Virus record (IMG/VR): IMGVR_UViG_3300043446_004500
Span: 89,678-153,677 of that record
Length of the DNA stretch: 64,000 nt
DNA from: a virus
Reading direction: 5' to 3' (one strand)
Both the position numbers and the translations under genes were made by a program. Positions within the stretch are counted from its first letter, which is position 1; every line of letters begins with the position of its first letter. Shown piece by piece: positions 1 to 64,000 of the stretch. The notes beneath the pieces were generated by a model. It made no database searches. It was not told where the DNA came from and saw only the letters and a list, made by a program, of their open reading frames with translations.

Positions 1-110
1 TAGAATCTGTTCCAAAACTAATTTCAAAGCCACTTAAAGAAAAAATTCGTTATGAAGCAATGGAACTTAATTTTCTGAAAAAGACCTCCCGAGCAAAATT
101 AATCTTTTAA
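1..110 (+). CDS. gp33: Late-transcription coactivator gp33, 3' end only (partial)
   Basis: Frame 3 reads ESVPKLISKPLKEKIRYEAMELNFLKKTSRAKLIF*, the cyanophage gp33 C-terminus. TAATG overlap with gp59; conserved 33-59-32 order. Confidence 0.85.
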   Translation, partial: ESVPKLISKPLKEKIRYEAMELNFLKKTSRAKLIF

Positions 111-706
111 TGGTCCCTTTTGATTGCTATAAAACATATCTTGCATTAAAAAATCATTTCACAAAAGATAGTTACGACTATCATAAGTATTGTAAAAAAA
201 CTAGAGCAACTGTTCAATCTTTTTATAAGAGGAAAGATAGGTTTTTCTTTGAAAAAATGTCCAGACAAAGAAATGAAAAGGAAGTAGAAGATTTCTTTGT
301 AGCAAATTTTGTTTCTTGTAATGATCCAGAATCTTTATGGATTGGTGAAATAATTAAAGAAGGAGAAGGTAGGTATAGGAATTGGCAGAAAAAACTGCAG
401 TCCTTATCCTACCTTTTTAAAGAAGAATCTCAGTCTCTCTTTGAAGAGAATAAGTTTGATGATGTTTTTAATTGTTCTAAAGGTCATCCCCCTCTTCTAA
501 AAAAATTCCTTATTGGGAAAATTAGTCTAGAAACATTGGTAATTTATGATAAAATATTCCTATTTGGGAATAAGTTTGATAAGAAACTTCAAGATCCAGT
601 GTGGGAAACCGTAAGTCGTAGAATTAAAAAATATAGTCCGTTTCTAAATATTGATGTATTTCTTTATCGTAAAATTTTAAAAGAATTGATCCTGGGGGAA
701 AAATGA
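110..706 (+). CDS. gp59: Helicase loader gp59
   Basis: PFDCYKTYLALKNHF...YDYHKY...KRKDRFFFEK motif; position between gp33 and gp32. Confidence 0.9.
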   Translation: MVPFDCYKTYLALKNHFTKDSYDYHKYCKKTRATVQSFYKRKDRFFFEKMSRQRNEKEVEDFFVANFVSCNDPESLWIGEIIKEGEGRYRNWQKKLQSLSYLFKEESQSLFEENKFDDVFNCSKGHPPLLKKFLIGKISLETLVIYDKIFLFGNKFDKKLQDPVWETVSRRIKKYSPFLNIDVFLYRKILKELILGEK

Positions 707-1047
707 GTTTTTTTGAATCTGAAGTTGTTCGTGCTGAAATGGTAGAAATATCAGAACTTCAAGAAGAAATATATTCTAATGTATTTGAATTTCCTAGTAT
801 GTCAAAAGAGGAAAAAATTGAACATGTCAACATATTAGAAAAACTTCTTGACAAACAAAAAGTTTTGTATACACGTTTGAGTTTATCTGATGATCCAGAA
901 GCCCAGGAAATGAAAGAAAGAGTTATTGAATCTGCTCAATTGATGGGACTTCCTCCCAATGTTGACATGAATGTTATTTTTAACAACATGTCAAAAATGC
1001 TTGAGGTCATGAAAGAGCAGATTGACAAAACGGGTTCCGACCTGTAA
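703..1047 (+). CDS. Conserved cyanophage protein (DUF1825-like)
   Basis: MSFFESEVVRAEM...YTRLSLSDDPEA resembles the cyanobacterial/cyanophage DUF1825 family; typical position before gp32. Confidence 0.7.
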   Translation: MSFFESEVVRAEMVEISELQEEIYSNVFEFPSMSKEEKIEHVNILEKLLDKQKVLYTRLSLSDDPEAQEMKERVIESAQLMGLPPNVDMNVIFNNMSKMLEVMKEQIDKTGSDL

Positions 1048-1050
1048 AAT
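1022..1050 (+). promoter_or_regulatory. sigma70-like promoter for gp32
   Basis: TTGACA (1022-27), 17 nt, TAAAAT (1045-50). Confidence 0.75.
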
Positions 1051-1094
1051 AAAGAGGTACACAAAGGCCAAATCCAATTTAATCCGAGGTACAC

Positions 1095-2054
1095 ATGTCT
1101 AATTTCGCAAATCTTAAAAAACAATCTTCCGTTGGTTCACTTACCGAAAAACTAGTGAAGCAAGTAGAGAAGATGAACTCCACTTCTGGTGGTTCTGATG
1201 AACGTCTCTGGAAACCAGAAATGGATAAAACTGGAGTAGGTTCAGCAGTTATTCGTTTCCTTCCTGCCCCTGATGGAGAAGAACTTCCTTGGGTCAAGAT
1301 GTATTCCCATGGATTCCAAGGTCCTGGTGGTTGGTATATTGAAAACTCACTAACAACTCTTAGTCAAAAAGATCCCGTTACTGAGTACAACCGTATGCTC
1401 TGGAACAGTGGTAATCCTAAAGATCAAGACACTGTACGTAAGCAAAAACGCAAACTCTCTTACTACAGCAATATTTACGTCGTAAAGGATCCTCTTCATC
1501 CTGAGAATGAAGGTAAGGTATTCCTCTTCAAGTATGGTAAGAAAATCTTTGATAAGATTCTGAATGCTATGCAACCTGAGTTTGATGATGAAGAACCAAT
1601 CAATCCATTTGATTTCTGGAAAGGTGCTAACTTCCGTCTGAAGATTCGTAAGGTAGAAGGTTACTGGAACTATGACAAGTCAGAGTTTGATTCATCTTCA
1701 CCTCTTCTAGATGATGACGATGCACTAGAAGCACTATGGAAAAAAGAGCATTCTCTCTCTGCTCTGATTGCTCCAGATCAATTTAAAACCTACGAGGAAC
1801 TTGAGAAACGTCTGAACTATGTTCTGGGAATTAATCAGACAAGTTCTCCTACTCAATCCCGTGCTGTGGTTGAACAAGAAGATGATTATGAATCATATTC
1901 TCAACCAGTAAGTCGTGAAGAAAAAGTAATGGAAGAACTAGAACAATCTTATACTCGTTCTAAGTCACCTTCACCATCACTTCCTAAAATCACACAGGAT
2001 GATGAGGATGAAGATGATGCTCTCAGTTACTTCCAACGACTTGCAGAAGATTGA
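1095..2054 (+). CDS. gp32: Single-stranded DNA-binding protein gp32
   Basis: DERLWKP, AVIRFLP, HGFQGPGGWYIENSLTTL, GKVFLFKYGKKIFDKI, FDFWKGANF; acidic tail. Confidence 0.97.
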   Translation: MSNFANLKKQSSVGSLTEKLVKQVEKMNSTSGGSDERLWKPEMDKTGVGSAVIRFLPAPDGEELPWVKMYSHGFQGPGGWYIENSLTTLSQKDPVTEYNRMLWNSGNPKDQDTVRKQKRKLSYYSNIYVVKDPLHPENEGKVFLFKYGKKIFDKILNAMQPEFDDEEPINPFDFWKGANFRLKIRKVEGYWNYDKSEFDSSSPLLDDDDALEALWKKEHSLSALIAPDQFKTYEELEKRLNYVLGINQTSSPTQSRAVVEQEDDYESYSQPVSREEKVMEELEQSYTRSKSPSPSLPKITQDDEDEDDALSYFQRLAED

Positions 2055-2062
2055 TTAACTGA

Positions 2063-2875
2063 TTAACTGAATAACTTAATATTATCTCCTCTCTTCAGGG
2101 TTCTAGACACATACTGTTTAGAACCCTGTTTATATGGCATAATATCACTCATATCATTTAGTACAATATTTAAGTACTGTTTCTTAAGTAAAAATATATT
2201 TCTCTTCCCCTCTTCAAGTTTTACTTCATATTCATAGTTTGTAACTGGATTAGTAAATTCAGTTGTAGGAATTACAACCTCTGTTTGAAGCCCATTGTCA
2301 TAATATGAATAACCGATTACTAAGGTTGTGTTTCCATTTGCAGCAACAAACCTTCTAGTTTCTGGAAGGAAGTATGGAACTGCAACTCTTTTAACGGCAT
2401 CTTTTTCTACTACATATTCTACTCTATAACCTAGTCTTACTCCTTTTGGAATTAATGTTATTCCATTAGAATCCTTTACATCATTAGTTACTTCAAAGTG
2501 ATGAGGAGCATAAAAATCTGTTCCAGTATCTCCAACAGAATATAGATTTTCATAGGAACCATACTTATCTAAAACACAATTCTCAAAGGATTGCTGAGGC
2601 ATAGGCCATTCACTTTGAACATTCAAAATATTATTTGATAATAATACCAACCAATCTAGAGTCTCATCCCCATAATATTTAAATGCTACGTTATCTGGTC
2701 TTTCATCTCCAATAATATTATATTTTTCAAAGAACACAGCACTTTGAAATATTTCATCTCTAATCTTTCCTCTTTTGAAAAGATTTTTTACTGGTATGTA
2801 TTCTGAAATGTTTCTTTCTTTTGGGTTCCTATTGACATATTCAAAGTTAGGAACTTGTCTAAAGTAACTTGGCAT
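2063..2875 (-). CDS. gp53: Baseplate wedge subunit gp53
   Basis: YFRQVPNFEY, ERPDNVA..YYGD..LDWLVLLSNNI...EWP, VTNYEYE..LEEGKRNIFLLK. Confidence 0.88.
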   Translation of the reverse strand: MPSYFRQVPNFEYVNRNPKERNISEYIPVKNLFKRGKIRDEIFQSAVFFEKYNIIGDERPDNVAFKYYGDETLDWLVLLSNNILNVQSEWPMPQQSFENCVLDKYGSYENLYSVGDTGTDFYAPHHFEVTNDVKDSNGITLIPKGVRLGYRVEYVVEKDAVKRVAVPYFLPETRRFVAANGNTTLVIGYSYYDNGLQTEVVIPTTEFTNPVTNYEYEVKLEEGKRNIFLLKKQYLNIVLNDMSDIMPYKQGSKQYVSRTLKRGDNIKLFS

Positions 2876-2876
2876 C

Positions 2877-4274
2877 TTAGAAACCTATTGGGTGATCTTC
2901 TTCATAATCCTTATCATATAGTGGAACAAGTTCTGAAAATGTTAAGTTTATGGTATAAGAAACCATGGTTGCTTCATCATCAATAAATGTTGAATATGTA
3001 CCTAATGGAGTATAATCAACTACACAATTTTGCAATGCACACATTTTAATCAGATTAATAGATTTGTGATTATCACTCGTTCCTCCATTTATGTATTGTA
3101 TTCTAAAAATATTTGGAGCACCTAAAAATATTCCATTAATTTTTGGTGCCATATTTTTTTTGAATGCTCTAATAATTTTTTTTACAATATCAGACTCGTC
3201 TTCACTTCTTGGCGAAAGTTTAAATGTAAAATTAAATGGTCTTAATTGTGGACCTTGGAATAGTAATTCCATATTTGGATTTAAAATTCCACCAGTTGCT
3301 CTTGAAAGTAATCCTGGTGCTTGAACTGCTTGTTCAAGGAGAGCAGTAAGAAGTAAATTTTGAAATTGTCCACCATAGTTTTTTACAGTGGTTGCAATAT
3401 CTTGCATTCCTTTGCCTAATGCAGATGCAAAACCACCAGGACTAGTCATTCCCGTGGCTGAAGCTTTTACTAACATTCTTTGTAATTCATTTAATTCTCC
3501 TGGTCCCCAATTCACAACGTTTTGATCATTAATTGGTGCTTGTATTGGAAGAATTATTGGTTTTTCTGATGAAACTTTTTCATACAAATTAGTGTCTACA
3601 CTTGATCCAAATTTTTGATTTTCTCTTGCACTTTTAAAAGCATCTGGAAGTTTTTTATAATCCATGTCAGGATTTTTTTTCAATTTCCAAATTTCAAATC
3701 TTACATGATCTTGCGATTCAAGCATTTTTTCTGGATAAACAAGAACCGTTGGATCTTTTGTTACACGAAATGGTTGTTCATTTGGTGCTGTTGGTGCTGG
3801 AGTAGATCCACCTGTTGGAGAAGATTGTGAATTTGGATCTGTTGGTGCTGGAGTAGATCCTCCTCCTGGTGTTCCTTGTTGGTTTGGATCTGTTAGTTGT
3901 CTTCTTAAATTTGAATCTGAAAAGATAGAAGTTGCTTGATCATAATTTCCATTATCGCGTTCATTTCCAGGAGGATATGTTGTGAAGGTCCAATTTCCAT
4001 TCGGTTGTTGTACATATCCAGAGTGTTGAACATAAAATTTTCCAGTAGTGGGATCTCTTCCAGCATATTGACTTCCACTTACTTGAGATGTTGTTTGCTG
4101 AGAAACTGGTGCATTTGGGTTATTAATTATTGTATATGTTTTGTTAGCAACTCTTTGTGCTTCAGTTTCATTCGTTTCATAGTATATAAAAACTGTTTTT
4201 CCGTCCTCACTAGGTACTGATTTCCAGGGTAATTTCCTTCCTCCGTGCATAAAGGTTTGTTCTTTTAATGTCAT
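2877..4274 (-). CDS. gp48: Baseplate tail-tube cap gp48
   Basis: C-terminal NPNMELLFQGPQLRPFNFTFKLSPRS..E and CALQNCVVDYTP. Start moved to ATG 4274, which has an upstream GGAGGT SD. Confidence 0.88.
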   Translation of the reverse strand: MTLKEQTFMHGGRKLPWKSVPSEDGKTVFIYYETNETEAQRVANKTYTIINNPNAPVSQQTTSQVSGSQYAGRDPTTGKFYVQHSGYVQQPNGNWTFTTYPPGNERDNGNYDQATSIFSDSNLRRQLTDPNQQGTPGGGSTPAPTDPNSQSSPTGGSTPAPTAPNEQPFRVTKDPTVLVYPEKMLESQDHVRFEIWKLKKNPDMDYKKLPDAFKSARENQKFGSSVDTNLYEKVSSEKPIILPIQAPINDQNVVNWGPGELNELQRMLVKASATGMTSPGGFASALGKGMQDIATTVKNYGGQFQNLLLTALLEQAVQAPGLLSRATGGILNPNMELLFQGPQLRPFNFTFKLSPRSEDESDIVKKIIRAFKKNMAPKINGIFLGAPNIFRIQYINGGTSDNHKSINLIKMCALQNCVVDYTPLGTYSTFIDDEATMVSYTINLTFSELVPLYDKDYEEDHPIGF

Positions 4275-4333
4275 CAAATCACCTCCCAACCAAGAGGATT
4301 AACAATCTCAATTTTTTGTAGAGTATGAGACAT
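4274..4333 (-). CDS. 19-aa upstream peptide coupled to gp48 (MSHTLQKIEIVNPLGWEVI)
   Basis: ATG at 4333 downstream of a minus-strand TAAATA; its TGA overlaps the gp48 ATG (TGATG). Confidence 0.4.
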   Translation of the reverse strand: MSHTLQKIEIVNPLGWEVI

Positions 4334-4348
4334 TGATGAGAGTGGTTT

Positions 4349-4741
4349 TTATTTATTTAGACGGAATTTTTCATAAGGTATTGAAAGAAGTTCATCTAAT
4401 TCATTATACTTGACACTATAAAGTTTTCCGGCAACTTCTGCCCAAGTATAATTCCTATATTTTCTCCAATGAAAATTTAAACCTCTAAATCCCCAATTAA
4501 ACAATTTTGTACAAACAATTAAAGGGTGTTGATCGTATTCAATATCGGGAGTTTTTGGATTATATACAAAAGTATAAAACTTATCTTGTTCGGGAAGTAT
4601 GGAATCTTCTTTGAAGATTTCCATAATTAACAACATTAAATCTTCAGCATCAGTTACTTTTTCTTTGGCAATTCTTTTTTTTAATTCTCTAACTCTTGGA
4701 GTTGTTGATTTTTCTATGTACTGACCGAAACCTTCTGCCAT
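4349..4741 (-). CDS. gp2: DNA end protector gp2-like
   Basis: YTFVYNPKT..YDQHPL..FRGLNFHW; adjacent to gp4. Confidence 0.75.
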   Translation of the reverse strand: MAEGFGQYIEKSTTPRVRELKKRIAKEKVTDAEDLMLLIMEIFKEDSILPEQDKFYTFVYNPKTPDIEYDQHPLIVCTKLFNWGFRGLNFHWRKYRNYTWAEVAGKLYSVKYNELDELLSIPYEKFRLNK

Positions 4742-5184
4742 TATTTGATACCTAAGTGATCTTCTGTAACCAGCATAAATTCTATCATTCTATCTTTACA
4801 AAATTCTTCTGCTGCTTTCCACTTTGCTTGATTGACTGCATAAGTTCTGCATTCGTGCAGATAAGATTTAGTCACTCTTGATTTTTGTTTTGGTGGAACT
4901 GTTTGCTTCTTTGGTTTCACTTCAACAACATAAGTTTTAATTTGTCCTGATTGTTCTTTGACTTTAATAAGATAATCAGGAAAATATCTATGAACTCTAT
5001 TATCTATAGGTGACACATAAGGAACACAAAATTCCTCTGAAGCCCAGGAAACTATACTTGGATTATGGTCGCACCAATAACAAAATTTTCTTTCCCAACT
5101 ACTTCTACAAATAATATTATTATAGTCTCCTTTGTACTTGTTAGGATGAGAAGGTTTGTAGATGCTCTTGAGACTTTCTGCCAT
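4741..5184 (-). CDS. gp4: Head completion nuclease gp4
   Basis: KYKGD..IICRSSWERKF, WASEE, HRYFPD, VEVKP, NQAKW. Confidence 0.93.
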   Translation of the reverse strand: MAESLKSIYKPSHPNKYKGDYNNIICRSSWERKFCYWCDHNPSIVSWASEEFCVPYVSPIDNRVHRYFPDYLIKVKEQSGQIKTYVVEVKPKKQTVPPKQKSRVTKSYLHECRTYAVNQAKWKAAEEFCKDRMIEFMLVTEDHLGIK

Positions 5185-5214
5185 TATCCTGTCTACATAA
5201 TATATTAGTAAAAG

Positions 5215-5222
5215 TATTTATA
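5215..5222 (-). promoter_or_regulatory. T4-type late promoter TATAAATA driving gp4/gp2
   Basis: Exact TATAAATA on the minus strand ~30 nt upstream of the gp4 ATG. Confidence 0.7.
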
Positions 5223-5223
5223 G

Positions 5224-6027
5224 ATGGCTGGTCCCTCTACAAGAACATATTCTGTAGCAGACTTAAAAGCAAGGTTAATGAGACCTGCTTTAACTTCTCA
5301 TTATGTGTGCAGATTTCAACCTCCTCAAGATGTTGTAGAATGGATGGCAGCAAGATCTGATGCAGGTGCTTCTGGAGAAAACTATAATGATACTTTTATT
5401 CAAGAATTGATTGAAATTTCTTGTTCTGAAGCATCTTTGCCAGGATCATCACTGACTACAAACGATGTGAATGATGATTATACTGGTGTAACCCAAAAGT
5501 TTGCGTATAGAAGATTATATGATTCTACTGCAGACTTTACTTTTTATGTTGATAATAATTACACGACTCTTAGTTTTTTTGAAGGTTGGTTGTCTTATAT
5601 TGTAAGAGAAGACATAACCAGTGGAGTTCAAAATGAAAATTATTTTTATCGTGTAAGATTTCCAGAATCTTATAGAACACCTTATTTGTATATTACCAAA
5701 TTTGAAAAAGATCATAACAGTCTTGAATCTGGACCATATTTGAATTATCAATTTATTGGAGCATATCCAATAAGCATTTCTTCAATGCCAGTAAATTATG
5801 ATCAATCTCAATTATTAAAGTGTACTGTTTCTTTTACTTATGATAGATATGTACTTACTAAAACTCCGTTAAGTCCACTTCAAAGAGGATTTATTCAAGA
5901 TAGACTTGTTCGTGAAGATAATGCAAGAGGAGCAGCTGCAGCAGCTGCTGGACGTGGATTGGAAGAATTAAATAGAGCAAACGAAGAAGCATATTATAGA
6001 GCAAATCCTGATCAAAGACCTAAATAA
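5224..6027 (+). CDS. gp54: Baseplate tail-tube initiator (gp54/gp19-like)
   Basis: CSEASLPG, FTFYVD, FFEGW, AYPISISSMPVNY, CTVSFTYDRY tail-tube-fold motifs. Confidence 0.7.
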   Translation: MAGPSTRTYSVADLKARLMRPALTSHYVCRFQPPQDVVEWMAARSDAGASGENYNDTFIQELIEISCSEASLPGSSLTTNDVNDDYTGVTQKFAYRRLYDSTADFTFYVDNNYTTLSFFEGWLSYIVREDITSGVQNENYFYRVRFPESYRTPYLYITKFEKDHNSLESGPYLNYQFIGAYPISISSMPVNYDQSQLLKCTVSFTYDRYVLTKTPLSPLQRGFIQDRLVREDNARGAAAAAAGRGLEELNRANEEAYYRANPDQRPK

Positions 6028-6054
6028 TCACACCTGAAAATTCTATAGGACATC

Positions 6055-6774
6055 ATGCCATTACCTAAGATTTCTACACCAACTTATGAACTTGAGTTGC
6101 CTTCATCTGGACAAACAATCAAGTACAGACCATTTCTAGTAAGAGAAGAAAAACTTCTGGTTCTTGCTATGGAATCGGAAGACACAAAAGAAATTACAAC
6201 AGCAATTAAGGCAGTAATTAAAAATTGTATTGAAACGAAAGGAATTAAAGTAGAGACTCTTCCTACTTTTGATATTGAATATATCTTTTTAAATATTCGT
6301 GCAAAGTCAGTTGGAGAAGATATTGAAGTTAATATTCTCTGCCCTGATGACGAGGAAACTTCTGTTCCTGTAAAAATTAGTGTTGATGATATTAAAGTTC
6401 AAAAGAACGAAGAACACAATAAGCAGATTAAAGTAGATGACAATATTATGATGGAAATGAAATATCCATCACTTGAGCAATTTATTAAAAATAATTTTGA
6501 CATCTCAAATCAAAGTAATGTTGAGCAATCTTTTGATTTAATTGCTTCTTGTATTGATAAAATTTATACTGAAGATGAAGTTTGGTCAGCATCTGATGTG
6601 ACTAAAAAGGAACTTAATGAATTTCTTGATCAAATGAACTCTGTTCAATTTAAACAGATTGAAAAGTTCTTTGAAACTATGCCCAAACTATCTCATAAAA
6701 TTTCAGTTACTAATCCAAATACTGGAGTTGAAAGTGAAGTTGTTCTAGAGGGTCTTTCCAGTTTTTTCGCCTAG
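6055..6774 (+). CDS. gp26: Baseplate hub assembly protein (cyanophage gp26-like)
   Basis: MPLPKI.TPTYELELPS, YRPFLVREEK.L, FDIEYIFLNIRAKSVGE, C-terminal LEGLSSFFA. Confidence 0.88.
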   Translation: MPLPKISTPTYELELPSSGQTIKYRPFLVREEKLLVLAMESEDTKEITTAIKAVIKNCIETKGIKVETLPTFDIEYIFLNIRAKSVGEDIEVNILCPDDEETSVPVKISVDDIKVQKNEEHNKQIKVDDNIMMEMKYPSLEQFIKNNFDISNQSNVEQSFDLIASCIDKIYTEDEVWSASDVTKKELNEFLDQMNSVQFKQIEKFFETMPKLSHKISVTNPNTGVESEVVLEGLSSFFA

Positions 6775-6776
6775 GA

Positions 6777-6953
6777 ATGTCCCATATGAACTTGGAGAAT
6801 TACTTCAAGTTAAACTTTGCCTTGATGCAGTATCATAAATATTCATTAACAGAGATTGAAAATATGATGCCTTGGGAAAGGGACATCTATGTGATTTTAC
6901 TTCAACAGCATCTGGAAGAAGAAGAACAAAGATTAAAACAAGCAAATGGATGA
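6777..6953 (+). CDS. gp51: Baseplate hub assembly catalyst (cyanophage gp51-like); absent from ORF track
   Basis: MSHMNLENYFKLNFALMQYHKYSLTEIENMMPWERDIYVILLQQHLEEEEQRLKQANG; characteristic LMQYHKYSLTEIE.MMPWER. Confidence 0.85.
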   Translation: MSHMNLENYFKLNFALMQYHKYSLTEIENMMPWERDIYVILLQQHLEEEEQRLKQANG

Positions 6954-9744
6954 TCAGGATTCTAATAATCAAGTCATAACTATAGAACCTGAGATTTCTC
7001 AAATTCTTGGGTTACAGGATGACTTTGATTTAGATCCTGATGAATATTTGCAACTTGTAAGAGAGAAGTTAGTTCAATATGATTTTTTAAGTGGTTCTAA
7101 TGAAATTACAGATGAGCAAAAAGAAGAACAAAGATTATTAGCAACTAAAGTTAGAGAAATACGAGGTCAAAAAAGAGAAGGTGTTGTAAAATATAATACA
7201 GGTAAAGTAGGAAAAAAGATAAATGTAGACTCTTTTTTTGGAAGAAAACCGGAAGAAGAACAGGATCAGAAAAAAATTACCGATCCGTCAAAACTTCTTC
7301 CTGGAACTGCTGCTAAAACAGGTGACATAATTAAATATAAATCCCAACAAGTTGAAGATTTAAAACAACCAGAAGAGAAAAAAGAAAATAAAGAAATTGC
7401 TACAATATTAAAAATATTAGATTCTATTTTAGACACATTAAAAAATAATTTTAAGTTTGATCAGAAAAAAACGGAAGTAGATAGAAAAGACAAAGAAAAG
7501 AAGAAGAGGGAAGCAAGAGAATCTAATCTTGAAAAAGGATTTGGAATGGTTAAAGGTGCCATTCAAAAAATGCTGGCACCATTTCAAAATATTCTTGATG
7601 CGATTTGGAGATATATTTTCTTTACTTTCTTAGGTAAAATGTTTACCGATTTGATGAATTGGTTGAAAGATCCTAAGAATAAAAAGAAAATAGAAGTTAT
7701 TGGTAGATTCTTAAAGGACTGGTGGCCTTTATTATTGGGTGCTTATCTTTTATTTGCATCTCCTCTTGGGTTGTTTATCAAAGGTGCAATCAAATTAATT
7801 GGAGGTTTAACTTCTCAGATTCTTAAACTTCTTCCAAGATTATTAAAACTTTCTGGAAGTTTGCTAAGAGGTGCTGCGTCTGCGGCAAGAGCTGCTGCAC
7901 CACTTTTAACAAGTCCAGAAGTTGTGATTCCAGCAACGGTTTTGGGCGCTGGTGTTGTAATAAATGAACTAACAGGACAAAGAAAAGCAGCACCAGTACA
8001 AGCAGAAAATAAGGCAAGAGCACAAACAGGAAAAGGTTTAGGTGTTCAGGGTGTTGATACTGCTGCAGAATCAAAAGCAGCAAAAGCACCAACTCCAGGA
8101 AGTATGGGTCCAACAACACCTTATGGACTTTTGCAAGGTGTAAAACTTGGTGGAATTGTTCGTAGTCCTCGTAACATACGCAGATATACAAATGGAGCAG
8201 AAGTTGTTGAAGATGGATATAGTGGAGTAGATTCTGATACCGGAATTTCAATTACTGGTGCAGGTAAAGATACACAATTGATTGCAGCAAGACCAGGAGA
8301 AGTTGTATTAACTCCAGAGGATGCTGGACACATTCAACAAAAAACAGGATTTGATGTTTATAAATTTGTAGGAAACAGAAAACCTGGATATACTAATTTT
8401 AATAAAATTAAAACATCTGGTGGAATTTCTCTTGCAAATAAAGGAGGAATTTTAGGATTTGCTGATGGTGGTATTGTTGGAGGAAATACACCTCAACAAT
8501 CAGAAAATCCAAAAATAAATTTACCCGATTATTACTCTTTATTAGCAATATCCGCATTAGAAGATGATAAACCTCAAGGTAGAGCAGACGTTGCACAATC
8601 AATTTACAATAGATTGCTTGCAGCAAATAGGTATGGTGTTAATTTCTATCAAAGAACTAATAGTTTGAAAGATTTAATTACTGCCGGAGGAGGAAAAAAA
8701 GATGGAGGTCAATATGAACCAACTTTTTCAAATAAGGGCGATTGGTTAAATATCAAGGATAAAAATAGTGCAGTGATTGCAATTATGAACTCCAAAAAAG
8801 GTAGAGATCATAAGTGGACTTTTAAAGATGCTATGGATCAGTTGAATGCTACAGAATCTGCTCTTAGAAATCCATCTTTACAATCATCTGCCCAAAAACA
8901 TGTTGGTGGAAGAGCATATTTCTTAGGAACTTCTGAACAAAAAAATATGAAACCTGGTTCTGGTGATGTTTTAAGAGGAAAAGAATATAATTATTTTTCT
9001 CCTTGGTTTTTGGAAGGAAAACCATACGATAAAGAAAGAAGAAATATTGCTTCTCCAATTCCTCAAATGCTATTACCTAAACCCGAATCAACATCAGGAA
9101 CGGAATCTTCAAATATTTCTCAAGATAAAAATAAACAAAATCCAATTCAAAATTTTGCTTCCAATATTTTTAACTTATTTTCGTCACCACCATCAGGATT
9201 TGCAAAACCTACAAAGACTAAACCTTCATCAAAACCACCAAAGAGATGGGCAATTGATCCTCGTGGATGGTTTGGTATGCAAGGTGGAGGTTCTATTATG
9301 CCAATAACAACTAAAATTGGAATACCTACATCTAAAATGAATATTGAAGCAGGTGCTGATACACAATATCTTCCTCAATACAACGTTGCAGTTCAACCTG
9401 GAGAGCAATTATTTAAATATGTAATTCCAAAAGATGCTGCCGAAAAGGGTGCAGGAAATCAATTATTATATGCTGCAAATAAGATTATTGGAGATAAAGA
9501 TTCAAATTCAAACGCAGCAAAGATTGGAATAAGAAATAAATCCATAGGAATAAAACCATATTCATCTGGAGGATTAAATAGTAGTAATATTACTATGCTT
9601 CCTCCTATTAAAAATTCTTCAATGAGTGGACAAGGAGTAAAAGGATCCATAAGTGGTTCTCAACATTATTCCTTTAGTCCTGTTCTAGATTCTGCTTTTG
9701 ATGTTAGAAAAATGAATTGCGATATCTACGAAATCGTTGATTAA
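6946..9744 (+). CDS. Tape-measure-like tail protein with SleB-like cell-wall hydrolase domain
   Basis: Coiled coil and hydrophobic helices, then LLAISALE...DVAQSIYNR...GQYEP (about 8530-9030); position after gp26/gp51. Confidence 0.65.
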   Translation: MDDQDSNNQVITIEPEISQILGLQDDFDLDPDEYLQLVREKLVQYDFLSGSNEITDEQKEEQRLLATKVREIRGQKREGVVKYNTGKVGKKINVDSFFGRKPEEEQDQKKITDPSKLLPGTAAKTGDIIKYKSQQVEDLKQPEEKKENKEIATILKILDSILDTLKNNFKFDQKKTEVDRKDKEKKKREARESNLEKGFGMVKGAIQKMLAPFQNILDAIWRYIFFTFLGKMFTDLMNWLKDPKNKKKIEVIGRFLKDWWPLLLGAYLLFASPLGLFIKGAIKLIGGLTSQILKLLPRLLKLSGSLLRGAASAARAAAPLLTSPEVVIPATVLGAGVVINELTGQRKAAPVQAENKARAQTGKGLGVQGVDTAAESKAAKAPTPGSMGPTTPYGLLQGVKLGGIVRSPRNIRRYTNGAEVVEDGYSGVDSDTGISITGAGKDTQLIAARPGEVVLTPEDAGHIQQKTGFDVYKFVGNRKPGYTNFNKIKTSGGISLANKGGILGFADGGIVGGNTPQQSENPKINLPDYYSLLAISALEDDKPQGRADVAQSIYNRLLAANRYGVNFYQRTNSLKDLITAGGGKKDGGQYEPTFSNKGDWLNIKDKNSAVIAIMNSKKGRDHKWTFKDAMDQLNATESALRNPSLQSSAQKHVGGRAYFLGTSEQKNMKPGSGDVLRGKEYNYFSPWFLEGKPYDKERRNIASPIPQMLLPKPESTSGTESSNISQDKNKQNPIQNFASNIFNLFSSPPSGFAKPTKTKPSSKPPKRWAIDPRGWFGMQGGGSIMPITTKIGIPTSKMNIEAGADTQYLPQYNVAVQPGEQLFKYVIPKDAAEKGAGNQLLYAANKIIGDKDSNSNAAKIGIRNKSIGIKPYSSGGLNSSNITMLPPIKNSSMSGQGVKGSISGSQHYSFSPVLDSAFDVRKMNCDIYEIVD

Positions 9745-9746
9745 AG

Positions 9747-12700
9747 ATGGCAATAAACACTCAAAATTTTTTACCTTTAGCAAAATCTTCCACAGCAATT
9801 GTAAAACATGCTGGATCTCAAATTTCTACTGAAAAGAAAGATAAAGGTGGAGCAATAATTAAGCAGAAAAAAATAGATATACAACGGTTTAGACCACCAG
9901 AAAAGCAAGAAGAAGAAAAGAAAGAAGAATCTTATGGTGCTATTGTAAAAAGTTTAATTACAATTGATAAATTCTTAAAGACAAATTCTTCATCAGAAAA
10001 GAAAACTTTTGAAAAAGATAGATTAGAAAAAGAAAAAGAAGAATCGCAAAAAAAAGAAAAGAAATTAGAAAGTAAAGAAAGGGGAAAAGGTAAAGGAATT
10101 AATTTACCTTCAATATCATTACCCAAATTTGATTTCTTAGATGCTGTAAAACGATATTTTCTTTTTACATTTCTTGGTTGGTTATTTACTAATACTCAAA
10201 AATTTCTTCCTCAGTTAACTAAAATTTTAGACATTATTAAACCTGTAGTAAATGCTGCCGAATTTATATTCAAAGGTTTATTAAATGGTTTTGTTACTTT
10301 TATTGAACTTGGATATAATGCATATGATAAGGTAAGAGATACTGTAAAGAATCTTGGTGGAGAAGGGGCTCAAAAAGTATTTGATGACCTTTCTAAAAAT
10401 CTCAATACATTAATTACAACAACGATTTTAGTTGCTGGTGCTATTGCTACTCTTGGAGAAAAAAGTAAACCTAGTGGACCAAAAGGTGGAGTTCCTGGAA
10501 GTCCAAGAGGTGGTGTTCCAAGAGGTGGTCCAAGAAGATCTCCAATTACTGGCAGACCAGTCCCAACTACAAGTGGTGGAAGAACTGCTGGTAGACCAGA
10601 TATTAGAAATCCACTTAGAGAAAGACCAAGAATAACTGGAAGTGGTGGTGGTCGTGCAGGTCAAATTGATATTAGAAATCCTCTGAGACAAAGACCAGCA
10701 ATAACTAGAAGTGGTGGAGAAGGAAGATTTGCAGGTAAAGGTTTAGGAAAGTTCTTGTCAAAAGGTGCTCCAATCATAGGACCACTAATTGATTTTTCAA
10801 TTAGGACATTAATTTTTGGAGAATCTCCTGGTCGTGCTGCAGCTGGTGCTATAGGTGCTGGAGTAGGACAAGCATTGGGTGGTGTTTTAGTTGGAACAAT
10901 TGGAGGAATCGTTGGAAGTGTAATTCCAATTGCTGGTACTCTTTTGGGAGGATCTGCAGGTGCTTTTGTCGGACAATTGATTGGTGGATTTGTTGGAGAT
11001 TGGATAGGAACTTCTTTATATGATGCAGTGGCATCAATGAAAGATAAGAAAAAAATTGAGAAAAAAGAGACTGGTGGAAAAGTATCACCAAAAACAAGAG
11101 TTAAAGGAAAGAAAAACTCTAAAAGATCAATTAAAGTTGCTTCAAAGAGACATCCAAAAATAACACCACAAGTATCTCAACCTGGTAAAGATGTTGGTGG
11201 AGAGAAAAATATTAAGGTATTGTATCCAGATCCAGACAAAAAAATGTCTTTGGATGAATTTCTTATAAGTGAAATGGGTCAGGGTTCATATTCATATAGT
11301 CAATATGAAAATGACTTTAAGAAAAGAACAAAAAAACCAAATCCATTTAAAGCACTCACAGCAACTGCAAAAATATTAAAAGAAATTCCATTATTTGGTG
11401 GCACGATTGGTTCAATAATGGGGGCAGGTGTTGATATTGCATTGGGACAGAAACCTGACAAAAAAGTATATCAGTCAATTGCATCAGGAATTGGTTTTCT
11501 TGTTGACACTCTATCAGATCAAAGAGTTAATAAAAGTATGGGTTCTTTGATGTCTCAAATTAGAGGATTTGCTGAAGGTGGAACAGTTCCTACAAGAGAA
11601 TTAAAATTAGGAGATGATACTACAAATACTACTAAATTACTTACAAAAATTATTGAACCTGCAATAAGTCAAAAAGTAAATCAGGCATTTCAAAGTATTC
11701 AAAAAGAATTGCAATTAAAAGGTAAAAAAGAACCTGGTCAACCTGGTGGAGGTCAACCTGGTGGAGGTGGACCTGGTGGTGGAGGAGGACCTTCAGTAGA
11801 ATCTATTGATATGAATGGATTAAGTAAAGAAGATGTTGATGCATTAGGTAGAATGGTTCAAGCAGAAGCAGGTAATCAATCTGCCGCAGGAAAGGCATCC
11901 GTAATGAACGTTATACTTAACAGATATCGTTTAGCAAAAGCAGGTAAAGGATATCTTCCCTCAGGTAAAACTAAAGATACCGTAACAATAAGAGATATTC
12001 TTTATGATCCAAATCAATTTTCTCCTATTGATGATGGCAGATTTGATAGAACTTCATCGGCTGCCGGCAGAAGTGCATTAGCACAAGCAATTTCTGCTGG
12101 TGGAAATGATCCAGAAAAACTTAAAAAAGTTTTAATGGAAAAATATAATTTGAATGAGCAAGATGCAAATTATGTTATAGTTTCAACTGTTTTTTCCAAT
12201 CCAGAAGCTAGAGGTTCTAGACCTTTTAATACTAGAGAAGTTACCGTAGGTGATCACACTTTCCAAGAATCTCCTGATGCAAGATTAAGAGCTCCTGGTC
12301 AAAAAATTGATGCTACAGTTAAGGAAACTCCATCACTAATAATTAAAGGTGGTCCAATTAAAGGTGGAGCAATAGTAACTCAAAGAGGAGATCCTGATAA
12401 CGAACAAACTGGATCAGATATTGCAGTTGGTAATTATCAAGTGGGAGATCAAATTCAAAATCCTTTCCAAAGTTTAAAAATCACTAAAATAGGTTTTCAG
12501 GGAAAGGGGTCTGGAGAATCTGGACAAGGATTTGGTAGATATGTAACAGGTGAAACAATTATTAATGGAAAGAGATATGAAATTTTATTGGGACACTTAA
12601 ATAAAGCACTTGTAAAAGAAGGAGACATTTTAGAAGCAGGTGATGTTATTGGAACCCAAGGAATTTCTGGACATGCAACTGGTCCTCATGTTTCAACTCA

Positions 12701-13454
12701 CATTAATGCTTTAGATGGTGGAGATCCATCAAAGGTATTATCATCTGTAGAAAATGTTTGGACAAGAGGTGGTGCGATTGAAACAAAGTCTATGGGAAGA
12801 CCAACATCTCAATCACAACCACCAAAAGCACCACCCGGACAAACTCCAGGTAGAACGGGCACAGAACTTGCCGAAGAAATGGAACTACTTCAAAAACCAG
12901 TAGTAGAATCATTTAAAGTTGGAAGTGATACCTATACTCATAGGCAAGGCGGAGTATATACAAAAAATGGAAAGAGAATAAACAAAGATGAATTTGATAA
13001 ATCTAAAGGATCTCAAGGACAAGGAAACTGGTGGTCAAATCTTTTTGGTCAAAACAAACCAACACCATCAGCAAAAGTAGAAGGAATAATAAATCATAAT
13101 GGACAAACTTATTATAGACAAGGCGACAAATACTTTAAAAAACCTGGACCAGGAGAAGACATCATACAAATACCTAAATCCATTTACGATACGGTTTTAA
13201 GAGCAGAAACAATACAAGCACGTGGTAATCTTCAAGGTGGTGGTTTGATAGGGAAACCAAAATCAAAATTACCAATACCAAATAAGTTTGCCTCTTATGA
13301 AAACTATGGTCAGCAATCAATGATTGCTATTCTTCCAATTCAAACAGAAGTTATGGTTCCTGTTCCTACAGATGGTGGAGGACCTATGATGTTCCCATCA
13401 GCAAATCTAAATACAAAAGATTCTCACAAAATTCATAGTCTAAGTAGGGGATAA
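9747..13454 (+). CDS. Tape-measure-like tail protein with SleB-like hydrolase and M23 peptidase domains
   Basis: Glycine-zipper segment. LGRMVQAEAGNQ...VMNVILNR...PNQFSP (SleB/Hydrolase_2). GSDIA...LGHL..VKEGD..AGDVIGTQGISGHATGPHV (M23-like). Confidence 0.7.
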   Translation: MAINTQNFLPLAKSSTAIVKHAGSQISTEKKDKGGAIIKQKKIDIQRFRPPEKQEEEKKEESYGAIVKSLITIDKFLKTNSSSEKKTFEKDRLEKEKEESQKKEKKLESKERGKGKGINLPSISLPKFDFLDAVKRYFLFTFLGWLFTNTQKFLPQLTKILDIIKPVVNAAEFIFKGLLNGFVTFIELGYNAYDKVRDTVKNLGGEGAQKVFDDLSKNLNTLITTTILVAGAIATLGEKSKPSGPKGGVPGSPRGGVPRGGPRRSPITGRPVPTTSGGRTAGRPDIRNPLRERPRITGSGGGRAGQIDIRNPLRQRPAITRSGGEGRFAGKGLGKFLSKGAPIIGPLIDFSIRTLIFGESPGRAAAGAIGAGVGQALGGVLVGTIGGIVGSVIPIAGTLLGGSAGAFVGQLIGGFVGDWIGTSLYDAVASMKDKKKIEKKETGGKVSPKTRVKGKKNSKRSIKVASKRHPKITPQVSQPGKDVGGEKNIKVLYPDPDKKMSLDEFLISEMGQGSYSYSQYENDFKKRTKKPNPFKALTATAKILKEIPLFGGTIGSIMGAGVDIALGQKPDKKVYQSIASGIGFLVDTLSDQRVNKSMGSLMSQIRGFAEGGTVPTRELKLGDDTTNTTKLLTKIIEPAISQKVNQAFQSIQKELQLKGKKEPGQPGGGQPGGGGPGGGGGPSVESIDMNGLSKEDVDALGRMVQAEAGNQSAAGKASVMNVILNRYRLAKAGKGYLPSGKTKDTVTIRDILYDPNQFSPIDDGRFDRTSSAAGRSALAQAISAGGNDPEKLKKVLMEKYNLNEQDANYVIVSTVFSNPEARGSRPFNTREVTVGDHTFQESPDARLRAPGQKIDATVKETPSLIIKGGPIKGGAIVTQRGDPDNEQTGSDIAVGNYQVGDQIQNPFQSLKITKIGFQGKGSGESGQGFGRYVTGETIINGKRYEILLGHLNKALVKEGDILEAGDVIGTQGISGHATGPHVSTHINALDGGDPSKVLSSVENVWTRGGAIETKSMGRPTSQSQPPKAPPGQTPGRTGTELAEEMELLQKPVVESFKVGSDTYTHRQGGVYTKNGKRINKDEFDKSKGSQGQGNWWSNLFGQNKPTPSAKVEGIINHNGQTYYRQGDKYFKKPGPGEDIIQIPKSIYDTVLRAETIQARGNLQGGGLIGKPKSKLPIPNKFASYENYGQQSMIAILPIQTEVMVPVPTDGGGPMMFPSANLNTKDSHKIHSLSRG

Positions 13455-13458
13455 TTGA

Positions 13459-14805
13459 ATGGGAAAGAATACTGCGGCAGCTGCAGGAGAAGGTAAAATT
13501 GAAGAGTTTGTTATTTTTTCAAACGATTCAAGTGAAAAAGAAAAAAAATTAGATATAGTTGGTGGATTAATAGAACTTATAATTACAGAAAGTATTCTTG
13601 ACAATTCAGTTAGAGCAAGGTACACCTATGCTGATGTTGGACATGGAGAAGGAAGAACAACAGCATCGGATGAAAAGGGTGATATAAATCTAAGCACTTC
13701 AGAAAAATGTCACCTAGTGGTTTCTGATGGATTTGGTAATAAAATTGTTTTTAAAGATGACTACCATTTAAGAGTAAAAAATAGAGGCAATAAAGAAACT
13801 ACTCGTAATTCTATATTAACTTTGGATTTTTACTCGGAAGAAAGTATAAAAAATACTTGGGAAGAAACAAGAGTCATTAAAAGTTTTGATGGAAAAATAA
13901 CAAATCACGTATATGATATATTAAAAAATATTTTAAAAACTCCTAAAAATGTTTCTGGTGATCCTGGACTGAATAATTTTGTTTTTACTGGAAAAACTGA
14001 AATGCCATTTTATGTTATTCCTTGGTTAGCAAAAAGATGTATTCCAGACTTCGGACCACCTGGAAAATATGCAGGATATTTTTTCTATGAGGTTTCTGAT
14101 AATGGAAGTAAAACTGGAGGTTATAGATTTAAATCAATAGATGTATTAACGCAACAAACTCCAAAATTAAAACTTTCTTATACTGATACTACAGTTCTTC
14201 CTATTGGATATGATATGGGAATTGTTGATTATTCATTTAATAATAACTTGGATTTAGAAAAAATATTAAAAACAGGTTCTTATGTACCTTCAAAATTAAA
14301 AACATTTAGTCCATATTCAAATGAATATAAAGAGACAGTATTTAATGATTTTGAAAGATTGACTCAATTTAATTTATTAGGTCAAGAGATTCCAAAAATA
14401 GGAACGGATTTAGATTTGATCAATAAGTCAACAAGAATCTCAACAAAAATAAAACAAGATGATGTAAGTAACACTGGAAAATCTTTAAAAGATCAATTAG
14501 AAGTGTCTAAAGGAAAATATATTAACTACCCAGAGGATCAAATTATAAATCAATCTAGATCAAGATATAATAATCTTTTTAACATAAGACTTAGTATTAC
14601 TATTCCTGGAAGATTTGATCTTCATGCGGGAGATTTAGTTCATTGCGATTTTCCAGAAGTATCATCAAAGAAAACACAAGTTGTAAGTGATAAAAAAAGT
14701 GGACTATATATGATAGTAGATGTGGGTCATCGAATTAGTAAAAACAGTTGTTATACTACATTAAATCTCACTAGAGAATCTATTTACAGAAAAGGATCAA
14801 GATGA
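13459..14805 (+). CDS. Baseplate hub protein (gp27/gpD-like)
   Basis: ESILD, GYFFYE..GYRFKSID, ITIPGRFDLHAGDLV, SGLYMIVDVGH..TTLNLTRES. Confidence 0.65.
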   Translation: MGKNTAAAAGEGKIEEFVIFSNDSSEKEKKLDIVGGLIELIITESILDNSVRARYTYADVGHGEGRTTASDEKGDINLSTSEKCHLVVSDGFGNKIVFKDDYHLRVKNRGNKETTRNSILTLDFYSEESIKNTWEETRVIKSFDGKITNHVYDILKNILKTPKNVSGDPGLNNFVFTGKTEMPFYVIPWLAKRCIPDFGPPGKYAGYFFYEVSDNGSKTGGYRFKSIDVLTQQTPKLKLSYTDTTVLPIGYDMGIVDYSFNNNLDLEKILKTGSYVPSKLKTFSPYSNEYKETVFNDFERLTQFNLLGQEIPKIGTDLDLINKSTRISTKIKQDDVSNTGKSLKDQLEVSKGKYINYPEDQIINQSRSRYNNLFNIRLSITIPGRFDLHAGDLVHCDFPEVSSKKTQVVSDKKSGLYMIVDVGHRISKNSCYTTLNLTRESIYRKGSR

Positions 14806-15017
14806 CAAGATCACTTCAACAACACATTAATGATGATAGGGATGAACTTGATAATCCCAACACAAGTGGACAAAGAAAACGCCATCTAGAAGATGAACTA
14901 AATTCACTTGAACAATACCAATCAAATCATCCAGATACAAATCACGATCCAAATCCCTTAGAACTTTATTGTGATTTAAATCCAGAATCTCCAGAGTGTA
15001 AATTTTATGAGGTGTGA
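14802..15017 (+). CDS. cp12: CP12, Calvin-cycle inhibitor (auxiliary metabolic gene)
   Basis: 71 aa; C-terminal LELYCDLNPESPECKFYE CP12 motif; cyanophage-type N-terminus (SGQRKRHLEDEL). Confidence 0.9.
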   Translation: MTRSLQQHINDDRDELDNPNTSGQRKRHLEDELNSLEQYQSNHPDTNHDPNPLELYCDLNPESPECKFYEV

Positions 15018-15023
15018 TAAGTA

Positions 15024-17765
15024 ATGACCTTTTATAATAATCAATCCATAGGTGAATATGGAGGATTCTGGATTGGTCAAGTAGTTGATGAAGCAAATTG
15101 GATTGATAATGTCAATCCAAAATTCCATAATCGTGATGATATTCCTGGTTGGGGATCTAGATGTAAAGTCAGAATTATTGGTAGAGATCCTCAACAAAAA
15201 GTAACTCCAGATGATAAATTGGAGATGGCAGAAATTTGGGTTCCAACCACGGCAGGTAGTGGTCATGGTGGGGCTCATCAAACACATAGTATTCGTCAAG
15301 GATGTTATGTTGCAGGTTTTTATAAAGATGGTATTGATAAAAGAGAACCTGTTGTAACTTTTATACTTCCAAACAATTCTCAAACCAGATTATTTGGCGG
15401 AGATCCTGATATAGGATATGTTGCTAGAAGTGGATATCTAGGCAAAAGTGGAAACGTTCCAGTATCAACAAAGAACATTTATCTTGCTGGACCAAATAGT
15501 TCAACAATAGATGAAGCAAAAGGAACATCTCCTACAACTTCCGATGTCAGAAATGCTGACCAACAAAAAGATGGAAATAGATGTCATTATATTCCAAAAA
15601 CAAAAGCTTGCGATGGTGCTGGAGGAGAATTAAAGGGAATACAGAAATTTATTAAAGATGCTCTTGCTCTTATTAATAGAATTAAAGCAGAGGCAAATGC
15701 ATTTTTAGGAGCAGCATCAGATCTTACTGCAAGTATTTCTCAAATTGTAAATAACGTAAGTTCTGCAATTTCTGGTTTATTCAAAACTCTTCTCGGTAGA
15801 ATGAGAGGTTATATTACTAAAAAATTAAATGCAGGAGTAAAAGATTTACTTGATATTATAGTACCAAATCAAAGAGCTAAAATTAATCAATTAAATGAAA
15901 AGATAACAGACACACTTCAGTGCGTTTTTAATAAGATAATCAATCGTCTTAAGAGTTTAGTTTCAACATTATTAGGACAAATTATAGACAAATATATAAA
16001 TGCACCTCTATGTGCTGTTGAAAGTTTTGTAGCAAATTTACTAAGTTCCGTTTTAGGAGATATTACAGGTGCAATTCAATCGGTAATTTCTCAAGTAAGT
16101 GGAGTGCTTGGAAAAATTGGCGATATTGCAGGGAAAGTTTTTGATGTGTTGGATATGGTAACGGGCATTTTAAACTTCTTGTCCTGTGATGAACCATTGG
16201 ATTGTACAATGGGAGAAGAGTGGAGTTTCTGGGGTGGTGTAAAATGTGCAACTACAAGTGCAAAAGATGCAGTATCATCTGGTATAAAATCCACATCCGA
16301 TAAAATTAAAGGATGGATTGCCGGATCTACCGATGCCCCACCTTGCAACACTTCTCAACTTCCTTGTGGTCCACCAACCATATCAATTACTGGTGGTGGG
16401 GGAAGTGGAGTTTTAGCAAATCCAATTATAAGTGCGACTGGTTCAATTCTTGGAATTGATTTTGTGAATGGAGGTTCTGGATATGTTTCTCCTCCTAATA
16501 TTAATATTGTTGATAGTTGTGGTATTGGCAATGGTGCGGTAGTTGTTCCAATTATAAGCACATCTGACACTCAAGAAAATACTGGATTAACTACAATAAA
16601 TGAGGATACAGTGACCACCACCGAAGGTGAAACGGTTATTGAAGGAGGATCAATAACCATCACTAATGGAAGTAATGGGTCAACTGAAGAAACATCTTTA
16701 GGAGGTACTGGTGCTGGAGGTACTGGTACTGGTGGAACTGGAAGTACTAGTACTGGTGTCGGAAATATTATAGGAAGTGGTCAAGCAGTAATTTCTCAAG
16801 CAGGAACTTCTGGTGCTAATTACATTACTAACGCAACTATTATGTCAAGTGGAGGAAAAGTAACTTCTACTGGCGGAAATACTGTAGCAACAACTACAGG
16901 AGGAAATACTACTGGATATGGTTTAAATGTATCAATAACTGGAGGAACATCAACATTTGTAAATGGGGTTCAAACTGTTACTGGAGGAAAAGTAACTCTT
17001 ACTGGAGGAACAGTTACTACCAATGGAGGATCTACTCAAGTTTCTTCTTTAAATAATGCAGGTTCTATAGTTGGATCAGTGATTGTCAATCCAGGAACTG
17101 GATACTTATCTGCACCTAATGGAAGCACTGGTGGAAATGGATCTGTATTTTCTAAAGTTGGAGATACGATATTATTCAATAGTAATTCTGGGTATAACGT
17201 TTATGGACCAAATCAAACTATATCTGTTTTAGATGGGGATTTAATTTATACTCCTGCAGGAACTGTTTCTGAAGTGTATAATAATGATGGAGAAATAGTT
17301 CAAACGATAATAGGTAAAGGAGGAACTTCACCAATTAATATAACGTCTTCTGGAACCTTAACAACTCCAAACTATGTTTCCGATGAAGCACTCGGTATGA
17401 ATAGAGATTCTCCCTCTTCTAATGGATCTTATCCTGTTGTATTAACGATTAAAGATGTTGCGATTTTAAATGGTGGTGTAAATTATGATCCAAATGATGA
17501 AATTGTCATTTCACCAGACAATGGGGCAGAGTTGAAACCAATATTTAATGATGTAGGAAGACTGATTGATGTAAAGATTATAAATTCAGGTATTGGATTT
17601 ACAGAGTTTCCAAATCTTTTCATACAATCACAAAATGGTATTAATGCCGTAATTGTTCCAGTCTTTGATATTTTAAGAGTCAATGATCTTTCTGAAGATC
17701 AAGATATTATTCCACCTGGAACTCCTATAATTAGTGTAGTAGATTGTGTAGGTAGAGTAATTTAA
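15024..17765 (+). CDS. gp5: Baseplate hub/spike protein gp5-like (no lysozyme domain evident)
   Basis: N-terminal OB fold FWIGQV...RCKVRIIG...GFYKDG...PV; GxGY repeats; Gly/Thr-rich insertion. Confidence 0.75.
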   Translation: MTFYNNQSIGEYGGFWIGQVVDEANWIDNVNPKFHNRDDIPGWGSRCKVRIIGRDPQQKVTPDDKLEMAEIWVPTTAGSGHGGAHQTHSIRQGCYVAGFYKDGIDKREPVVTFILPNNSQTRLFGGDPDIGYVARSGYLGKSGNVPVSTKNIYLAGPNSSTIDEAKGTSPTTSDVRNADQQKDGNRCHYIPKTKACDGAGGELKGIQKFIKDALALINRIKAEANAFLGAASDLTASISQIVNNVSSAISGLFKTLLGRMRGYITKKLNAGVKDLLDIIVPNQRAKINQLNEKITDTLQCVFNKIINRLKSLVSTLLGQIIDKYINAPLCAVESFVANLLSSVLGDITGAIQSVISQVSGVLGKIGDIAGKVFDVLDMVTGILNFLSCDEPLDCTMGEEWSFWGGVKCATTSAKDAVSSGIKSTSDKIKGWIAGSTDAPPCNTSQLPCGPPTISITGGGGSGVLANPIISATGSILGIDFVNGGSGYVSPPNINIVDSCGIGNGAVVVPIISTSDTQENTGLTTINEDTVTTTEGETVIEGGSITITNGSNGSTEETSLGGTGAGGTGTGGTGSTSTGVGNIIGSGQAVISQAGTSGANYITNATIMSSGGKVTSTGGNTVATTTGGNTTGYGLNVSITGGTSTFVNGVQTVTGGKVTLTGGTVTTNGGSTQVSSLNNAGSIVGSVIVNPGTGYLSAPNGSTGGNGSVFSKVGDTILFNSNSGYNVYGPNQTISVLDGDLIYTPAGTVSEVYNNDGEIVQTIIGKGGTSPINITSSGTLTTPNYVSDEALGMNRDSPSSNGSYPVVLTIKDVAILNGGVNYDPNDEIVISPDNGAELKPIFNDVGRLIDVKIINSGIGFTEFPNLFIQSQNGINAVIVPVFDILRVNDLSEDQDIIPPGTPIISVVDCVGRVI

Positions 17766-18436
17766 TGGCAATAGATCTTTCAAGTTTAAAAATTAGAAGT
17801 GCAACTGGCGAAAAGGAAAATCCACATTTAACTTCCTACGGAAATGATCTTGGCGAAATTCAATTTGGAGTTTTAAGAGCATCAAATCCAGAGGTTACTT
17901 CTTCTGATACTACTGCTGGTGTTCATTTGCAAGGTTATAATTCTCTTCATTATATGACCTTTGAGGCTGATGGTCCTAGAGCAGGATGGACATTAAATCG
18001 TTGTCCAGGTCCTTATCAAATTATATCTGCTTCAAATAATGCTGGGGTAGTTGGAGAAACAGGATCGCAAACTTGGCCGGGTGTTGGATATTTTCTTTTA
18101 GCAGAAAACGGAGACATTGTAATCCGTGCTCCTAAAGGTAGAATTCGTATGTCTGCTTTAGATATAGATATAAGAGCAGATGGTCCGGATAATACAAAAG
18201 GATCTATTAACTTAGATTCTAATCAATCAGTAAACATCAAAACTCAAACTTTTGATGTGTCGGCAGATTCTGGAATAAAAATTTTTACTCCAAAAAGTAT
18301 GAATCTTGTTGCTAATACTTCCATGGCAATGGTAAGTAATTTTATAAATGGATTAACTGCTGCTTCTGCAAATAAACCAAATAAATCTGCACCAGCAACT
18401 CAATCTAGTTCAAGATTAAATCAATATTACGTTTAA
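17765..18436 (+). CDS. Baseplate spike-associated beta-helix protein
   Basis: AENGDIVIRAPKGRIRMSALDIDI..GSINLDSN beta-helix-like repeats directly after gp5. Confidence 0.55.
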   Translation: MAIDLSSLKIRSATGEKENPHLTSYGNDLGEIQFGVLRASNPEVTSSDTTAGVHLQGYNSLHYMTFEADGPRAGWTLNRCPGPYQIISASNNAGVVGETGSQTWPGVGYFLLAENGDIVIRAPKGRIRMSALDIDIRADGPDNTKGSINLDSNQSVNIKTQTFDVSADSGIKIFTPKSMNLVANTSMAMVSNFINGLTAASANKPNKSAPATQSSSRLNQYYV

Positions 18437-18440
18437 AATT

Positions 18441-19226
18441 ATGGCATTTCAACAAGACGATGTATGCGTATCCCATCAACTTGTGGTAGGAGATGGATTT
18501 CCAGTCACAGTTTTAGGAGTTGGAGAAGCAAAAGTCAGAGGATCTGCATTCATAGAAGGTCCTGCAGTATTTGGAGATTCAATGACATTTCCAAATGTTT
18601 GGGCAACGGTGATGATAGGTCCAAATTCTAATATTGATTCATTACCACCTATAATTCCTGGCACACTATGCACTGGAGTTCATAATCCATATTCTCTTGC
18701 AGTTCAAGGACCATCCGCATTTATGGATACCGTTGACACAGCATTAGGAATTAATGTTGGAACAAATCTAATAGCACAGGGAGAGGTAATTTCACGTTGC
18801 GGAAAACATATTCTTTCTGCTAAAAAGAATTTTGATATTCCTCACCCATCAAAAGAAGGATGGAGATTGAGACATACTTGCCCAGAAGGTCCATCTAATG
18901 ATGTCTATATAAGAGGAAGAATTAAAAATAAAACAGAAATAGATCTTCCAGAATACTGGGAAAATTTGGTAGATTCAAAGTCAATTACAGTTAATTTGAC
19001 TCCTATTGGTGCTCATCAAGATATAATTGTAAAAAGAATTGGAGAGAATAAAATATTTTTGCAATCAAAAGGTGGCATTCCAATTGATTGCTTTTATCAT
19101 ATTTTTGCCGAAAGATGTGATGGTGAAAAATTAATTCCAGAATACAAAGGAGAAAGTCCTGCAGATTATCCGGGAAATAATGATGAGTATTCAGTTTCAG
19201 GATACCACTATGATGTTAAGGAGTAA
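18441..19226 (+). CDS. Virion protein with C-terminal KxFDIPHP...EGP domain
   Basis: KNFDIPHPSKEGWRLRHTCPEGP..VYIRG..IDLPEYW; paralogous to the next gene. Confidence 0.6.
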   Translation: MAFQQDDVCVSHQLVVGDGFPVTVLGVGEAKVRGSAFIEGPAVFGDSMTFPNVWATVMIGPNSNIDSLPPIIPGTLCTGVHNPYSLAVQGPSAFMDTVDTALGINVGTNLIAQGEVISRCGKHILSAKKNFDIPHPSKEGWRLRHTCPEGPSNDVYIRGRIKNKTEIDLPEYWENLVDSKSITVNLTPIGAHQDIIVKRIGENKIFLQSKGGIPIDCFYHIFAERCDGEKLIPEYKGESPADYPGNNDEYSVSGYHYDVKE

Positions 19227-19231
19227 TTAAA

Positions 19232-19852
19232 ATGACTGATAAATTTACACCAAAAAATATTGGTAATGAAGATTGCAATTATGTCAATACTACTTTAGTT
19301 CCTACAAGTTCTTGGCAATTTCAAATTTACCCCTCAACAGGGGATTCTGAGTATCCAGTTGATGCTTGCCCAATTTATAGGCACGATTTCCTTGAATGCA
19401 CTGATTTAAAATGGGCAGGAGGAATTTTATCGGTAAAAGCACCAATTTGGGATTCTAAAAAATCATTTGATATTCCTCACCCCACAAAAGAAAACCATAG
19501 AATTCGTTATATTTGTTTAGAAGGTCCAGAAGCAGAGGTTTATTTTAGAGGAAAATTAAAAAACGAAACAATTATTAAACTTCCTGATTATTGGAGAGAT
19601 TTAGTTGATGTTGAGACAATAGGAGTCACATTAACTCCTATTGGAAATTGGCAAGAATTGTTTGTTGAGAAAGTTGAATGGGGAACTCACATTCATATAA
19701 AAAATAATTCTGGTGCATCAATTAATTGTAGTTTCGTTGTTTATGGAGAAAGAAAAGACGTTTCTAAAAATATTTCTGTCTACGAAGGAAAATCGCCAAA
19801 TGATTATCCAGGAGATAATAGAGAGTATGTAATTAATGGGGGGAGGTCTTGA
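19232..19852 (+). CDS. Virion protein, paralog of the preceding C-terminal domain
   Basis: KSFDIPHPTKENHRIRYICLEGP..VYFRG..IKLPDYW..YEGKSPNDYPGDN. Confidence 0.6.
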   Translation: MTDKFTPKNIGNEDCNYVNTTLVPTSSWQFQIYPSTGDSEYPVDACPIYRHDFLECTDLKWAGGILSVKAPIWDSKKSFDIPHPTKENHRIRYICLEGPEAEVYFRGKLKNETIIKLPDYWRDLVDVETIGVTLTPIGNWQELFVEKVEWGTHIHIKNNSGASINCSFVVYGERKDVSKNISVYEGKSPNDYPGDNREYVINGGRS

Positions 19853-19877
19853 CACCAGCACCCCACCGTGCTATGAT
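19849..19877 (+). promoter_or_regulatory. sigma70-like promoter
   Basis: TTGACA (19849-54), 17 nt, TATGAT (19872-77). Confidence 0.75.
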
Positions 19878-19903
19878 ACTAAGGTAATCACGAGACGAAC
19901 CGA

Positions 19904-20086
19904 ATGCAAGATGAGTACCTGACACGATGCGTCGTTGATCCAATCAAACGAACCGTGTATCTTTACTCTAGTGAGGGGTCAGAAAAGCAAGTGTCCTGTG
20001 ATACGGTTGAAGAGTTTATGAATGTGCTAGAATTTGTTCGTGCTACAGTGGATGAGGAAACACTCTCATACGCAAATCCACTTTAA
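19904..20086 (+). CDS. Hypothetical cyanophage protein
   Basis: ORF directly downstream of the promoter. Confidence 0.65.
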   Translation: MQDEYLTRCVVDPIKRTVYLYSSEGSEKQVSCDTVEEFMNVLEFVRATVDEETLSYANPL

Positions 20087-20144
20087 AATCCATTTTTGGT
20101 CGAAAAAATTCTCCGGTAAAAATTGCCCTTATTACTTTTTTTAA

Positions 20145-20324
20145 ATGCGTCCAGAAACACGACAATCAATGGAAATGTTGTTCACTGCAAAGTGGAACGT
20201 TCCGACCGCAGCAAAAAACTGTAATCTCACAAACAAAGAAATGAAGATTACGTTTAATGAATACTGCACTTTACATCCACCGACTTATGTGGTAGAATCG
20301 GGTAGTCAACTCAATCTTTTTTGA
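20145..20324 (+). CDS. Hypothetical protein (59 aa, possible small HTH); absent from ORF track
   Basis: MRPETRQSMEMLFTAKWNVPTAAKNCNLTNKEMKITFNEYC... Confidence 0.6.
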   Translation: MRPETRQSMEMLFTAKWNVPTAAKNCNLTNKEMKITFNEYCTLHPPTYVVESGSQLNLF

Positions 20325-20343
20325 GTTTTTTATGAGTTAAAAA

Positions 20344-20781
20344 ATGAAAATATAGGGTCCTTATACTGGAAAAGACGGAAGACAAAGAATTGTTCTTTAT
20401 GAAAATGGAAAAAGAACAACGGTTTCTTATCCAAAATATCTTTTAGAACAAAAAATTGGTAGACCTCTTTTGCCCGATGAAACTTGTGACCATATAGATG
20501 GAGATGTATCAAACAATTCTCTTGACAATTTACAAGTTTTAAGTAGAATTGATAATATAAAAAAACACGCAGCGGTACATAATAAAGCAGAAATGATTTA
20601 TTCTGTGTGTCCCGAGTGTAATAAATCTTTCTATAAATCAGCAAGAGACATTAGACATAACAATATAAAACAACAAAAAGTTGGTCCATTTTGTTCTAAA
20701 TCTTGTGCTGGTAAATATGGTCAAAGATTAAACAAAACTTTTAGAGGAGGAAAACCAAATCTAAACTATAAGCCCGTGTGA
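20344..20781 (+). pseudogene. HNH homing endonuclease with in-frame TAG at codon 4
   Basis: ATG AAA ATA TAG GGT CCT TAT, then an open frame through ...CDHIDGDVSNNSLDNLQVL...CPEC...FCSKSC. Overlaps the 5' end of tRNA-Leu. Confidence 0.7.
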
Positions 20782-20845
20782 CCCAGCGGAATGAGGTTCT
20801 CGACTTAAAATCGAGCAGTCGGCGGTTCGAATCCGCCCACGGGTA
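20772..20845 (+). tRNA. tRNA-Leu(UAA)
   Basis: Acceptor GCCCGTG/CACGGGT; anticodon arm CTCGA-CTTAAAA-TCGAG; T arm GGCGG-TTCGAAT-CCGCC; discriminator A; CCA not encoded. Confidence 0.92.
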
Positions 20846-20894
20846 TTGGAAGATTTAAACGTCTTCTAAATAATCAAAAGTAGGAACAAATCCT

Positions 20895-21164
20895 ATGAAG
20901 TACAGAATTGATACCAGATATGTATGGTACAATCGTGGATCCCAAATAGTCCTAATGTATTTCATTCAGAATATTCCATTTTCTTTTGATGATGTTCCAG
21001 ATGATGGTTTAAATGATTTGGAACTAATTAATTTGGCAGATAAACAAAAACGTTGGGAACCAGAGGATTTATATCAAGCATCCTACTATCTTATGATGGA
21101 AGAATGTCATCCTCTTATGTTTGAAGTCGATCTGGAAAATCCAGAAATGATGCCTGCAGATTAA
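20895..21164 (+). CDS. Hypothetical cyanophage protein
   Basis: ORF with AGGA SD, preceded by TAAATA. Confidence 0.7.
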   Translation: MKYRIDTRYVWYNRGSQIVLMYFIQNIPFSFDDVPDDGLNDLELINLADKQKRWEPEDLYQASYYLMMEECHPLMFEVDLENPEMMPAD

Positions 21165-21165
21165 T

Positions 21166-21236
21166 GCCCCTAAAGCATTGTGGTGATGCACCGCTCTTGT
21201 AAAGCGGAGACGACAGTTCAATTCTGTCTAGGGGCT
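21166..21236 (+). tRNA. tRNA-Thr(UGU)
   Basis: Acceptor GCCCCTA/TAGGGGC; D stem GCAT/ATGC; anticodon arm CCGCT-CTTGTAA-AGCGG; T arm GACAG-TTCAATT-CTGTC. Confidence 0.92.
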
Positions 21237-21256
21237 CTTAAAACACAAGTTTTAAA

Positions 21257-21427
21257 ATGAAAATCAATCTCTGGTACTGCAAAGATATGCAACAGTGGCG
21301 TTGGACGCTATGTGATGATTCACGTCCTATTGTCAAACAAGAATCGGGGCAACAACCATTTCTTCGTGATGCTATGAATGATGTTGCCAATACCGTAGAA
21401 TATATGATGAAACCCTCACAAGAATGA
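21257..21427 (+). CDS. Hypothetical protein (56 aa); absent from ORF track
   Basis: MKINLWYCKDMQQWRWTL...; ATGA overlap with the next gene. Confidence 0.65.
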   Translation: MKINLWYCKDMQQWRWTLCDDSRPIVKQESGQQPFLRDAMNDVANTVEYMMKPSQE

Positions 21428-22050
21428 GTAAAAATACTCAATACTTTATAGATAGAGTAAGTAAAAAGGAACTTGAACCACTCCTTTTAACTTATCATTA
21501 TCTTAAGGATGAAAGTAAATCATACAAGTCGGGTTTTAATTATGGACTCTTCAAGTATAACGAATGGGAATGCCCTCTTAGAATTGGCAGCCCTCTTGCT
21601 TGCTGCATTTTTACTGGTTTCCCAGTACCAGAAATAGCAGTTGGTGCTTTTGGATTACAAAGACACGAACAAGAAGGTCTTTATGAACTCTCTAGACTAT
21701 GCGTTCATCCAGATCTTCAAAAGACCGAATATAATATCACTTCTTGGTTTGTTTCAAGGTGCATAAAAAGGTTTCGTAAGGAAACAAACGTAAGAGCAAT
21801 ATTATCTTATGCTGACTCCTCTCATCATTCTGGAGTGATTTATCGTGCTACAAACTTTAAATATTATGGACTCACAGATCCTAAAAAAGACTTTTATTAT
21901 GCTGATGGTACAAAACATTCAAGAGGAAGTGTTAAAGGTGCTGAAGGAGAATGGAGAGAGAGGAGTCGTAAACACAGATATCTTTTGGTATATGATAAGG
22001 CATTAAATATTCTTTGGAAAGAACAAAAATATTTCTCAACCTCCGAGTAA
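21424..22050 (+). CDS. Mom-like GNAT-fold DNA modification enzyme
   Basis: YHYL, YELSRL, SWFVSRCIK, ILSYADSSHHSGVIYRATNF, KHRY: the Mu Mom family pattern. Confidence 0.75.
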   Translation: MSKNTQYFIDRVSKKELEPLLLTYHYLKDESKSYKSGFNYGLFKYNEWECPLRIGSPLACCIFTGFPVPEIAVGAFGLQRHEQEGLYELSRLCVHPDLQKTEYNITSWFVSRCIKRFRKETNVRAILSYADSSHHSGVIYRATNFKYYGLTDPKKDFYYADGTKHSRGSVKGAEGEWRERSRKHRYLLVYDKALNILWKEQKYFSTSE

Positions 22051-22064
22051 TCGGGGGTTTTCTT
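22038..22064 (+). terminator. Rho-independent terminator
   Basis: AACCTCCGA-GTAA-TCGGGGGTT followed by TTCTT. Confidence 0.7.
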
Positions 22065-22106
22065 GTTGATAAATAACTTATAACGGAACTATAAGAATTA
22101 ATAAAA

Positions 22107-25100
22107 ATGGGTCTCTCCAGATTAGATAATTTTTTGAAGAACACTAAGGGAAATCTAATTTATGTAAATCCAAACGATATTGATGCTACAGACGCAATTG
22201 AAAATCAAGGCAACTCTTTGACAAGACCTTTTAAAACAATTCAAAGAGCACTAATAGAAGCAGCAAGATTTTCATATCAATCTGGTAGAAATAATGATAG
22301 GTTTGGAAAAACCACGGTTCTTGTTTATCCGGGAGAACATGTAGTTGATAACCGACCTGGATGGATTCCAGTTCATGATACTCCAATTAATGGCAACAAT
22401 TATCTGTTAAGAAGTAGTGCAACTTCTGATAATTTAATACCTTTTAGATCTGTTACTAATTTTAACGTCAATAGTGCAGATAATGACTTATACAAGTTGA
22501 ATAGTATTCACGGTGGTGTTATAATTCCAAGAGGTGTTTCTTTAGTTGGTGTTGATCTTAGAAAAACAAAGATCAGACCTAAGTATGTTCCTTCTCCAGA
22601 AAATGATGATATTGAAAGATCTGCAATCTTTAGAGTAACTGGTTCTTGTTTCTTCTTCCAGTTCAGCATCTTTGATGCCGATCCAAATGGAGTTATATAT
22701 AAAGATTACACTGACAATTTATTTGTACCTAATTTTTCCCATCACAAACTCTCTTGTTTTGAGTACGCCGATGGAGTAAATCCAGTCTCAATTGATGATC
22801 AATTTATTACATATTCAACATCAAGAACTGATCTTGATATGTATTATGAGAAGATTGGTCTTGTTTATGGACCTTCATCAGGTAGACCTATTCCTGCTAC
22901 TACAGATACTCTTTATGGAGATTATCCTGCAGTAGTTGATATTGAGAAAAAGGTTGATGAATACCGTATTGTTGGATCTACTGGTTTAGAAGTTGGAATT
23001 TCAACAATTACAGCAACAGCAGGATCAACTGCAATTACTGTTGGTCTCCAAGAATCTCTTCCTGGTCTTGAAGTAGATACTCCTATTCAAATTAATGGAG
23101 TTGGTGCAAATGGATATGATGGACAATACGTTGTAAGTGAAGTCCTTGATTCCAAAACTATTAAATATGAAGTACAAAATACTCCATTAAACTTAATTCC
23201 ACCAATCGCAAGTGCTACATTAAGTCTTTCTGTAGATACAGTAACTTCTGCATCTCCATATATCTTTAACGTATCATTGAGATCTGTCTGGGGTATGTGC
23301 GGTATGCTTGCTGATGGTAGCAAGGCAGATGGATTTAAATCAATGGTTGTTGCTCAATTTACAGGCATTGGTTTACAAAAAGATAATAATGCTTTTGTGA
23401 AGTATAAGACTTCAGAAACAGAAGGTTTATATCAAGACACTACAGCAAGTGGAAATGAAAATATACATACCGATTCTCTTGCAAGATATAAACCAACTTA
23501 CGAAAACTTTCATATTAAAGCAATAAATGATTCTTTCTTGCAGTTAGTTTCAGTATTTGCTATTGGATATGCTGCTCACTTCGTTGCCGAAAGTGGTGGT
23601 GACTTATCCATTACTAACTCAAACTCTAACTTTGGTGCAAAGGCATTAGTTGCAGATGGATATAAGAGCACTGCTTTTGCAAAAGATGATACTGGATATA
23701 TTACTCATATTATTCCACCAAAGCAACTTGAAACATTAGAAAGTAGTGTAGAATATATTGCAGTTGATGTTGGAGTAACTACAGGCATAGGAAGCACAAG
23801 TAGATTATATCTCTACAATCAAACAAATTCCGCAGTTTTGCCCGATTACACAATTGATGGGTATAGAATTGGAGCAAAAGTTAATGATAAATTAAATGTA
23901 ATTCTATCAAAATCTGGAATCAGCACTCAGTATTCGGCAAGAATTATTATGCCGAATACTCAAAATAATCAAGAAATATCTTTTGAAAAATCATATTTTG
24001 TTGGAAAGAGTACTTTAGGAATTAATAGTATTTCCTCTAGTACTATTACCTTTACAGAACCACACTCTTTTTTAAATGGTGAAAGTGTTCGTGTTATAAG
24101 TTTGGATGGAAATATTCCTGATGGAATAAGAGCAAATCAACTTTATTATGTAATTACTTCTGGAATTGGAAGTGATCAGATTAAACTCGCACAGACTTTC
24201 AATAATACTATAACTAATGACTTTATTTCAATCAATAATAGAGGAGGAACATTAAAAGTTGTAAGTAGAGTTTCCGATAAGAAATCTGGAGATATTGGAC
24301 ACCCAATTGGATTTGATACTTCAGTAAATCAATGGTATGTTAATGTTGCAACAGCAGCATCTGAAAATAGCATTTATCCAGCATTGTCTGGTTTAGGTGG
24401 TGTCGCCGTTCTTGGTTCAGCAACACCTAGAACATTTATTACAAGAAGACCAGATACTAGAAACTTAGTTGATACAATTTATCGTGCAAGATATGTAATT
24501 CCTGCAGATTCTTTTGCAAGACCACCTCTTGATGGATTTGTAATTCAAGAATCTAGTGAAACAATCGGTATTACTACCAGTGAAGTTGAATCATACTCAA
24601 GTATTCTTCCATTTACTCTTGCAAATACAACTCAACTAAGAAATTTTAGAATTATTTCAAATGCGGAGTGGAGTTCAAATGTAGCAAAATACACTACTGA
24701 ACTACCTCATGAATTGAGTGCAGGTTCTGAAGTTGAAATCTTAAACATTAAGAGTGCAAATAATTCAACTGGAGTTGGAAACTCAGGATTTAACGGAATT
24801 TTCACTGTAACACAAATTAACAATTCTAAACAATTTAGTGTTACATTAAATAGTGCTGTTGGTCCCGGAACATTTACGAGTGACACTTCACTAAGAAATG
24901 TTTCTCTTCCATACTTTAAGAGAAAAAAATATTCAAACACTTATACTGTATATAGATCTCAAGAAGTACAAAAACATGTTAGAAAAGATGTTGCAAATGG
25001 AATAAGTGGACAAGATGGAATTTATCATTTACTTTTAGTAAACAACTCTAACAGTCCAGATATTTCTCCATTTACTGATTTAAATTTCTCACAACCAATT

Positions 25101-27803
25101 CAGAATCTCTATCCACAAACAAATAGAGATAATCCAAATTCAGATCCAAGAGAATCAACATCGTTCTCTCTTCCAGACCCAATTGGACAAGTTGTTGTTA
25201 ATGATCCACAATATAGTATCACAAAAGAAACTGTCAATAAGATTGCAAATGATTTTGGTCTTGGAATTGGAGTAACTAATGTTTATTCTACTAGTGGTTC
25301 TGATCACATTATTCACACTGAAATTGATCATGGATTAAATCGTATTACTAGAGTAGGTATTGTAAGTGCCGGTCTTAATTATGGTTCAGGTATTGGAGTA
25401 ACTCAAACATTTTATAATGCAAGACTTGTTGGATTTGCGGGATCAACTACGGGAGATTATGCTACCGCAAGAGTAACTGTTAATAATGTTGGTTCAATTA
25501 CTGCCGTTAAGATTATTGATGGTGGTAGTGCATATGGTATTGGAAATACTTTAACAGTTGTTGGTATTGCAACAACAACTGGACATATTGTTGGTGTAGT
25601 AAGTGTAACATCTATTTACAATAATGTTGGTGATTCATTAAAACTAGATGGAATTATTTCTGACGTATATACAAAATATAATACTCTTTATAGAATTACT
25701 GGAATTGACACCGGATCTACAAAAATAGTTAAAGTATCTTCAGCATCAACATTATCATCGCCATATGCAGTATCGGGAATTGGCAATACAGTTGCAGCAA
25801 ACGCATTTATTTCTTTAACAGGACAAGCACTTAAAGTTAATTCTATACAATATAATCCAGTCTCTGGATTGGCAACAGTCACAACTCAGCAAAGACATGG
25901 TTTATTTGTCAATAATTCAGTAAAAGTTGGTGGAGCAAATAATTCATTCTATAACGGCGACTTTATAATTAAAAAAATTCAGTCCTCTAATTCTTTCCAA
26001 CTTTTTATAGGAATTAGTACGGTTGGATTATCAACTTCTGGCAATATCTATGCATTTAGAACTGGATATTCTGCAAATGGCGGAAATGTTTCAATTGATG
26101 ACGAAAATGTTTCTGGAAGAATGGTTTCAGAATATGCAGGAATTACAACTACTATTTCTGCACCAATTGTTGACGAACTAACAACAACTGTTGAAATTGC
26201 AAATCTTACCACACTAGATTTACAAATTGGTGATCATTTAGAGATTGATAATGAAATCGTTAGAATTAAAACAACGGTTTTACCAGCAGATACAACAGTT
26301 TCTGTCTTTAGAGGAGTATTAGGAACAAGACCAACACAACACGATACAAACTCTGTTATTCGTAAAATTAAACCAAGACCAATAGAATTAAGAAGAAATT
26401 CAATTATTCGTGCTTCTGGACATACGTTTGAATATGTTGGATTTGGTCCTGGAAACTACTCCACTGCACTTCCATCAAAACAAAACCGACAAATTACTGC
26501 ACAAGAAGAAATTCTTTCCCAATCATTCAAGACTGATGGTGGACTTATTGTTTACACTGGAATGAATAATGATGGAGACTTCTACATTGGAAATAAAAAA
26601 GTAAGTTCTGCAAATGGCCAGGAAGAGGTTTTTGATGCTCCTATTCCGACTATAACTGGAGATGATATTTCTTCTGGTGGTTTTAGTCTAGGATTTGATG
26701 TTCTTACTCCACTTGAAGCATCAATTAGTAGATCACTCAGAGTTGAAGGTGGTCCAAATGCAGATATTGTATCCGAATTTGATGGTCCCATTATTTTCAA
26801 TAATAAGGTTACATCTAATTCTGAAAAGGGTATTGAAGCATATTCAATATATTTGCAAGGTGATGCTACAATCTCAAGAAAATATACTGTTGGTATTGCT
26901 ACACCATCTACTTCAGGAACACCTGGAGATGTTGTCTTCCGTTCAGAACCAGTAAAAGGTGGAACTGTTGGATGGGTATACACTACAGATAATGATTGGT
27001 ATCCTTTTGGAAATATTAGTATTTCCAAAAATTCTAGAATTGGAATTTTTGATCAAGTTGGAATTAACACAACCGATCCTGGAACTTGTCTCTTAAGTAT
27101 TGTTGGATCTGCTTCTACTTATTTCTGCTTTAATCAGTGGGGCGTTGGTATTAATACCAACGCAAATGCAACTTACGATTTAAATCTCTTAGGAACAGCA
27201 AATATCACGGGCGATCTTTATGTAACTGGAACAATTTATGGAGCAGTAAATATTGATTCTCTTTGGTCATCAAATGCAACTGGTATACATACTACAAGAA
27301 GTGTTGGAATTGCAACCACATCTGCAAAAGCAAATACTGCATTATATGTAAATGGTAAAACTGAAATTAATGGTGCCTTAAAAGTAGTTGAAGTTATTGA
27401 AAAGGCAACTGTTAACACATCAACAGTTCCAACAGGAACTTTGAATATTGATCTTGCAGAAAATAATGTTTATTATTATACCCAACAAGCAACAGGAAAT
27501 TGGACTATTAACTTTAGAGGAAATTCTGGACAAACTCTTGATAATTTCTTAGAAGTTGGAGATTCAATTACTGTTGCAATTATTACAACCCAAGGAGTAA
27601 CACCTTATTATAATAACATAATTAGAATTGATGGACTTCAAGTTACACCAAAATATTATGGAGGAACCCAGATTTTATCTGGAAATTCAAGTGGAATTGA
27701 TATGTATACATATGTTATTGTAAGAAAAGCAAACTCTTCTGGTCCATCATACAATCCAAATGATGATTTCACTGTGCTTTATTCACAATCCCAGTACGCA
27801 TAA
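22107..27803 (+). CDS. Giant virion structural/baseplate-associated protein (1898 aa)
   Basis: Cyanophage-typical MGLSRLDNFLKN..IYV.P.D.DATD..NQG.SLTRPFKTIQRALIEAARFSY; late-promoter-like ATAAATA upstream. Confidence 0.8.
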   Translation: MGLSRLDNFLKNTKGNLIYVNPNDIDATDAIENQGNSLTRPFKTIQRALIEAARFSYQSGRNNDRFGKTTVLVYPGEHVVDNRPGWIPVHDTPINGNNYLLRSSATSDNLIPFRSVTNFNVNSADNDLYKLNSIHGGVIIPRGVSLVGVDLRKTKIRPKYVPSPENDDIERSAIFRVTGSCFFFQFSIFDADPNGVIYKDYTDNLFVPNFSHHKLSCFEYADGVNPVSIDDQFITYSTSRTDLDMYYEKIGLVYGPSSGRPIPATTDTLYGDYPAVVDIEKKVDEYRIVGSTGLEVGISTITATAGSTAITVGLQESLPGLEVDTPIQINGVGANGYDGQYVVSEVLDSKTIKYEVQNTPLNLIPPIASATLSLSVDTVTSASPYIFNVSLRSVWGMCGMLADGSKADGFKSMVVAQFTGIGLQKDNNAFVKYKTSETEGLYQDTTASGNENIHTDSLARYKPTYENFHIKAINDSFLQLVSVFAIGYAAHFVAESGGDLSITNSNSNFGAKALVADGYKSTAFAKDDTGYITHIIPPKQLETLESSVEYIAVDVGVTTGIGSTSRLYLYNQTNSAVLPDYTIDGYRIGAKVNDKLNVILSKSGISTQYSARIIMPNTQNNQEISFEKSYFVGKSTLGINSISSSTITFTEPHSFLNGESVRVISLDGNIPDGIRANQLYYVITSGIGSDQIKLAQTFNNTITNDFISINNRGGTLKVVSRVSDKKSGDIGHPIGFDTSVNQWYVNVATAASENSIYPALSGLGGVAVLGSATPRTFITRRPDTRNLVDTIYRARYVIPADSFARPPLDGFVIQESSETIGITTSEVESYSSILPFTLANTTQLRNFRIISNAEWSSNVAKYTTELPHELSAGSEVEILNIKSANNSTGVGNSGFNGIFTVTQINNSKQFSVTLNSAVGPGTFTSDTSLRNVSLPYFKRKKYSNTYTVYRSQEVQKHVRKDVANGISGQDGIYHLLLVNNSNSPDISPFTDLNFSQPIQNLYPQTNRDNPNSDPRESTSFSLPDPIGQVVVNDPQYSITKETVNKIANDFGLGIGVTNVYSTSGSDHIIHTEIDHGLNRITRVGIVSAGLNYGSGIGVTQTFYNARLVGFAGSTTGDYATARVTVNNVGSITAVKIIDGGSAYGIGNTLTVVGIATTTGHIVGVVSVTSIYNNVGDSLKLDGIISDVYTKYNTLYRITGIDTGSTKIVKVSSASTLSSPYAVSGIGNTVAANAFISLTGQALKVNSIQYNPVSGLATVTTQQRHGLFVNNSVKVGGANNSFYNGDFIIKKIQSSNSFQLFIGISTVGLSTSGNIYAFRTGYSANGGNVSIDDENVSGRMVSEYAGITTTISAPIVDELTTTVEIANLTTLDLQIGDHLEIDNEIVRIKTTVLPADTTVSVFRGVLGTRPTQHDTNSVIRKIKPRPIELRRNSIIRASGHTFEYVGFGPGNYSTALPSKQNRQITAQEEILSQSFKTDGGLIVYTGMNNDGDFYIGNKKVSSANGQEEVFDAPIPTITGDDISSGGFSLGFDVLTPLEASISRSLRVEGGPNADIVSEFDGPIIFNNKVTSNSEKGIEAYSIYLQGDATISRKYTVGIATPSTSGTPGDVVFRSEPVKGGTVGWVYTTDNDWYPFGNISISKNSRIGIFDQVGINTTDPGTCLLSIVGSASTYFCFNQWGVGINTNANATYDLNLLGTANITGDLYVTGTIYGAVNIDSLWSSNATGIHTTRSVGIATTSAKANTALYVNGKTEINGALKVVEVIEKATVNTSTVPTGTLNIDLAENNVYYYTQQATGNWTINFRGNSGQTLDNFLEVGDSITVAIITTQGVTPYYNNIIRIDGLQVTPKYYGGTQILSGNSSGIDMYTYVIVRKANSSGPSYNPNDDFTVLYSQSQYA

Positions 27804-27809
27804 TAACAG

Positions 27810-30800
27810 ATGAGTCCACTATTAGGTGCTATCGGCGGAATTTCCGAATATAACTATAGAGGTAATTTTGATGATTGGCCAAATCCTTTTATATTCGGAA
27901 ATTTAGTTAATGTTGAACCTGGTTCAACTGTTGGAGTTTCTACAGTTATTACTGGAATTAATTATAAATCAATAGTAACAACTTCACCAGGTTCTCAAGT
28001 ATCCGTCAGAAATATTATTGGAATAACTAGCATTTATTCTGGGGATAGTAATACACCTTCTTCAACTGCTACAGTTTCAATTGCAAAAAGCACTACTGAA
28101 TTGGCAGTAGGAAAAAATATAAGAATTTTAAATACTTCAGATTCAACTTATAATGGAGTTTTTGTAGTTTCATCAGTCATTGACTCTCCTTATGTAACTA
28201 GATTTACTTATGAACTGCCAGGAATCGCATCTACTGCTAGACCTGGAATAAGTACAGCAGAGTTTAATTATGAAGTTTATCCTTTTTCCGAAAGTGGATT
28301 AACCTATATTAGAAATGATCAAATATTAGAGGTAAGTCTTTCAACAACTTCTGGAAATAATGTTGATTTTGATAAGCAATACAGAACTACTGTAAAGGTA
28401 GGAAAAAGAACATCAGATTGGTCAGTTAGAACTAGATCAAAAGATTCTACTCCAGATCCATTTTTCTTCAGCAATTTAATTGATTTAAATGTTGGAATTG
28501 CTACCACAAGCAATTCAATTACTTTAGCAGGACTTGAACCGGGAATTCCATCTTTTGCTTTTATTTCTTCCGGAATTGGATCGTTTAGTGTAAATGGTTC
28601 TGTAGGAGTAACTACGGCAAATGTAAATAATGGTGACATCATTTTTATGAATGAAGTCACCTCACAAAATTATTTGTCCACAAAAACTTCATTTATTACT
28701 GTTGGAACTTATACAACATCATTTAGTGTTACTACAAGAGCAGCAGATAGAACACTAAATCAATTTGCATTTAATACTTTAGTTAATGTTCCAATTAATC
28801 AAGATCAAGTTAGTATAACTACAAGTTTAACCGGTGCTGATAACAATATACCATTATCAGCATCTGTTTCTTCACCTGGACAATTGCAGGTAAATTCCGA
28901 TAACTATATTTCTGGATCTACAGAAGTCTTTAATGGAGATAATGTAAAATTAAAAATTCTAGGATCAACAATTAAAGAATATGGAACTACTTATTCGACA
29001 TCTTTATCCATTTCTGGTGTAAGTAGTAGTTTTTTTGTTACAACAAGACCAAGACCAATAAAAACTTTTCCAGATCAATTTACATTTACCGATATATTAA
29101 ATGCCTCTCCAAATTCAACTGTTGAAAGTTCTTTAGTAACTCTTTCTGGAATGACAGTTGGAGTTGCAGATACTGGACTTGCAACAATTACTGGTGGAGC
29201 AGAATTTAGAGTTTATAGAAATGGATCACTGATTCGTGATTATAATTCATCTTCATTTCCTGTAAAAAATTCTGACCAAATTCAATTAAGAACTATTTCA
29301 GCAGGTGAAGGTTCAAGAATTCAACCAAAATTAACAGTTTCTGGAGTAGATACAAGACAGGTTATTAGTGGAGTAGAAGGTTCTACAAGTGATACTTGGG
29401 ATGTAATATCTAGATTTTTATCATGTAAGGTCAATCAAACGACATTTAATGCGGCATTGTCTACCGTATCTAATGCAAAAATTAGAGAACTTAAATCAAC
29501 CAGTTTTACTGTTTCTGGATTAGATAATGGTTGCGATACTATTATTACAACATCAAATCCAGACTCTTATATTAGAAATCAAAATGGAACTCAAGTAACA
29601 TATTCACAACCTCTTGATATTAAAAATGGTGATGTGATTACCATTTACATGACTGCTTCGGCAGCATATAATACAAATAAATCAACAACCATAGAATGCA
29701 AAAGAAGAAATGGTTCAGATTTAGTTTCTGGAACTTGGACAATTAGAACACAAGTTGAAGATAGATTACCAGATCCTTTTGATTTAATTTTTAGAAGTCT
29801 AAATGATATAACTCCTTGTACTTATCGTTCTACATTTGTAACAGAAAGTTTGTCTGGACTGTCTGAAGAAACTATAGTTCCAGCTTCTGTAACTTCAACA
29901 AATGGAACTGCACAAATTTCCAAAAATGGAGGAATATTTGGAACCTCTATTGATGGTGGAGTTAAAAACGGAGACAGAATTGATATTCGTCTAAAATCAA
30001 ATTGCGAATATGGAGGATCTTGTGAATCTGCAACTGTTACTGTTGGAGAAAGATCTGAAGATTGGGTTCTATGTCCAGAGAAAATTTCATTACCAACAGT
30101 AAATCTTCAAGCAAATTCAACTTCAATTAATTATGATGGATCAGTAACTTTAACTTGGACTTCTACATTTGCTGCTTCTGTTAGAAGCAGCAGTGGAACA
30201 GGATTTGTAGGTGTTGGATCTACTCAAGGAACTATCACTATTAATAATTTAAAAGCAAACACAACATATTCAATTACTGTAGAAAATTCTAAAGGTTATG
30301 CTACTTCTTCAGTTGATATCGTAGTTGCTCCAGAACCATCACCAACAGTAACTTTAAAAAATATTGATAAAACAACTATTGCGCCAATTTACACTGGGGT
30401 TAAAGAGGGAATTTATGCAAATGGACAATATATTTTTATTGGCGGATATGATCCTTATATTTTTGATCCATATGCTTATATTCCAGGGAAATCATATATT
30501 TTTATAAGTAATAATGGATTTTCTTGGGAAGTTATTTCTACAAATATTAGTGACTTACTATATGATGTATCATATAGTTCCGGATCTACATTTGTATCTG
30601 TTGGTAGTAGAGGGACAATAGTAAAAACTACGGATAATTGGAAAACAATTACAAATCATTCTATTGCATTTGAAGGAGATTTTCCATCGGTTACTTATGG
30701 TAATGGAAAATTTATAGCAATTACTCGTATAAGAAATCAATATGTATATACGTCTACGGATGGAGCAACCTGGGTAAAACAAACTATAGGAGGATCATCA

Positions 30801-33239
30801 AATCTTTCTCAATCGGGTAGATATTTTAGAAAAATTAGATTTTTAAATGGAAATTTTTATCTTTTGACAAATAAAGACTCTTCCGATGCAAAAATTTATA
30901 GAAGTTCTGATGGACTCTCTTGGACTGAGGTGTTTAGTTATAACAATACTGCGACTTATTATTTAAATGATATTAGTTATGATGGAAACGTTTATATTGC
31001 CGTAGGAGGAGGATCCAGTTCTAATTCTGGATTAATTGTAAGAAGTATTGATGGAATTAATTGGAATATTGTCGCACAAGTTTCAAACATATATGAATCA
31101 TTTAATCACGTTAAGTCTGATGGAAGTTTGATCATTGCACAAACATCTTCTGGAAATGTATTAATACCTTATTATACAAGTAGTGATGGTGGTATTTCTT
31201 GGATAAGAAGAACTAGTCAAATATCAGATCTTTATTCTACACGACTTTGTGGACCCATAATTTTTGATGGAACTAGATTTATATCTATGGGTGGTAGTCC
31301 TACACATTCATTTATTTGTAAAACTACCATTAATGGAACAAGTTGGGACTTTACTGGACAATCTGTAAGATACAAACTTAGCAGTAGTACTTCTCTGTAT
31401 TCTCCATTAGATAGTTTAAATAGAAGTTTTAGTATTGCGGTCAACAATCTCAATACAGGAACAGTATCTACCAGTTTAATTGAAGGAAATTATTATAGAA
31501 TCAGATCTGGAATGTATGATTATCAAATTAATACAAAAACCTCTGATGGTTCTTTTGCAGCATCAACTTCAATTTATACAGGTTCATCCGATTTAGTTTG
31601 GTCTTCTATTAATTCAACTTCTGTAGTATCCACTTCAGGTTCCGGATTTACTAATATAACTGCACTAAATGGAACTACTACAGTATCCCCAAGACAAACA
31701 ACTGATTATTCTATAACTGTACAAAATTCTTCTGGAGTAAAGGCAACAGCATCAACTACTATCTTTATTGCTGGTACAACACCATCCCCTACACCTACAC
31801 CATCCCCTACACCTACACCTACGGTAGTACTAAGTTCAAATACAACATCAATAGAAAGAGGTGGTTCTGTCACATTAACTTGGTCTTCTGCTAATTCAAC
31901 ATCTATAAGTTCATACACTGGATTTGGATTTATTCCAACGTCAACTTCTGGTTCAGTGACTGTAAACAATATTACGCAAAATACGTCTTATAGTATTACA
32001 GTAACTGGACCAGGTGGAACAGTAACATCTAATACTATTTCTGTAGCAATTAAAGCACCAACAATTACTTTAAGTGCCAGTCCAACAACAGTTAATTATA
32101 ATGGATCAACAACATTAACTTGGTCCTCCACTAATGCAACATCGGTAGATTCTTCAAACTTTGGCGCTTCATCGGTCGGGGGAAGTTTAACATTATCCAA
32201 TTTAACTACTACAACTTCATCATTTTCTGCTCAAACTTATTCTATAACAGTAAGAGGTCCAGGAGGAACTGCAACTGCTTCTGTAGATGTAAATATTTTA
32301 CCCCCACCTCCTTCGGTAACACTTACCGCATCTCAAACTTCAATTCCTTATAATGGATCTGTCACTTTAACTTGGACTGCTTCTAGAGGAATTAGTGGAA
32401 CTTCAAACTTTACATCAATTGGTTTATCAAATTTAAATGGAGGATCTGTAACTCTAAACAATTTAACAACCAGTAAAAATTATTATGTCACAATTTATGG
32501 AATTGGAGGACAATCCACAACTGCATCAGTGGACATAACAGTTTTACCACAACCACCAACAGTAAATCTTTGTGCTACAAATGGTGGCGATGGATTAATG
32601 GCACAATCAACAACTTGCACCTCCACAAAAACTGTCGGATATGCTGCTCAAGTTAGTTTGTCATGGACTTCAACAAATGCAACTTCTGTAGTGTCAACAT
32701 CAGGAAAATCATTTACCGGAATAACAGCAGTAAATGGAGGATTTTCTCTCCCATATTCATATACAAGTGAAGAAACATATTCAATTACTGTTTCTGGACC
32801 TGGAGGAACTGCTACTGATTCTATAAAGATCACTCCTACAGCATGTACTCCAAATACAGGAAATAATACTTTCTCCAATTATAAATTAGGAACAGTAATT
32901 TATAATAATGGATCTAAAGATACTCTAGCAATATATCATACTTCATCTACATCATATGCCATTTCCACTAAACTCACAAATAAACCAACCTTTACCTTTG
33001 ACCAGGTTCAAACCTATATCTCAAATTATTATCGTAACAATTTAGGAAGACCTGTTGATATTAATGATCTTTCAAATTGGGTCACATTCTTCAATACAAG
33101 TTCTTATACATCTTTATCACAATTAGATGCTGACATTTTAAATAATTATAATAATGTAACTAAAGAAGCACAAAAAGTTTCTGCAAGTGGAGGAAGAAAA
33201 GGAGTTTATGATACTTGTGATAATATTTGGACTCTATAA
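27810..33239 (+). CDS. Modular virion fibre/adhesin: PDPFxF Ig-like repeats, Asp-box beta-propeller, PKD/Ig-like repeats
   Basis: Repeated PDPF/PDQF domains, SxDGxxW Asp-boxes (about 30500-31350), VTLTWSSTNA repeats and a PT linker. Confidence 0.65.
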   Translation: MSPLLGAIGGISEYNYRGNFDDWPNPFIFGNLVNVEPGSTVGVSTVITGINYKSIVTTSPGSQVSVRNIIGITSIYSGDSNTPSSTATVSIAKSTTELAVGKNIRILNTSDSTYNGVFVVSSVIDSPYVTRFTYELPGIASTARPGISTAEFNYEVYPFSESGLTYIRNDQILEVSLSTTSGNNVDFDKQYRTTVKVGKRTSDWSVRTRSKDSTPDPFFFSNLIDLNVGIATTSNSITLAGLEPGIPSFAFISSGIGSFSVNGSVGVTTANVNNGDIIFMNEVTSQNYLSTKTSFITVGTYTTSFSVTTRAADRTLNQFAFNTLVNVPINQDQVSITTSLTGADNNIPLSASVSSPGQLQVNSDNYISGSTEVFNGDNVKLKILGSTIKEYGTTYSTSLSISGVSSSFFVTTRPRPIKTFPDQFTFTDILNASPNSTVESSLVTLSGMTVGVADTGLATITGGAEFRVYRNGSLIRDYNSSSFPVKNSDQIQLRTISAGEGSRIQPKLTVSGVDTRQVISGVEGSTSDTWDVISRFLSCKVNQTTFNAALSTVSNAKIRELKSTSFTVSGLDNGCDTIITTSNPDSYIRNQNGTQVTYSQPLDIKNGDVITIYMTASAAYNTNKSTTIECKRRNGSDLVSGTWTIRTQVEDRLPDPFDLIFRSLNDITPCTYRSTFVTESLSGLSEETIVPASVTSTNGTAQISKNGGIFGTSIDGGVKNGDRIDIRLKSNCEYGGSCESATVTVGERSEDWVLCPEKISLPTVNLQANSTSINYDGSVTLTWTSTFAASVRSSSGTGFVGVGSTQGTITINNLKANTTYSITVENSKGYATSSVDIVVAPEPSPTVTLKNIDKTTIAPIYTGVKEGIYANGQYIFIGGYDPYIFDPYAYIPGKSYIFISNNGFSWEVISTNISDLLYDVSYSSGSTFVSVGSRGTIVKTTDNWKTITNHSIAFEGDFPSVTYGNGKFIAITRIRNQYVYTSTDGATWVKQTIGGSSNLSQSGRYFRKIRFLNGNFYLLTNKDSSDAKIYRSSDGLSWTEVFSYNNTATYYLNDISYDGNVYIAVGGGSSSNSGLIVRSIDGINWNIVAQVSNIYESFNHVKSDGSLIIAQTSSGNVLIPYYTSSDGGISWIRRTSQISDLYSTRLCGPIIFDGTRFISMGGSPTHSFICKTTINGTSWDFTGQSVRYKLSSSTSLYSPLDSLNRSFSIAVNNLNTGTVSTSLIEGNYYRIRSGMYDYQINTKTSDGSFAASTSIYTGSSDLVWSSINSTSVVSTSGSGFTNITALNGTTTVSPRQTTDYSITVQNSSGVKATASTTIFIAGTTPSPTPTPSPTPTPTVVLSSNTTSIERGGSVTLTWSSANSTSISSYTGFGFIPTSTSGSVTVNNITQNTSYSITVTGPGGTVTSNTISVAIKAPTITLSASPTTVNYNGSTTLTWSSTNATSVDSSNFGASSVGGSLTLSNLTTTTSSFSAQTYSITVRGPGGTATASVDVNILPPPPSVTLTASQTSIPYNGSVTLTWTASRGISGTSNFTSIGLSNLNGGSVTLNNLTTSKNYYVTIYGIGGQSTTASVDITVLPQPPTVNLCATNGGDGLMAQSTTCTSTKTVGYAAQVSLSWTSTNATSVVSTSGKSFTGITAVNGGFSLPYSYTSEETYSITVSGPGGTATDSIKITPTACTPNTGNNTFSNYKLGTVIYNNGSKDTLAIYHTSSTSYAISTKLTNKPTFTFDQVQTYISNYYRNNLGRPVDINDLSNWVTFFNTSSYTSLSQLDADILNNYNNVTKEAQKVSASGGRKGVYDTCDNIWTL

Positions 33240-33242
33240 ATA
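33235..33242 (+). promoter_or_regulatory. Late promoter TATAAATA
   Basis: Exact consensus overlapping the upstream stop codon. Confidence 0.7.
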
Positions 33243-33272
33243 GTTAAAACTTAGGGTGGATAGGGAAACCCA

Positions 33273-33911
33273 ATGGCATCTATTAACAAAAATTTTGTAG
33301 TTAAGAATGGCATTGAAGTTGGAAGTAATTTAATATTTGGAAATAATTTAACTGGAAGAGTTGGAATAGGAACAACAAATCCAGTAGAAGATGTTGATTT
33401 ATTTGGAACTACTGCAGTTGATGATTTAATCATTTCCGGCACAGTAAGTGCTGGTAGTACCATAGGCAAATCAAATCAATATTTAAGGGCAACTGGAACT
33501 GGAGTAACTTGGACAGACTTTCCAAGTTTAAGAACTGGATTTACTACAACTGCTTTAGGAAATCAAACCACCTTCACATCAACTGGTTTTTCATATACAC
33601 CAGGAATCATTGATGTTTATGTAAATGGAGCAAGATTGAGAGGAAATGGTTTATCAGATATTTCTGAATTTTCTGCTACAGATGGAAGCACAGTTACATT
33701 ACAAAATCCTTGCTTTGGTGGAGAAACTGTAGATGTATTTGGATATTCAGGAATTAGTGCAGCACAAATGGATGGTGTTGCTGGAATCGTAACAGCAACT
33801 CAAGGTTTTATTAGTATTGCAAATACTTCTCCTGTTCAAATTTTAGTTTCTGCCAATATATTAACATTTAATGTTGTTGGCATTGGAAGTACCTCTTTAA
33901 CTTTATATTGA
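33273..33911 (+). CDS. Tail-fibre-related structural protein
   Basis: KNFVVKNGIEV, RVGIGTTNP, IDVYVNGARL motifs. Confidence 0.6.
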   Translation: MASINKNFVVKNGIEVGSNLIFGNNLTGRVGIGTTNPVEDVDLFGTTAVDDLIISGTVSAGSTIGKSNQYLRATGTGVTWTDFPSLRTGFTTTALGNQTTFTSTGFSYTPGIIDVYVNGARLRGNGLSDISEFSATDGSTVTLQNPCFGGETVDVFGYSGISAAQMDGVAGIVTATQGFISIANTSPVQILVSANILTFNVVGIGSTSLTLY

Positions 33912-33937
33912 TAAATAATTAAAAATCCTCAAGACAA

Positions 33938-34270
33938 ATGGCAGTTTCAGCAGTTAATATTGTCATAGAACAAGGCACTGATTATCAAGAAGTTTTTACT
34001 GTAAACAATCCAGATGGAACTCCATTAGATCTTACGGGATACACTGGAGCAGCAAAAATTCGCAAGTTTCCAGAGTCAACAACATCTACTTCATTTAGTG
34101 TCGGTATTGTGTCTACTGCAGGACAAGTTGTAGTTTCACTTGCAAATACAGTCACCGATGACTTAAAGGGTGGAAGATATTATTATGATATAATAATTAC
34201 TTCTTCTGTTGGTAAAAAAACTAAAGTCGTTGATGGAATGGTGCTTGTAAATCCTAGTGAGTCAATCTAG
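33938..34270 (+). CDS. BppU-like small virion adaptor protein
   Basis: NIVIEQGTDY...PLDLTGYT..AKIRK...GRYYYDI..KVVDG. Confidence 0.6.
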   Translation: MAVSAVNIVIEQGTDYQEVFTVNNPDGTPLDLTGYTGAAKIRKFPESTTSTSFSVGIVSTAGQVVVSLANTVTDDLKGGRYYYDIIITSSVGKKTKVVDGMVLVNPSESI

Positions 34271-34282
34271 TGAGTCAATCTA

Positions 34283-37200
34283 ATGAGTTATAACGTAACA
34301 GTAGGATATACTCCTTCTCTCAAAGTTTCAAGAGAAGCAGCTGGTTTGCAAGGAACTCAGGGAACAACCGGTTCTCAAGGAATTGGTGGTTATATTGGTG
34401 CTGATGGATCTCAAGGAACTCAAGGAACTCAAGGGACTCAAGGGACCACAGGATCTCAAGGGGCTCAAGGATCTCAAGGAACTCAAGGAACCACAGGATC
34501 TCAAGGAACACAAGGAACCACAGGATCTCAAGGAACACAAGGAACCACAGGATCTCAAGGAACTCAGGGGACCACAGGATCTCAAGGAACTCAAGGGACT
34601 CAAGGAACACAAGGAACCACAGGATCTCAAGGAACACAAGGAACCACAGGATCTCAAGGAACACAAGGAACCACAGGATCTCAAGGAACACAAGGAACCA
34701 CAGGATCTCAAGGAACACAAGGAACCACAGGATCTCAAGGAACTCAGGGGACCACAGGATCTCAAGGTATTCAAGGAACCACAGGAACCACAGGATCTCA
34801 AGGTATTCAAGGAACCACAGGAACCACAGGATCTCAAGGTATTCAAGGAACCACAGGAACCACAGGATCTCAAGGTATTCAAGGAACCACAGGATCTCAA
34901 GGTATTCAAGGAACCACAGGATCTCAAGGTATTCAAGGAACCACAGGAACCACAGGAACCACAGGATCTCAAGGTGCTACGGGTTCTCAAGGTTCAACAG
35001 GTTCTCAAGGAACACAAGGTATTTACGGTCCAGTAGCAGGTTCTGCTAATCAAGTTGTTTACAAGGATGGATCTAATAATCCAGCTGGATCTGGTAATTT
35101 AACATTTGATGGAACTAATCTTTATGTTGCAGGAAACATAACAGTTGGTGGAACATCTTCATATATTATATCTAATCAACTTAATGTTGCAGATAAAGAT
35201 ATAGTAGTTGGATACACTACTAATGCTTTTGGTGTTGATGTTTCTACAGATACAACTGCAAATACTGGTGGTATTGCAGTTGCTTCTACCATAGGAACTC
35301 CACTAGTTAGCTTTAACTCTGGAGGAGAAATTACTCCAGATACTTATAAGCAACTAATGTGGTTTAAGGCTGGTACTTTTACTGGATTAAACACGGATGC
35401 CTGGGCATTCAACTATGCTCTTGGTATTGGAACTTTACAAATTCCAAATGGAGTAAGACTTGCTGTAGGTGGAATGCAAGTTACTGATTCAACAGTAAGC
35501 ACTCCACAATTGAGTATTTCTGGTCTTTCTACTTTTGGAAATACCATTAAACTTAATGCTGGAATACTTGATTTTTATAGTAATGTAGGCACTGCAGGAT
35601 CAATTTTAATTTCTACTGGTGCTGGAGTTTCTTGGACAACTCCTTATGCTGCCGGATTACAAGGTGTTCAAGGTACACAAGGTCTTCAGGGAACTCAAGG
35701 TACTCAAGGTTCAACAGGTTCTCAAGGAGCCACTGGAACTCAAGGTGCTACAGGTTCTCAAGGTGCTACAGGTTCTCAAGGAACTTTAGGTTCTCAAGGA
35801 GCCACTGGAACTCAAGGTGCTACAGGTTCTCAGGGTGCTACAGGTTCTCAAGGAACTTTAGGTTCTCAAGGAGCCACTGGAACTCAAGGTGCTACAGGTT
35901 CTCAAGGAACTTTAGGTTCTCAAGGAGCCACTGGAACTCAAGGTGCTACAGGTTCTCAAGGTGCTACAGGTTCTCAAGGAACTTTAGGTTCTCAAGGAAC
36001 TTTAGGTTCTCAAGGAACTTTAGGTTCTCAAGGAGCCACTGGATCTCAGGGTTCAACAGGTTCTCAAGGTTCAACAGGTGCTCAAGGAGCCACTGGATCT
36101 CAAGGTTCAACAGGTTCTCAAGGAACTTTAGGTTCTCAAGGAGCCACTGGATCTCAGGGTTCAACAGGTTCTCAAGGTTCAACAGGTGCTCAAGGAGCCA
36201 CTGGATCTCAAGGTTCAACAGGTTCTCAAGGAACTTTAGGTTCTCAAGGAACTTTAGGTTCTCAGGGTTCAACAGGTTCTCAAGGAACCACTGGAACTCA
36301 AGGTACTCAAGGAACTCAAGGTACAACAGGTCCAGTAGCAGGTTCTGCTAATCAAGTCGTTTATAAAGATTCATCTAATAATCCTGCAGGTTCTAATAAT
36401 TTTACTTTTAATGGAACATCAGTTGGCATTGGTACTACAAATCCAACCTCAAAACTTTATGTTGTTGGTGATACTTATATTACTGGTATTTTAACTGCTA
36501 ATAGAATTATAAGTTCTCTTTATGGTGAATTTACTGGTGGATCTGTTTCTGGTTCAAGTATTGTAGGAACTTCACTTTCAATATCTGGAATTTCTACTTT
36601 AGGAACCGTTCAAATTTCTTCTGGAATCGTAACAGCAACTACTGGAGTTGTTACTTATTATGGAGATGGTTCTAAATTATCTGGAATTTCTGCAAGTGCA
36701 GTAGTTGATGGATTTAATACTGGAATTACAAGTTCAGTAAGAATTCTTCCATTATCTTATGAAACTACTGTATTTACATTTCCATCAACAGCAGGAAAAC
36801 AATATGTGATTGAAAGTATTAATGTTGCAAACGTAGATACATCTGTTGGTGTAGGAACAACAGTGAATATTATTGCATCAATTCAAGATTCAACTGCAGA
36901 GCAAACATACATTGCTTATAATGTTCCTGTTGTAAATGGTGGTTTGATTGAACTGTTAAAAAATCCAATGGTTGCTGGTCCAAGTGATGTTATTAAAATG
37001 TGGGCCACAAACTCAGGTTATGTTGGAGTAAATAGTTCAGTTGAAGTTTATATAAACTATAGTGAATATACAAGCACAAGATATATTAGAGATTATTCTT
37101 CTACAGTTTCAATTGCAACAACAGACTTAACAACGGTTTATACATCAACTACTTACCCAACAACAATTCAAAGTATTCACTTAACAAATAGAACAGATAT

Positions 37201-37399
37201 TGGTGATTATCCAGTTTCTGTTACCATTACAAATGGAACATCAACCACATATCTTGCAAGAGACTTAATTATACCAAGATATTCAACTGTTGATATTTTA
37301 GATCGTCCAAAGAGAGTTGAACTTAATGGAACTATTGGTATTAAAGTTGGACAGACATCAACAATTGATGTGATTATTGCCGGTAAGCAAATTGTTTAG
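34283..37399 (+). CDS. Collagen-like fibre protein (two Gly-X-Y tracts, tandem C-terminal beta domains)
   Basis: Long GTQ/GSQ/GTT/GAT triplet tracts, each followed by GPVAGSANQVVYKD.SNNPAGS. Confidence 0.85.
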   Translation: MSYNVTVGYTPSLKVSREAAGLQGTQGTTGSQGIGGYIGADGSQGTQGTQGTQGTTGSQGAQGSQGTQGTTGSQGTQGTTGSQGTQGTTGSQGTQGTTGSQGTQGTQGTQGTTGSQGTQGTTGSQGTQGTTGSQGTQGTTGSQGTQGTTGSQGTQGTTGSQGIQGTTGTTGSQGIQGTTGTTGSQGIQGTTGTTGSQGIQGTTGSQGIQGTTGSQGIQGTTGTTGTTGSQGATGSQGSTGSQGTQGIYGPVAGSANQVVYKDGSNNPAGSGNLTFDGTNLYVAGNITVGGTSSYIISNQLNVADKDIVVGYTTNAFGVDVSTDTTANTGGIAVASTIGTPLVSFNSGGEITPDTYKQLMWFKAGTFTGLNTDAWAFNYALGIGTLQIPNGVRLAVGGMQVTDSTVSTPQLSISGLSTFGNTIKLNAGILDFYSNVGTAGSILISTGAGVSWTTPYAAGLQGVQGTQGLQGTQGTQGSTGSQGATGTQGATGSQGATGSQGTLGSQGATGTQGATGSQGATGSQGTLGSQGATGTQGATGSQGTLGSQGATGTQGATGSQGATGSQGTLGSQGTLGSQGTLGSQGATGSQGSTGSQGSTGAQGATGSQGSTGSQGTLGSQGATGSQGSTGSQGSTGAQGATGSQGSTGSQGTLGSQGTLGSQGSTGSQGTTGTQGTQGTQGTTGPVAGSANQVVYKDSSNNPAGSNNFTFNGTSVGIGTTNPTSKLYVVGDTYITGILTANRIISSLYGEFTGGSVSGSSIVGTSLSISGISTLGTVQISSGIVTATTGVVTYYGDGSKLSGISASAVVDGFNTGITSSVRILPLSYETTVFTFPSTAGKQYVIESINVANVDTSVGVGTTVNIIASIQDSTAEQTYIAYNVPVVNGGLIELLKNPMVAGPSDVIKMWATNSGYVGVNSSVEVYINYSEYTSTRYIRDYSSTVSIATTDLTTVYTSTTYPTTIQSIHLTNRTDIGDYPVSVTITNGTSTTYLARDLIIPRYSTVDILDRPKRVELNGTIGIKVGQTSTIDVIIAGKQIV
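34342..35020 (+). repeat. Collagen-coding tandem 9/27-nt repeats, tract 1
   Basis: Units such as GGATCTCAA GGAACACAA GGAACCACA. Confidence 0.9.
35654..36330 (+). repeat. Collagen-coding tandem repeats, tract 2
   Basis: Units GGTTCTCAA / GGTGCTACA / GGAACTTTA / GGAGCCACT. Confidence 0.9.
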
Positions 37400-37413
37400 T
37401 GAGGTAATAAGAA

Positions 37414-37452
37414 ATGAGTATTCGTGAAGATGTATTTGGATTACCACAATAA
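37414..37452 (+). pseudogene. 12-codon remnant (MSIREDVFGLPQ) of a deleted Kelch-like repeat gene
   Basis: GAGGT SD. N-terminus resembles the RGIFxL leaders of the two propeller genes. 37438-37456 is identical to 42976-42994, the end of the 641-aa gene. Confidence 0.65.
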
Positions 37453-37477
37453 ATACCTCAAACACACATAAAACATT

Positions 37478-38131
37478 ATGAGTCTAATGATTGCTCTCCC
37501 TTGTCATGGGGGAATTGTGAGTGAAAAAACAACAATGAGTTTATTCAATCTAGGCAAACTTCTTGCTAGAAATAATATTTCTCACGGACTTTTAACACAG
37601 GCAAATTCTTCTTTAATTACAATTGGAAGATCTAAGTGTGTTAATTTTTTCTTGAATAATACAGAACACGAATATCTTCTTTTCTTAGACAGTGATATTG
37701 GTTTCAATCCAGAAGATGTATTAAAACTTTTATCTCATCAAGTTGATATTGTTTCTGGTGCTTATCCAATGAAAACGATACCTATTCGGTATTGCATTGA
37801 TATACTGCAACCAGAAGAACGAAAAGGTGATTTAATTAAAATTGGTGGAAATGGAATGGGATTTGTTCTTATTCATCGCAATGTGTTTTTGAATATATCA
37901 CAAAATTTTCCAGAACTTAAATACATTCCACCAACAAATGATAGCAATTATTCACCAACACAAGCAGAGTTAAATAATTCATATCATTATTTTATGGAGC
38001 ACAAAGAAAATAATTCCTTTATGAGTGAGGACAAAAGTTTCTTTTTCCGTGCTAAAATGTTAGGATATGATATATGGTTAGATACATCAATTAAATTGCA
38101 ACACATTGGTTCACATATTTTTACTGAGTAA
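37478..38131 (+). CDS. GT-A fold glycosyltransferase
   Basis: LMIALPC, YLLFLDSDI (DxD), VSGAYP, GMGFVLI.R, SEDKSF, IWLDTSIKLQHIG. Confidence 0.85.
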   Translation: MSLMIALPCHGGIVSEKTTMSLFNLGKLLARNNISHGLLTQANSSLITIGRSKCVNFFLNNTEHEYLLFLDSDIGFNPEDVLKLLSHQVDIVSGAYPMKTIPIRYCIDILQPEERKGDLIKIGGNGMGFVLIHRNVFLNISQNFPELKYIPPTNDSNYSPTQAELNNSYHYFMEHKENNSFMSEDKSFFFRAKMLGYDIWLDTSIKLQHIGSHIFTE

Positions 38132-38134
38132 CTT

Positions 38135-40537
38135 ATGAAATCTGGAGCAAGTGAAAGTTCTTATCATTACCTTTCACAACACTATGTAATTCCCGAAGAT
38201 GTAGAAGTATCACATCTTCCAGAAGTTCTTAAAAAATCAAATAAACCTTACAAGATTTTATGGGGTCAACACGCATATGACCAACCAGTCTTTGTAAATT
38301 TTAATCACAAAGATGTGACTCATATTGTTTCACCATCACATTGGGCAAAAGAGCAACTCATCAAGTATCATAATGTTCCAAAGAATAAAATTACTGTTAT
38401 TCCAACTGGAGTCAGTGATAGTTTTATCTTTAGTGAAAATAAAACAAAGACTTTTATTCATACTTCAATTCCTTATAAAGGTCTAGAACTTCTTCCTTCA
38501 ATTATTCGTCGTATTCATATAAAGCATCCCGATGCAAAGTTCAAAATCTTTTCATCAATGTCTTTGTATGGACCTTCTAATGACCCTTATATTGAATTGT
38601 ATGAAGAACTTAAGACTTTACCAAATGTAGAGTATTCTGCAGCAGTAGATCAAGAGGAACTTGTAAAGCACTATCAAGAATCAGCATTTTTTATTCATCC
38701 TAATATTTGGGAAGAGACCTTCTGTGTTTCAATGACCGAAGCAATGAAGTGTGGTGCATATCCAATTATTACAAACATTGGTGCATTGGAAGAAGTTGCT
38801 GGTGAAAACTTTGCATCTGTTGTACCGATTGATGGTAACAGGACATCAAAAGGATATGAGGTTACTGAGAACTTTCTAAATACATTTGCAGAGGTTTGTT
38901 GCACTGCTCTAGATTATTTTGAGGTAGATAGAACTTATTATAATCAAATCTCTAAATCACTTTCCAATCATATTTCACAAAAGTGTGATTGGAAAAAAGT
39001 TGCAAAACAATGGGAGAAACTCATCAATACTGTTTGTAGTCCTAATGTATTTTTTAGGGACAACAGTGTTGATAAGTCAATTTATGATGAAGTTTATATT
39101 CAAAATGTTTATGAAATTGAAACCCTAAATGAAGATGATGTTATTGTGGATATTGGTTCTCATTGTGGATATTTTTCCAAATTGTGTCTGGATAAAGGAA
39201 GTAAAAATGTAATTTCCTTTGAAGCAGATGAAAGTAACTACCAATGTTATCTAAAAAATCTATCCAAATATCAGGGATGGAAGTGTAACAATATTGCTGT
39301 TTGGAAAAGAACTTGCGATGAAGTTCCTTTTTACACTTATCCTCACAGTGAAAATACAGGACTTAACTCTTTTTACAAAAATCCTTATATGAATTCCTAT
39401 AAGGAAGTGAAAGTTAAAACAATTTCTTTAGATGATATTTTATCTTCTTATAATAAAATTAAACTATTGAAAATTGATGCTGAAGGAAGTGAATATGATA
39501 TTTTGATGAATTCAAAAGAAATTGAAAAAATTGAAAGTATTGTTGGAGAATATCATAATGATATGACCGACAAAACTATGGATGATTTGAAAACATATTT
39601 GACCAATAAAAACTTTATCATATATAAAACAGTTAAATTTAATCAAACTAGTGGATTATTTTTTGCAAAACACAAGTCTAAAATGAATGGAGAAACTATG
39701 ACTACTGAGAATACTGCATTGACTTATCAACCTATTTCAGCACAACAAGCAGTAATGGATGAAGATTATCTTCATAAGGCATTTCAAAATGTAATGAAGT
39801 GGGAAGAGAGTGATAAAGAACTTGCACAAGGCAGAACAAACTTCCAGTTAGAAAAGTTTGCTCTACTTGAAACTCATACACTTCCTGTTGCTTTTGAAAA
39901 TACACTGAAAGCACGAAGGCAAATGGCGGAAGGTTATATGTATAAACTCATTGAGATGAAAGAAAAGGTTCGTGAGTTTGAATACAAGTGGAAAGACCAA
40001 GATAGAACTCAACCAATCTTCTGGGAAGAAAGTGGTCCTGGTGGTGGTTCAAAGAAACTGCATTGGTTTGACCTGGATGAGCTATCACTCACACATTACC
40101 TAAAGTCTTGTGAACTTGAGATTCGTGACCGTCTTCATCAAATGGAGCACTTGGATAAAATTTTAGATAAACTAATGGAACAGAATGGTGGAAAACCAAT
40201 CACCAGAGAGCAATTCCTGGAAGGCGATGCTCTGTATTGGGAAAGAAGATTTGCAGACCAAGCAATGGATGAAATGATTGCTGCACAGACTGGTATTTCC
40301 ATTGGTAACCTTCACAGTATGCGTCGTGCTTCTGCACCTGCAATTGTTGATAAGAGAAATGAACTTCCAGAAGGTTATCTACCATTGAATAAAATGTTGG
40401 ATAGTCCACACGGTAAAATGGAATTCTTGAATGATTTGCAAAGAAAAGTTCTTACAGGTATTCAAGAAGTTACTGGTCAAAATTTGGGTATGATTACTGG
40501 TAGCCCTGAGGAGCAAAGAAAACTGGAAGGTAACTGA
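38135..40537 (+). CDS. Fusion: GT-B (GT4-like) glycosyltransferase + FkbM methyltransferase + uncharacterised helical domain
   Basis: HTSIPYKGL, EETFCVSMTEAMKCG (ExF..E); VDIGSHCG, LLKIDAEGSEYDIL; C-terminal helical domain from M at 39698. Confidence 0.8.
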   Translation: MKSGASESSYHYLSQHYVIPEDVEVSHLPEVLKKSNKPYKILWGQHAYDQPVFVNFNHKDVTHIVSPSHWAKEQLIKYHNVPKNKITVIPTGVSDSFIFSENKTKTFIHTSIPYKGLELLPSIIRRIHIKHPDAKFKIFSSMSLYGPSNDPYIELYEELKTLPNVEYSAAVDQEELVKHYQESAFFIHPNIWEETFCVSMTEAMKCGAYPIITNIGALEEVAGENFASVVPIDGNRTSKGYEVTENFLNTFAEVCCTALDYFEVDRTYYNQISKSLSNHISQKCDWKKVAKQWEKLINTVCSPNVFFRDNSVDKSIYDEVYIQNVYEIETLNEDDVIVDIGSHCGYFSKLCLDKGSKNVISFEADESNYQCYLKNLSKYQGWKCNNIAVWKRTCDEVPFYTYPHSENTGLNSFYKNPYMNSYKEVKVKTISLDDILSSYNKIKLLKIDAEGSEYDILMNSKEIEKIESIVGEYHNDMTDKTMDDLKTYLTNKNFIIYKTVKFNQTSGLFFAKHKSKMNGETMTTENTALTYQPISAQQAVMDEDYLHKAFQNVMKWEESDKELAQGRTNFQLEKFALLETHTLPVAFENTLKARRQMAEGYMYKLIEMKEKVREFEYKWKDQDRTQPIFWEESGPGGGSKKLHWFDLDELSLTHYLKSCELEIRDRLHQMEHLDKILDKLMEQNGGKPITREQFLEGDALYWERRFADQAMDEMIAAQTGISIGNLHSMRRASAPAIVDKRNELPEGYLPLNKMLDSPHGKMEFLNDLQRKVLTGIQEVTGQNLGMITGSPEEQRKLEGN

Positions 40538-40538
40538 G

Positions 40539-41072
40539 GTGAATCAAAAGTTTATGATTATTGATGACTTTTATGATATTGCTCATCAGTATCATCAAAG
40601 TTTCTTTAGTAAACAGTGTATGATAACTGAAGAGACGACTCAAAAACTTTCTTATATTTTGAGTCGTCCTTTGAAAATTGTAGAAGCATTTAATGAAGTT
40701 ACATTTGAGAATAATGAAAATCCAATCACTGCAAATACTGCTTGTGATTGGATTGCTGTAATTTATTTAACATTACCACCTAATTGTGTAATGAAAAAGG
40801 GATTGAGTTTTCATATTCATAAGAAAACAAGACTTGATAATTTTCCAAATGAGTATGCCTGCCAAATTAATGGTTGGCAGAATATGGATGATATTGTAAA
40901 GTCTTTTGATGTGGATAATGAGAATGAATGGGAAGAATATGCAAATGTGTTTGTAAAATATAATCGTTGTGTGTTATTCAAAGCAGATTATTGGCATTCT
41001 TATGGATATGGTTTTGGTAGTGAAATAAATAACTCAATGCTATACCAGAAGTTGTTAATAAAAAATGCCTAG
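40539..41072 (+). CDS. DUF6445-like (2OG-Fe(II) oxygenase-like) protein, HxD motif absent
   Basis: IIDDFY, WIAVIYL, YNRCVLF..WHS; paralog of 43010-43627. Confidence 0.65.
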   Translation: MNQKFMIIDDFYDIAHQYHQSFFSKQCMITEETTQKLSYILSRPLKIVEAFNEVTFENNENPITANTACDWIAVIYLTLPPNCVMKKGLSFHIHKKTRLDNFPNEYACQINGWQNMDDIVKSFDVDNENEWEEYANVFVKYNRCVLFKADYWHSYGYGFGSEINNSMLYQKLLIKNA

Positions 41073-42990
41073 TCCAAGGGGGATATTTCGACTTAAGCAA
41101 GTATATGAAGAGCAATTAAGTAATAATTGGTCAGTAAAAAGTGATGTATGGTTATCAACTCCTCAAGGAACCATAAACTTTGGATCTGGTGCAGTAGCAA
41201 CTCCACAGACTGGTTACTTTGGTGGAGGTAATCCTGGACCATATTCAACAGTAGATCGTATAGATTACTCCAATGATACAGCAACAGCAGTCGCAAAAGG
41301 ACCATTAAGTGTCGGTAGATATTTCTTAGCAGCAACAGGAAACAGTTCTTATGGTTACTTTGGTGGTGGTGCTACAGTATCAACAGTAGACCGTATAGAT
41401 TATGCTAATGATACTGCAACTGCATCACCAAAAGGACCATTGAGTCTTGCTAGATATGGTGTAGTAGCAACAGGTAACAGTTCTTATGGTTACTTTGGTG
41501 GTGGTAACGGACCCGTATCAACAGTAGACCGTATAGATTATGCTAATGATACTGCAACTGCATCACCTAAAGGACCATTGGGTCCTGCCAGAATAAGACC
41601 TGCAGCAACAGGTAATAGTTCTTATGGTTACTTTGGTGGTGGGTTTTTTCCTAGTCCAGGATCAAGAGTAGACCGTATTGATTACTCTAATGATACTGCA
41701 ACAGCATCACCAAAAGGACCATTGAGTCTTGCTAGATATGACTTAGCAGCAACAGGAAACAGTTCTTATGGTTACTTTGGTGGTGGTTATCCTACAGTAT
41801 CAAGAGTAGATCGTATTGATTACTCTAATGATACAGCAACAGCAGTCGCAAAAGGACCATTGAGTGCGGCAAAATATGGTCCAGGTGCAACAGGTAATAG
41901 TTCTTATGGTTACTTTGGTGGTGGTGCTCCTGGTACATATTCGACAGTAGACCGTATTGATTATGCTAATGATACTGCAACAGCATCACCTAAAGGTCCA
42001 TTGAGTGCTGCTAGAAGATATTTCGCAGCATCAAGTGCAAGAGCAAATGCACTTCCATCAACAAATACTACATTACCACCAGCAAATTTCCCAACTCAAA
42101 GTTATCCAGTCACATTCTATGGTTACTTTGGTGGTGGATATGTTTCTAGTTATGTATCAACAGTAGACCGTGTTGATTATGCTAATGATATTGCAACAGC
42201 ATCACCTAAAGGACCATTGAGTCTTGCTAGAGGATACTTAGCAGCAACAGGTAATAGTTCTTATGGATACTTTGGTGGTGGATATCTAGTATCAACAGTA
42301 GACCGTATAAATTATTCTAATGATACTGCAACAGCAGTCGCAAAAGGACCATTGAGTCTTGCTAGATATGGTTTAGCATCAACAGGAAACAGTTCTTATG
42401 GTTACTTTGGTGGTGGTTTTGCTCCTGGTGCAGTATCAACAGTAGATCGTATTGATTATGCTAATGATACAGCAACAGCAGTCGCAAAAGGACCATTGAG
42501 TGCTGCTAGACAATACTTAGCAGCAACAGGTAACAGTTCTTATGGATACTTTGGTGGTGGTGGTGGTGCTGGAGTATCAAGAGTAGATCGTATTGATTAC
42601 TCTAATGATACTGCTACTGCATCACCTAAAGGACCATTGAGTCTTGCTAGATTTGGTTTAATTGCAACAGGTAATAGTTCTTATGGATACTTTGGTGGTG
42701 GTAATCCTGGTCCAGTATCAAGAGTAGACCGTATTGATTATGCTAATGATACCGCAACTGCATCACCAAAAGGACCACTAAGTGCTGCTAGAAGATACTT
42801 AGCAGCAACAGGAAACAGTTCTTATGGTTACTTTGGTGGTGGTTTGAATCCTGGTGGTTATTTTTCAACAGTAGATCGTATTGATTACTCTAATGATACA
42901 GCAACAGCATCTGTAAAAGGACCATTAAGTGCTGCTAGAGGGTATTATCCAGCAGCAACCTCAGCAGCAGCAAACGGATTACCACAATAA
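41065..42990 (+). CDS. Kelch-like repeat protein, 2 x 6-blade propellers
   Basis: 12 repeats of about 47 aa: ATGNSSYGYFGGG-var-STVDRIDY(S/A)NDTATASPKGPLS.AR. Confidence 0.85.
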   Translation: MPSPRGIFRLKQVYEEQLSNNWSVKSDVWLSTPQGTINFGSGAVATPQTGYFGGGNPGPYSTVDRIDYSNDTATAVAKGPLSVGRYFLAATGNSSYGYFGGGATVSTVDRIDYANDTATASPKGPLSLARYGVVATGNSSYGYFGGGNGPVSTVDRIDYANDTATASPKGPLGPARIRPAATGNSSYGYFGGGFFPSPGSRVDRIDYSNDTATASPKGPLSLARYDLAATGNSSYGYFGGGYPTVSRVDRIDYSNDTATAVAKGPLSAAKYGPGATGNSSYGYFGGGAPGTYSTVDRIDYANDTATASPKGPLSAARRYFAASSARANALPSTNTTLPPANFPTQSYPVTFYGYFGGGYVSSYVSTVDRVDYANDIATASPKGPLSLARGYLAATGNSSYGYFGGGYLVSTVDRINYSNDTATAVAKGPLSLARYGLASTGNSSYGYFGGGFAPGAVSTVDRIDYANDTATAVAKGPLSAARQYLAATGNSSYGYFGGGGGAGVSRVDRIDYSNDTATASPKGPLSLARFGLIATGNSSYGYFGGGNPGPVSRVDRIDYANDTATASPKGPLSAARRYLAATGNSSYGYFGGGLNPGGYFSTVDRIDYSNDTATASVKGPLSAARGYYPAATSAAANGLPQ

Positions 42991-43009
42991 ATACTCAAAA
43001 ATCTTTATT

Positions 43010-43627
43010 ATGAAACAAAATATTATTGTTGTTGATGATTTTTATTCAAATCCACAAGAAGTTAGAGATTTTGCTTTAAAGGCAGAATATCCAGAACCAG
43101 AAGATAACTATACATATCCAGGAAGAAACTCAAACGATTCTTATTACTCACAAGATATTCATAAGTCTTTTGAGAATGTGGTCAAGGAACAACTTATTCC
43201 TGCAGATAAGAATGGATATTTTCGCATTTCATTAGCAACAGATTCTCATCGTCAAGATGTTCACGTAGATCCATCTTGGGAATGGGGTGCTGTAATTTAT
43301 ATGTCTTCACCAGAAGATTGTGTTGATGAGGGTGGTACATCATTCTGGAAACATAATGCTCTTCAAAGTGAAAATATTCCAAAAACCGATGAAGAAGCAC
43401 AGTTTTATGGATATCCAACTTATAAAGAATGTTGGTGGACAACTGTATATGGTGATGGTTTAGATCGTTCAAAGTGGACTCGTTACTTTCTGTGCCCGAT
43501 GAGATATAATAGATTAGTATTGTTTCGTACTCATTTATGGCATTCTCATAATTTTAATTTTGGGAACACTCTTGAAAACGGTAGATTAGTTCAGTTATTT
43601 TTCTTTAATCCAGTTAAGGAGTGGTAG
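43010..43627 (+). CDS. DUF6445-like 2OG-Fe(II) oxygenase
   Basis: IVVDDFYSNP, YPG.., HVD, GAVIYM, GGTSFW, YNRLVLF..WHS; start at ATG 43010 after ATAAATA. Confidence 0.75.
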   Translation: MKQNIIVVDDFYSNPQEVRDFALKAEYPEPEDNYTYPGRNSNDSYYSQDIHKSFENVVKEQLIPADKNGYFRISLATDSHRQDVHVDPSWEWGAVIYMSSPEDCVDEGGTSFWKHNALQSENIPKTDEEAQFYGYPTYKECWWTTVYGDGLDRSKWTRYFLCPMRYNRLVLFRTHLWHSHNFNFGNTLENGRLVQLFFFNPVKEW

Positions 43628-43628
43628 A

Positions 43629-44111
43629 ATGTATAGAGCATATTATGTTCCAAAATTTCCAGTTTCTTATATTACAGATGATGGAAGAGATTTATGGATT
43701 AATGATCCAAATCACATAAGACATCAATGTGGATTTCTTCAGGCAATTCTAGAACACATAGATAATACAAAACACATTGATCCAATAAAAATTGTTATTC
43801 CAGTTGAGGGGCAAGTTCAGGCAGGACCAGCAGGAACATCAAGACTTTATGCTCTTACACATTTGAGAGGTTATACACACGTTCCTGCAATTGTATCCAC
43901 TACACAATATTTTGAATGGTTTGGTGATGATGTTGTAGAAATTATTGATAAAGAGCAAATAAGGTCTTATCTTTTATTAGAACCAGCAGATTATAATATT
44001 GAACCAGATGGAAAAGCATTTTGGCATAATCATAATCCAAATGAAAAGCAAATGAGAGAAACATATAAAATTTCTCCAGAAACATTTGAAAAATTATTGA
44101 GATGTATATGA
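43629..44111 (+). CDS. ParB/sulfiredoxin-fold-like protein
   Basis: IDPIKIV...AGTSRLYAL...HVPAIV resembles the ParB/Srx P-I-x-V...GxxRxxA...VP pattern. Confidence 0.45.
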   Translation: MYRAYYVPKFPVSYITDDGRDLWINDPNHIRHQCGFLQAILEHIDNTKHIDPIKIVIPVEGQVQAGPAGTSRLYALTHLRGYTHVPAIVSTTQYFEWFGDDVVEIIDKEQIRSYLLLEPADYNIEPDGKAFWHNHNPNEKQMRETYKISPETFEKLLRCI

Positions 44112-44938
44112 ATAAGACTTATCATTTTATGGCGGGACTTCCACGATCAGGAAGCACACTACTCAAAAGTATTTTAGATCAAAATCCTAATATTCACGCA
44201 AATCCAGTAAGTCCTGTGATGGAATTGATGTATCATACTGAAGAATATTTGAAAAAAAGTGAGCAATATCTAGGATATCCAAAACCAAAAAGTGCCTATA
44301 AAATTATTAGTAGTTATATTGATAATTATTATTTTGACCGTGAAGAACCAGTTATTATAGATCATTGTCGTGCCTGGACAAATAATATAGAAAGAATTAA
44401 AACTTATATTACACCAAATCCAAAAATCATTTGTCCTGTAAGAGATATTGTTGAAATTCTTACATCTTTTATTACAATGGTTCATCGTAATGATGATCAA
44501 GTTTCATTTATAGATCAACATTTGATAGAAAAAGGTGTTACTGTAGATGATGATAATCGTTGTCAGTATTTAATGAGTGATGATGGAATCGTAGAACAAG
44601 CACTATGGGCACAAGGACAGGCATTTATTAAAAATGATACTCGTCATTTATTAATGATTGAATATAATGATTTGGTGAATACTCCAGATGAAACAATGAA
44701 AAGAATTTATGATTTCTTAGAGATGGATTATTACAATCATAACTTTAGTAATGTTGAAAATAATCATCGTGAGAATGATGACCAGTGGTATTTAAAAGAT
44801 ATGCACTATGTGAGAAAGGAAGTTAAAAAAATATCTAAAAAACCAGAAGATGTATTATCACCCTATATTTTAAATAAATATAAAAAACTGGAATACTGGA
44901 AGTATCCCGAGAGTCCTTATTTAATAAATGGCAACTAA
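44102..44938 (+). CDS. Sulfotransferase
   Basis: 5'-PSB GLPRSGSTLL, 3'-PB CPVRD...S, IEYNDLV.TP..TMKRIYDFL. Confidence 0.88.
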   Translation: MYMNKTYHFMAGLPRSGSTLLKSILDQNPNIHANPVSPVMELMYHTEEYLKKSEQYLGYPKPKSAYKIISSYIDNYYFDREEPVIIDHCRAWTNNIERIKTYITPNPKIICPVRDIVEILTSFITMVHRNDDQVSFIDQHLIEKGVTVDDDNRCQYLMSDDGIVEQALWAQGQAFIKNDTRHLLMIEYNDLVNTPDETMKRIYDFLEMDYYNHNFSNVENNHRENDDQWYLKDMHYVRKEVKKISKKPEDVLSPYILNKYKKLEYWKYPESPYLINGN

Positions 44939-47900
44939 TACAAGAGGAATATTTGCACTTTTAGATGTAAGAGAAAGACAAAACACAGGATATTGGCCTG
45001 TAAAGAGTGGTGTATGGTTAAGTCCAAGCCCTTATTATGGTCCTGCTCCAGATGTTGGTTACTTTGGTGGTGCTCAACCTGCAAATTCAACAGTAGACCG
45101 TGTTGATTACTCTAATGATACTGCAACAGCATCAGTAAGAGGTCCATTAAGTCTTGCTAGAGGATATCTAGCAGCAACAGGTAGTAATTCTTATGGTTAC
45201 TTTGGTGGTGGATGGACTCCTGGTTCAGTATCAACAGTAGACCGTATCAATTACTCTAATGATACTGCAACAGCATCACCTAAAGGACCATTGAGTCTTG
45301 CTAGATATGGTTTAGTAGCAACAGGTAGTAATTCGTATGGTTACTTTGGTGGTGGTCGTGCCGATTATTCGACAGTAGACCGTATTGATTACTCTAATGA
45401 TACTGCAACAGCATCACCTAAAGGACCATTGAGTGCTGCTAGAGGATACTTAGCAGCAACAGGTAACAGTTCTTATGGTTACTTTGGTGGTGGTCTTACA
45501 GTATCAAGAGTAGATCGTATTGATTACTCTAATGATACTGCTACTGCATCACCTAAAGGACCATTGAGTATTGCTAGATATGCTTTAGCAGCAACAGGTA
45601 ACAGTTCTTATGGTTATTTTGGTGGTGGTACTCCTGCAAGATCAACAGTAGATCGTATTGATTATGCTAATGATACAGCAACAGCAGTCGCAAAAGGACC
45701 ATTGAGTGCTATTAGATATCGTTTAGCAGCAACAGGTAATAGTTCTTTTGGTTACTTTGGTGGTGGTTTTGCTTCATCAACAGTAGATCGTATTGATTAC
45801 TCCAATGATACCGCAACAGCAGTTGCAAAAGGACCATTAAGTTCTGCTAGATATTACTTAGCAGCATCAAGTCCTAAAGCAAATGCAATCACAAATTCAG
45901 TGCTTTTGCCCTCATCAGGAGGAACCATAAACTTTGGAACTGGTACAGTAGCAACTCCAAATACTGGTTACTTTGGTGGTGGTACTCCTGGTCCAATATC
46001 AACAGTAGATCGTATAGATTACTCTAACGACACAGCAACAGCAGTCGCAAAAGGTCCATTAATTCTTGCTAGACTTTACTTAGCAGCAACAGGTAATGGT
46101 TCTTATGGATACTTTGGTGGTGGTAACGGGCCCGTATCAACAGTAGATCGTATTAATTACTCCAATGATACTACAACTGCATCACCTAAGGGTCCATTAA
46201 GTGCTGGTAGATATTGGCTTGCTGCAACAGGTAATAATTCTTATGGTTATTTTGCAGCAGGTAGGCCGACTGGAGTATCAACAGTAGATCGTATAGATTA
46301 CTCTAATGATACTGCAACTGCATCACCAAAGGGACCATTAAATTCTGGAAAATTAGCATTAACTGCGACCGGAAATCAATCTTATGGTTACTTTGGTGGT
46401 GGATATGCTTCCATATCAACAGTAGACCGTATTGATTATGCTAATGATACAGCAACAGCATCACCAAAAGGTCTATTAAGTGTTGGTAAAGGTATGTTTG
46501 CTGCAACAGGTAATAGTTCTTATGGTTACTTTGGTGGAGGAAATTATTCAACACCAAATTCTTCTGTAGACCGTATTGATTACTCTAATGATACAGCAAC
46601 AGCATCACCAAAGGGACCATTAAGTGCTGGTAGAGGTGGTTTATCTGCAACAGGAACTAGTTCTTATGGATACTTTGGTGGAGGTAATGGTCCAGTATCA
46701 AGAGTAGATCGTATTGATTACTCTAATGATACTGCAACAGCATCACCTAAAGGACCATTGAGTGCTGCTAGAACATATCTTGCATCATCAAGTGCAAGAG
46801 CAAATGGATTTTCACCAGTGGTTAACACTACATTACCACCAGCAAACACAATATTCCAAAAGTTTCCAGTATTTTTCTATGGGTACTTTATTGGAGGTGC
46901 TCCTGGTCCATTATCAACAATAGATCGAATTGATTATACAAATGATACAATAACAGCATCTCCAAGAGGAACATTATCAGCTGGAAGAGCTGGTGGTGCT
47001 GGAACTGGTAGTAGTTCTTATGGTTATTTTGGTGGAGGTGCTGTTTCATCTGTTAGTAGAATTGATTACTCTAATGATTCATTATTACCATCACCAGGAC
47101 TCAATCTATTATCAAGAGGTCCATTAAATGTTAGTAGGCAATATTTTGGTGCAGCAGGAAATTATAATTATGGTTGGTTTGGTGGAGGATCACCATCAAT
47201 TACTACAGTAGATCGTATTGATTATGCTAATGATACTGCAACAGCATCACCAAAAGGAAATTTAACTTCGGTTACTTTAGGTAATGCAGCAACAGGAAAT
47301 AAAGATTATGGATATTGGGCAGGAGGATATAGTCCTTCTTATAATCAACTAGTAGACCGTATTGATTATGCTAATGATACTGCAACAGCACCATCAAGAA
47401 CAGCATTATCTTCTGCAAGAGGATTATTCTCTGCAACAGGAAACAAAGATTATGGTTACTTTGGTGGAGGATATAATCCTGCTGCAATATCCACAGTAGA
47501 TCGTTTAGATTATGCAAATGATACTGTCTTTTTAGTATCAAAAGGACCATTGAGTGCTGCAAGATATGGTTTAGCGGCAACAGGAAACACAACTAATGGT
47601 TACTTTGGTGGTGGTGCTCCTGGTACATATTCGACAGTAGACCGTATTGATTACTCTAATGATACTGCTACTGCATCACCTAAAGGACCATTGAGTCTTG
47701 CTAGATATTATTTTGGAGCAAATACATCAATTATTAATCTTCTTGATTATGCTTCTTATACTCCTTCTTCAGCACCAGCAACACCACCACCTACAAGTGC
47801 TTACTTTGGTGGTGGTAATGATGATACAAAAGCACTTCAAAGCATTGAAAGAATTGATTATGCAAATGATACTGCAACGGCAACTAATGATTCTTGTTTG

Positions 47901-49595
47901 ACTGTTGGAACTCAGTACTTAGCAGCAACAGGTAATAGTTCTTATGGTTACTTTGGTGGTGGTGTTCCATCATCATCAAGAGTAGACCGTATTGATTATT
48001 CAAGTAATACCGTATCAACATCAACTAAAGGACCATTAAGTCTTGCTAGAGGATACTTAGCAGCAACAGGTAACAGTTCTTATGGTTACTTTGGTGGTGG
48101 TTATCCTGGTATATATTCAACAGTAGACCGTATTGATTATGCTAATGATACTGCAACTGCATCACCTAAAGGACCATTAAGTGCTGGTAGATATGACTTA
48201 GCAGCAACAGGTAATGAAAGTTATGGATACTTTGGTGGTGGTCCTAACACTCCTTCTACAATTGTATCTCGTCAAAAAATTGATAAAATTGATTATTCAA
48301 ATGATACTGCAACAGCAGTTTGGAAATCTGCATTTGGAAACTTGAAATATCAACATTCTGCAACAGGAAATAAAAATTATGGTTACTTTGGTGGAGGTGT
48401 TTCTCCATATTCAACCAAGGTAGAAAGACTTGATTATGCAAGTGATATGCTCTGGGCAACTACAAGATCTAGTTTGTCTCCTGCATTTTCAACATATAGT
48501 GCGGCAACTGGTAGTTCTTCATTTGGATACTGGAGTGGTAAATATCCTGCAATTTCAACAGTAGATCGTTTAGATTATTCTAGTGATACTACGAATACAG
48601 TTACTAAAGGACCATTAAATACAAAAAGAGGACTTCATGCAGGGTGTAGTCCTGTTGCAAATGGTATTGGTCTCACACCAGTTCCAGTTCCTGCTGCACC
48701 AGGAGCACCAGTTCCTACAAGTGGTTATTTTGGTGGTGGTTTTTCGTATTATCCTGGCGGTTCACTCAAGATTGAAAGAATTGATTATTCAAATGATACT
48801 GCAACATCATCCTGGAGAGCATCATTAAATAACCTAAGATATTACTTAGCAGCAACAGGTAATAGTTCTTATGGTTACTTTGGTGCTGGTGGTGCTCCTG
48901 GTGTTCCAACAATATCAACAGTAGAACGTATTGATTATTCTACAGATTATCAAATTGCACTTACTAAAGGACCATTAAGTCTTGCTAGAGGATACTTAGC
49001 AGCAACAGGTAACAGTTCTTATGGTTATTTTGGTGGTGGGTGGCCTGGTCCATATTCAACAGTAGACCGTATTGATTATGCTAATGATACTGCAACAGCA
49101 TCGCCTAAAGGACCATTGAGTCTTGCTAGATATGGTGTAGTAGCAACAGGTAACAGTTCTTATGGTTACTTTGGTGGTGGTTATGCTCCTGGTCCAAGAT
49201 CAACAGTAGATCGTATTGATTATGCTAATGATACTGCAACAGCATCACCTAAAGGACCATTAAGTGCCGCAAAATATTTCTTAGCAGCAACAGGAAATAG
49301 TTCTTATGGTTACTTTGGTGGTGGTGCTCCTAGTCCATATTCAACAGTAGACCGTATTGATTATGCTAATGATACTGCAACAGCATCACCTAAAGGACCA
49401 TTGAGTCTTGCTAGATATGGTGTAGTAGCAACAGGTAACAGTTCTTATGGATACTTTGGTGGTGGTTATTCTGCTTATTCAAGAGTAGACCGTATTGATT
49501 ACTCTAATGATACTGCAACAGCATCACCTAAAGGACCACTAAGTGAAGCAAGTTATTATCTTTCTGCTTGTAGTCCTGTTGCTAACGGTCTATAA
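44928..49595 (+). CDS. Kelch-like repeat protein, 5 x 6-blade propellers
   Basis: 30 repeats of the same unit in five groups of six, separated by Pro-rich linkers. Confidence 0.85.
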   Translation: MATNTRGIFALLDVRERQNTGYWPVKSGVWLSPSPYYGPAPDVGYFGGAQPANSTVDRVDYSNDTATASVRGPLSLARGYLAATGSNSYGYFGGGWTPGSVSTVDRINYSNDTATASPKGPLSLARYGLVATGSNSYGYFGGGRADYSTVDRIDYSNDTATASPKGPLSAARGYLAATGNSSYGYFGGGLTVSRVDRIDYSNDTATASPKGPLSIARYALAATGNSSYGYFGGGTPARSTVDRIDYANDTATAVAKGPLSAIRYRLAATGNSSFGYFGGGFASSTVDRIDYSNDTATAVAKGPLSSARYYLAASSPKANAITNSVLLPSSGGTINFGTGTVATPNTGYFGGGTPGPISTVDRIDYSNDTATAVAKGPLILARLYLAATGNGSYGYFGGGNGPVSTVDRINYSNDTTTASPKGPLSAGRYWLAATGNNSYGYFAAGRPTGVSTVDRIDYSNDTATASPKGPLNSGKLALTATGNQSYGYFGGGYASISTVDRIDYANDTATASPKGLLSVGKGMFAATGNSSYGYFGGGNYSTPNSSVDRIDYSNDTATASPKGPLSAGRGGLSATGTSSYGYFGGGNGPVSRVDRIDYSNDTATASPKGPLSAARTYLASSSARANGFSPVVNTTLPPANTIFQKFPVFFYGYFIGGAPGPLSTIDRIDYTNDTITASPRGTLSAGRAGGAGTGSSSYGYFGGGAVSSVSRIDYSNDSLLPSPGLNLLSRGPLNVSRQYFGAAGNYNYGWFGGGSPSITTVDRIDYANDTATASPKGNLTSVTLGNAATGNKDYGYWAGGYSPSYNQLVDRIDYANDTATAPSRTALSSARGLFSATGNKDYGYFGGGYNPAAISTVDRLDYANDTVFLVSKGPLSAARYGLAATGNTTNGYFGGGAPGTYSTVDRIDYSNDTATASPKGPLSLARYYFGANTSIINLLDYASYTPSSAPATPPPTSAYFGGGNDDTKALQSIERIDYANDTATATNDSCLTVGTQYLAATGNSSYGYFGGGVPSSSRVDRIDYSSNTVSTSTKGPLSLARGYLAATGNSSYGYFGGGYPGIYSTVDRIDYANDTATASPKGPLSAGRYDLAATGNESYGYFGGGPNTPSTIVSRQKIDKIDYSNDTATAVWKSAFGNLKYQHSATGNKNYGYFGGGVSPYSTKVERLDYASDMLWATTRSSLSPAFSTYSAATGSSSFGYWSGKYPAISTVDRLDYSSDTTNTVTKGPLNTKRGLHAGCSPVANGIGLTPVPVPAAPGAPVPTSGYFGGGFSYYPGGSLKIERIDYSNDTATSSWRASLNNLRYYLAATGNSSYGYFGAGGAPGVPTISTVERIDYSTDYQIALTKGPLSLARGYLAATGNSSYGYFGGGWPGPYSTVDRIDYANDTATASPKGPLSLARYGVVATGNSSYGYFGGGYAPGPRSTVDRIDYANDTATASPKGPLSAAKYFLAATGNSSYGYFGGGAPSPYSTVDRIDYANDTATASPKGPLSLARYGVVATGNSSYGYFGGGYSAYSRVDRIDYSNDTATASPKGPLSEASYYLSACSPVANGL

Positions 49596-49598
49596 ATA
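49591..49598 (+). promoter_or_regulatory. Late promoter TATAAATA
   Basis: Exact consensus overlapping the stop codon of the propeller gene. Confidence 0.7.
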
Positions 49599-49616
49599 CT
49601 CAAAACAACTTAGATT

Positions 49617-50279
49617 ATGATTGATAATCCTCTTTCTTATGTTCTCATTCGCCCTAATGTTATCAATCCAGAAGGTCTTCAAGAACTTATAACTCATATC
49701 AAATCTTCACCTGCAGAAGACCTTTCTGTTTTTGATCCAGATAAAACAAATGCAACTGGACAAACATCTTGGATTGTTGATAAGGAAACCAGAGATACTC
49801 AAATTGTTGCTATGGGTAATCTCTATCCAAAGATTGAAGACCTACTGAGAAATGCAGTCAAACATATCATTAATCCTTTCTATCAATGTGAAGTAGATAG
49901 TAGTGAAATACCACAAGTTCTTTCTTATGGTATTGGAGGTCATTATCGTCCTCATATTGATGGAGAAAGCATTTGGGTAACTCCTAGAGGTGAAAAGATT
50001 TGGAAAAAAAGTACAAATAGAGATTTATCTATTGTTTTTTTCTTGAATAATGATTTTGAAGGTGGTGATTTTGTGTTTCCAGATTTAAAAGTAAGAGTAA
50101 GACCAGAACCAGGAATGATGGTATGTTTTCCATCTAATCATCATTATATGCACGGAGTTGAATCAGTCACCAAAGGAAAAAGATATTCAATTGTAACTTG
50201 GGCAACTGTAAAAGGATTTCCATCAATGAATGAGGTTAATCAACAACTTTCACAGGAGTATGGAGTTCCTGTAATATAA
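49617..50279 (+). CDS. Prolyl-4-hydroxylase-like 2OG-Fe(II) oxygenase
   Basis: Y..GGHYRPHID, LSIVFFLNNDFEGG, HGVESVTKGKRYSIVTW. Confidence 0.88.
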   Translation: MIDNPLSYVLIRPNVINPEGLQELITHIKSSPAEDLSVFDPDKTNATGQTSWIVDKETRDTQIVAMGNLYPKIEDLLRNAVKHIINPFYQCEVDSSEIPQVLSYGIGGHYRPHIDGESIWVTPRGEKIWKKSTNRDLSIVFFLNNDFEGGDFVFPDLKVRVRPEPGMMVCFPSNHHYMHGVESVTKGKRYSIVTWATVKGFPSMNEVNQQLSQEYGVPVI

Positions 50280-50282
50280 ATA
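50275..50282 (+). promoter_or_regulatory. Late promoter TATAAATA
   Basis: Exact consensus. Confidence 0.7.
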
Positions 50283-50303
50283 CTCACAAACATTTATAAT
50301 AAA

Positions 50304-50690
50304 ATGCAATATTTAAAGCACTATTGGATTCATGCACACTCAGGCACTTATTGCTGTGAAGATAATCCTGTTGAAAAGAGACATCCAGAAGTAGAATTTC
50401 CTGGTCTTGATGTAAAAATCTGGATGCACGATGAAAATGGAATTGATGTATGCCTCTCTACAGTTCCAGATGGTGTTTCTATTGTGGATGTTATTGATGA
50501 ACACAGTACAAGAAAAGTAGTTCAAAAATTAACTGAGGTAGAATTTAATTCAGTTCAAGATCCACTTCTTGAATCACAAACTCTTCGTCAAGAAGCACAA
50601 CAAGAAACTAATGAAACTTTAAAGGCAGAAAAAGAAGCAGCAGCAGATGCTAAATTTGAAGAAGCACAACAAGCACTTTTTGCTCTTTAA
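50304..50690 (+). CDS. Hypothetical protein (possible fibre assembly chaperone)
   Basis: ORF with its own late promoter, inside the island. Confidence 0.6.
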   Translation: MQYLKHYWIHAHSGTYCCEDNPVEKRHPEVEFPGLDVKIWMHDENGIDVCLSTVPDGVSIVDVIDEHSTRKVVQKLTEVEFNSVQDPLLESQTLRQEAQQETNETLKAEKEAAADAKFEEAQQALFAL

Positions 50691-50765
50691 TGAATAAAAA
50701 ATATGATTATTAAGGTATTGTGGATATTTTAATAAATAAAGAATAGGAAGAATTAATTATTAAAA

Positions 50766-52913
50766 ATGTCTAATAATAGAGAACTTTCTCAGTTTGGTTC
50801 TTTTGTTAATGTTAATGATAATACAACAAACATAGGAATTGCTACTGGTAGTTCTCTAGTTGGTATTGGAACTACATTTCCAACATCAAAATTGGATGTT
50901 ATTGGCGATGTAAAAATATCTGGAGTAACAACTGCATCCGTTTTTAGTGGTAGTGGAATATTATTAACAGATCTACCAAATACAACATTTTTATTCAATT
51001 CAACAGGAATACATACAACATCAAATGTTGGAATTGGAACTACAACAGCATCTTCAACATTAACAGTTCAAGGAAATGCTCTTGTAACAGGAATAGTAAC
51101 TGCTTCATCTTTTTTTGGAAATGGTGCAGGATTAACTGATGTTTTTAGTAGAGTATCAATTTCTTCTGAAGGCACAGTTGTAGGTTCTGCGATTACATCC
51201 TTAGACTATAGAGGTCCTGGAATTTCTTCTATTGTAGCTTCTTCTGGAATAGCAACTATAACGTTTGTTTCAGTTCAAGGAACAACAGGAACTCAAGGTA
51301 CTACAGGAACTCAAGGTGCTACTGGTACTCAAGGTGCTACTGGTACTCAAGGTGCTACTGGTACTCAAGGTATTCAAGGTCGCCAAGGCACTACAGGTAC
51401 TCAAGGTGCTACTGGTACTCAAGGATCTAATGGTGTTCAAGGATCAACGGGTTCTGGTGCTCAAGGTACTACAGGTACTCAAGGTGCATCAGGTACTCAG
51501 GGTGCATCAGGTGCTCAAGGTGCATCAGGAACTTCAGTTCAAGGATCTGCAGGAGCAAGTGTTCAAGGTACTACAGGTACTCAAGGTGCATCAGGTACTC
51601 AAGGCACTACAGGAACTCAAGGTGCATCAGGAACTTCAGTTCAAGGATCTGCAGGAGCAAGTGTTCAAGGAACTACAGGAACTCAGGGTGTCACAGGAAC
51701 TTCAGTTCAAGGGACTACAGGAGCTCAGGGTGCTACAGGAACTCAAGGTACAATAGGAACTTCAGTTCAAGGAACTACAGGAACTCAAGGTGCATCAGGT
51801 ACTCAAGGCACTACAGGAACTCAAGGTGCATCAGGAACTTCAGTTCAAGGTGCCACAGGAACTCAGGGTACTACAGGATCAGGTACTCAAGGTTCTACTG
51901 GTACTCAAGGTGCTACAGGAACTCAAGGTATTCAAGGTCGTCAAGGAACTACAGGTTCTCAAGGAACTACAGGTTCTCAAGGAACTACAGGTACTCAAGG
52001 AACAATAGGAACTCAAGGATTTCAAGGACCACAAGGTGCTACAGGAACACAAGGTGCTACAGGAACTCAAGGAACAACAGGTACTCAAGGTTCTTCAGGG
52101 CCAGGAACAACAATTAACGCAACATCAACAACAACAGATGCATCTTTTTATCCAGTATTTGTTTCTACAATTGGTTCTGCTACAACCGCAAGAGCAGAAA
52201 GTGGATTTATAATAAATCCGGGAGCAAACACTTTTACAATATCTTCCGGAAAACTTGTTGTAGATAGAACTGATAATCCATCTTTAGGAACTTACTTTGA
52301 AGTCACTTCTCCTATTGGAACCAGATTTTCCGTGGTAGAAGGTAATTCGGGATCATCAACACCCTCCGAGGCACTGTCACTTAAACTAGGCGCTAATAGA
52401 AGTTATATATCTGTCGATAAATCTTTTGTCCCTTATGTAGATAATAGCCTTTCATTAGGCGGATCCGGTAGTCTTAATTCCGTAGCATACAATCTTAGAT
52501 GGACTGCAGTTTGGGCAGTTAACGGGACTATTCAAACATCAGACCAAAGAGAAAAAACAAATATTAATACTTCAGATCTTGGATTAAACTTTATAGAAAA
52601 ACTTAATCCAGTATCATATAAATGGATTGTTGGTAAAAATGAAATTGATAAAGATGATATTAATATTATAACTCCAATTCCAGGAAAAAGACTTCATTAT
52701 GGATTATTGGCACAAGAAGTCAAACAGGCATATGAAGAGTGTGGTGCTGCTGATTTTGGTGGTTGGATTTTAACAGATGCAGAGGATCCAGATAGTTCTC
52801 AAGGTTTAAGATATGACCAGTTCATTGCTCCATTGATTAAAGCAGTTCAAGAACAACAGGAGATGATTAATTCACTTAAGCAAGAAATTGAAAATTTGAA
52901 GTCTCAAATATGA
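50766..52913 (+). CDS. Collagen-like tail fibre with C-terminal S74 intramolecular chaperone
   Basis: VGIGTT repeats, Gly-X-Y tract, TSDQREKTNI...LNPVSYKW..HYGLLAQEV..LRYDQFIAPLIKAVQE. Confidence 0.85.
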   Translation: MSNNRELSQFGSFVNVNDNTTNIGIATGSSLVGIGTTFPTSKLDVIGDVKISGVTTASVFSGSGILLTDLPNTTFLFNSTGIHTTSNVGIGTTTASSTLTVQGNALVTGIVTASSFFGNGAGLTDVFSRVSISSEGTVVGSAITSLDYRGPGISSIVASSGIATITFVSVQGTTGTQGTTGTQGATGTQGATGTQGATGTQGIQGRQGTTGTQGATGTQGSNGVQGSTGSGAQGTTGTQGASGTQGASGAQGASGTSVQGSAGASVQGTTGTQGASGTQGTTGTQGASGTSVQGSAGASVQGTTGTQGVTGTSVQGTTGAQGATGTQGTIGTSVQGTTGTQGASGTQGTTGTQGASGTSVQGATGTQGTTGSGTQGSTGTQGATGTQGIQGRQGTTGSQGTTGSQGTTGTQGTIGTQGFQGPQGATGTQGATGTQGTTGTQGSSGPGTTINATSTTTDASFYPVFVSTIGSATTARAESGFIINPGANTFTISSGKLVVDRTDNPSLGTYFEVTSPIGTRFSVVEGNSGSSTPSEALSLKLGANRSYISVDKSFVPYVDNSLSLGGSGSLNSVAYNLRWTAVWAVNGTIQTSDQREKTNINTSDLGLNFIEKLNPVSYKWIVGKNEIDKDDINIITPIPGKRLHYGLLAQEVKQAYEECGAADFGGWILTDAEDPDSSQGLRYDQFIAPLIKAVQEQQEMINSLKQEIENLKSQI
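51278..52100 (+). repeat. Collagen-coding tandem repeats with GTSVQ interruptions
   Basis: GGTACTCAA/GGTGCTACT/GGAACTACA units. Confidence 0.88.
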
Positions 52914-52948
52914 ACTAAATAAGTCAAAGCATTTTTTTGAATTATTTT

Positions 52949-53926
52949 ATGATTAACTTTGTAAAACTTGCATTAGAGAATGGTGGAGTTATTAAACCAC
53001 TTCTTATTAATTCACAAGATCTTTCAGGACCATCACTGACAAATCCATCAGTTCTTGTAGTAGATGGGAAAATTATAGTTAATATTAGAAATGTAAATTA
53101 TACTTTATATCACTCAGAACTCAACAAGTTTGAGCATATGTGGGGTCCTTTGTCATATATTCATCCAGAGAATGATATGCATCTCAGAACTGCAAATTAT
53201 ATTGCAGAACTAGATGAAAACTTGGATATTGTTCACTATTCAAAAATAGATACATCAAAGTTTGATACTTATCAACCACAATGGGAATTTGTTGGGTTGG
53301 AAGATGTTCGTCTCATTAACTGGAACAATAAAATTTATGGAATAGGTGTCAGAAGAGACTTAGACACTATTGGGACTGGAAGAATGGAAATTTCAGAACT
53401 AGAATTTAATGAAAATTCTGTTAAGGAAGTTTCTAGATATCGTATTCCTGGACCACCACCAGATAATGAATACTGTATGAAAAATTGCACTCCAATTGAA
53501 GGAATGCCATTTCATCTTTTAAAGTGGACCAATCCGACTTGCTTAATGGAATTTTTTCCAGAAGGAAAAGAAAGTCAGGCATTTGAAACAACAAAACATA
53601 ATTCAAAAGCAAATGATATGAGAGGTGGTTCTCAAGTCATTCGTTATAAAGATGGTTATCTGACTCTAATTCACGAAACAGATTTATATAATTCAGAACA
53701 AGGAAATAAAAATGCAACCTATCGTCATAGATTCGTATTATGGGACAAAGATTTTAAGAATCAAAGATTTTCTAAGTTATTTTCTTTCTTAAATATGAAA
53801 ATTGAATTCTGCTGTGGAATTGCAGAATATCAAGATGATTATCTAATTACATTTGGAGCACAAGACAACACAGCATATATTCTCAAAGTATCAAAATCTT
53901 TTGTGGAGGACTTTATCAATGAATGA
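52949..53926 (+). CDS. Glycoside hydrolase-like five-blade propeller protein
   Basis: NPSV, GLEDVRL, KNCTP, MRGGSQ, IEFCCG..YLITFGAQD: a pattern seen in GH130/GH43-clan-like viral proteins. Confidence 0.55.
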   Translation: MINFVKLALENGGVIKPLLINSQDLSGPSLTNPSVLVVDGKIIVNIRNVNYTLYHSELNKFEHMWGPLSYIHPENDMHLRTANYIAELDENLDIVHYSKIDTSKFDTYQPQWEFVGLEDVRLINWNNKIYGIGVRRDLDTIGTGRMEISELEFNENSVKEVSRYRIPGPPPDNEYCMKNCTPIEGMPFHLLKWTNPTCLMEFFPEGKESQAFETTKHNSKANDMRGGSQVIRYKDGYLTLIHETDLYNSEQGNKNATYRHRFVLWDKDFKNQRFSKLFSFLNMKIEFCCGIAEYQDDYLITFGAQDNTAYILKVSKSFVEDFINE

Positions 53927-55805
53927 ACTAATTGATTTTTCATTAGACACTGAAAACGGCGAAAAGAATTTTAATCTTGCAGTTTGGTATGAGAGACAAG
54001 GGCATACTGCTCCAGCACATACTTATTACCTAAGAGCAGCAGAAAGAACAGAGGATAAAATTCTTGCCTATGCTGCACTTTTAAGAGCATCCTTTTGTTA
54101 TCGTTCTCAAGGTTCAAGAGATGGAACTGAAAAGATTTTGTTGGAGAATGCGTTAGTGTTTCTTCCAGAAAGACCAGAAGCATATTATTTCCTTTCACTA
54201 TTCTATGAAAGAAAAAAGGAATGGCAAAATTGTCATATCTATGCAAATCTTGGTTTAGAACAATACAAAAGAAAAGTTGAAAAGATTAATATTCCAGAAT
54301 ATCGTGGAAAATACGCACTTATCTTTCAAAAAGCAATTTCTGCTTGGTGGTGGGGAAGAGCAATGGAATCCAGAGAACTTCTTCATTCTCTTGTAGATAA
54401 CTACTGGAATGAAATGGATGAGGGTCACAAAAATTCAGTAGAAGATAATATCACTCGTTTAGGTTCTGGTCCAGAATCTCAAGCATTTCACACTTATACG
54501 AAGCAAGATCACTCAAATTTAAGATATAAATTTTCTGGTTCTTCAAATGTAGAAAGAAACTATTCTCAAGTTTATCAGGATATGTTCATTCTTTCTATGA
54601 CAAATGGAAAGAAAAATGGAACTTTCTTGGAGATTGGTGGAGCTGAACCATTTAAAGGAAATAATACAGCACTTCTTGAAAAAGATTTTGGATGGAGAGG
54701 AGTTTCAATTGAATATGATGAAAAGTTTATTGCAAACTATAGAATCAATAGAACCGCAAAACTTCTGCACGATGATGCCCTTACAGTTGATTATGAAAAA
54801 CTTCTCAAAGATAATTTTGAAGGAAACGTAATTGATTATCTTCAATTAGATATTGAACCAGCAAGAAATACTTACGAGTGTATGTTAAGAGTACCTTTTA
54901 ATAAGTATAAGTTTGCTGTAATTACTTATGAACATGATTACTACGTAGATATTACAAAGTCTTTCCGTGAAAAATCAAGAGAATTTTTGAGATCTAAAGG
55001 ATATGTCTTAGTTGCTAATGATATTTCTCCTGATGGCAAATCAAACTTTGAAGATTGGTGGGTTCATCCAGATTTAGTTGATGCCGATATTCTGCAGAAA
55101 ATGCAACATGTGACAAATCATACTCAAGACTGTAGGGATTATATTTTTGCGAGGATCAATGATACTGAAAAAGTTGAAGGGACTAAAAAGATTGAAGAAA
55201 TAAAAATCAATTTTTTTAACATTAACCAAAACTCAAAATTAACTTCTTGGGCCGTAGATAATTTTTATGAAAATCCAGATGAAATTCGTAAATTTGCTTT
55301 AGAACAAGATTATATTGAAGGTGGTTTTGGTAGAGGATTTATTGGAAGAAGAACAGAAAAGCAATTTTTATTTCCAGGTCTTAAAGAGAGATTTGAAGAG
55401 ATTATGGGAACAAGAATCACCGAATGGGAAAGTCATGGAATGAATGGTAGATTCCAAATTGCTTGGAGTGGAGAACCATTAGTTTATCATTGTGATAGTC
55501 AAAGATGGGCTGGAATGTTATATCTAACACCAGAAGCACCATATCAATGCGGCACTACTTTATATGCTCATAAAAAGACAAGAGCAAGAACTTACCACGA
55601 CCAAGGATGGGATGTTTCTTGGAAAGATGTTCCTGGAGATCCGCACCTGGATAGAACACCTTGGGAACCAGTTGATGTTCTTGGAAATGTCTACAATAGA
55701 CTTGTTATCTTTGATGCAAGTTGTATTCATTCTGCCTCAGAGTATTTTGGAACTGTAAAAGACAATGCGAGACTCTGGCAGATGTTTTTCTTTGATGCGG
55801 AGTAA
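53919..55805 (+). CDS. Fusion: TPR + FkbM-like methyltransferase + DUF6445-like oxygenase
   Basis: PERPEAYYFLS (TPR); YSQVYQD.F..GTFLEIG..NNT.LLE..WRG..IDYLQLDIEP; VDNFYENPD..YHCD..YNRLVIFD..HSA. Confidence 0.75.
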   Translation: MNELIDFSLDTENGEKNFNLAVWYERQGHTAPAHTYYLRAAERTEDKILAYAALLRASFCYRSQGSRDGTEKILLENALVFLPERPEAYYFLSLFYERKKEWQNCHIYANLGLEQYKRKVEKINIPEYRGKYALIFQKAISAWWWGRAMESRELLHSLVDNYWNEMDEGHKNSVEDNITRLGSGPESQAFHTYTKQDHSNLRYKFSGSSNVERNYSQVYQDMFILSMTNGKKNGTFLEIGGAEPFKGNNTALLEKDFGWRGVSIEYDEKFIANYRINRTAKLLHDDALTVDYEKLLKDNFEGNVIDYLQLDIEPARNTYECMLRVPFNKYKFAVITYEHDYYVDITKSFREKSREFLRSKGYVLVANDISPDGKSNFEDWWVHPDLVDADILQKMQHVTNHTQDCRDYIFARINDTEKVEGTKKIEEIKINFFNINQNSKLTSWAVDNFYENPDEIRKFALEQDYIEGGFGRGFIGRRTEKQFLFPGLKERFEEIMGTRITEWESHGMNGRFQIAWSGEPLVYHCDSQRWAGMLYLTPEAPYQCGTTLYAHKKTRARTYHDQGWDVSWKDVPGDPHLDRTPWEPVDVLGNVYNRLVIFDASCIHSASEYFGTVKDNARLWQMFFFDAE

Positions 55806-55808
55806 AAA

Positions 55809-56432
55809 ATGAAGTATATTGAAGATTCTTTTATTTTAAATTATACAGAAAGATTTTGGGCAAATATTGTTTCTCTTTCAGAAGAAACAATGCAATATTT
55901 GTGGGAAGAAATAAAGCAAGCAGAACAAAATCAAGTATCACACAAATCAAATCTTGCAGGCAATATTTCAAGTTCTTTATTGCTTTTTGACAATAATAAA
56001 TTTATGTCAGAAAAATTAATTCCCGAAATTGTTGAAACTCAATACGATTATTATCAAGAAAAAATTCAAAAAGATTTAAATAATCCAGACCTTTCTGGGT
56101 ATTGGGTTAATTTTCAGAAGAAACATGAATTTAATCCAATTCACAATCATGGAGGTGTGATTTCATTCGTAATTTGGATGAAAATTCCTTATAGTTGGGA
56201 AGATGAAATAAAAATTGATATTGTCAAGGACTCAAATACAAAAAATAATATTGGAAATTTTGTATTTGTTTATCCAAAAGACCATTATATTCATACAAAT
56301 GAAATCACTATGAATCCTCAGATGGAAGGAAGAATGGCAATATTTCCATCATATTTCAATCATATGGTTTATCCATTCTATACGAGTGATGAATCCAGAA
56401 TCTCAATATCAGGAAACGTTGAGTTTATGTGA
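55809..56432 (+). CDS. 2OG-Fe(II) oxygenase-like protein
   Basis: WVNFQKKHEFNPIHNH, IFPSYFNHMVYPF, RISISGN. Confidence 0.8.
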   Translation: MKYIEDSFILNYTERFWANIVSLSEETMQYLWEEIKQAEQNQVSHKSNLAGNISSSLLLFDNNKFMSEKLIPEIVETQYDYYQEKIQKDLNNPDLSGYWVNFQKKHEFNPIHNHGGVISFVIWMKIPYSWEDEIKIDIVKDSNTKNNIGNFVFVYPKDHYIHTNEITMNPQMEGRMAIFPSYFNHMVYPFYTSDESRISISGNVEFM

Positions 56433-56486
56433 CACTTTTAAAACTGTCCACTGACCTTCCAGAATTGCTCTGGAAGGTTTTATAGT
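56429..56486 (+). promoter_or_regulatory. Repeated early promoter element, copy 1
   Basis: GTGACACTTTTAAAACTGTCCAC, hairpin ACCTTCCAGA/TCTGGAAGGT, then TATAGT. Confidence 0.7.
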
Positions 56487-56507
56487 ATCTTCAGTCGCAA
56501 AGAGACC

Positions 56508-56609
56508 TTGTACTCTAACCTAGACCGATTGCTTTTTGTTGGAAGTTTAATCTGGGTGATTCACTGGTCAACAAAAGTTACTCAAGTTGTTTTGAATTTG
56601 ATGTTCTAA
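56508..56609 (+). CDS. Small membrane peptide (33 aa)
   Basis: TTG start, hydrophobic, TAATG coupling to the next gene. Confidence 0.4.
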   Translation: MYSNLDRLLFVGSLIWVIHWSTKVTQVVLNLMF

Positions 56610-57031
56610 TGTTAGAACTCTATACATCAGGTTATGGATACTCTCAGAGACGTTGCAGAGATGCTGTAGGGTGGTTCATTAGCAAATACCTTCCCAGACA
56701 TCACATTACCCTTGAAGTCCTTCACAGGGGTCTTAGAAGGGAAGGTGTGATTGGATGGTGTGATGTTTCAGGTAGAACTTACAATCCCAGAGAATTTCTA
56801 ATTGAACTTCAAGTTGGGATGAATCATGAGCAGTATCTCACTACCCTCTTTCATGAACTTTGGCATCTTTATCAATTTGTTAAAGGTGATTTGAAATTCA
56901 GGTCTTCTAAAAAATACTATAAAGGTATTTGTATGGAGGACATTGAATATTCAAAACAAGGACATGAGAAAGAAGCATACCAAATGGAATCAAAACTCTT
57001 TAATGAGTATATCAGTTTCCTGACTGCTTGA
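56609..57031 (+). CDS. Zincin-like metallopeptidase
   Basis: TLFHELWHLYQ (HExxH) plus downstream EKEAY. Confidence 0.7.
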   Translation: MLELYTSGYGYSQRRCRDAVGWFISKYLPRHHITLEVLHRGLRREGVIGWCDVSGRTYNPREFLIELQVGMNHEQYLTTLFHELWHLYQFVKGDLKFRSSKKYYKGICMEDIEYSKQGHEKEAYQMESKLFNEYISFLTA

Positions 57032-57056
57032 CAACCCTCTTCAATCTCTGTACAAT
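57028..57056 (+). promoter_or_regulatory. sigma70-like promoter
   Basis: TTGACA, 17 nt, TACAAT. Confidence 0.75.
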
Positions 57057-57124
57057 TACCTTTGTTGGGGTTGAAAAGATTAATTTTAAGATCTTTAAGA
57101 CCTTCAGTAAACTCTAAAACAACT

Positions 57125-57325
57125 ATGAATACCAAGTCTGAATTTATTTGCATTCAACCAAAAAATGAAAAATCTAAAGATATTTTTACTGATTATTTTA
57201 AGAAACTTCATTCATGTAAAATTATTCAAAAGAATGGTGATAAAGTTTATCTGAAATCAATCGCAGGAGAATATTACTTCTGGGTCAATAAGGATAATGA
57301 TGAATATTGGGAGATTGTTAAATGA
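57125..57325 (+). CDS. Hypothetical cyanophage protein
   Basis: ATG at 57125 after a structured leader. Confidence 0.65.
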   Translation: MNTKSEFICIQPKNEKSKDIFTDYFKKLHSCKIIQKNGDKVYLKSIAGEYYFWVNKDNDEYWEIVK

Positions 57326-57633
57326 TTGGATTGATTGCTGGACTTACTTGTGGACTTGCTACATTTTACGGAGTAGGTGATGGATTTCATGGTCAAACCA
57401 CTGCAAATGGAGAACGATTTGATGCTTATCGTTGGACTGCTGCTCACCCTTACTTACCTATGGGAACTAAAATTAGAGTTACAAATCAAGACAATCTTAA
57501 ACAAGTAATTGTTCGTGTCAATGATCGTGGTCCATATTCTCATGCAGATCTTGATCTTTCTTATGCTGCATTTGCTCAGATTGCATCAACACGCAAAGGA
57601 AATGCTGTTGTTTGTTGGAGAGTGGTAGGATGA
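57322..57633 (+). CDS. RlpA-like double-psi beta-barrel lytic transglycosylase
   Basis: ATFYG..FHGQTTANGERFD..TAAH..LPMGT..RVTN..VRVNDRGPY..DLS. Confidence 0.9.
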   Translation: MIGLIAGLTCGLATFYGVGDGFHGQTTANGERFDAYRWTAAHPYLPMGTKIRVTNQDNLKQVIVRVNDRGPYSHADLDLSYAAFAQIASTRKGNAVVCWRVVG

Positions 57634-57758
57634 CAACACCATCAAAACCTTTAATCTTCCTATTTGTATCATTAGTACTTCTTGATCTGGTATTGATTGG
57701 TGCTATACTGATTCACGGAAAAGTAAACTTTGTTGAACTATTCAAACATCTTTCTTGA
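57630..57758 (+). CDS. Small single-TM protein (42 aa)
   Basis: MTTPSKPLIFLFVSLVLLDLVLIGAILIHG; ATGA overlap. Confidence 0.5.
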   Translation: MTTPSKPLIFLFVSLVLLDLVLIGAILIHGKVNFVELFKHLS

Positions 57759-57759
57759 T

Positions 57760-58140
57760 ATGAAAAAACTTCTTGCTCTTGCTGCAATTCTTTGCACGTC
57801 TCCTGTATTCGCACAAACTACTACTGTTAAAAAAGAGTATCGTCCATTTACCTATGAGACTGCCTGTGCCCTTGAAGGTAAAACAGAATTTCAAATGGAT
57901 GAGTGTAAAGTTGTGGAAACCCGTGAGTCTGGTGGAGCACTTCGGTCTCGTGCAATCTTCTCTAATCGGTTTGGATTGACGATTAAATCCTATTTTGACA
58001 AAGAAAAAGGATTTATGACTTGGGATAGTCACAATAAGTTTGCATACAAGTGGGAATATAAAGTTGGTGGTGTTGATGGTCTTGGAGCATGGACAGTAGT
58101 GATGCCAGGATTCTATTTACAAAACGTAAGTTGGGATTGA
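57760..58140 (+). CDS. Secreted hypothetical protein
   Basis: MKKLLALAAILCTSPVFA signal peptide. Confidence 0.7.
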   Translation: MKKLLALAAILCTSPVFAQTTTVKKEYRPFTYETACALEGKTEFQMDECKVVETRESGGALRSRAIFSNRFGLTIKSYFDKEKGFMTWDSHNKFAYKWEYKVGGVDGLGAWTVVMPGFYLQNVSWD

Positions 58141-58168
58141 TTAAATAGTAATAGAATAGAGGAGAACT

Positions 58169-58339
58169 ATGGTTGTTCTATTTGCTTCAACCATTATTTC
58201 TTGCAGTGATGCCTTCAGTATCATTCATCGTGTTACTAAAGTTGTTGGACTAACAGATCTTCAAAAAACAGAGATAGTCCAAGAAATTCGCAAAACTATT
58301 CCTTTTTGTCCTGTAATTGTTAAACCAAATGCAAAATGA
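58169..58339 (+). CDS. Hypothetical protein (56 aa); absent from ORF track
   Basis: GAGGAG SD; MVVLFASTIISCSDA... Confidence 0.6.
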   Translation: MVVLFASTIISCSDAFSIIHRVTKVVGLTDLQKTEIVQEIRKTIPFCPVIVKPNAK

Positions 58340-58502
58340 AACCTACGAAAGTAAATGGAACCGTGGGCTAGATTTGTTTATTGAAAGTGTTCATAAACCT
58401 GATCACGAACTTCGCCAAATTGCACACGAAAGTAAGTGCTTTAATGAACTGATGACAGTTCGTGATGATGTATTGGAATATCTTAAATCACTGAGAAAAT
58501 GA
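58329..58502 (+). CDS. Hypothetical protein
   Basis: MQNETYESKWNRGLDLFIESV; overlapping-gene operon. Confidence 0.6.
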   Translation: MQNETYESKWNRGLDLFIESVHKPDHELRQIAHESKCFNELMTVRDDVLEYLKSLRK

Positions 58503-58741
58503 ATCCATATTACGTGTATTTGATTATATTTTTTTGTATTGCATATTTGATCATTACCGATCAGTCAGTTGCAAAGGGGTTTTATATGTTGACCCAACTT
58601 GCAAGAGTTCAATACGAAAAGATAAAATGGTGGATTCTTTATAATCCAGCAAATCCAATTATAAAGTATTTGATGTGGAGACGTTCTATGAAGATTGCTA
58701 AAGAACTAATGAATGAACTTGCATCAAAGGATAAAAACTGA
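58499..58741 (+). CDS. Hypothetical membrane protein
   Basis: N-terminal TM segment; ATGA overlap. Confidence 0.65.
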   Translation: MNPYYVYLIIFFCIAYLIITDQSVAKGFYMLTQLARVQYEKIKWWILYNPANPIIKYLMWRRSMKIAKELMNELASKDKN

Positions 58742-58773
58742 TAAAATAGTTAATGTGATTGAGGATTAAACTC

Positions 58774-59001
58774 ATGTCCCGCACTTATCGCAATCTTAAC
58801 GGCATCAATAAATGTGCTCTTCGCAACCCGAAGACTGCAAACGAACGTAAAAATCTCATTGGTTTACTGCAAGACAACTATGTTGAAGAGTATGAAATCT
58901 CTGGTCTAAATCATCTTCATCATCGTCTTTCTAACTGTCCAACAGCAAACTATGATAAGGTAGTAAGTGGATACTATCAGGAGGACTATAAGGTATCCTA
59001 A
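58774..59001 (+). CDS. Hypothetical protein
   Basis: GAGGA SD then MSRTYR. Confidence 0.6.
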   Translation: MSRTYRNLNGINKCALRNPKTANERKNLIGLLQDNYVEEYEISGLNHLHHRLSNCPTANYDKVVSGYYQEDYKVS

Positions 59002-59025
59002 ATATCACTATATTTCAATAATGCG

Positions 59026-59346
59026 ATGCTTTCTACTCAGTATAGACTAAAGCTTGAGGGAATTTGTAATAAAATTGTATCGGGTGAATCTGTAGAACTT
59101 TCAGAAATGATTTGGGCAGAAAAACTTGCTGCTGCAAATCGCACAGCAGGAACAATGCTAAGACAGGCAAGAAGAAAGGCAGAAAATCCTGATATGACCG
59201 AAGATAGTATGGATGGATTTCTAAATGCACTAGATATTGGTGGAATTGGTCACGAAAGAAAAGGTATATCTGGATTTGGTAGTGTAGATGATATTATTGA
59301 CTTCTTTACTGAAGAAAAACCAGATGACTGGAGACAACGTGACTGA
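59026..59346 (+). CDS. Conserved cyanophage hypothetical protein
   Basis: MLSTQYRLKLEGIC..IV.GE.V.LSEMIWAEKL...DDWRQRD. Confidence 0.7.
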   Translation: MLSTQYRLKLEGICNKIVSGESVELSEMIWAEKLAAANRTAGTMLRQARRKAENPDMTEDSMDGFLNALDIGGIGHERKGISGFGSVDDIIDFFTEEKPDDWRQRD

Positions 59347-59357
59347 TGTATTGAATT

Positions 59358-59831
59358 ATGGAAAACCTTGACATCAAACCAAATACAACAGTTTTAGTAT
59401 TAAATTCAACATATGAACCGATCAATCTTGCATCGGGTCGTAGAGCAATTGTATTATTACTGAAACAGAAGGCACAACGTCTCTCAAGTCGTGTGATTCG
59501 TCTTTTGAATTATGTGAAGATTCCATTCTCCAAAATTGTTTCCCATAAACCTTCAAAGAGTGCAATTTATAAAAGAGATCACAATAAATGTCAGTATTGT
59601 GGTTCAACAAGTCGATTAACCATTGACCACATCATTCCAAGATCTAAAGGTGGCGGAGATTCTTGGTTTAATCTTGTAGTTGCTTGCTCCACTTGCAATA
59701 CAAAGAAAGGAGATAAGTTGCTGGAACATAGTGGTCTTAAGTTGATAAAACAACCTAAAGCACCAATGAATAAAGTTCAGTTTTCATTACTTGAGAGTAA
59801 CAATACTGAATGGCAACAGTACACTTTTTAA
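59358..59831 (+). CDS. HNH endonuclease (McrA-like)
   Basis: VLVLNSTYEP, RDHNKCQYCG..LTIDHIIPRSKGG..WFNLVVACSTCNTKKG. Confidence 0.88.
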   Translation: MENLDIKPNTTVLVLNSTYEPINLASGRRAIVLLLKQKAQRLSSRVIRLLNYVKIPFSKIVSHKPSKSAIYKRDHNKCQYCGSTSRLTIDHIIPRSKGGGDSWFNLVVACSTCNTKKGDKLLEHSGLKLIKQPKAPMNKVQFSLLESNNTEWQQYTF

Positions 59832-59875
59832 ACTGTCCATTGACCCTTGACTTCCGCAGTCAGGGGTCTTATAGT
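59819..59875 (+). promoter_or_regulatory. Repeated early promoter element, copy 2
   Basis: GTACACTTTTTAAACTGTCCAT, hairpin GACCCTTGACT/AGTCAGGGGTC containing TTGACT, 17 nt, TATAGT. Confidence 0.72.
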
Positions 59876-59904
59876 ATCTGTATTGAGTCCGCAAAACCCG
59901 CATT

Positions 59905-60507
59905 ATGTACTCCGCAAAAGTTACATTGAAGTTTGATTCCACTTGGGAACAGACTCGTGGAATCTATGATGAGGAGATGATTCCAGAGGAACACATTACT
60001 TTTGAAGCACCTGTAGAAGATATTAACAGCATTCAACTTTTCCAACTGTTTGCAAAGTTTGCTGGTGCAATAGGACACAATGAAGCAGGTATTGCTAAAG
60101 GTGCTGCATATGTTGCATTTAATGATATGAGAAGCACTGAAGAAATGCGTAAGACCGCAGAAGAGTATGACCTCAAACTGATTGAGGATTATCGTGATGA
60201 AGTTTGTAAGTTGGAAGCAGAAATCCGTGATCTGAAAGCAAAACTCTCCCGTTTTGAAAATCCTGATAATCCCCAATATACGGATGAGGAAATGGATGCT
60301 CTCTGTGCGGAGAATGAAGTTACTGCTGATACTCTAAAAAATGCTGATGTAGTTTGTAAGGATTGTGGAAGTAAATATGGACATTATTCAGTTTCTTGTT
60401 CTTCAACTTGGACTGGAAAATGTGATGTTTGCGGTCAAGAAAAATCAGTAACAGAGTCAAGGGATTGGAATTACTTGAAAGAAGGTATTGATTATTTGTC
60501 TAAATAA
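59905..60507 (+). CDS. Hypothetical protein with coiled coil and C-terminal Zn ribbon
   Basis: CKDC...CDVC. Confidence 0.65.
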   Translation: MYSAKVTLKFDSTWEQTRGIYDEEMIPEEHITFEAPVEDINSIQLFQLFAKFAGAIGHNEAGIAKGAAYVAFNDMRSTEEMRKTAEEYDLKLIEDYRDEVCKLEAEIRDLKAKLSRFENPDNPQYTDEEMDALCAENEVTADTLKNADVVCKDCGSKYGHYSVSCSSTWTGKCDVCGQEKSVTESRDWNYLKEGIDYLSK

Positions 60508-60569
60508 GAGTGTCTATAGGAACCGCAATCTCTACAGACAAAAGATTAGGTGCTTTCGGGCACCTTTTC
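60508..60569 (+). ncRNA. Candidate antisense small RNA to the HNH 5' leader
   Basis: TAAATA at 60501-06; hairpin TGTCT..AGACA with loop AACCGCAATC; terminator; 15-nt complementarity to 60585-60599. Confidence 0.55.
60548..60569 (+). terminator. Rho-independent terminator
   Basis: AGGTGCT-TTCG-GGCACCT-TTT. Confidence 0.8.
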
Positions 60570-60572
60570 TAT

Positions 60573-60580
60573 TATAAATA
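60573..60580 (+). promoter_or_regulatory. Late promoter TATAAATA for the HNH gene
   Basis: Exact consensus 25 nt before the ATG. Confidence 0.75.
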
Positions 60581-60605
60581 CTAATGCGGTTCTTGTAGAA
60601 TAAAA

Positions 60606-61271
60606 ATGAACTATCTAAAGGTTTATTGTAACCTTATCAGGAAAGCAGAGAACAGAACTCCTCCTAAAGGTTATACTGAAAAGCATCATACATTTCCAAA
60701 AAGTATCTTTGGGAATAATAATAGAGTTGTTATTCTCACAAATAAAGAACACTATATTGCTCACGCATTACTTGAAAAAATTTGTATTAAAAGATATGGA
60801 ATAAACCATAAAAATACATTAAAAATGTCTACTGCCCATCTTTTAATGAAATCCGGTGATAGATATTATAATTCTCATCTATATGAGGTAGCAAGGATGA
60901 GAGTTAGTAACTCTATGAAAGGGAATAAAAGAGGATTAGGTCGCAAAGTTACGGAAAAGGAAAAAGAAAATTTGAGAATAAAAGCAACTGGTAGAGGTCA
61001 TAGTAAAGAAACAAAAAGAAAATTAAGTAAGTATTTTAAAGAAAATCCAAGTCGTTCTACTTTAAATAAAGGAGAAAAATACAAATGGAAAAATATAGAT
61101 GGTAGTGAATTTTGTGGGACTGTTGGTATGTTAATTAGAAATTTTCCAGAACAAAAATTGGATTCGGCGTATCTGCACAAAATGATACAAAAAAATATTA
61201 AAGGTTTTGATATTAAAGGTTATAACACATATAAAGGATGGACAGTTTATAAATCGCACACAATCACTTGA
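60606..61271 (+). CDS. Free-standing HNH homing endonuclease with NUMOD3-like repeats
   Basis: YTEKHHTFPKS..N..VVILTNKEHYIAHALL; HSKETKRKLS. Confidence 0.85.
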   Translation: MNYLKVYCNLIRKAENRTPPKGYTEKHHTFPKSIFGNNNRVVILTNKEHYIAHALLEKICIKRYGINHKNTLKMSTAHLLMKSGDRYYNSHLYEVARMRVSNSMKGNKRGLGRKVTEKEKENLRIKATGRGHSKETKRKLSKYFKENPSRSTLNKGEKYKWKNIDGSEFCGTVGMLIRNFPEQKLDSAYLHKMIQKNIKGFDIKGYNTYKGWTVYKSHTIT

Positions 61272-61296
61272 AACCAAGTGCCTTTTGATGTATAAT
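61240..61296 (+). promoter_or_regulatory. Repeated early promoter element, copy 3
   Basis: GGACAGTTTATAAATCGCACAC, CACTTG/CAAGTG hairpin with TTGAAA, 17 nt, TATAAT. Confidence 0.65.
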
Positions 61297-61317
61297 GACT
61301 TTATAGATAAAAAGCAA

Positions 61318-61509
61318 ATGAAAGCAAACACTTATTTAATCTTGGAAAGAGCAGTGCAGGAAGGGGCACTTATGGGTTATAGGAGAGCATTTAAGTATGT
61401 TCAAGATCCATCAGAAGAAGCAATCGTAGAAGCAATCGTAGACGGTGTAATGCTGACTGTAAGTGAGGTTTTTGTATTTGATGATGTAAAGGGAGAGAGT
61501 TATGAGTGA
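61318..61509 (+). CDS. Hypothetical protein
   Basis: MKANTYLILERAVQEG after the promoter. Confidence 0.65.
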   Translation: MKANTYLILERAVQEGALMGYRRAFKYVQDPSEEAIVEAIVDGVMLTVSEVFVFDDVKGESYE

Positions 61510-61702
61510 AAGAGCACAAGAGTTTATGAAATGTATTTGGGATGCCCGTGAAATGGGAGCAGATACAGAAGAGAAACTGGTAGCATATATTCTGCGTCTA
61601 GCATCAGGACAAATCAGGTCTTATACTGCACAAAATGACTTGATTGTATTGGACCAAAAAGATATGACCCACCTTGCAAATGAGATTGAGAACCTAAAAT
61701 GA
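61502..61702 (+). CDS. Hypothetical protein
   Basis: GGAG SD; overlapping-gene operon. Confidence 0.65.
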   Translation: MSERAQEFMKCIWDAREMGADTEEKLVAYILRLASGQIRSYTAQNDLIVLDQKDMTHLANEIENLK

Positions 61703-61938
61703 AACTCATTGAGTATAGACAAAAAGAGGACTTTGGAACCGAACACATCTTCACTCTACTCAAAGGAAAACGAAGGTCTTTTATTCAGGTGAGTTTCTCT
61801 TTTAATGATTTTCCTGGACGACCTTATCTTCAAATCTCATTTGGAAACAATAGTTTGATTGATATTCTCTTCTGGGTTTGGAGATTTGGTTTCTCTTTGA
61901 CCGTTTTTGATTACACTTGGGATTCTTGGGACAAATGA
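61699..61938 (+). CDS. Hypothetical protein
   Basis: ATGA overlap. Confidence 0.65.
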   Translation: MKLIEYRQKEDFGTEHIFTLLKGKRRSFIQVSFSFNDFPGRPYLQISFGNNSLIDILFWVWRFGFSLTVFDYTWDSWDK

Positions 61939-62150
61939 AAGTCACTGAACATAACCTTGATGACTGTGATTTAACAGTACAAGAACTTAAAGAGGTGATT
62001 CGTATTGTAATGAAAGAACTTAAGTCCTATAAGGATGATGTATCAACTCAAATGTATTATGCAAAAATTGTTGGAAAACTTTATGGACTTGCACACACTT
62101 TAGACGATTTTCAAACTGGCACAGAAGAGACCACAATCACCGACCTTTGA
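61935..62150 (+). CDS. Hypothetical protein
   Basis: MKVTEHNL; overlaps the previous stop. Confidence 0.55.
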   Translation: MKVTEHNLDDCDLTVQELKEVIRIVMKELKSYKDDVSTQMYYAKIVGKLYGLAHTLDDFQTGTEETTITDL

Positions 62151-62158
62151 TCTATAAT
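62103..62158 (+). promoter_or_regulatory. Repeated early promoter element, copy 4
   Basis: GACGATTTTCAAACTGGCAC with TATAAT 50 nt after GAC. Confidence 0.65.
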
Positions 62159-62180
62159 ACTTAAGTAATCGCAAGTAACA

Positions 62181-62474
62181 ATGAGTTTCTCTAAAACAGT
62201 TTCAGTTGTAGCAGCACTTGCATCTATCTTCGGCGCAGCAGCAGCAGGATATAAACTATCTCAAGAAAGTCAAGTTAAACCAGAAGAAAATAATACAACT
62301 CAATATGAACAAAAAATTACTGAACTTCAACAACAAGTAGCAAATCTTCAACAACAAACAGTTAATACTAATCCACCACCAGTTGTTAATCTTCCACAAC
62401 CAACTACAGTAACTCCACAACTTCCTCCTACTCCTCCTGCTCCTCCTCAACCTCCGACTCCTTCTCAACCTTAA
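62181..62474 (+). CDS. Membrane-anchored coiled-coil, Pro-rich protein
   Basis: N-terminal hydrophobic helix, Gln-rich coil, Pro-rich tail. Confidence 0.65.
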   Translation: MSFSKTVSVVAALASIFGAAAAGYKLSQESQVKPEENNTTQYEQKITELQQQVANLQQQTVNTNPPPVVNLPQPTTVTPQLPPTPPAPPQPPTPSQP

Positions 62475-62884
62475 TGATTTCCGATAACTTTCTTCAACTT
62501 GCGATTGAAACTGCAAAATCTTCTCCGTCTAAAAAAAGAGTAGGAGCAGTTTTACTTAAGAAGAATAAAGTTATTACAACAGCAGTAAATCTTGAACGTA
62601 AATCTCATCCACTTCAAGCAAAGTTTGCAAAACGAGTTGGACTTTGGCAGAAAATCTATTTGCACTCCGAAATTCATGCCTTAATTAAAGCAAAAGAAGA
62701 TGCGGATACTATCGTAGTTGCACGAGTGAATCCTCAGAACAAAATGAGAAACGCAAAACCTTGTCCGATTTGTGCCTTGGCTCTTGAAGAATCTGGAGTA
62801 AAAAACATCTATTATTCTACGGATGATGGATTTATGTATAAGTATTCACCCGATGATGACACTTTTGAAGGAGTAGAAGAATGA
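62474..62884 (+). CDS. Cytidine/dCMP deaminase-superfamily zinc enzyme
   Basis: VGAVL, LHSEIHAL (HxE), KPCPIC (PCxxC), GVKNIYYS. Confidence 0.82.
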   Translation: MISDNFLQLAIETAKSSPSKKRVGAVLLKKNKVITTAVNLERKSHPLQAKFAKRVGLWQKIYLHSEIHALIKAKEDADTIVVARVNPQNKMRNAKPCPICALALEESGVKNIYYSTDDGFMYKYSPDDDTFEGVEE

Positions 62885-63045
62885 AAGAACTACCATCAAA
62901 ACAAGACCTTGATATTATGTGGACGGTTGCGACCAGTGGCGCTTTGGAAACTGGTGTAAAACCTCATCACGGGTTTGCCGACCTGCTGTATGATTACCTT
63001 ACAGACAACATCAAAAACAAATACGGAGTGGAACTTAAAAAATGA
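62881..63045 (+). CDS. Hypothetical protein (54 aa); absent from ORF track
   Basis: MKELPSKQDLDIMWTVATSG; ATGA overlaps at both ends. Confidence 0.55.
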   Translation: MKELPSKQDLDIMWTVATSGALETGVKPHHGFADLLYDYLTDNIKNKYGVELKK

Positions 63046-63320
63046 GTGGAGGATTTTTTGGAGATTATTGCTACTTTCAGGTCTCCCAGTTTGCTAGGGA
63101 TTTGGAAGAAGAAATCAAAAACAACTCTATGAAAGATGATTGCGGATACTATACAGGTTACTCCAAAAAAACCATAGAGTATTTGAAAGAACAGGTGCAT
63201 TACATTCACAAAATTGCTGATATAATGTATCATATTGACCGCCTGTATTCAGGAGACCACGGAGAGGATAGTTTTATGGAACGGGTGAAAGAAGTTGAAG
63301 ACAAGTATGGCAGTTGGTGA
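63042..63320 (+). CDS. Hypothetical phage protein
   Basis: MSGGFF.Y...DRLYSGDHGEDSF. Confidence 0.7.
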   Translation: MSGGFFGDYCYFQVSQFARDLEEEIKNNSMKDDCGYYTGYSKKTIEYLKEQVHYIHKIADIMYHIDRLYSGDHGEDSFMERVKEVEDKYGSW

Positions 63321-63550
63321 TGAAACTCCCCTATAAGGTTCAAGACAAAAACTTTGAGGACTGGACGCAAGCACAACAGTATGCCTGGGAACTTCTACAA
63401 GATGGTGTTGAATATGTAGAAGTTCTTGTCTGGAATGAGAACTACAAGGATTATGGATTGCTTCAAGAACTCAATTTAAAAAGAGGTGTAGAACCAAACC
63501 CACATTTCAACACTTGGACTTTTGCTCCTTATTTTTGGAAGACACTTTGA
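63320..63550 (+). CDS. Hypothetical protein
   Basis: TGATG coupling; MKLPYKV. Confidence 0.6.
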   Translation: MKLPYKVQDKNFEDWTQAQQYAWELLQDGVEYVEVLVWNENYKDYGLLQELNLKRGVEPNPHFNTWTFAPYFWKTL

Positions 63551-63597
63551 GAACTGGCACAGGGCATCTCCACAGGTGCCCTTTTTCGTTGTATAAT
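63541..63597 (+). promoter_or_regulatory. Repeated early promoter element, copy 5 (with terminator-like hairpin)
   Basis: GACACTTTGAGAACTGGCAC, AGGGCATCT/AGGTGCCCT-TTTT, then TATAAT. Confidence 0.7.
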
Positions 63598-63618
63598 GAC
63601 TTCATAAGCAATCAAACC

Positions 63619-63788
63619 GATGATTACTAAAGAACAACTAATCAGAGTTAAAATTCTTCCACAACTTGAAAGTCTTTCTGATAGTATGCTTGATTGTCAC
63701 GACAATTCTATTGCAAAGCAATTAGGTAGAAAACTGGATAAAATTACCGAAGAACTCATCACTATTTTGAATGATGAGACCACTTGAA
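63619..63788 (+). CDS. Hypothetical protein (about 55 aa)
   Basis: MITKEQLIRVKILPQLESL after promoter copy 5; ends approximate. Confidence 0.45.
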
Positions 63789-63834
63789 GAACTGACACAG
63801 GAGAACCCACAGGTGCCTCTGGATGCCCTATAAT
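63778..63834 (+). promoter_or_regulatory. Repeated early promoter element, copy 6
   Basis: GACCACTTGAAGAACTGACAC ... TATAAT. Confidence 0.68.
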
Positions 63835-63857
63835 ACTCTCATACACACAGAAACCTG

Positions 63858-64000
63858 ATGATTGACCTTACACAACTGACTGAAGAACAACTCAACGAAC
63901 TTGAACTTCAAATCCAAAAGCATAAGGAACAACAGAAGGTAAAGGATGCTTTGGAAAATCTAAAAGGTTATAAAGTAACTTTTTATGTGAGGTTTGACCC
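63858..64000 (+). CDS. Hypothetical protein (partial, runs off the window)
   Basis: MIDLTQLTEEQLNELELQIQKHKE after promoter copy 6. Confidence 0.6.
   Translation, partial: MIDLTQLTEEQLNELELQIQKHKEQQKVKDALENLKGYKVTFYVRFD

Follow-up and report, generated by a model that had tools for sequence, protein, structure and literature searches.

Several viruses are known to decorate their own structural proteins by means of virally encoded glycosyltransferases, including mycobacteriophages, for which phage-encoded virion glycosylation was described by Freeman et al. 2023 (as presented in PMC12801897), chloroviruses and mimiviruses with their capsid or fibril glycans, and STIV with its protein A197. 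A different kind of precedent is provided by the bacterial 'hydroxylate then sulfate' operons predicted by Iyer, Abhiman, de Souza and Aravind in 2010 (PMC2938197), with collagen-like or tail-collar proteins as substrates. In T4-like aquatic phages, among them cyano- and pelagimyophages, a large island of hypervariable sequence, the "host recognition cluster" (HRC), lies among or after the tail-fibre genes and carries tail fibres, glycosyltransferases and seemingly unrelated genes (Zaragoza-Solas et al. 2020, PMC7029224). The glycosyltransferases of the HRC are read there as modifiers of host O-chains, and those of large cyanophages have likewise been read as host modifiers (PMC12801897). In the literature on these phages, we found no virion proteome for the S-SKS1-like lineage.

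The window analyzed here, a stretch of 64,000 nucleotides, comes from a freshwater cyanophage that is S-SKS1-like and not a Kyanoviridae myovirus. Behind its tail-fibre genes, positions 34283-56432 hold an island with two collagen-like fibre genes, two repeat-protein genes and a set of tailoring enzymes, all on the (+) strand, and directly adjoining upstream are a tail fibre (phrog_529) and a virion structural protein. The island forms the far end of the tail-fibre block and is the known HRC, with which it shares the hypervariable location by tail fibres and the presence of glycosyltransferases among mixed cargo. However, fixed enzyme/repeat-protein cassettes, a sulfotransferase, hydroxylases and their coupling, all present in this island, do not feature in the HRC paper (PMC7029224). 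The operons of Iyer et al. also combine 2OG hydroxylases, methyltransferase domains and sulfotransferases with glycine-rich collagen- or fibre-like proteins, but they are bacterial, often include a PAPS synthetase and are computational predictions, whereas the island adds glycosyltransferases and repeat proteins. An earlier note on this DNA did not know the island as a characterized system. The location of the island and its hydroxylation–sulfation logic have described or predicted counterparts. None of the viral glycosylation systems combines a prolyl-hydroxylase-like enzyme and sulfo-, methyl- and carbamoyltransferases with hypervariable repeat proteins, but those systems are chemically proven, whereas decoration by the enzymes of this island is predicted. 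The features are as follows.

33273..33911 (+), fibre-like protein, 212 aa, outside 34283-56432; weakly similar to relatives' fibre proteins
33938..34270 (+), tail-fibre-assembly-like protein, 110 aa; phrog_1084 E 3e-27, phrog_3304 E 6e-25
34283..37399 (+), collagen-like fibre 1, 1038 aa; PF01391 E 9e-68, tail-fibre PHROGs
37415..37453 (+), 12-codon remnant (MSIREDVFGLPQ plus stop); type-3 leader of a repeat protein, followed at once by the conserved C-terminal end
37448..37455 (+), AATAAATA box resembling a late promoter, with the GT-A start 30 nt downstream
37478..38131 (+), GT-A-type glycosyltransferase, 217 aa; PDB 2c0n E 1.8e-4, phrog_1574 E 2e-32, LDSD motif
38135..40537 (+), fusion of GT4 (GT-B), FkbM and a helical domain, 800 aa; PF00534 E 4e-15, PF05050 E 3e-14
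40539..41072 (+), DUF6445-like 2OG-fold protein, 177 aa; phrog_1644 E 2e-7, alignments
41065..42990 (+), repeat protein, 641 aa; phrog_19111 E 4e-138, designed Kelch SAKe6 E 4e-7
43010..43627 (+), DUF6445 2OG oxygenase, 205 aa; PF20043 E 3e-15, alignment
43629..44111 (+), 160-aa protein, possibly ParB/Srx-like; Atlas (language-model) lead only
44102..44938 (+), PAPS-type sulfotransferase, 278 aa; PF13469 E 4e-19
44928..49595 (+), repeat protein, 1555 aa; phrog_19111 E 4e-297
49617..50279 (+), prolyl-hydroxylase-like 2OG oxygenase, 220 aa; PF13640 E 5e-16, single copy in the contig
50304..50690 (+), 128-aa protein; in most relatives, always after the hydroxylase
50766..52913 (+), collagen-like fibre 2, 715 aa; PF01391 E 1e-27, PF13884 E 2e-13
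52949..53926 (+), GH130/GT108-fold protein, 325 aa; AF2 pLDDT 79, pTM 0.85, Foldseek, Atlas lead
53919..55805 (+), fusion of TPR-like, FkbM-like and DUF6445 2OG domains, 628 aa; PF20043 E 1e-5, TPR_2 E 0.008
55809..56432 (+), 2OG-FeII_Oxy_5 oxygenase, 207 aa; PF13759 E 1e-12, phrog_81 E 4e-30

Fibres and repeat proteins

The 212-aa fibre-like gene opens a late operon, with a TATAAATA box at 33235, and its product has no family match; the phrog_3304 match of the 110-aa protein that follows is annotated as 'L-shaped tail fiber protein assembly'. The PF01391 matches bear out both collagen-like fibre genes. Fibre 1 is an internal duplication of a unit made of ~76 GXY triplets, a PVAGSANQVVYKD motif and a globular domain, and its two runs of 77 and 76 triplets consist mostly of GTT, GSQ, GTQ and GAT with one proline each. 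Fibre 2, which ends in the self-cleaving intramolecular chaperone Peptidase_S74 (PF13884), is missing at the equivalent place in the 17 closest relatives, and collagen-like genes occur in only ~40% of related loci. Classical collagen hydroxylation is excluded, because the GXY runs contain almost no proline. The exosporium of Bacillus offers a comparison in BclA, a Thr-rich collagen-like fibre whose Thr residues receive O-glycans from enzymes with genes close by. Its triplets are GPT, whereas those of the phage are proline-free GTQ, GSQ and GTT. Such triplets also occur in many phage fibres that lack neighbouring glycosyltransferase genes.

The two proteins taken to be Kelch-like in the earlier note are built from 46-47-aa repeats strictly arranged in modules of six. 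These repeats show a GG doublet along with a conserved pattern of aromatic residues and Arg. The 641-aa protein has a type-1 leader, two modules (12 repeats) and a C-terminal end in ..ANGLPQ, and the 1555-aa protein a type-2 leader and five modules (6-6-6-6-6; 30 repeats). In phmmer searches, the repeats match the designed propeller SAKe6 and a natural Kelch domain, and in repeat length, GG doublet, residue pattern and repeat number they resemble the six-bladed Kelch β-propellers of SAKe6 and IVNS1ABP. In contrast to these, neither repeat protein matches the Pfam Kelch models, and a low-confidence AF2 model weakly resembles a β-solenoid and shows no closed propeller. The Kelch label comes from phmmer and the six-repeat modules and is tentative, the model pointing elsewhere. 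The phage proteins form strings of 2-6 modules whose leaders are specific to position, an arrangement that has not been described for Kelch proteins. The variable loop that follows GGG contains 20% Pro, as against 5.6% overall, and Pro is present in 25/34 such loops here and in 176/208 in relatives. Pro-rich loops are, however, common in any protein, which weakens them as a sign of protein tailoring. A Kelch-domain protein, CBB_552, is a proven part of the virion of phage vB_PcaM_CBB (PMC5259590).

A further repeat-protein gene was deleted as a whole at 37415..37453, because the remnant joins a type-3 leader to the conserved C-terminal end. Positions 37438-37456 are identical to 42976-42994, and four relatives (L006, L008, L009 and L019) carry a full gene with a type-3 leader after the fibre gene. 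The tailoring enzymes are still present where this gene was deleted.

Tailoring enzymes

The GT-A and GT-B enzymes named in the earlier note were both recovered. The GT-A enzyme reaches only E 0.016 with Pfam PF00535, and its nearest relative of known structure is the viral GT-A STIV A197 (PDB 2c0n); in Caulobacter phage Cr30, its family is encoded amid genes for replication. The GT-B domain is part of the 800-aa fusion, whose FkbM domain matches TIGR01444 (E 2e-22) and whose helical C-terminus of ~290 aa is a separate 279-aa ORF in the distant relatives L150 and L127. Fusions of glycosyltransferases and methyltransferases are also found in chloroviruses. The second expected FkbM domain, in the middle of the 628-aa fusion, emerged through homologues only (10/17 match PF05050, best E 2e-5); in the same protein, the TPR-like N-terminus fits the TPR domain proposed before, with a weak match (E 0.003-0.008). 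The predicted glycosidase has the model-based fold of GH130/GT108, and Foldseek matches to 5b0p (E 1.6e-9), 9erg and Leishmania MPT enzymes suggest that it is of the β-mannoside phosphorylase or synthase type.

All five 2OG-oxygenase-like domains are present: three DUF6445-type domains, one prolyl-hydroxylase-like domain and one PF13759 domain, the last in a 207-aa protein that is rare among related loci. In the 177-aa protein, T-A-N replaces H-x-D and Met replaces Arg, as in all 10 relatives, and this DUF6445-type protein has lost its metal and 2OG ligands and is catalytically dead. The 205-aa oxygenase keeps H-V-D...H and Arg, and the DUF6445 part of the 628-aa fusion keeps H-C-D...H. The start of the 205-aa protein was revised from 42929; its relatives are 205 aa long, and the revised start follows a box at 42986 by 24 nt. 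The 220-aa oxygenase is closest to collagen prolyl 3-/4-hydroxylases, enzymes that act on proteins (prolyl 3-hydroxylase 1, E 3e-9; Bacillus anthracis P4H, E 4e-6). The 128-aa protein behind it has no family match, and its gene has an upstream WATAAATA box in 13/14 relatives.

The sulfotransferase was likewise confirmed; its best profile match in the PDB is TPST1/2 (E 1e-8), confined to the PAPS motifs, and no PAPS synthetase was found in this phage. For the 160-aa protein, the ParB/Srx-like label derives from the Atlas lead (PF02195 in 38% of the members of a neighbouring cluster), with no match in Pfam, PHROG or PDB, and the protein is limited to the closest relatives, L004-L007.

Late operons and conserved neighbourhoods

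The sequence (T/A)ATAAATA is not raised in number (WATAAATA, 11 seen and 18 expected). Genome-wide, 16/17 copies of TATAAATA and 15/22 of AATAAATA have a same-strand start 15-70 nt downstream, together 31/39 where 3% is expected. Because of this placement, and because the genome encodes homologues of gp55 and gp33, the boxes are a real late-promoter signal of T4-type late transcription. Seven lie in the region, 24-55 nt ahead of seven starts (the one at 37448 and others starting at 41024, 42986, 44873, 49591, 50275 and 50731), in agreement with the late promoters previously noted for most blocks. The repeat-protein genes finish in a conserved 3' stretch (..CCACAATAAATA) that includes their stop codon as well as the box serving the next enzyme cassette. 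The genes are also tightly packed, with gaps of +2 between GT-A and GT-B, ~0 between GT-B and the 177-aa gene and 0 between DUF6445 and the sulfotransferase, all conserved across relatives. The stop of the 177-aa gene overlaps the repeat-protein start by 8 nt (-8 kept in 8/9 relatives), and the sulfotransferase end overlaps the next repeat-protein start (-14; -10 to -17 nt in 16/17 relatives). These data support late, translationally coupled operons that join enzyme genes to fibre and repeat-protein genes.

Such an arrangement bears on the idea of a small-molecule role, in which the oxygenases and transferases would synthesize or modify a metabolite, or else modulate the 2-oxoglutarate/nitrogen status of the host, with no tie to structural proteins. 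Tandem dioxygenase clusters of cyanophages have been read as secondary-metabolite pathways (Iyer et al. 2010, PMC2938197), and Sullivan et al. 2010 (PMC3037559) proposed a link between cyanophage 2OG oxygenases and 2OG/NtcA signalling. We consider this unlikely, given late promoters within structural operons, an island devoid of NRPS, PKS, halogenase and precursor-peptide genes, and a conserved, catalytically dead 2OG-fold protein coupled to a repeat-protein gene, which fits binding and not metabolism.

Co-occurrence was examined in ~60 related contigs, anchored both ways. All 17 sulfotransferase loci carry repeat proteins, and each of the 43 repeat-protein loci of at least 12 kb has enzymes from one or more of six families (four or more in 35/43), so the enzymes and the repeat proteins do travel together. 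The gene order repeat protein, GT-B, helical domain, repeat protein, P4H, p128-like, GH130-like, DUF6445 is preserved in the distant L150 and L127 (35-47% identity), and a NodU-like carbamoyltransferase is present in loci of relatives. The GH130-like and TPR-MT-2OG genes are paired in 60/65 and 58/59 loci, but this pair is widespread without repeat proteins, which only 13/59 loci have. An independent analogue built on another propeller type occurs in S-SRM01, a distant freshwater myovirus. Behind its distal tail-fibre gene come genes for three propeller proteins of the RCC1 type, and in between lie those for a TPR protein, a 2OG oxygenase, a sulfotransferase (34% identical), a glycosyltransferase and an epimerase.

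Could the association be historical only, with unrelated cargo gathered in a recombination hotspot where collagen and blade DNA repeats drive shuffling? The cassette order is permuted among relatives, repeat-protein genes have been gained and lost by recombination, and contigs of four studies end within repeats. Nevertheless, even at 35-47% identity the enzyme families still accompany repeat proteins, in S-SRM01 they go with an unrelated type of propeller, the gene overlaps are conserved, and the enzyme stretches are near identical across four freshwater studies, making this explanation very improbable.

Possible targets of the enzymes

The most likely and best-supported reading, to which we assign a probability of about 50%, is that the enzymes modify the phage's own host-binding fibre and repeat proteins. 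It is favored by the operon overlaps, late boxes, two-way co-occurrence and S-SRM01 analogue, by the collagen-prolyl-hydroxylase-like enzyme, Pro-rich loops and STIV A197-like GT-A, and by the adjoining tail fibre and structural protein together with the Kelch virion protein of CBB. Against it stand the cargo-gathering nature of the hypervariable region, the Cr30 replication-gene setting of the GT-A family, the enzymes that outlast a deleted repeat-protein gene and the unsettled repeat fold. The fibre-tailoring pathway of the earlier note is partly supported: it gains from the coupled operons, co-occurrence and one prolyl-hydroxylase-like enzyme, and loses from the Pro-poor GXY runs and the scarcity of collagen-like genes.

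A possible but more doubtful explanation is that, late in infection, the enzymes alter glycans of the host envelope (LPS O-chain, EPS or S-layer), blocking superinfection or keeping progeny off debris, such that adjacency to fibre genes reflects a shared hypervariable host-interaction island only. This is the published view of glycosyltransferases in HRCs and large cyanophages; GT4, FkbM, NodU-like carbamoyltransferase and NoeE-like sulfotransferase are classical glycan-tailoring classes, typical of polysaccharides or Nod factors, the GH130-like/TPR-MT-2OG pair is mostly seen apart from repeat proteins, and nucleotide-sugar epimerases lie in the same neighbourhood of S-SRM01 and ACG-2014f. The island itself, however, has no genes for nucleotide-sugar synthesis, flippase, polymerase or ligase, and the only epimerase of the contig is ~60 kb away. 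Host-glycan remodelling also leaves unexplained the conserved translational coupling, the prolyl-hydroxylase-like enzyme and the enzymes at every repeat-protein locus.

The trimeric collagen-like fibres and the six-repeat bead-strings with Pro-rich variable loops are probably host-binding appendages. Virion membership of the repeat proteins is inferred, as is each chemical step of the following model. The interleaved enzymes would act in the infected cell on phage proteins before assembly. The prolyl-hydroxylase-like enzyme and the active DUF6445 and PF13759 oxygenases would first hydroxylate exposed residues, with loop prolines as prime candidates. The GT-A, GT4 and GH130/GT108-like enzymes would then put sugars on the new hydroxyls or on Ser/Thr, possibly in the Thr/Ser-rich collagen triplets, and the FkbM methyltransferases and the sulfotransferase, joined in relatives by the NodU-like carbamoyltransferase, would finally cap the sugars or hydroxyls of these host-binding proteins.

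Gene content of the island and its enzymes

The source contig is 153,677 bp long, with an estimated completeness of 73% and the window as its final 64 kb, and it carries psbA together with homologues of the T4 late-transcription factors gp33 (E 1e-27) and gp55 (E 2e-29). Among cultured phages, the closest is the 208-kb Synechococcus phage S-SKS1, which shares 40-46% amino-acid identity and has a match that covers just 3% in Megablast against phage records. Freshwater metagenome runs from at least six studies hold DNA near-identical to window positions 37400-44950, which argues that the window phage is a freshwater cyanophage, although S-SKS1, the nearest isolate, is marine. On the 5' side, the island (34283-56432) is preceded by tail and baseplate genes, a 1898-aa tail fibre (phrog_529), and a 1809-aa virion structural protein, and on the 3' side it is followed by small ORFs, homing endonucleases, and a dCMP deaminase; these flanks place it at the far end of the block of late structural genes. 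Between the baseplate and tail-fibre genes (21424-22050) lies a gene for a Mom-like DNA modification protein (phrog_1384, E 2e-29) that also shows HNH-like similarity. The gene content described in the earlier note is confirmed overall, with refinements to one 2OG protein, the DUF6445 gene start, and the ParB/Srx and TPR assignments.

Features of the island, all on the + strand
34283-37399, + strand, collagen-like fibre 1
37415-37453, + strand, 12-codon ORF (MSIREDVFGLPQ*)
37478-38131, + strand, putative GT-A glycosyltransferase, 217 aa
38135-40537, + strand, GT4-FkbM-helical fusion, 800 aa
40539-41072, + strand, 2OG-fold protein, 177 aa
41065-42990, + strand, repeat protein, 641 aa
43010 (start), + strand, DUF6445 protein, 205 aa
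43629-44111, + strand, 160-aa protein
44928-49595, + strand, repeat protein, 1555 aa, preceded by the sulfotransferase gene
49617-50279, + strand, prolyl-hydroxylase-like (P4H-like) 2OG oxygenase, 220 aa
50304-50690, + strand, 128-aa protein
50766-52913, + strand, collagen-like fibre 2
52949-53926, + strand, GH130-like protein, 325 aa
53919-55805, + strand, DUF6445 fusion, 628 aa
55809-56432, + strand, PF13759 oxygenase

Several of the predicted transferases are recognized by curated models. The GT4 part of the 800-aa fusion matches PF00534 (Glycos_transf_1) at 56.3 bits (cut-off 26.4), bearing out the GT-B call, and the FkbM domain of the same protein matches TIGR01444 at 80.5 bits (cut-off 37.7). 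The second FkbM domain proposed in the middle of the 628-aa fusion is matched by 10 of its 17 homologues (best E 2e-5) but not by the window's own copy. For the GT-A protein, PF00535 reaches 15.6 bits, under its cut-off of 23.3, while the nearest solved structure is PDB 2c0n (STIV A197; E 1.8e-4 over residues 27-192) and the sequence contains an LDSD motif. At the C-terminus of the 800-aa fusion, a helical domain (~290 aa, 39650-40537) corresponds in distant relatives to a separate 279-aa ORF behind the GT-B gene, with 40% identity (related loci L150, 3270-4109, and L127, 2769-3608); in closer relatives with a 584-aa GT-B protein, the C-terminal part differs from this domain. The PAPS-dependent sulfotransferase has a PF13469 score of 70.4 bits (cut-off 27) and a PRSGST (5'-PSB) loop that is invariant in eight homologues. 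Its matches to TPST and NoeE are limited to the PAPS-binding loops and hence give no choice between a protein and a sugar acceptor. No APS kinase was found in the 73%-complete contig. The only NAD-dependent sugar epimerase of the contig (PF01370, E 2e-38) lies outside the window, ~60 kb upstream of the island (60279-61082 of the whole source contig, G000:C1).

All five 2OG-oxygenase-like domains claimed for the island are there: three of DUF6445 type, the P4H-like protein, and the PF13759 protein, the last assigned from its domain match. The facial triad HxD/E...H and the basic 2OG-binding residue are intact in three cases: the 205-aa DUF6445 protein, the C-terminal part of the 628-aa fusion, and the P4H-like protein. 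The 177-aa protein, however, has lost its metal and 2OG ligands (H-x-D to T-A-N and the 2OG-binding Arg to Met, invariant in 10 of 10 relatives); these residues mark it as a conserved dead enzyme that shares the fold of the active oxygenases but not their activity. The P4H-like protein scores 60 bits with PF13640 (2OG-FeII_Oxy_3; cut-off 27), and its nearest solved relatives are the collagen prolyl 3- and 4-hydroxylases P3H1 (E 3e-9) and Bacillus anthracis P4H (E 4e-6), so that it is predicted to be an oxygenase of the prolyl-hydroxylase (P4H/P3H) type.

The remaining proteins are less uniform. The 325-aa protein, previously termed glycosidase-like, gives a good AF2 model that Foldseek matches to 5b0p (E 1.6e-9, TM 0.60), i.e., a five-bladed GH130/GT108 β-mannoside phosphorylase or synthase fold; Pfam PF04041 reaches only E 0.027. 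The ParB/Srx-like label of the 160-aa protein derives from one Atlas (language-model) neighbour cluster, 38% of whose members carry PF02195, but the protein has no match in Pfam, NCBIfam, or the PDB. The TPR domain of the 628-aa fusion is a weak call. Sequence searches of the PDB returned nothing useful for a 329-aa protein (alone or as a profile), the 160-aa protein, or the 628-aa fusion and its middle part.

Repeat proteins and collagen-like fibres

Both proteins described as Kelch-like start with a ~30-aa leader, followed by two modules in the 641-aa and five in the 1555-aa protein, separated by ~25-aa linkers. Each module consists of exactly six repeats with a period of 46-47 aa and the motif GYFGGG...VDRIDY...GPLS.AR...AATGN, in which the GG doublet and the conserved aromatic and Arg pattern are as in Kelch repeats (taken here as 44-56 aa with these features). 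Homologues have 2, 3, 4, 5, or 6 modules, and the count is still six when degenerate blades are included; this strict quantisation argues for closed six-bladed units. The Kelch assignment is further supported by phmmer, which finds the designed six-bladed Kelch protein SAKe6 (E 4e-7) and the Kelch domain of IVNS1ABP (E 0.03). Against it, Pfam searches up to E 10 gave no Kelch family for single modules or whole repeat proteins, and the AF2 model of the 641-aa protein (16-row alignment) is weak, with a pLDDT of 62.6 and five models in disagreement. With this weak model, Foldseek gave no hit down to an E-value limit of 0.001, and the best matches VIA-wide were β-solenoids (Z 13-15), with no propeller listed. 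These matches are not read as evidence of a solenoid, given the disagreement among the five models and the strict count of six repeats per module. On their repeat architecture, the repeat proteins are likely to be strings of Kelch-like propellers with six blades each.

In each blade, a variable loop follows the GGG; proline makes up 20% of it, and 74-85% of the loops have at least one. From this proline content, the P4H-like enzyme could plausibly act on the loop. Two other modifications, sulfation of the DRIDY tyrosine and N-glycosylation at the NDT/NSS sequons, were set aside, as the residues concerned coincide with the Kelch motif's structural core.

Three position-specific leaders can be distinguished: type 1 after the dead 2OG protein, type 2 after the sulfotransferase, and type 3 after a fibre gene. 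In the window, the 12-codon ORF at 37415-37453 joins a type-3 leader directly to the conserved C-terminal end of repeat-protein genes, and positions 37438-37456 are identical to 42976-42994. Judging from this junction, the type-3 repeat-protein gene of the window is deleted, and the ORF marks the clean loss of a whole multi-kb gene. Contigs from four freshwater runs end inside the repeats.

The two collagen-like fibre genes are borne out by PF01391 scores of 224 and 96 bits (cut-off 27.2) and by Gly-X-Y runs of 77, 76, and 20-25 triplets. Fibre 1 consists of a collagen run of ~76 triplets and a globular domain, tandemly duplicated within the protein; an identical PVAGSANQVVYKD(G/S)SNNPAGS motif closes both runs ahead of the globular domain. 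In fibre 2, the runs are shorter and interrupted, and a Peptidase_S74 chaperone forms the C-terminus. Both fibres are made up of GTQ/GSQ/GTT/GAT triplets with T, S, A, or Q at X and Y and are nearly proline-free; judged from their sequence, the triplets cannot be classical P4H substrates. The idea that propeller heads dock on collagen stalks is not adopted, adjacency being its sole support and fibre 2 being equipped, as a self-contained fibre would be, with a chaperone domain at its C-terminus.

Linkage and late promoters

In 17 IMG/VR loci found via the sulfotransferase, the repeat-protein genes adjoin the sulfotransferase gene in every case, and three cassettes recur in permuted order.

Cassettes common to the sulfotransferase-anchored loci
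Cassette 1: GT-A, GT-B, dead 2OG protein, then repeat protein
Cassette 2: DUF6445, sometimes the 160-aa gene, sulfotransferase, then repeat protein
Cassette 3: P4H-like gene, sometimes a carbamoyltransferase, 128-aa gene

The junctions are tight. The sulfotransferase and repeat-protein genes overlap by 10-17 nt (usually 14) in 16 of 17 loci, and the dead 2OG and repeat-protein genes by 8 nt in 8 of 9. Given this overlap and the ligand loss in all ten relatives, the 177-aa protein may be a chaperone or adaptor. IMG/VR holds roughly 400 stretches of repeat-protein sequence. Among 43 loci of at least 12 kb anchored on the repeat proteins instead, all have one or more of six enzyme families, 35 at least four, and 18 all six. 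The whole gene order, including the GH130-like and DUF6445-fusion genes, is kept in more distant contigs; these two genes occur as a pair in about 120 loci and are adjacent in 60/65 and 58/59. The check for co-occurrence of enzymes and repeat proteins proposed earlier thus came out in favour of linkage (17/17 and 43/43 loci). The kit itself varies between phages: in relatives, a NodU/CmcH-type O-carbamoyltransferase (PF16861, E 1e-65) lies between the P4H-like and 128-aa genes (locus L012, 15309-16718; also L014, L019, and L020), and in locus L009 a 305-aa ORF weakly matches RXYLT1_C.

Such genes in host recognition clusters and large cyanophages have been read as modifiers of the host O-chain or cell wall (PMC7029224, PMC12801897). 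By class, the enzymes suit glycan tailoring equally well. Hypervariable islands do gather unrelated cargo, and a member of the GT-A family is found among the replication genes of phage Cr30. However, the window's island is without sugar-nucleotide, flippase, and polymerase genes, its predicted prolyl hydroxylase is of protein type, the coupling to repeat-protein genes is conserved, and none of the 43 repeat-protein loci is without the enzymes. Readings as secondary metabolism or 2OG signalling (PMC2938197, PMC3037559) fit least.

The claim that most blocks start at late promoters also held. The WATAAATA box is no commoner than chance; its placement is far from random genome-wide, with 16 of the 17 TATAAATA and 15 of the 22 AATAAATA copies 15-70 nt upstream of a same-strand ORF start in the whole contig, compared to 3% expected. 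Predicted boxes precede seven genes of the region, namely those for GT-A, both repeat proteins, DUF6445, the P4H-like protein, the 128-aa protein, and fibre 2; the DUF6445 box is a further AATAAATA copy, beyond the 15 counted above, and lies 24 nt ahead of the DUF6445 start, which is correctly 43010 rather than 42929. From this placement and the gp33 and gp55 homologues, the TATAAATA-like boxes are predicted T4-type late promoters. In relatives, the strict motif precedes the 128-aa gene in 13 of 14 and the P4H-like gene in 8 of 14 cases, and is rarer before DUF6445 (4/15) and GT-A (2/9). The repeat-protein genes share a conserved 3' end (..GGATTACCACAATAAATA) that combines the stop codon with the next cassette's box, so that gene end and next promoter would move together in recombination. 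At 42976-42994 and 37438-37456, the last codons read GGA TTA CCA CAA TAA ATA, with the stop codon inside the AATAAATA box.

A proposed model for virion tailoring and its possible meaning

We consider it about an even chance (roughly 0.5) that the phage tailors its own virion proteins. The proposal of phage-encoded modification of its own fibres is partly supported, by the conserved coupling, the P4H-like enzyme, and the linkage, but we infer all of the chemical steps, with a three-step scheme as the simplest model. That the repeat proteins are virion parts is likewise inferred, from their position, their promoters, and the precedent of phage CBB, whose virion contains the Kelch protein CBB_552 (PMC5259590). 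The enzymes have no evident export signals and would be produced late, in step with the structural proteins. Oxygenases would add hydroxyl groups to residues exposed on the repeat proteins, and perhaps also to some on the fibres; short glycans would then be built on the new hydroxyls or on Ser/Thr by the glycosyltransferases together with the GH130/GT108-like enzyme; and methyl-, sulfo-, and, in relatives, carbamoyltransferases would add caps. A more specific version, which we put forward tentatively and regard as rather doubtful, would have hydroxyproline and Ser/Thr O-glycosylation on propeller-adhesin loops and collagen-like fibres of cyanophages, methyl, sulfate, or carbamoyl caps, host recognition or virion protection via phage-made glycans, and the dead 2OG protein as a chaperone or targeting subunit.

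Virion glycosylation is established for other systems among phages and giant viruses. The island as such is a host recognition cluster that has already been described (PMC7029224), and bacterial hydroxylate-then-sulfate operons acting on collagen-like or tail-collar proteins were predicted by Iyer et al. 2010 (PMC2938197). Our literature search found no paper in which a fixed set of these enzymes with repeat proteins is described or tested for cyanophages. A like theme occurs in S-SRM01 (L023, NC_070963, 220777-240842), a freshwater myovirus of another phage family (Kyanoviridae), where the distal tail-fibre gene is followed by three RCC1-type propeller proteins with near-perfect repeats. Between these lie genes for a TPR protein, a 2OG oxygenase, a sulfotransferase, a glycosyltransferase, and an epimerase. 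The propeller type is unrelated, and the set is an independent analogue. S-SKS1 carries part of the enzyme kit, which makes the idea directly testable in a cultured phage.

The cyanobacteria that a phage is able to kill are set by its receptor-binding proteins. Should abundant freshwater and marine phages of this kind tailor such proteins chemically, their host range would not be readable from protein sequence alone, and the island would encode the first multi-step post-translational pathway (hydroxylation, glycosylation, methylation, and sulfation) for phage adhesins. The cyanophage "2OG oxygenase" and "LPS" genes, long taken as metabolic or host-surface functions, would then need a new reading.

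Follow-up and report, generated by a model that had tools for sequence, protein, structure and literature searches.

Two genes in the window, the whole 64,000-nt stretch of viral DNA analysed here, encode strings of Kelch propellers in which a constant framework carries two variable segments per blade. The two proteins, designated A and B, belong to a large, uncharacterised phage family that evolves by ordinary recombination. Our preferred reading, which we consider probable, is that A and B are paralogous structural propeller strings of the tail region that serve in host binding and diverge by ordinary recombination.

Gene A (41065..42990, plus strand) is an intact open reading frame for a protein of 641 aa, and gene B (44928..49595, plus strand) an intact open reading frame for a protein of 1555 aa. 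Protein A matches PHROG 19111, a phage family whose function is not assigned, with high significance (phrog_19111, E 4.3e-138, 462 bits). Both proteins start with a conserved leader of about 45 aa that is common to the two paralogs (aa 1-49 in protein A). In gene A, the leader is followed by two modules with six blades each (41212-42051 and 42121-42975), and in gene B by five such modules (45057-45887, 45966-46808, 46881-47741, 47799-48665 and 48723-49589), all on the plus strand. Segmentation into blades upheld the count of 12 + 30 repeats in groups of six that had been made from the sequence alone. The repeat unit spans 45-52 aa (135-156 nt) in both genes, with the motif order YGYFGGG ... 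VDRIDY ... GPLSxAR, and blades are spaced 44-52 aa apart within a group of six and 66-74 aa apart across groups.

No Pfam Kelch model matches protein A or B at E <= 0.01, and a few homologues show scattered precomputed Kelch matches. The units fit the Kelch consensus (about 44-56 residues, a double glycine, a conserved aromatic residue and Arg), and a profile of a single module (A2) matches the designed Kelch protein SAKe6FR over the whole module (E 2e-9) as well as the Kelch domain of KLHL12 (E 9e-6), with the blades aligned in register with the KLHL12 repeats. When the first module of gene A was modelled with AF2 from a single-module alignment, a pLDDT of 94.9 and a pTM of 0.93 were obtained; a model of the complete protein A (641 aa), built with 32 full-length homologues, reached a pLDDT of 36. 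Foldseek matched the module model to KEAP1 and SAKe chains (TM 0.83-0.84, E about 1e-17, rmsd about 2 A). The modelled module is thus confidently predicted to be a six-bladed Kelch propeller like that of KEAP1, as the earlier identification of the repeats as Kelch blades had anticipated.

The likeness to KEAP1, KLHL12/KLHL20 and SAKe includes a repeat of 45-50 aa, a GG pair after strand B, a conserved Arg before strand A, an aromatic residue in strand C and, in the model, six blades that are four-stranded antiparallel sheets. Unlike cellular Kelch proteins, the phage proteins carry two to six propellers per chain, have no BTB/BACK partner and stay below the Pfam Kelch threshold. Their blades are also far more alike.

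Variation concentrates in two places. Amino acid entropy rises to 3.2 bits after GYFGGG (alignment columns 7-17) and to 1.9-2.5 bits after GPLSxAR (columns 46-52), while most framework columns remain below 1 bit, and the same columns are the most variable ones among 1144 blades of related contigs. The two variable segments described by the sequence-only reading are therefore genuine. In the DSSP assignment of the AF2 model, loop 1 links strand B (YGYFG) to strand C (VDRID), and loop 2 forms the last part of the connection from strand D to strand A. On one face of the propeller, the turn from strand A to B (GNSS) and the connection from C to D (DYSNDTATA) are nearly invariant in each blade, another difference from cellular Kelch proteins; the opposite face bears the B-C loop and the last part of the D-A connection, both variable in length as well as in sequence. 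The ligand pocket of KEAP1 is built from its D-A and B-C loops (PMC12314335). Hence, the predicted structure locates both variable segments on one face, the one that binds the ligand in KEAP1. This placement follows from the strand order and the known Kelch topology, and is in line with the single-face arrangement that the sequence-only reading had proposed to look for by structure prediction. Since the variable face is of the KEAP1 ligand-binding type, it may bind a ligand on the host surface.

Synonymous and nonsynonymous divergence was examined separately in framework and loops. Among paralogous blades, pN/pS is 0.30-0.47 in the framework and 1.2-1.3 in the loops; among orthologous blades, the values are 0.27 and 0.88. 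Loop values near 1 do not establish positive selection: either relaxed constraint or diversifying selection could produce them. Such near-neutral loops, together with stronger selection on the conserved face, are what one would see if the propellers served a structural or decorative purpose alone (as fibre shaft, whisker, or decoration of capsid or tail), with unconstrained loops, passive mosaicism and no part in host recognition, and jumbo phages do have Kelch virion structural proteins without a known receptor role. This alternative deserves consideration but is the less probable one, as the variable residues sit on the predicted canonical Kelch ligand face, the loop variants favour Tyr, Pro and Gly instead of being random, and module and gene numbers turn over fast between syntenic phages, a behaviour typical of host-range determinants.

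The blades are less alike than the sequence-only reading had it. Pairwise nucleotide identity of the framework has a mean of 79% and a median of 81%, matches between blades detected by TRF range from 75% to 86%, and framework pS between blades is 0.29-0.35. About 12 blades of gene B (in modules 3 and 4 and at the start of module 5) are strongly diverged. The description of the blades as near-identical, which suits the best pairs (97-98%), was therefore overstated for the array as a whole. A second claim, that synonymous positions are alike, has a real basis: synonymous codons in the framework are position-specific and differ from genome usage (Arg CGT versus AGA, Tyr TAC versus TAT, and AGT, TCA or TCT for Ser depending on the position). 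However, the same position-specific codons are found throughout the family in other phages, and for this reason they provide no evidence of recent homogenisation in the present genome.

Exchange between blades is nevertheless visible in exact tracts of 58-75 nt that span variable loops. The longest one, 75 nt at 41431..41505 (plus strand), recurs at 49107-49181, and 59 nt of it recur also at 49392-49450, thus bringing the loop 2 variant YGVV into three blades. A 58-nt tract at 47596..47653 (plus strand), with the loop 1 variant APGTY, is identical to 41906-41963 and contains the 25-mer whose presence at about 41923 and 47613 had been noticed from the sequence. A third tract, of 65 nt (48024..48088, plus strand), is common to blades B-m4b2 and B-m5b2, where it recurs at 48963-49027.

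Four blades combine an orthologous part with a part copied from a paralogous blade (maximum chi-square, p 0.0002-0.01). In B-m3b6 the 5' two thirds are paralog-like and the 3' third is ortholog-like (p = 0.001); in B-m4b2 and B-m5b2 the 5' parts are still ortholog-like (p = 0.0002 each); and Bm5b3 yields p of about 0.01. These p-values are nominal and optimistic, as the tests were picked after scanning 18 blades. The mosaic segments are 100% identical to the paralog while the remainder of each blade is closest to its own ortholog. The PHI test was not significant within blades (p 0.07-0.99, without distance-dependent signal); because incompatibility affects about 70% of site pairs whatever their distance, PHI argues neither for nor against conversion. 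Loop 1 and loop 2 variants assort independently. Concerted evolution is also apparent: choices between K and R, Y and W, or SSY and SNF are fixed over nearly all blades of a given protein and differ between lineages. Altogether, these comparisons indicate that short-tract gene conversion between blades is real.

How fast blades are exchanged is a separate matter. Modules 3-5 of gene B are orthologous, blade for blade and loops included, to modules 2-4 of a relative's gene, L013_12203; the module tree supports the three pairs at 100, 100 and 91. In phages with a pS of 0.6-0.7 in their flanking genes, orthologous blades still have their loops in common. Most modules in the tree form an unresolved star without clustering by genome. 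Whole-module homogenisation was considered and ruled out by this tree. The 24-blade array of that same relative shows no difference (100.000% identity over up to 3804 nt) among eight contigs, each from a different metagenome dataset. Clonal stability was measured on this relative's array only: a metagenome scan for a near-identical strain of the present phage gave nothing above 74% identity. Since arrays do not vary within a population and the orthology of several modules persists between phages, change is evolutionary and does not take place per infection.

A programmed or high-frequency diversity generator resembling VLR, vlsE or DGR systems, in which loops are reshuffled within a population into a repertoire, might be suspected from the recurrence of identical loop segments in different blades, from the independent assortment of the two loops, and from framework DNA alike enough for homologous recombination. 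We consider it very unlikely. Besides the invariance of the relative's array and the retention of loops by orthologous blades, no exact repeat in the blade arrays exceeds 75 nt, and no RVT_1 domain was found in the whole 153.7-kb record (estimated to be 73% complete), in agreement with the earlier statement that a reverse transcriptase is lacking. Silent donor cassettes were not found either: all five matches in the phage's own genome fall inside the two complete genes, and the only additional copy is a 12-codon remnant. A DGR was thus rejected for lack of a reverse transcriptase in the record; furthermore, blade variation includes length changes and affects all codon positions, unlike DGR mutagenesis. 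Gene conversion in these arrays is probably slow and not a programmed, antibody-like generator of diversity.

The sequence-only reading had gone further in both respects. Its proposal of shuffling between blades holds in the form of mosaicism by short-tract conversion, but the word "ongoing" is not supported, given orthologous modules and the absence of donor cassettes. Its VLR/TALE-like repertoire is not supported either: identical arrays had been named beforehand as the outcome that speaks against fast turnover, and the relative's array is identical in eight datasets. The parallel with the Mtd DGR of BPP-1, lamprey VLRs and Borrelia vlsE is therefore restricted to variable residues on a constant scaffold and the copying of short segments. 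Those systems differ from the present one, in which no reverse transcriptase, template repeat or silent cassettes were found and whose stable arrays change on an evolutionary scale.

Misassembly deserves a mention, as the contig is derived from a metagenome and short-read assemblies are known to break up at repeat proteins (PMC9238414). An artefact caused by mis-joined or chimeric repeats is, however, extremely unlikely: both reading frames are intact, blade numbers are exact multiples of six, no exact repeat is longer than 75 nt, the same architectures occur in many independent assemblies, and the relative's array was recovered base for base in eight of them.

The family comprises at least 1251 proteins in the length range searched, is present in dozens of viral contigs, and is always found in the fibre region. 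Slots hold genes of 12, 18, 24, 30 or 36 blades, and syntenic phages differ in the number of propeller genes, the number of modules and the sequence of the loops; L006 has a one-blade pseudogene. Among cultured phages, megablast and tblastn searches detected homologues only in Synechococcus phage S-SKS1 and in one single-cell virus, and those of S-SKS1 are annotated as hypothetical. No description of the family was found in the literature. Synonymous divergence of the framework across genomes is low (pS about 0.35, compared with 0.6-0.7 in flanking genes), an observation that our preferred reading does not account for by itself.

The locus is bounded by a collagen-like fibre gene on one side and a 2OG oxygenase gene on the other, an arrangement kept in dozens of contigs. 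It opens with a collagen-like tail-fibre gene (34283..37399, plus strand; PHROG tail-fibre families and Pfam Collagen). Directly after it lies the remnant of a third propeller gene (37415..37453, plus strand), in a slot where, by synteny, relatives carry a full propeller gene. Its 12 codons (MSIREDVFGLPQ, followed by a stop) fuse a leader start, identical to that of L007_3039, to a 3' end common with gene A. Upstream of gene A there is an enzyme cassette (37478..41072, plus strand; Pfam, BLASTP and conserved synteny) made of orf217, a fusion of GT1 glycosyltransferase and FkbM methyltransferase (38135-40537), and orf177 (40539-41072), a DUF6445 paralog (BLASTP against the DUF6445 protein, E 8e-16). 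A second cassette, recognised by Pfam and synteny between genes A and B (42929..44938, plus strand), consists of a DUF6445 protein gene, whose true start is probably the ATG at 43010, orf160 and a sulfotransferase gene (44102-44938). Gene B is followed directly by a 2OG-Fe(II) oxygenase gene (49617..50279, plus strand; Pfam 2OG-FeII_Oxy_3, E 4.5e-16), which relatives also keep after their last propeller gene, and another collagen-like fibre gene, whose product has an S74 chaperone domain, lies at 50766-52913 (Pfam Collagen and Peptidase_S74).

The tight and conserved interleaving of the propeller genes with genes for DUF6445-like proteins, sulfotransferase, glycosyltransferase/methyltransferase and 2OG oxygenase admits more than one explanation. 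Eukaryotic and poxviral Kelch domains serve as substrate adaptors, and A and B might be non-virion proteins, either intracellular or secreted: enzyme-like (of the galactose-oxidase class), adaptors, or substrates or scaffolds of tailoring enzymes for another purpose. We find this improbable, as the genes adjoin baseplate and tail-fibre genes (PHROG matches) and share their strand, the conserved N-terminal leader common to the paralogs is typical of attachment domains, and Pfam detects no catalytic or BTB-type partner domain in either protein. Location in the virion is thus the likelier interpretation. It agrees with precedents in other myoviruses: CBB_552, a Kelch protein of Pectobacterium phage CBB, was detected in the particle by mass spectrometry (PMC5259590), and BFVD structural matches of the modules include Kelch virion structural proteins of jumbo phages, among them phiKZ-like ones. 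The Kelch proteins of large phages differ from A and B in being single propellers, with 14-19% identity and no tandem arrays, concerted evolution or enzyme cassettes.

In detail, our preferred reading is as follows. Genes A and B would be paralogs of the late structural class, lying among the tail-fibre genes of an uncultured T4-like myovirus; the leader would attach the protein to the virion, and the variable face may contact the host surface. Gene conversion of about 45-75 nt would copy a loop and its adjoining framework between blades, both within and between the two genes; unequal recombination would alter the number of modules and collapse or delete whole genes; and lineage-specific substitutions would spread over all blades. 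The neighbouring hydroxylase-like, sulfotransferase and glycosyltransferase gene products may modify the propeller proteins.

Two further known systems lend themselves to comparison. Adhesins of the gp38 type (T2/T6) have an N-terminal attachment domain, a Gly-rich core and hypervariable segments that are "easily interchanged" (PMC3157838). By inspection, A and B, which come from the same phage superfamily, look analogous in architecture, with a putative attachment leader and hypervariable segments interspersed among Gly-rich motifs. Pfam and PHROGs revealed no homology or fold signal to gp38, a small tip protein that is monomeric and has four variable segments, compared with 24 in protein A and 60 in protein B on two and five propellers, respectively. 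"Hydroxylate then sulfate" operons have been predicted in which 2OG dioxygenases and sulfotransferases accompany collagen-like/tail-collar proteins (Iyer et al. 2010, PMC2938197). Dioxygenase-like, sulfotransferase and methyltransferase/glycosyltransferase genes beside collagen-like fibre genes are found here as well, except that the interleaved non-enzymatic partners are Kelch propeller arrays.

A more ambitious interpretation is that the locus forms a self-contained adhesin system shuffled by recombination. Up to three slots for multi-propeller genes would be separated by portable cassettes of tailoring enzymes (DUF6445-like hydroxylases, sulfotransferase, glycosyltransferase/methyltransferase and 2OG oxygenase), the enzymes would modify the invariant face at its conserved NDT and NSS motifs, and synonymous sites of the framework would be kept so that blades remain competent for recombination within and between co-infecting phages. 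If so, binding faces would be recombined combinatorially over the whole phage gene pool. We regard this possibility as rather doubtful.

Beyond the T4-type fibres, little is understood of how the abundant aquatic T4-like phages recognise their hosts, and the variation of the family in gene number, module number and loops is the pattern expected of host-range determinants. With 12 variable segments in every propeller, the modules are also a very regular Kelch scaffold of natural origin that bears comparison with the symmetric Kelch proteins made by design. The family is, in addition, a candidate substrate for the dioxygenases and sulfotransferases that are encoded, puzzlingly, in the structural regions of cyanophages. 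The arrays are a clear viral example of concerted evolution and illustrate that a repeat pattern reminiscent of adaptive immunity can arise by ordinary recombination without dedicated machinery.

The T4 late-promoter motif TATAAATA was not enriched (5 copies seen versus 7.3 expected by chance), and copies of it coincide with the stop codons of gene B and the 2OG oxygenase gene.

The IMG/VR record comprises 153,677 bp, the window being its final 64 kb. Genes for T4-type baseplate hub, tube cap and tail proteins are found in the window, along with several very large fibre genes. For one tail protein, the closest cultured relatives are Synechococcus phages B3 and B23 (52% amino acid identity), followed by other cyanomyoviruses at around 32%. 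Two intact ORFs of the plus strand, both within the fibre region, encode the propeller proteins: gene A (41065-42990, 641 aa) and gene B (44928-49595, 1555 aa).

When the DRIDY motif was used as an anchor, 12 repeats were counted in gene A and 30 in gene B, and a blade HMM gave the same numbers. Blades are spaced 44-52 residues apart inside each group of six and 66-74 residues apart between groups; Tandem Repeats Finder detected periods of 138-144 nt with 75-86% matches. The sequence-only reading had described 42 near-identical blades in sixes. The number and the grouping hold, but "near-identical" is too strong: nucleotide identity between frameworks averages 79% (97-98% in the best pairs), framework pS among window blades is 0.29-0.35, the longest exact tract common to any two blades is 75 nt, and about 12 gene B blades are strongly diverged. 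The two variable sites proposed in that reading were recovered. In the 42-blade alignment, amino acid entropy peaks directly after GYFGGG (loop 1, up to 3.2 bits) and reaches 1.9-2.5 bits in the 3-4 residues after GPLSxAR (loop 2), with most framework columns below 1 bit; the highest-entropy columns were unchanged over 1144 blades from related contigs.

Searches of Pfam yielded nothing at threshold for the propeller proteins, and a match was found to PHROG 19111, of unknown function (E 4e-138). A profile built from 141 single modules matched the designed Kelch protein SAKe6FR over its full length (E 2e-9) and the KLHL12 Kelch domain (E 9e-6). AlphaFold2 modelled the whole protein with low confidence (pLDDT 36), and one module, with the module alignment, with pLDDT 94.9 and pTM 0.93. 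In Foldseek, the module model matched the six-bladed Kelch propellers of KEAP1 and SAKe (TM 0.83-0.84, rmsd ~2 Å). The top match in a viral structure library was an S-SKS1 homologue; phage Kelch proteins ranked next, and several of these carry a virion structural annotation. In phage CBB, the presence of a Kelch protein in the particle has been proven (PMC5259590). Sequence profile and predicted fold place the propeller proteins in the Kelch superfamily, so that each consists of a leader followed by two (gene A) or five (gene B) Kelch propellers. The phage family to which they belong is uncharacterised and has at least 1251 proteins in the length range searched, with 56 viral and 79 metagenome loci. 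No published account of phage proteins with tandem arrays of Kelch propellers came up in literature searches. A similar logic is known in the gp38 adhesins of T2-type phages, in which an attachment domain is combined with conserved Gly-rich motifs around interchangeable hypervariable segments (PMC3157838); no homology of the propeller proteins to gp38 was found.

The DSSP string of the module model places the conserved YGYFG in strand B, GG and variable loop 1 in the B-C loop, and the conserved VDRID in strand C. There follow a conserved C-D connection (YSNDTATA), a short conserved strand D, a D-A connection made of KGPLSxxR and variable loop 2, which varies at its end, a conserved strand A (AATG) and a conserved A-B turn (NSS). 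Antiparallel blades of four strands have their B-C and D-A connections on the same face; A-B and C-D are on the opposite one. The ligand pocket of KEAP1 is made of D-A and B-C loops (PMC12314335). On the basis of loop assignment, blade topology and the KEAP1 pocket, both variable loops therefore share the canonical Kelch ligand face, the other face being nearly invariant; this placement, for which the sequence-only reading had proposed a check of whether both loops map to one face, comes from the topology of the module model and not from measured geometry.

As a separate observation, the invariant face carries in every blade two conserved N-x-S/T motifs, SNDT in the C-D connection and GNSS in the A-B turn, amounting to 84 over both genes. 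These motifs are candidate modification sites; glycosyltransferase, hydroxylase-like and sulfotransferase genes lie nearby.

Among window blades, pN/pS was 0.30-0.47 in the framework and 1.2-1.3 in the loops; in 18 orthologous blade pairs, the values were 0.27 and 0.88. Non-synonymous change is 3-4 times faster in the loops. A loop ratio near 1 fits diversifying selection and relaxed constraint alike and cannot tell them apart. Blades also use position-specific synonymous codons, unlike the codon usage of the genome and common to the whole family: CGT and AGA at two Arg positions, TAC and TAT at two Tyr positions, AGT, TCA and TCT at Ser positions, and almost fixed GTA, GCA, CCA and GGT. When window blades were compared with every blade of other genomes (L006-L013), framework pS was 0.34-0.41, flat with genome divergence; in those genome pairs, flanking genes climbed to pS 0.6-0.74. 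The codon pattern and the low framework pS may reflect constraint at synonymous sites, propeller genes exchanged recently between phages, or conversion biased to the consensus.

Gene conversion between blades does take place, in short tracts. Exact matches of 58-75 nt cover one variable loop and adjoining framework and end at the next loop; the recurring 25-mer noticed earlier lies within one of 58 nt (41906-41963 = 47596-47653). As outside reference for mosaic analysis we used modules 2-4 of a relative's 24-blade gene, L013_12203, which are orthologous to gene B modules 3-5 (supports 100, 100 and 91). In several window blades, one third of the length is 100% identical to a paralogous blade and the remainder is closest to the orthologue. 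Maximum chi-square breakpoints were obtained in blade 6 of gene B module 3 (p = 0.001), blade 2 of modules 4 and 5 (p = 0.0002 each) and blade 3 of module 5 (p ~0.01), values that are optimistic because the blades were picked after the scan. The PHI test within blades was not significant, since incompatibility affects about 70% of site pairs whatever their distance.

Short-tract conversion is the part of the proposed shuffling that stands; its description as ongoing does not, as array change is not fast. Diverged blades retain odd framework residues and loops between the window and L013, a pair whose flanking genes show pS of 0.6-0.7. In eight contigs, each from a different metagenome dataset, the 24-blade L013 array shows 100.000% identity over as much as 3804 nt; downstream of the locus, one of these contigs carries a ~700-nt block about 10% divergent. 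Such a block separates L015 from L022 (L015:7875-8578, L022:5923-6626), two otherwise near-identical relatives with identical propeller arrays, and is a local recombination import. In a 30-blade array found in three datasets, the sole difference was one 6-nt deletion. The stability test rests on relatives because no close strain of the window's phage was found among the viral and metagenome contigs searched. Neither an RVT_1 match nor silent cassettes were detected in the 153.7-kb record (estimated 73% complete); the absence of a reverse transcriptase, as first read, agrees with this, and both a DGR and a cassette-based repertoire were rejected.

The blades show concerted evolution: lineage-specific residues are fixed over nearly all blades of one protein and differ between lineages (K/R before GPL, Y/W in GYFGGG, SSY/SNF ahead of the next blade). 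All complete genes have 12, 18, 24, 30 or 36 blades, and this variation, like the gene remnants described below, is attributed to unequal recombination. The locus frame is conserved and has three slots: collagen-like fibre, slot 1, cassette X (orf217, GT1-FkbM, orf177), slot 2, cassette Y (DUF6445, orf160, sulfotransferase), slot 3 and 2OG oxygenase. Relatives differ in blades per slot, slot occupancy and even the order of the cassettes. In slot 1, where relatives have a full propeller gene, the window holds a 12-codon mini-ORF, MSIREDVFGLPQ* (37415-37453), with its own ribosome-binding site. In this remnant, a propeller leader start, found in identical form in a relative's propeller gene, is joined at a GGATTA microhomology to 3' codons common with gene A. 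The related contig L006 has a decayed one-blade pseudogene in slot 2 (1562-1870, frame 3): a gene-A-like leader precedes a single degenerate blade, interrupted by an internal stop, and the C-terminal end is conserved.

The stop codons of the remnant, gene A and gene B are followed by a common junction, ATAAATAC(C)TCAAA, then by some 10-20 nt and the TTATG of the next gene (37446-37482, 42985-43012 and 49591-49619, respectively). At gene B the junction reads TATAAATA, the T4 late-promoter consensus; the count of this motif within the window is not above chance. The junction could represent a portable late promoter or mark a recombination boundary.

Remaining neighbours identified with Pfam are a sulfotransferase, a GT1-FkbM fusion and a 2OG oxygenase. 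For dioxygenase-sulfotransferase operons, Iyer et al. predicted that collagen-like or tail proteins encoded alongside are first hydroxylated and then sulfated (PMC2938197), and by analogy a similar hydroxylation-sulfation may act here on fibres or on the invariant propeller face. orf177 (40539-41072) encodes a truncated paralogue of the DUF6445 protein, with 29% identity at E 8e-16, so that a DUF6445-like gene lies in the cassette upstream of each window propeller gene, a pairing kept in relatives; these proteins are possibly cupin/2OG-oxygenase-like. As listed, the DUF6445 gene (42929-43627) is a GTG-start ORF whose first 62 nt (42929-42990) fall within the end of gene A; a start at the ATG at 43010, just past the conserved junction, is more likely.

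Follow-up and report, generated by a model that had tools for sequence, protein, structure and literature searches.

The window analysed here, a stretch of 64,000 nucleotides, forms part of a 153.7-kb contig of a freshwater T4-like cyanophage and contains, between two conserved phage genes, a homing endonuclease gene preceded by several RNA and promoter-like elements. The features of the locus are as follows.

59905–60507, + strand: upstream phage gene (200 aa, phrog_6458, function unknown), the left flank of the insertion
60500–60506, + strand: P1, an outer late-promoter-like box (CTAAATA), with its predicted +1 (G60512) at the first base of hairpin 1
60512–60539, + strand: hairpin 1, which carries the 5′ arm (60513–60527), with the variable seed in its loop and a covarying local stem
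60548–60569, + strand: intrinsic terminator (GGTGCU-UUCG-GGCACC and a U run), inside the loop of the long-range stem
60573–60580, + strand: P2, the TATAAATA late promoter of the endonuclease, with its predicted +1 (G60586) at the second base of the 3′ arm
60585–60599, + strand: leader (3′ arm), complementary to 60513–60527 and ending 6 nt ahead of the AUG at 60606
60606–61271, + strand: free-standing HNH-type homing endonuclease (221 aa; phrog_655; weak NUMOD3 match)
61268–61296, + strand: sigma-70-like outward promoter (TTGAAA-17-TATAAT; 11/12 matches), at the 3′ end of the cassette
61318–61509, + strand: downstream phage gene (63 aa), flanking the insertion on the right

The endonuclease ORF belongs to the homing-endonuclease family phrog_655 (E value, 3.5e-27) and is ~37% identical to homing-endonuclease-annotated genes in T4-like phages of Klebsiella and E. 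coli (tblastn). Of its earlier description as an HNH/NUMOD3 gene, the homing endonuclease stands, with the HNH assignment based on a visible HH...N...H motif and the tblastn matches to T4-type phage homing-endonuclease genes, but NUMOD3 scores 17.3 bits, under the Pfam cut-off, and none of the Pfam HNH models matches the ORF. A sequence search of the PDB gave no solved relative of the endonuclease. In relatives without the endonuclease (L085, L086, L090, and L093–L095), the two flanking genes overlap by ATGA, with no intergenic region between them, and therefore 60505–61317 is one inserted cassette; the occupied alleles are those of the window, L084, and L088/L089. The endonuclease cassette is thus polymorphic for presence and absence, at one exact position bounded by conserved neighbours. 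Judged from the sequence, this ~810-bp segment is a mobile homing-endonuclease cassette carrying a portable RNA control module of ~110 nt, and no recombinase gene is found within it. At a second, hsp20-like insertion site, inspected with regard to P1 as a possible native promoter of the target, this contig has another small gene, and the site is not empty.

The module is arranged in the order of an [A/C]TAAATA box, hairpin 1, the intrinsic terminator, TATAAATA, the complementary leader, and the ATG. The original prediction had placed TAAATA at 60501–60506, followed by the hairpin, the terminator, TATAAATA at 60573–60580, and the ATG at 60606, and all of these elements are found at those positions, in an arrangement far beyond chance. 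The informative test of TATAAATA is positional and covers the whole contig, rather than a count in the window, where its enrichment is not significant (5 found vs 7.3 expected): in the 153.7-kb contig, 17 of 17 occurrences lie within 60 nt upstream of the start of a same-strand ORF. TATAAATA is a real start signal in this phage. It is also invariant among the aligned modules and stands between the two arms in all of them, while NATAAATA and NCTAAATA stand upstream of many genes in this contig. The outer box, [A/C]TAAATA, is present in 44 of 44 modules, always 5 nt ahead of a purine at the base of hairpin 1, and the geometry of P2 relative to the leader is that of P1 relative to hairpin 1. P1, often in the form CTAAATA (a motif that lies upstream of an ORF in only 11 of its 22 occurrences in this contig), usually overlaps the stop codon of the upstream gene, as it does here with the TAA at 60505–60507. 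This overlap could help to conserve the P1 box; the outer box is kept, however, in the copy at 192413 of the cultured Synechococcus phage S-SRM01 (Kyanoviridae), in which the upstream stop falls outside the box.

The inverted repeat of 60513–60527 and 60585–60599 forms 15 base pairs, comprising 13 Watson–Crick and 2 G–U pairs. As one RNA, the region 60495–60625 folds with −37.5 kcal/mol (z = −5.5), with none of 200 shuffled sequences folding as well, and the minimum-free-energy fold of the read-through RNA consists of the long-range stem with the terminator hairpin inside. This helix spans −21 to −7 of the leader and leaves the AUG unpaired; the leader has a weak (U)AGAG/AGAA element only, without a clear Shine–Dalgarno sequence. 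A stem ending at −7, which leaves the AUG and any clear Shine–Dalgarno sequence uncovered, counts against the dual control proposed below.

Comparison of the aligned modules bears out the proposed pairing of loop and leader. In the long-range helix, 90% of the cells are paired and 10 of the 15 pairs are changed on both sides, with a covariation of 0.507 against 0.18 in shuffled alignments (0/500 reach the former value), and sliding the partners by 1–3 columns as a control leaves 32–45% paired. There are 35 distinct arm/leader sequence pairs, all of which are compensated, mostly with 13–15 bp (range, 9–21). The helix pairs are made up of 462 Watson–Crick, 27 G–U (24 with the G in the 5′ arm), 1 A–C, and 9 others; since the non-Watson–Crick pairs are nearly all G–U on the + strand, the pattern points to selection on the + strand RNA, in agreement with the original prediction, which had read two wobble pairs in this way. 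These data show, at the level of sequence comparison, that the late mRNA leader has been kept complementary as RNA, over its first 15 nt (60585–60599), to the arm 60513–60527. The calculated energies of the cognate arm/leader duplexes range from −17 to −26 kcal/mol, as compared with a mean of −9.6 kcal/mol for the non-cognate ones, and cofolding of the predicted sRNA with the mRNA yields a 14-bp intermolecular helix (ddG, −10.5 kcal/mol). The seeds diverge faster, which may merely reflect a pairing constraint that leaves the sequence unfixed.

The 5′ arm and the region between the arms also form local structures. Hairpin 1 (G60512–C60539), which has one A·C mismatch, is followed by a terminator-like hairpin at 60548–60565 with a UUCG loop and then by TTTTCTATT; 60512–60569 folds with −17.7 kcal/mol (z −3.55), and three terminator-like elements were found against 0.4 expected. 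The local stem of hairpin 1 is 94% paired, with 4 of its 5–6 pairs changed on both sides, confirming that the arm is exposed in the loop of a conserved hairpin. In 44 modules, 7 of 7 terminator stem pairs covary, and hairpin 1 and the terminator taken together are 93% paired, with 11 of 12 pairs changed on both sides. Alignment column 31 is paired in 38 of 38 modules within hairpin 1, but in only 13 of 38 within the long helix; because pairing at this column is better locally than over the long range, hairpin 1 is selected for itself. The intrinsic terminator, a GC-rich hairpin and then a U run, forms the 3′ end of the predicted ~57-nt unit, which is bracketed, as anticipated, by the outer promoter-like box and the terminator. 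In Rfam, no family falls on the module; a search of 59500–62000 gave just three chance-level matches (E values, 0.41–5.6), all off the module.

The module recurs with compensatory changes at ~80 related loci ahead of homologous HNH genes, and it also heads unrelated GIY-YIG homing endonucleases, including several GIY-YIG/NUMOD nuclease types. S-SRM01 has six module copies with six seeds and is the only GenBank phage with the module (blastn); short Acinetobacter matches in the blastn search were rejected as chance matches. The genome paper of S-SRM01 makes no mention of the module, late promoters, or transcriptomes. At one and the same insertion site (window, L084, and L088), the seeds are different. 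Nuclease families that are unrelated to each other share the module, in many freshwater cyanophages known only as uncultured genomes and in a single cultured phage. A covariance model (R2) matches once in this contig and six times in S-SRM01, all within full modules, and hence detects no orphan hairpin–terminator units in the two genomes. Three variant loci (L025, L047, and L005) keep the arm/leader pairing without a visible P1 and mostly without the U run, suggesting that the shared core may be masking in cis. Of 61 evaluable modules, 51 have directly upstream a same-strand ORF with a length of 60 aa or more. A crude ORF screen for modules oriented opposite to their neighbours, in which P1 alone could supply the arm, gave candidates among those without such an ORF; in the cases checked (two loci inspected by ORF listing and one by sequence), shorter same-strand ORFs end at P1. 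Read-through RNA is therefore available. In three sequencing runs of the same study, covered as contigs at a likeness of 80, one 151-nt contig, from a run that is probably DNA, contains a related module ahead of another ORF.

The nesting of a late promoter inside a translational-mask hairpin, between its arms, is already known from T4 I-TevI, I-TevII, I-TevIII, and segB, and from mobE of Aeromonas phage Aeh1, in which transcripts begun upstream contain the two arms and are masked, and late transcripts lack the 5′ arm (PMC2988022). The present locus resembles them in being a homing endonuclease gene of a T4-like phage with a TATAAATA late promoter between the helix arms. It differs in that 57 nt, including a conserved intrinsic terminator, separate the arms, a covarying hairpin of its own and an in-register promoter-like box accompany the 5′ arm, the helix covers −21 to −7 instead of the Shine–Dalgarno sequence and AUG, and a single scaffold is used by nuclease families that are unrelated, the covarying seed being private to each. 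What appears to be new is thus the terminator embedded in the module, the alternative hairpin with its covariation, and the outer promoter-like box in the register of P2. Environmental phage-like loci comparable to ours, with hairpins enclosing TATAAATA upstream of endonuclease genes, were described by Dassa et al. (2009), who report 5′-UTR hairpins ahead of free-standing GIY-YIG and Vsr-like endonuclease genes in ‘fractured gene’ loci of ocean and lake metagenomes, with TATAAATA inside 10 of the hairpins, and interpret them as cis translational control (PMC2677866). The accessible part of their text contains no covariation statistics and describes no sRNA, and, in a comparison by text, the outer promoter box, embedded terminator, and alternative hairpin set the present module apart from their description (PMC2677866).

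From these three features taken together, we predict a discrete ~57-nt antisense RNA and propose a dual mode of control. The terminator would stop most of the early and middle transcription arriving from upstream. In transcripts reading through it, the arm would fold onto the leader, and 30S loading would be blocked on this short leader with its weak Shine–Dalgarno element, whereas the RNA initiated at P2 alone, without the arm, would be translatable late in infection. P1 may be a late promoter whose transcripts start at the base of hairpin 1; together with the terminator, it would give rise to the ~57-nt two-hairpin RNA. The loop of this RNA would pair with the P2 mRNA at its 5′ end, damping translation in trans, each endonuclease having its own private seed. 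The steps involving the terminator, read-through mask, and P2 have precedent in T4, and those of the P1 sRNA and its trans action are drawn from conservation only. It is very probable that the arm/leader pairing functions at the RNA level to mask the leader. Trans action by the predicted antisense RNA is plausible, with roughly as much to be said for it as against it, and for the whole statement, a cis mask combined with a trans-acting ~57-nt antisense RNA, we consider the chances to be even. Somewhat tentatively, and with the balance slightly against it, the proposal may be extended to each homing endonuclease gene of these T4-like cyanophages having a private, separately promoted and terminated antisense RNA of ~55 nt, whose loop seed would pair with the start of the gene's own late mRNA, with seeds that diversify and keep co-resident cassettes (six in S-SRM01) orthogonal.

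A mask acting exclusively in cis, as in T4, with the arm serving just those RNAs that read through the terminator, is a substantial possibility, though one falling short of probable. The known T4-type mask explains most of the design, because the same pairing constitutes the minimum-free-energy fold of the read-through RNA; the mechanism is documented for the T4 and Aeh1 genes named above (PMC2988022), Dassa et al. read their environmental hairpins likewise (PMC2677866), and both the P1-less variants that retain the pairing and the 51 of 61 modules with an upstream ORF supplying read-through RNA fit with it. The outer TAAATA would then be kept as the stop codon of a truncated upstream gene, as an AT-rich single strand, or as a cassette junction, and hairpin 1 would prevent the arm from misfolding until the leader is made or would stabilise the 3′ end of the upstream message. 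However, the invariance of [A/C]TAAATA in all 44 modules at a fixed 5-nt spacing to the purine is left unexplained, as is the better covariation of the local hairpin stem than of the outer end of the long helix; the outer box persists in the S-SRM01 copy whose upstream stop is outside it, and the conserved terminator would leave few read-through RNAs on which a 15-bp mask could be selected.

A positive or processing role, in which the 5′ duplex guards the mRNA from RNase E/J decay or makes an RNase III site and thereby sets the half-life, seems unlikely. The helix does begin at the predicted +1 of P2 and end 6–7 nt ahead of a free AUG, and Stazic et al. (NAR 2011) are said to have found that antisense duplexes shield mRNAs from RNase E in phage-infected cyanobacteria. 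Yet 30S binding should be impeded by a 15-bp helix that extends to −7 in a leader of 20 nt, 13–15 bp is short for RNase III, and all characterised relatives of the arrangement repress translation (PMC2988022). The repeat might instead act at the DNA level, as an operator for autorepression by the endonuclease or as a recombination site of an invertible promoter; it brackets P2, and I-TevI represses its own late promoter via an operator resembling its homing site (PMC2988022). We regard this as very improbable, since the asymmetry of 27 G–U to 1 A–C is that expected of a one-strand RNA and not of duplex DNA, one scaffold serves unrelated nuclease families with different DNA-binding domains, the seeds differ at the same insertion site, and the cassette has no recombinase gene. 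Least credible is the suggestion, also made in the original prediction, that the hairpin RNA serves the nuclease as a cofactor or guide, travelling with the mobile gene. The RNA unit is indeed always found next to the nuclease gene, with no orphan units in the two genomes, but the identical scaffold stands ahead of unrelated HNH and GIY-YIG families, the variable segment matches only its own leader 60 nt away and no foreign target, and the Rfam search, HNH-associated RNAs included, gave no match.

For the candidate trans-acting RNA of the dual control, several natural antisense systems offer comparisons. In IS10/Tn10, the stem-loop RNA-OUT, which is small and stable, is made from the strand opposite to that of its target, over the same stretch of DNA; its loop binds the transposase mRNA (RNA-IN) at the extreme 5′ terminus, near the ribosome site, and it acts in trans on all IS10 copies. 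As with RNA-OUT, a mobile element would here limit its own DNA-cutting enzyme via a loop-pairing RNA, but both arms of the module lie in tandem on the + strand as an inverted repeat, and neither is encoded opposite the other. The type I toxin–antitoxin pairs tisB/istR-1 and symE/symR involve adjacent, partly complementary sRNAs; the candidate short RNA similarly adjoins a possibly harmful gene and pairs with its mRNA leader, a likeness of complementarity alone, whereas the present gene encodes a homing endonuclease of a lytic phage, with the two units in tandem on the same strand. The label ‘type-I toxin/antitoxin-like’ is therefore only an analogy. CfrI is an antisense transcript of ~225 nt from the opposite strand and is not known to form a tandem hairpin–terminator unit with a covarying seed like that described here. 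Both cases associate a non-coding RNA with a homing endonuclease gene of a T4-like cyanophage. In cyanophage S-PM2, CfrI links psbA to the homing endonuclease F-CphI (Millard et al. 2010, cited in PMC10690425).

Homing endonucleases must stay near-silent to persist in a compact phage genome, and T4 achieves this with a cis hairpin and a nested late promoter, of which the module appears to be a portable and highly conserved elaboration. If P1 fires, a further layer would be added, in which every mobile gene has its own anti-leader RNA acting in trans, with seemingly orthogonal seeds. Such a system would represent antisense control of a mobile nuclease by an RNA encoded in tandem on the same strand, and a rare case of sRNA control inside a lytic phage's own late programme, and would provide a natural library of orthogonal sRNA/leader pairs as ready-made RNA regulators. 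The question is directly testable in S-SRM01 with Synechococcus KCZYC6, where the six copies serve as internal replicates.

At the opposite end of the cassette, the sigma-70-like outward promoter overlaps the stop codon of the endonuclease gene. This predicted promoter probably restores transcription of the downstream gene, in a manner similar to T4, in which promoters embedded in homing endonuclease genes drive the genes downstream (PMC2988022).

The window spans the 64 kb at the end of an IMG/VR virus contig 153.7 kb long, and the gene under study is a 221-aa ORF assigned to the homing-endonuclease family phrog_655 (E 3.5e-27); it has a weak NUMOD3 match and is ~37% identical to annotated homing-endonuclease genes of T4-like phages of Klebsiella and E. 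coli. Among cultured phages, the nearest relative with a close homologue is Synechococcus phage S-SRM01, a freshwater cyanomyovirus (Kyanoviridae). In related contigs devoid of the endonuclease (L085, L086, L090, and L093-95), the flanking genes overlap by ATGA with zero intergenic DNA, indicating that ~60505-61317 constitutes one inserted cassette. Inspection of the window sequence confirmed the presence and position of every control element listed in the original prediction:

60501-06, + strand: outer box TAAATA, overlapping the TAA stop of the ORF at 59905-60507
60512-60539 (G60512-C60539), + strand: hairpin 1, with a single A.C mismatch
60513-27 / 60585-99, + strand: inverted repeat (loop arm and leader arm), 13 Watson-Crick and two G-U pairs
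60548-65, + strand: terminator-like GC-rich hairpin with a UUCG loop, followed by TTTTCTATT; scores terminator-like
60573-80, + strand: inner late promoter TATAAATA
60606, + strand: endonuclease start ATG
61268-96 (in addition to the original prediction): sigma-70-like promoter TTGAAA-17-TATAAT (11/12 matches) at the cassette 3' end, across the endonuclease stop

Judged from its distribution, TATAAATA behaves in this phage as a genuine start signal, since an ORF on the same strand begins no more than 60 nt downstream of each of its 17 copies in the contig; the variants NATAAATA and NCTAAATA are likewise found upstream of many genes. The sigma-70-like promoter is accompanied by a small hairpin (CACTTGAAACCAAGTG; window 61265-61296, overlapping the endonuclease stop), and the two together look like an outward-facing promoter that the cassette supplies to the 63-aa gene downstream, in keeping with T4, where promoters embedded in endonuclease genes restore downstream gene expression (PMC2988022). 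Upstream of the cassette, one gene away, is a second, unrelated HNH endonuclease ORF (59358-59831; 157 aa; PF01844, E 1.4e-16; phrog_16726), which has no control module ahead of it.

One order of elements is shared by the 130-nt regions preceding ~80 homologous genes from IMG/VR: [A/C]TAAATA, a 5-nt spacer, hairpin 1, the terminator, TATAAATA, a 4-5-nt spacer, TGC with a sequence complementary to the hairpin-1 loop, (A/T)TAGA(A/G)TAGAA, and ATG. The arm/leader pairs occur in 35 distinct sequence versions, mostly of 13-15 bp (range, 9-21). Loop-leader covariation, expected in homologues under the original prediction, proved strong: across 38 aligned sequences, pairing in the long-range helix is 90%, both sides are altered in 10 of the 15 pairs, and covariation scores 0.507, compared with 0.18 for shuffled alignments (reached in 0 of 500 shuffles), with pairing dropping to 32-45% when the partners are slid by 1-3 columns. 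The seed, i.e. the variable loop arm, diverges faster than its scaffold, since module pairs with ~92% scaffold identity have 74% seed and 92% terminator identity. Within the helices we counted 462 Watson-Crick, 27 G-U (at no fewer than 7 different positions, although many are at one conserved position and common by descent), 1 A-C, and 9 other pairs. Because G-U on the + strand is A-C on the opposite strand, the selected molecule is the + strand RNA, which bears out the RNA-level selection originally proposed from two wobbles. From these comparisons, selection on the arm/leader pairing at the RNA level is close to certain.

A precedent for such pairing exists in T4 I-TevI/II/III and segB and in Aeh1 mobE, where the hairpin that occludes the ribosome site of transcripts arriving from upstream contains a late promoter (PMC2988022). 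Ahead of environmental endonuclease genes, Dassa et al. 2009 (PMC2677866) describe hairpins containing TATAAATA, together with two complementary motifs, and interpret them as a cis mask as in T4. The present module follows this T4 logic and is partly anticipated by these sources. Folded as a single RNA, 60495-60625 reaches -37.5 kcal/mol (z = -5.5; equaled by 0 of 200 shuffles), with the 15-bp long-range stem enclosing the terminator hairpin; the cis fold is the minimum-free-energy structure here too. By analogy, we take masking of the endonuclease leader to be the function of the pairing.

Four features nevertheless exceed the T4 design and are consistent with a separate small RNA: hairpin-1 covariation, the outer box, the terminator, and RNA folding and pairing. 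Hairpin 1 is 94% paired and, taken with the terminator, has 11 of 12 pairs doubly changed in 44 modules; column 31 is paired in 38/38 sequences within hairpin 1 versus 13/38 within the long helix, so the seed-in-loop state is itself under selection. The [A/C]TAAATA box is kept in all 44 modules across many insertion contexts, a conservation equal to that of the inner promoter, and always stands 5 nt ahead of a purine at the hairpin-1 base; the inner promoter has matching geometry, its predicted start being the leader arm's second base. The unit ends in an intrinsic terminator, which covaries as well. The predicted RNA, 57-58 nt long, forms two hairpins (-17.7 kcal/mol, z -3.55) and with the predicted late mRNA prefers a 14-bp intermolecular helix (ddG -10.5 kcal/mol), cognate duplexes having -17 to -26 kcal/mol against a non-cognate mean of -9.6, even within one genome. 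The promoter-hairpin-terminator unit is a conserved elaboration of the T4-type design, and most simply reads as a predicted ~57-nt anti-leader RNA.

Whether that RNA would act in trans, as originally proposed, we judge an even question on the sequence evidence. Against trans action, the outer box frequently reads CTAAATA and in most cases shares bases with a stop codon, and in variants L025, L047, and L005 the pairing is retained where no outer box can be seen. A covariance-model search of the contig and S-SRM01 found no orphan hairpin-terminator units apart from full modules, and a screen of the loci turned up no module inverted relative to its neighbors, an orientation that would force dependence on the outer box; both count against trans action. 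The label 'type I toxin-antitoxin' is an analogy only. As for the other original suggestion, an RNA cofactor of the nuclease, the covariance model of the module recovers a single copy from the contig and six strong ones from S-SRM01. The S-SRM01 copies have six different seeds and head the HNH homologue, one further ORF, and several endonucleases of GIY-YIG type; more copies precede GIY-YIG/NUMOD genes in the flanks of fetched loci. The same module ahead of different nuclease types argues against a cofactor of any particular one.

Several modules depart from the common arrangement. In L005, L025/L027, and L047/L052/L054/L061 (upstream 110 nt), a larger hairpin, GTGGGC...G(T/G)CCCAC, has a 9-10-nt arm (e.g., ATGTCTGGGG / CCCCAGACAT) in its loop and immediately precedes (N)ATAAATA; the outer TAAATA box is absent, and most copies have no U run. 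In L012, L016, L017, and L048 the inner promoter is partly duplicated in tandem (e.g., TATAAACTCTTATAAATA and TATAAAGTATTATAAATA) ~35-50 nt upstream of the ATG, the loop being ~10 nt longer and the arms unchanged. The annotated start of the S-SRM01 homing endonuclease gp297 (L121 2487-3188; NC_070963 192466-193167) falls within the terminator hairpin of its module, and from the conserved ATG (MNYLKIYCNL...) at 192520 the deposited start is probably ~18 codons too early.

Cassettes with different seeds recur at the end of an hsp20-like gene (...VPEHHKRKDYL*; L023, L024, L045, L050, and L055), the right flank of the occupied alleles containing a terminator that overlaps a perfect TTGACT-17-TATAAT promoter; at the same site in the contig (G000:C1:32780-33100, outside the window) a 53-aa ORF is present instead. 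In L080 (~2370-2400), the module directly follows an apparent tRNA-gene T-arm and 3' end (GGAGTTCGAATCTCCTCC), suggesting that cassettes can also insert behind a tRNA gene. A 151-nt contig from lake-water run X3 (labeled metatranscriptomic, probably DNA) aligned to window 60501-60608 with 8 differences and 4 gaps, and represents a related module in another context, ahead of another ORF (ATG GTA AAT CTC AAC).
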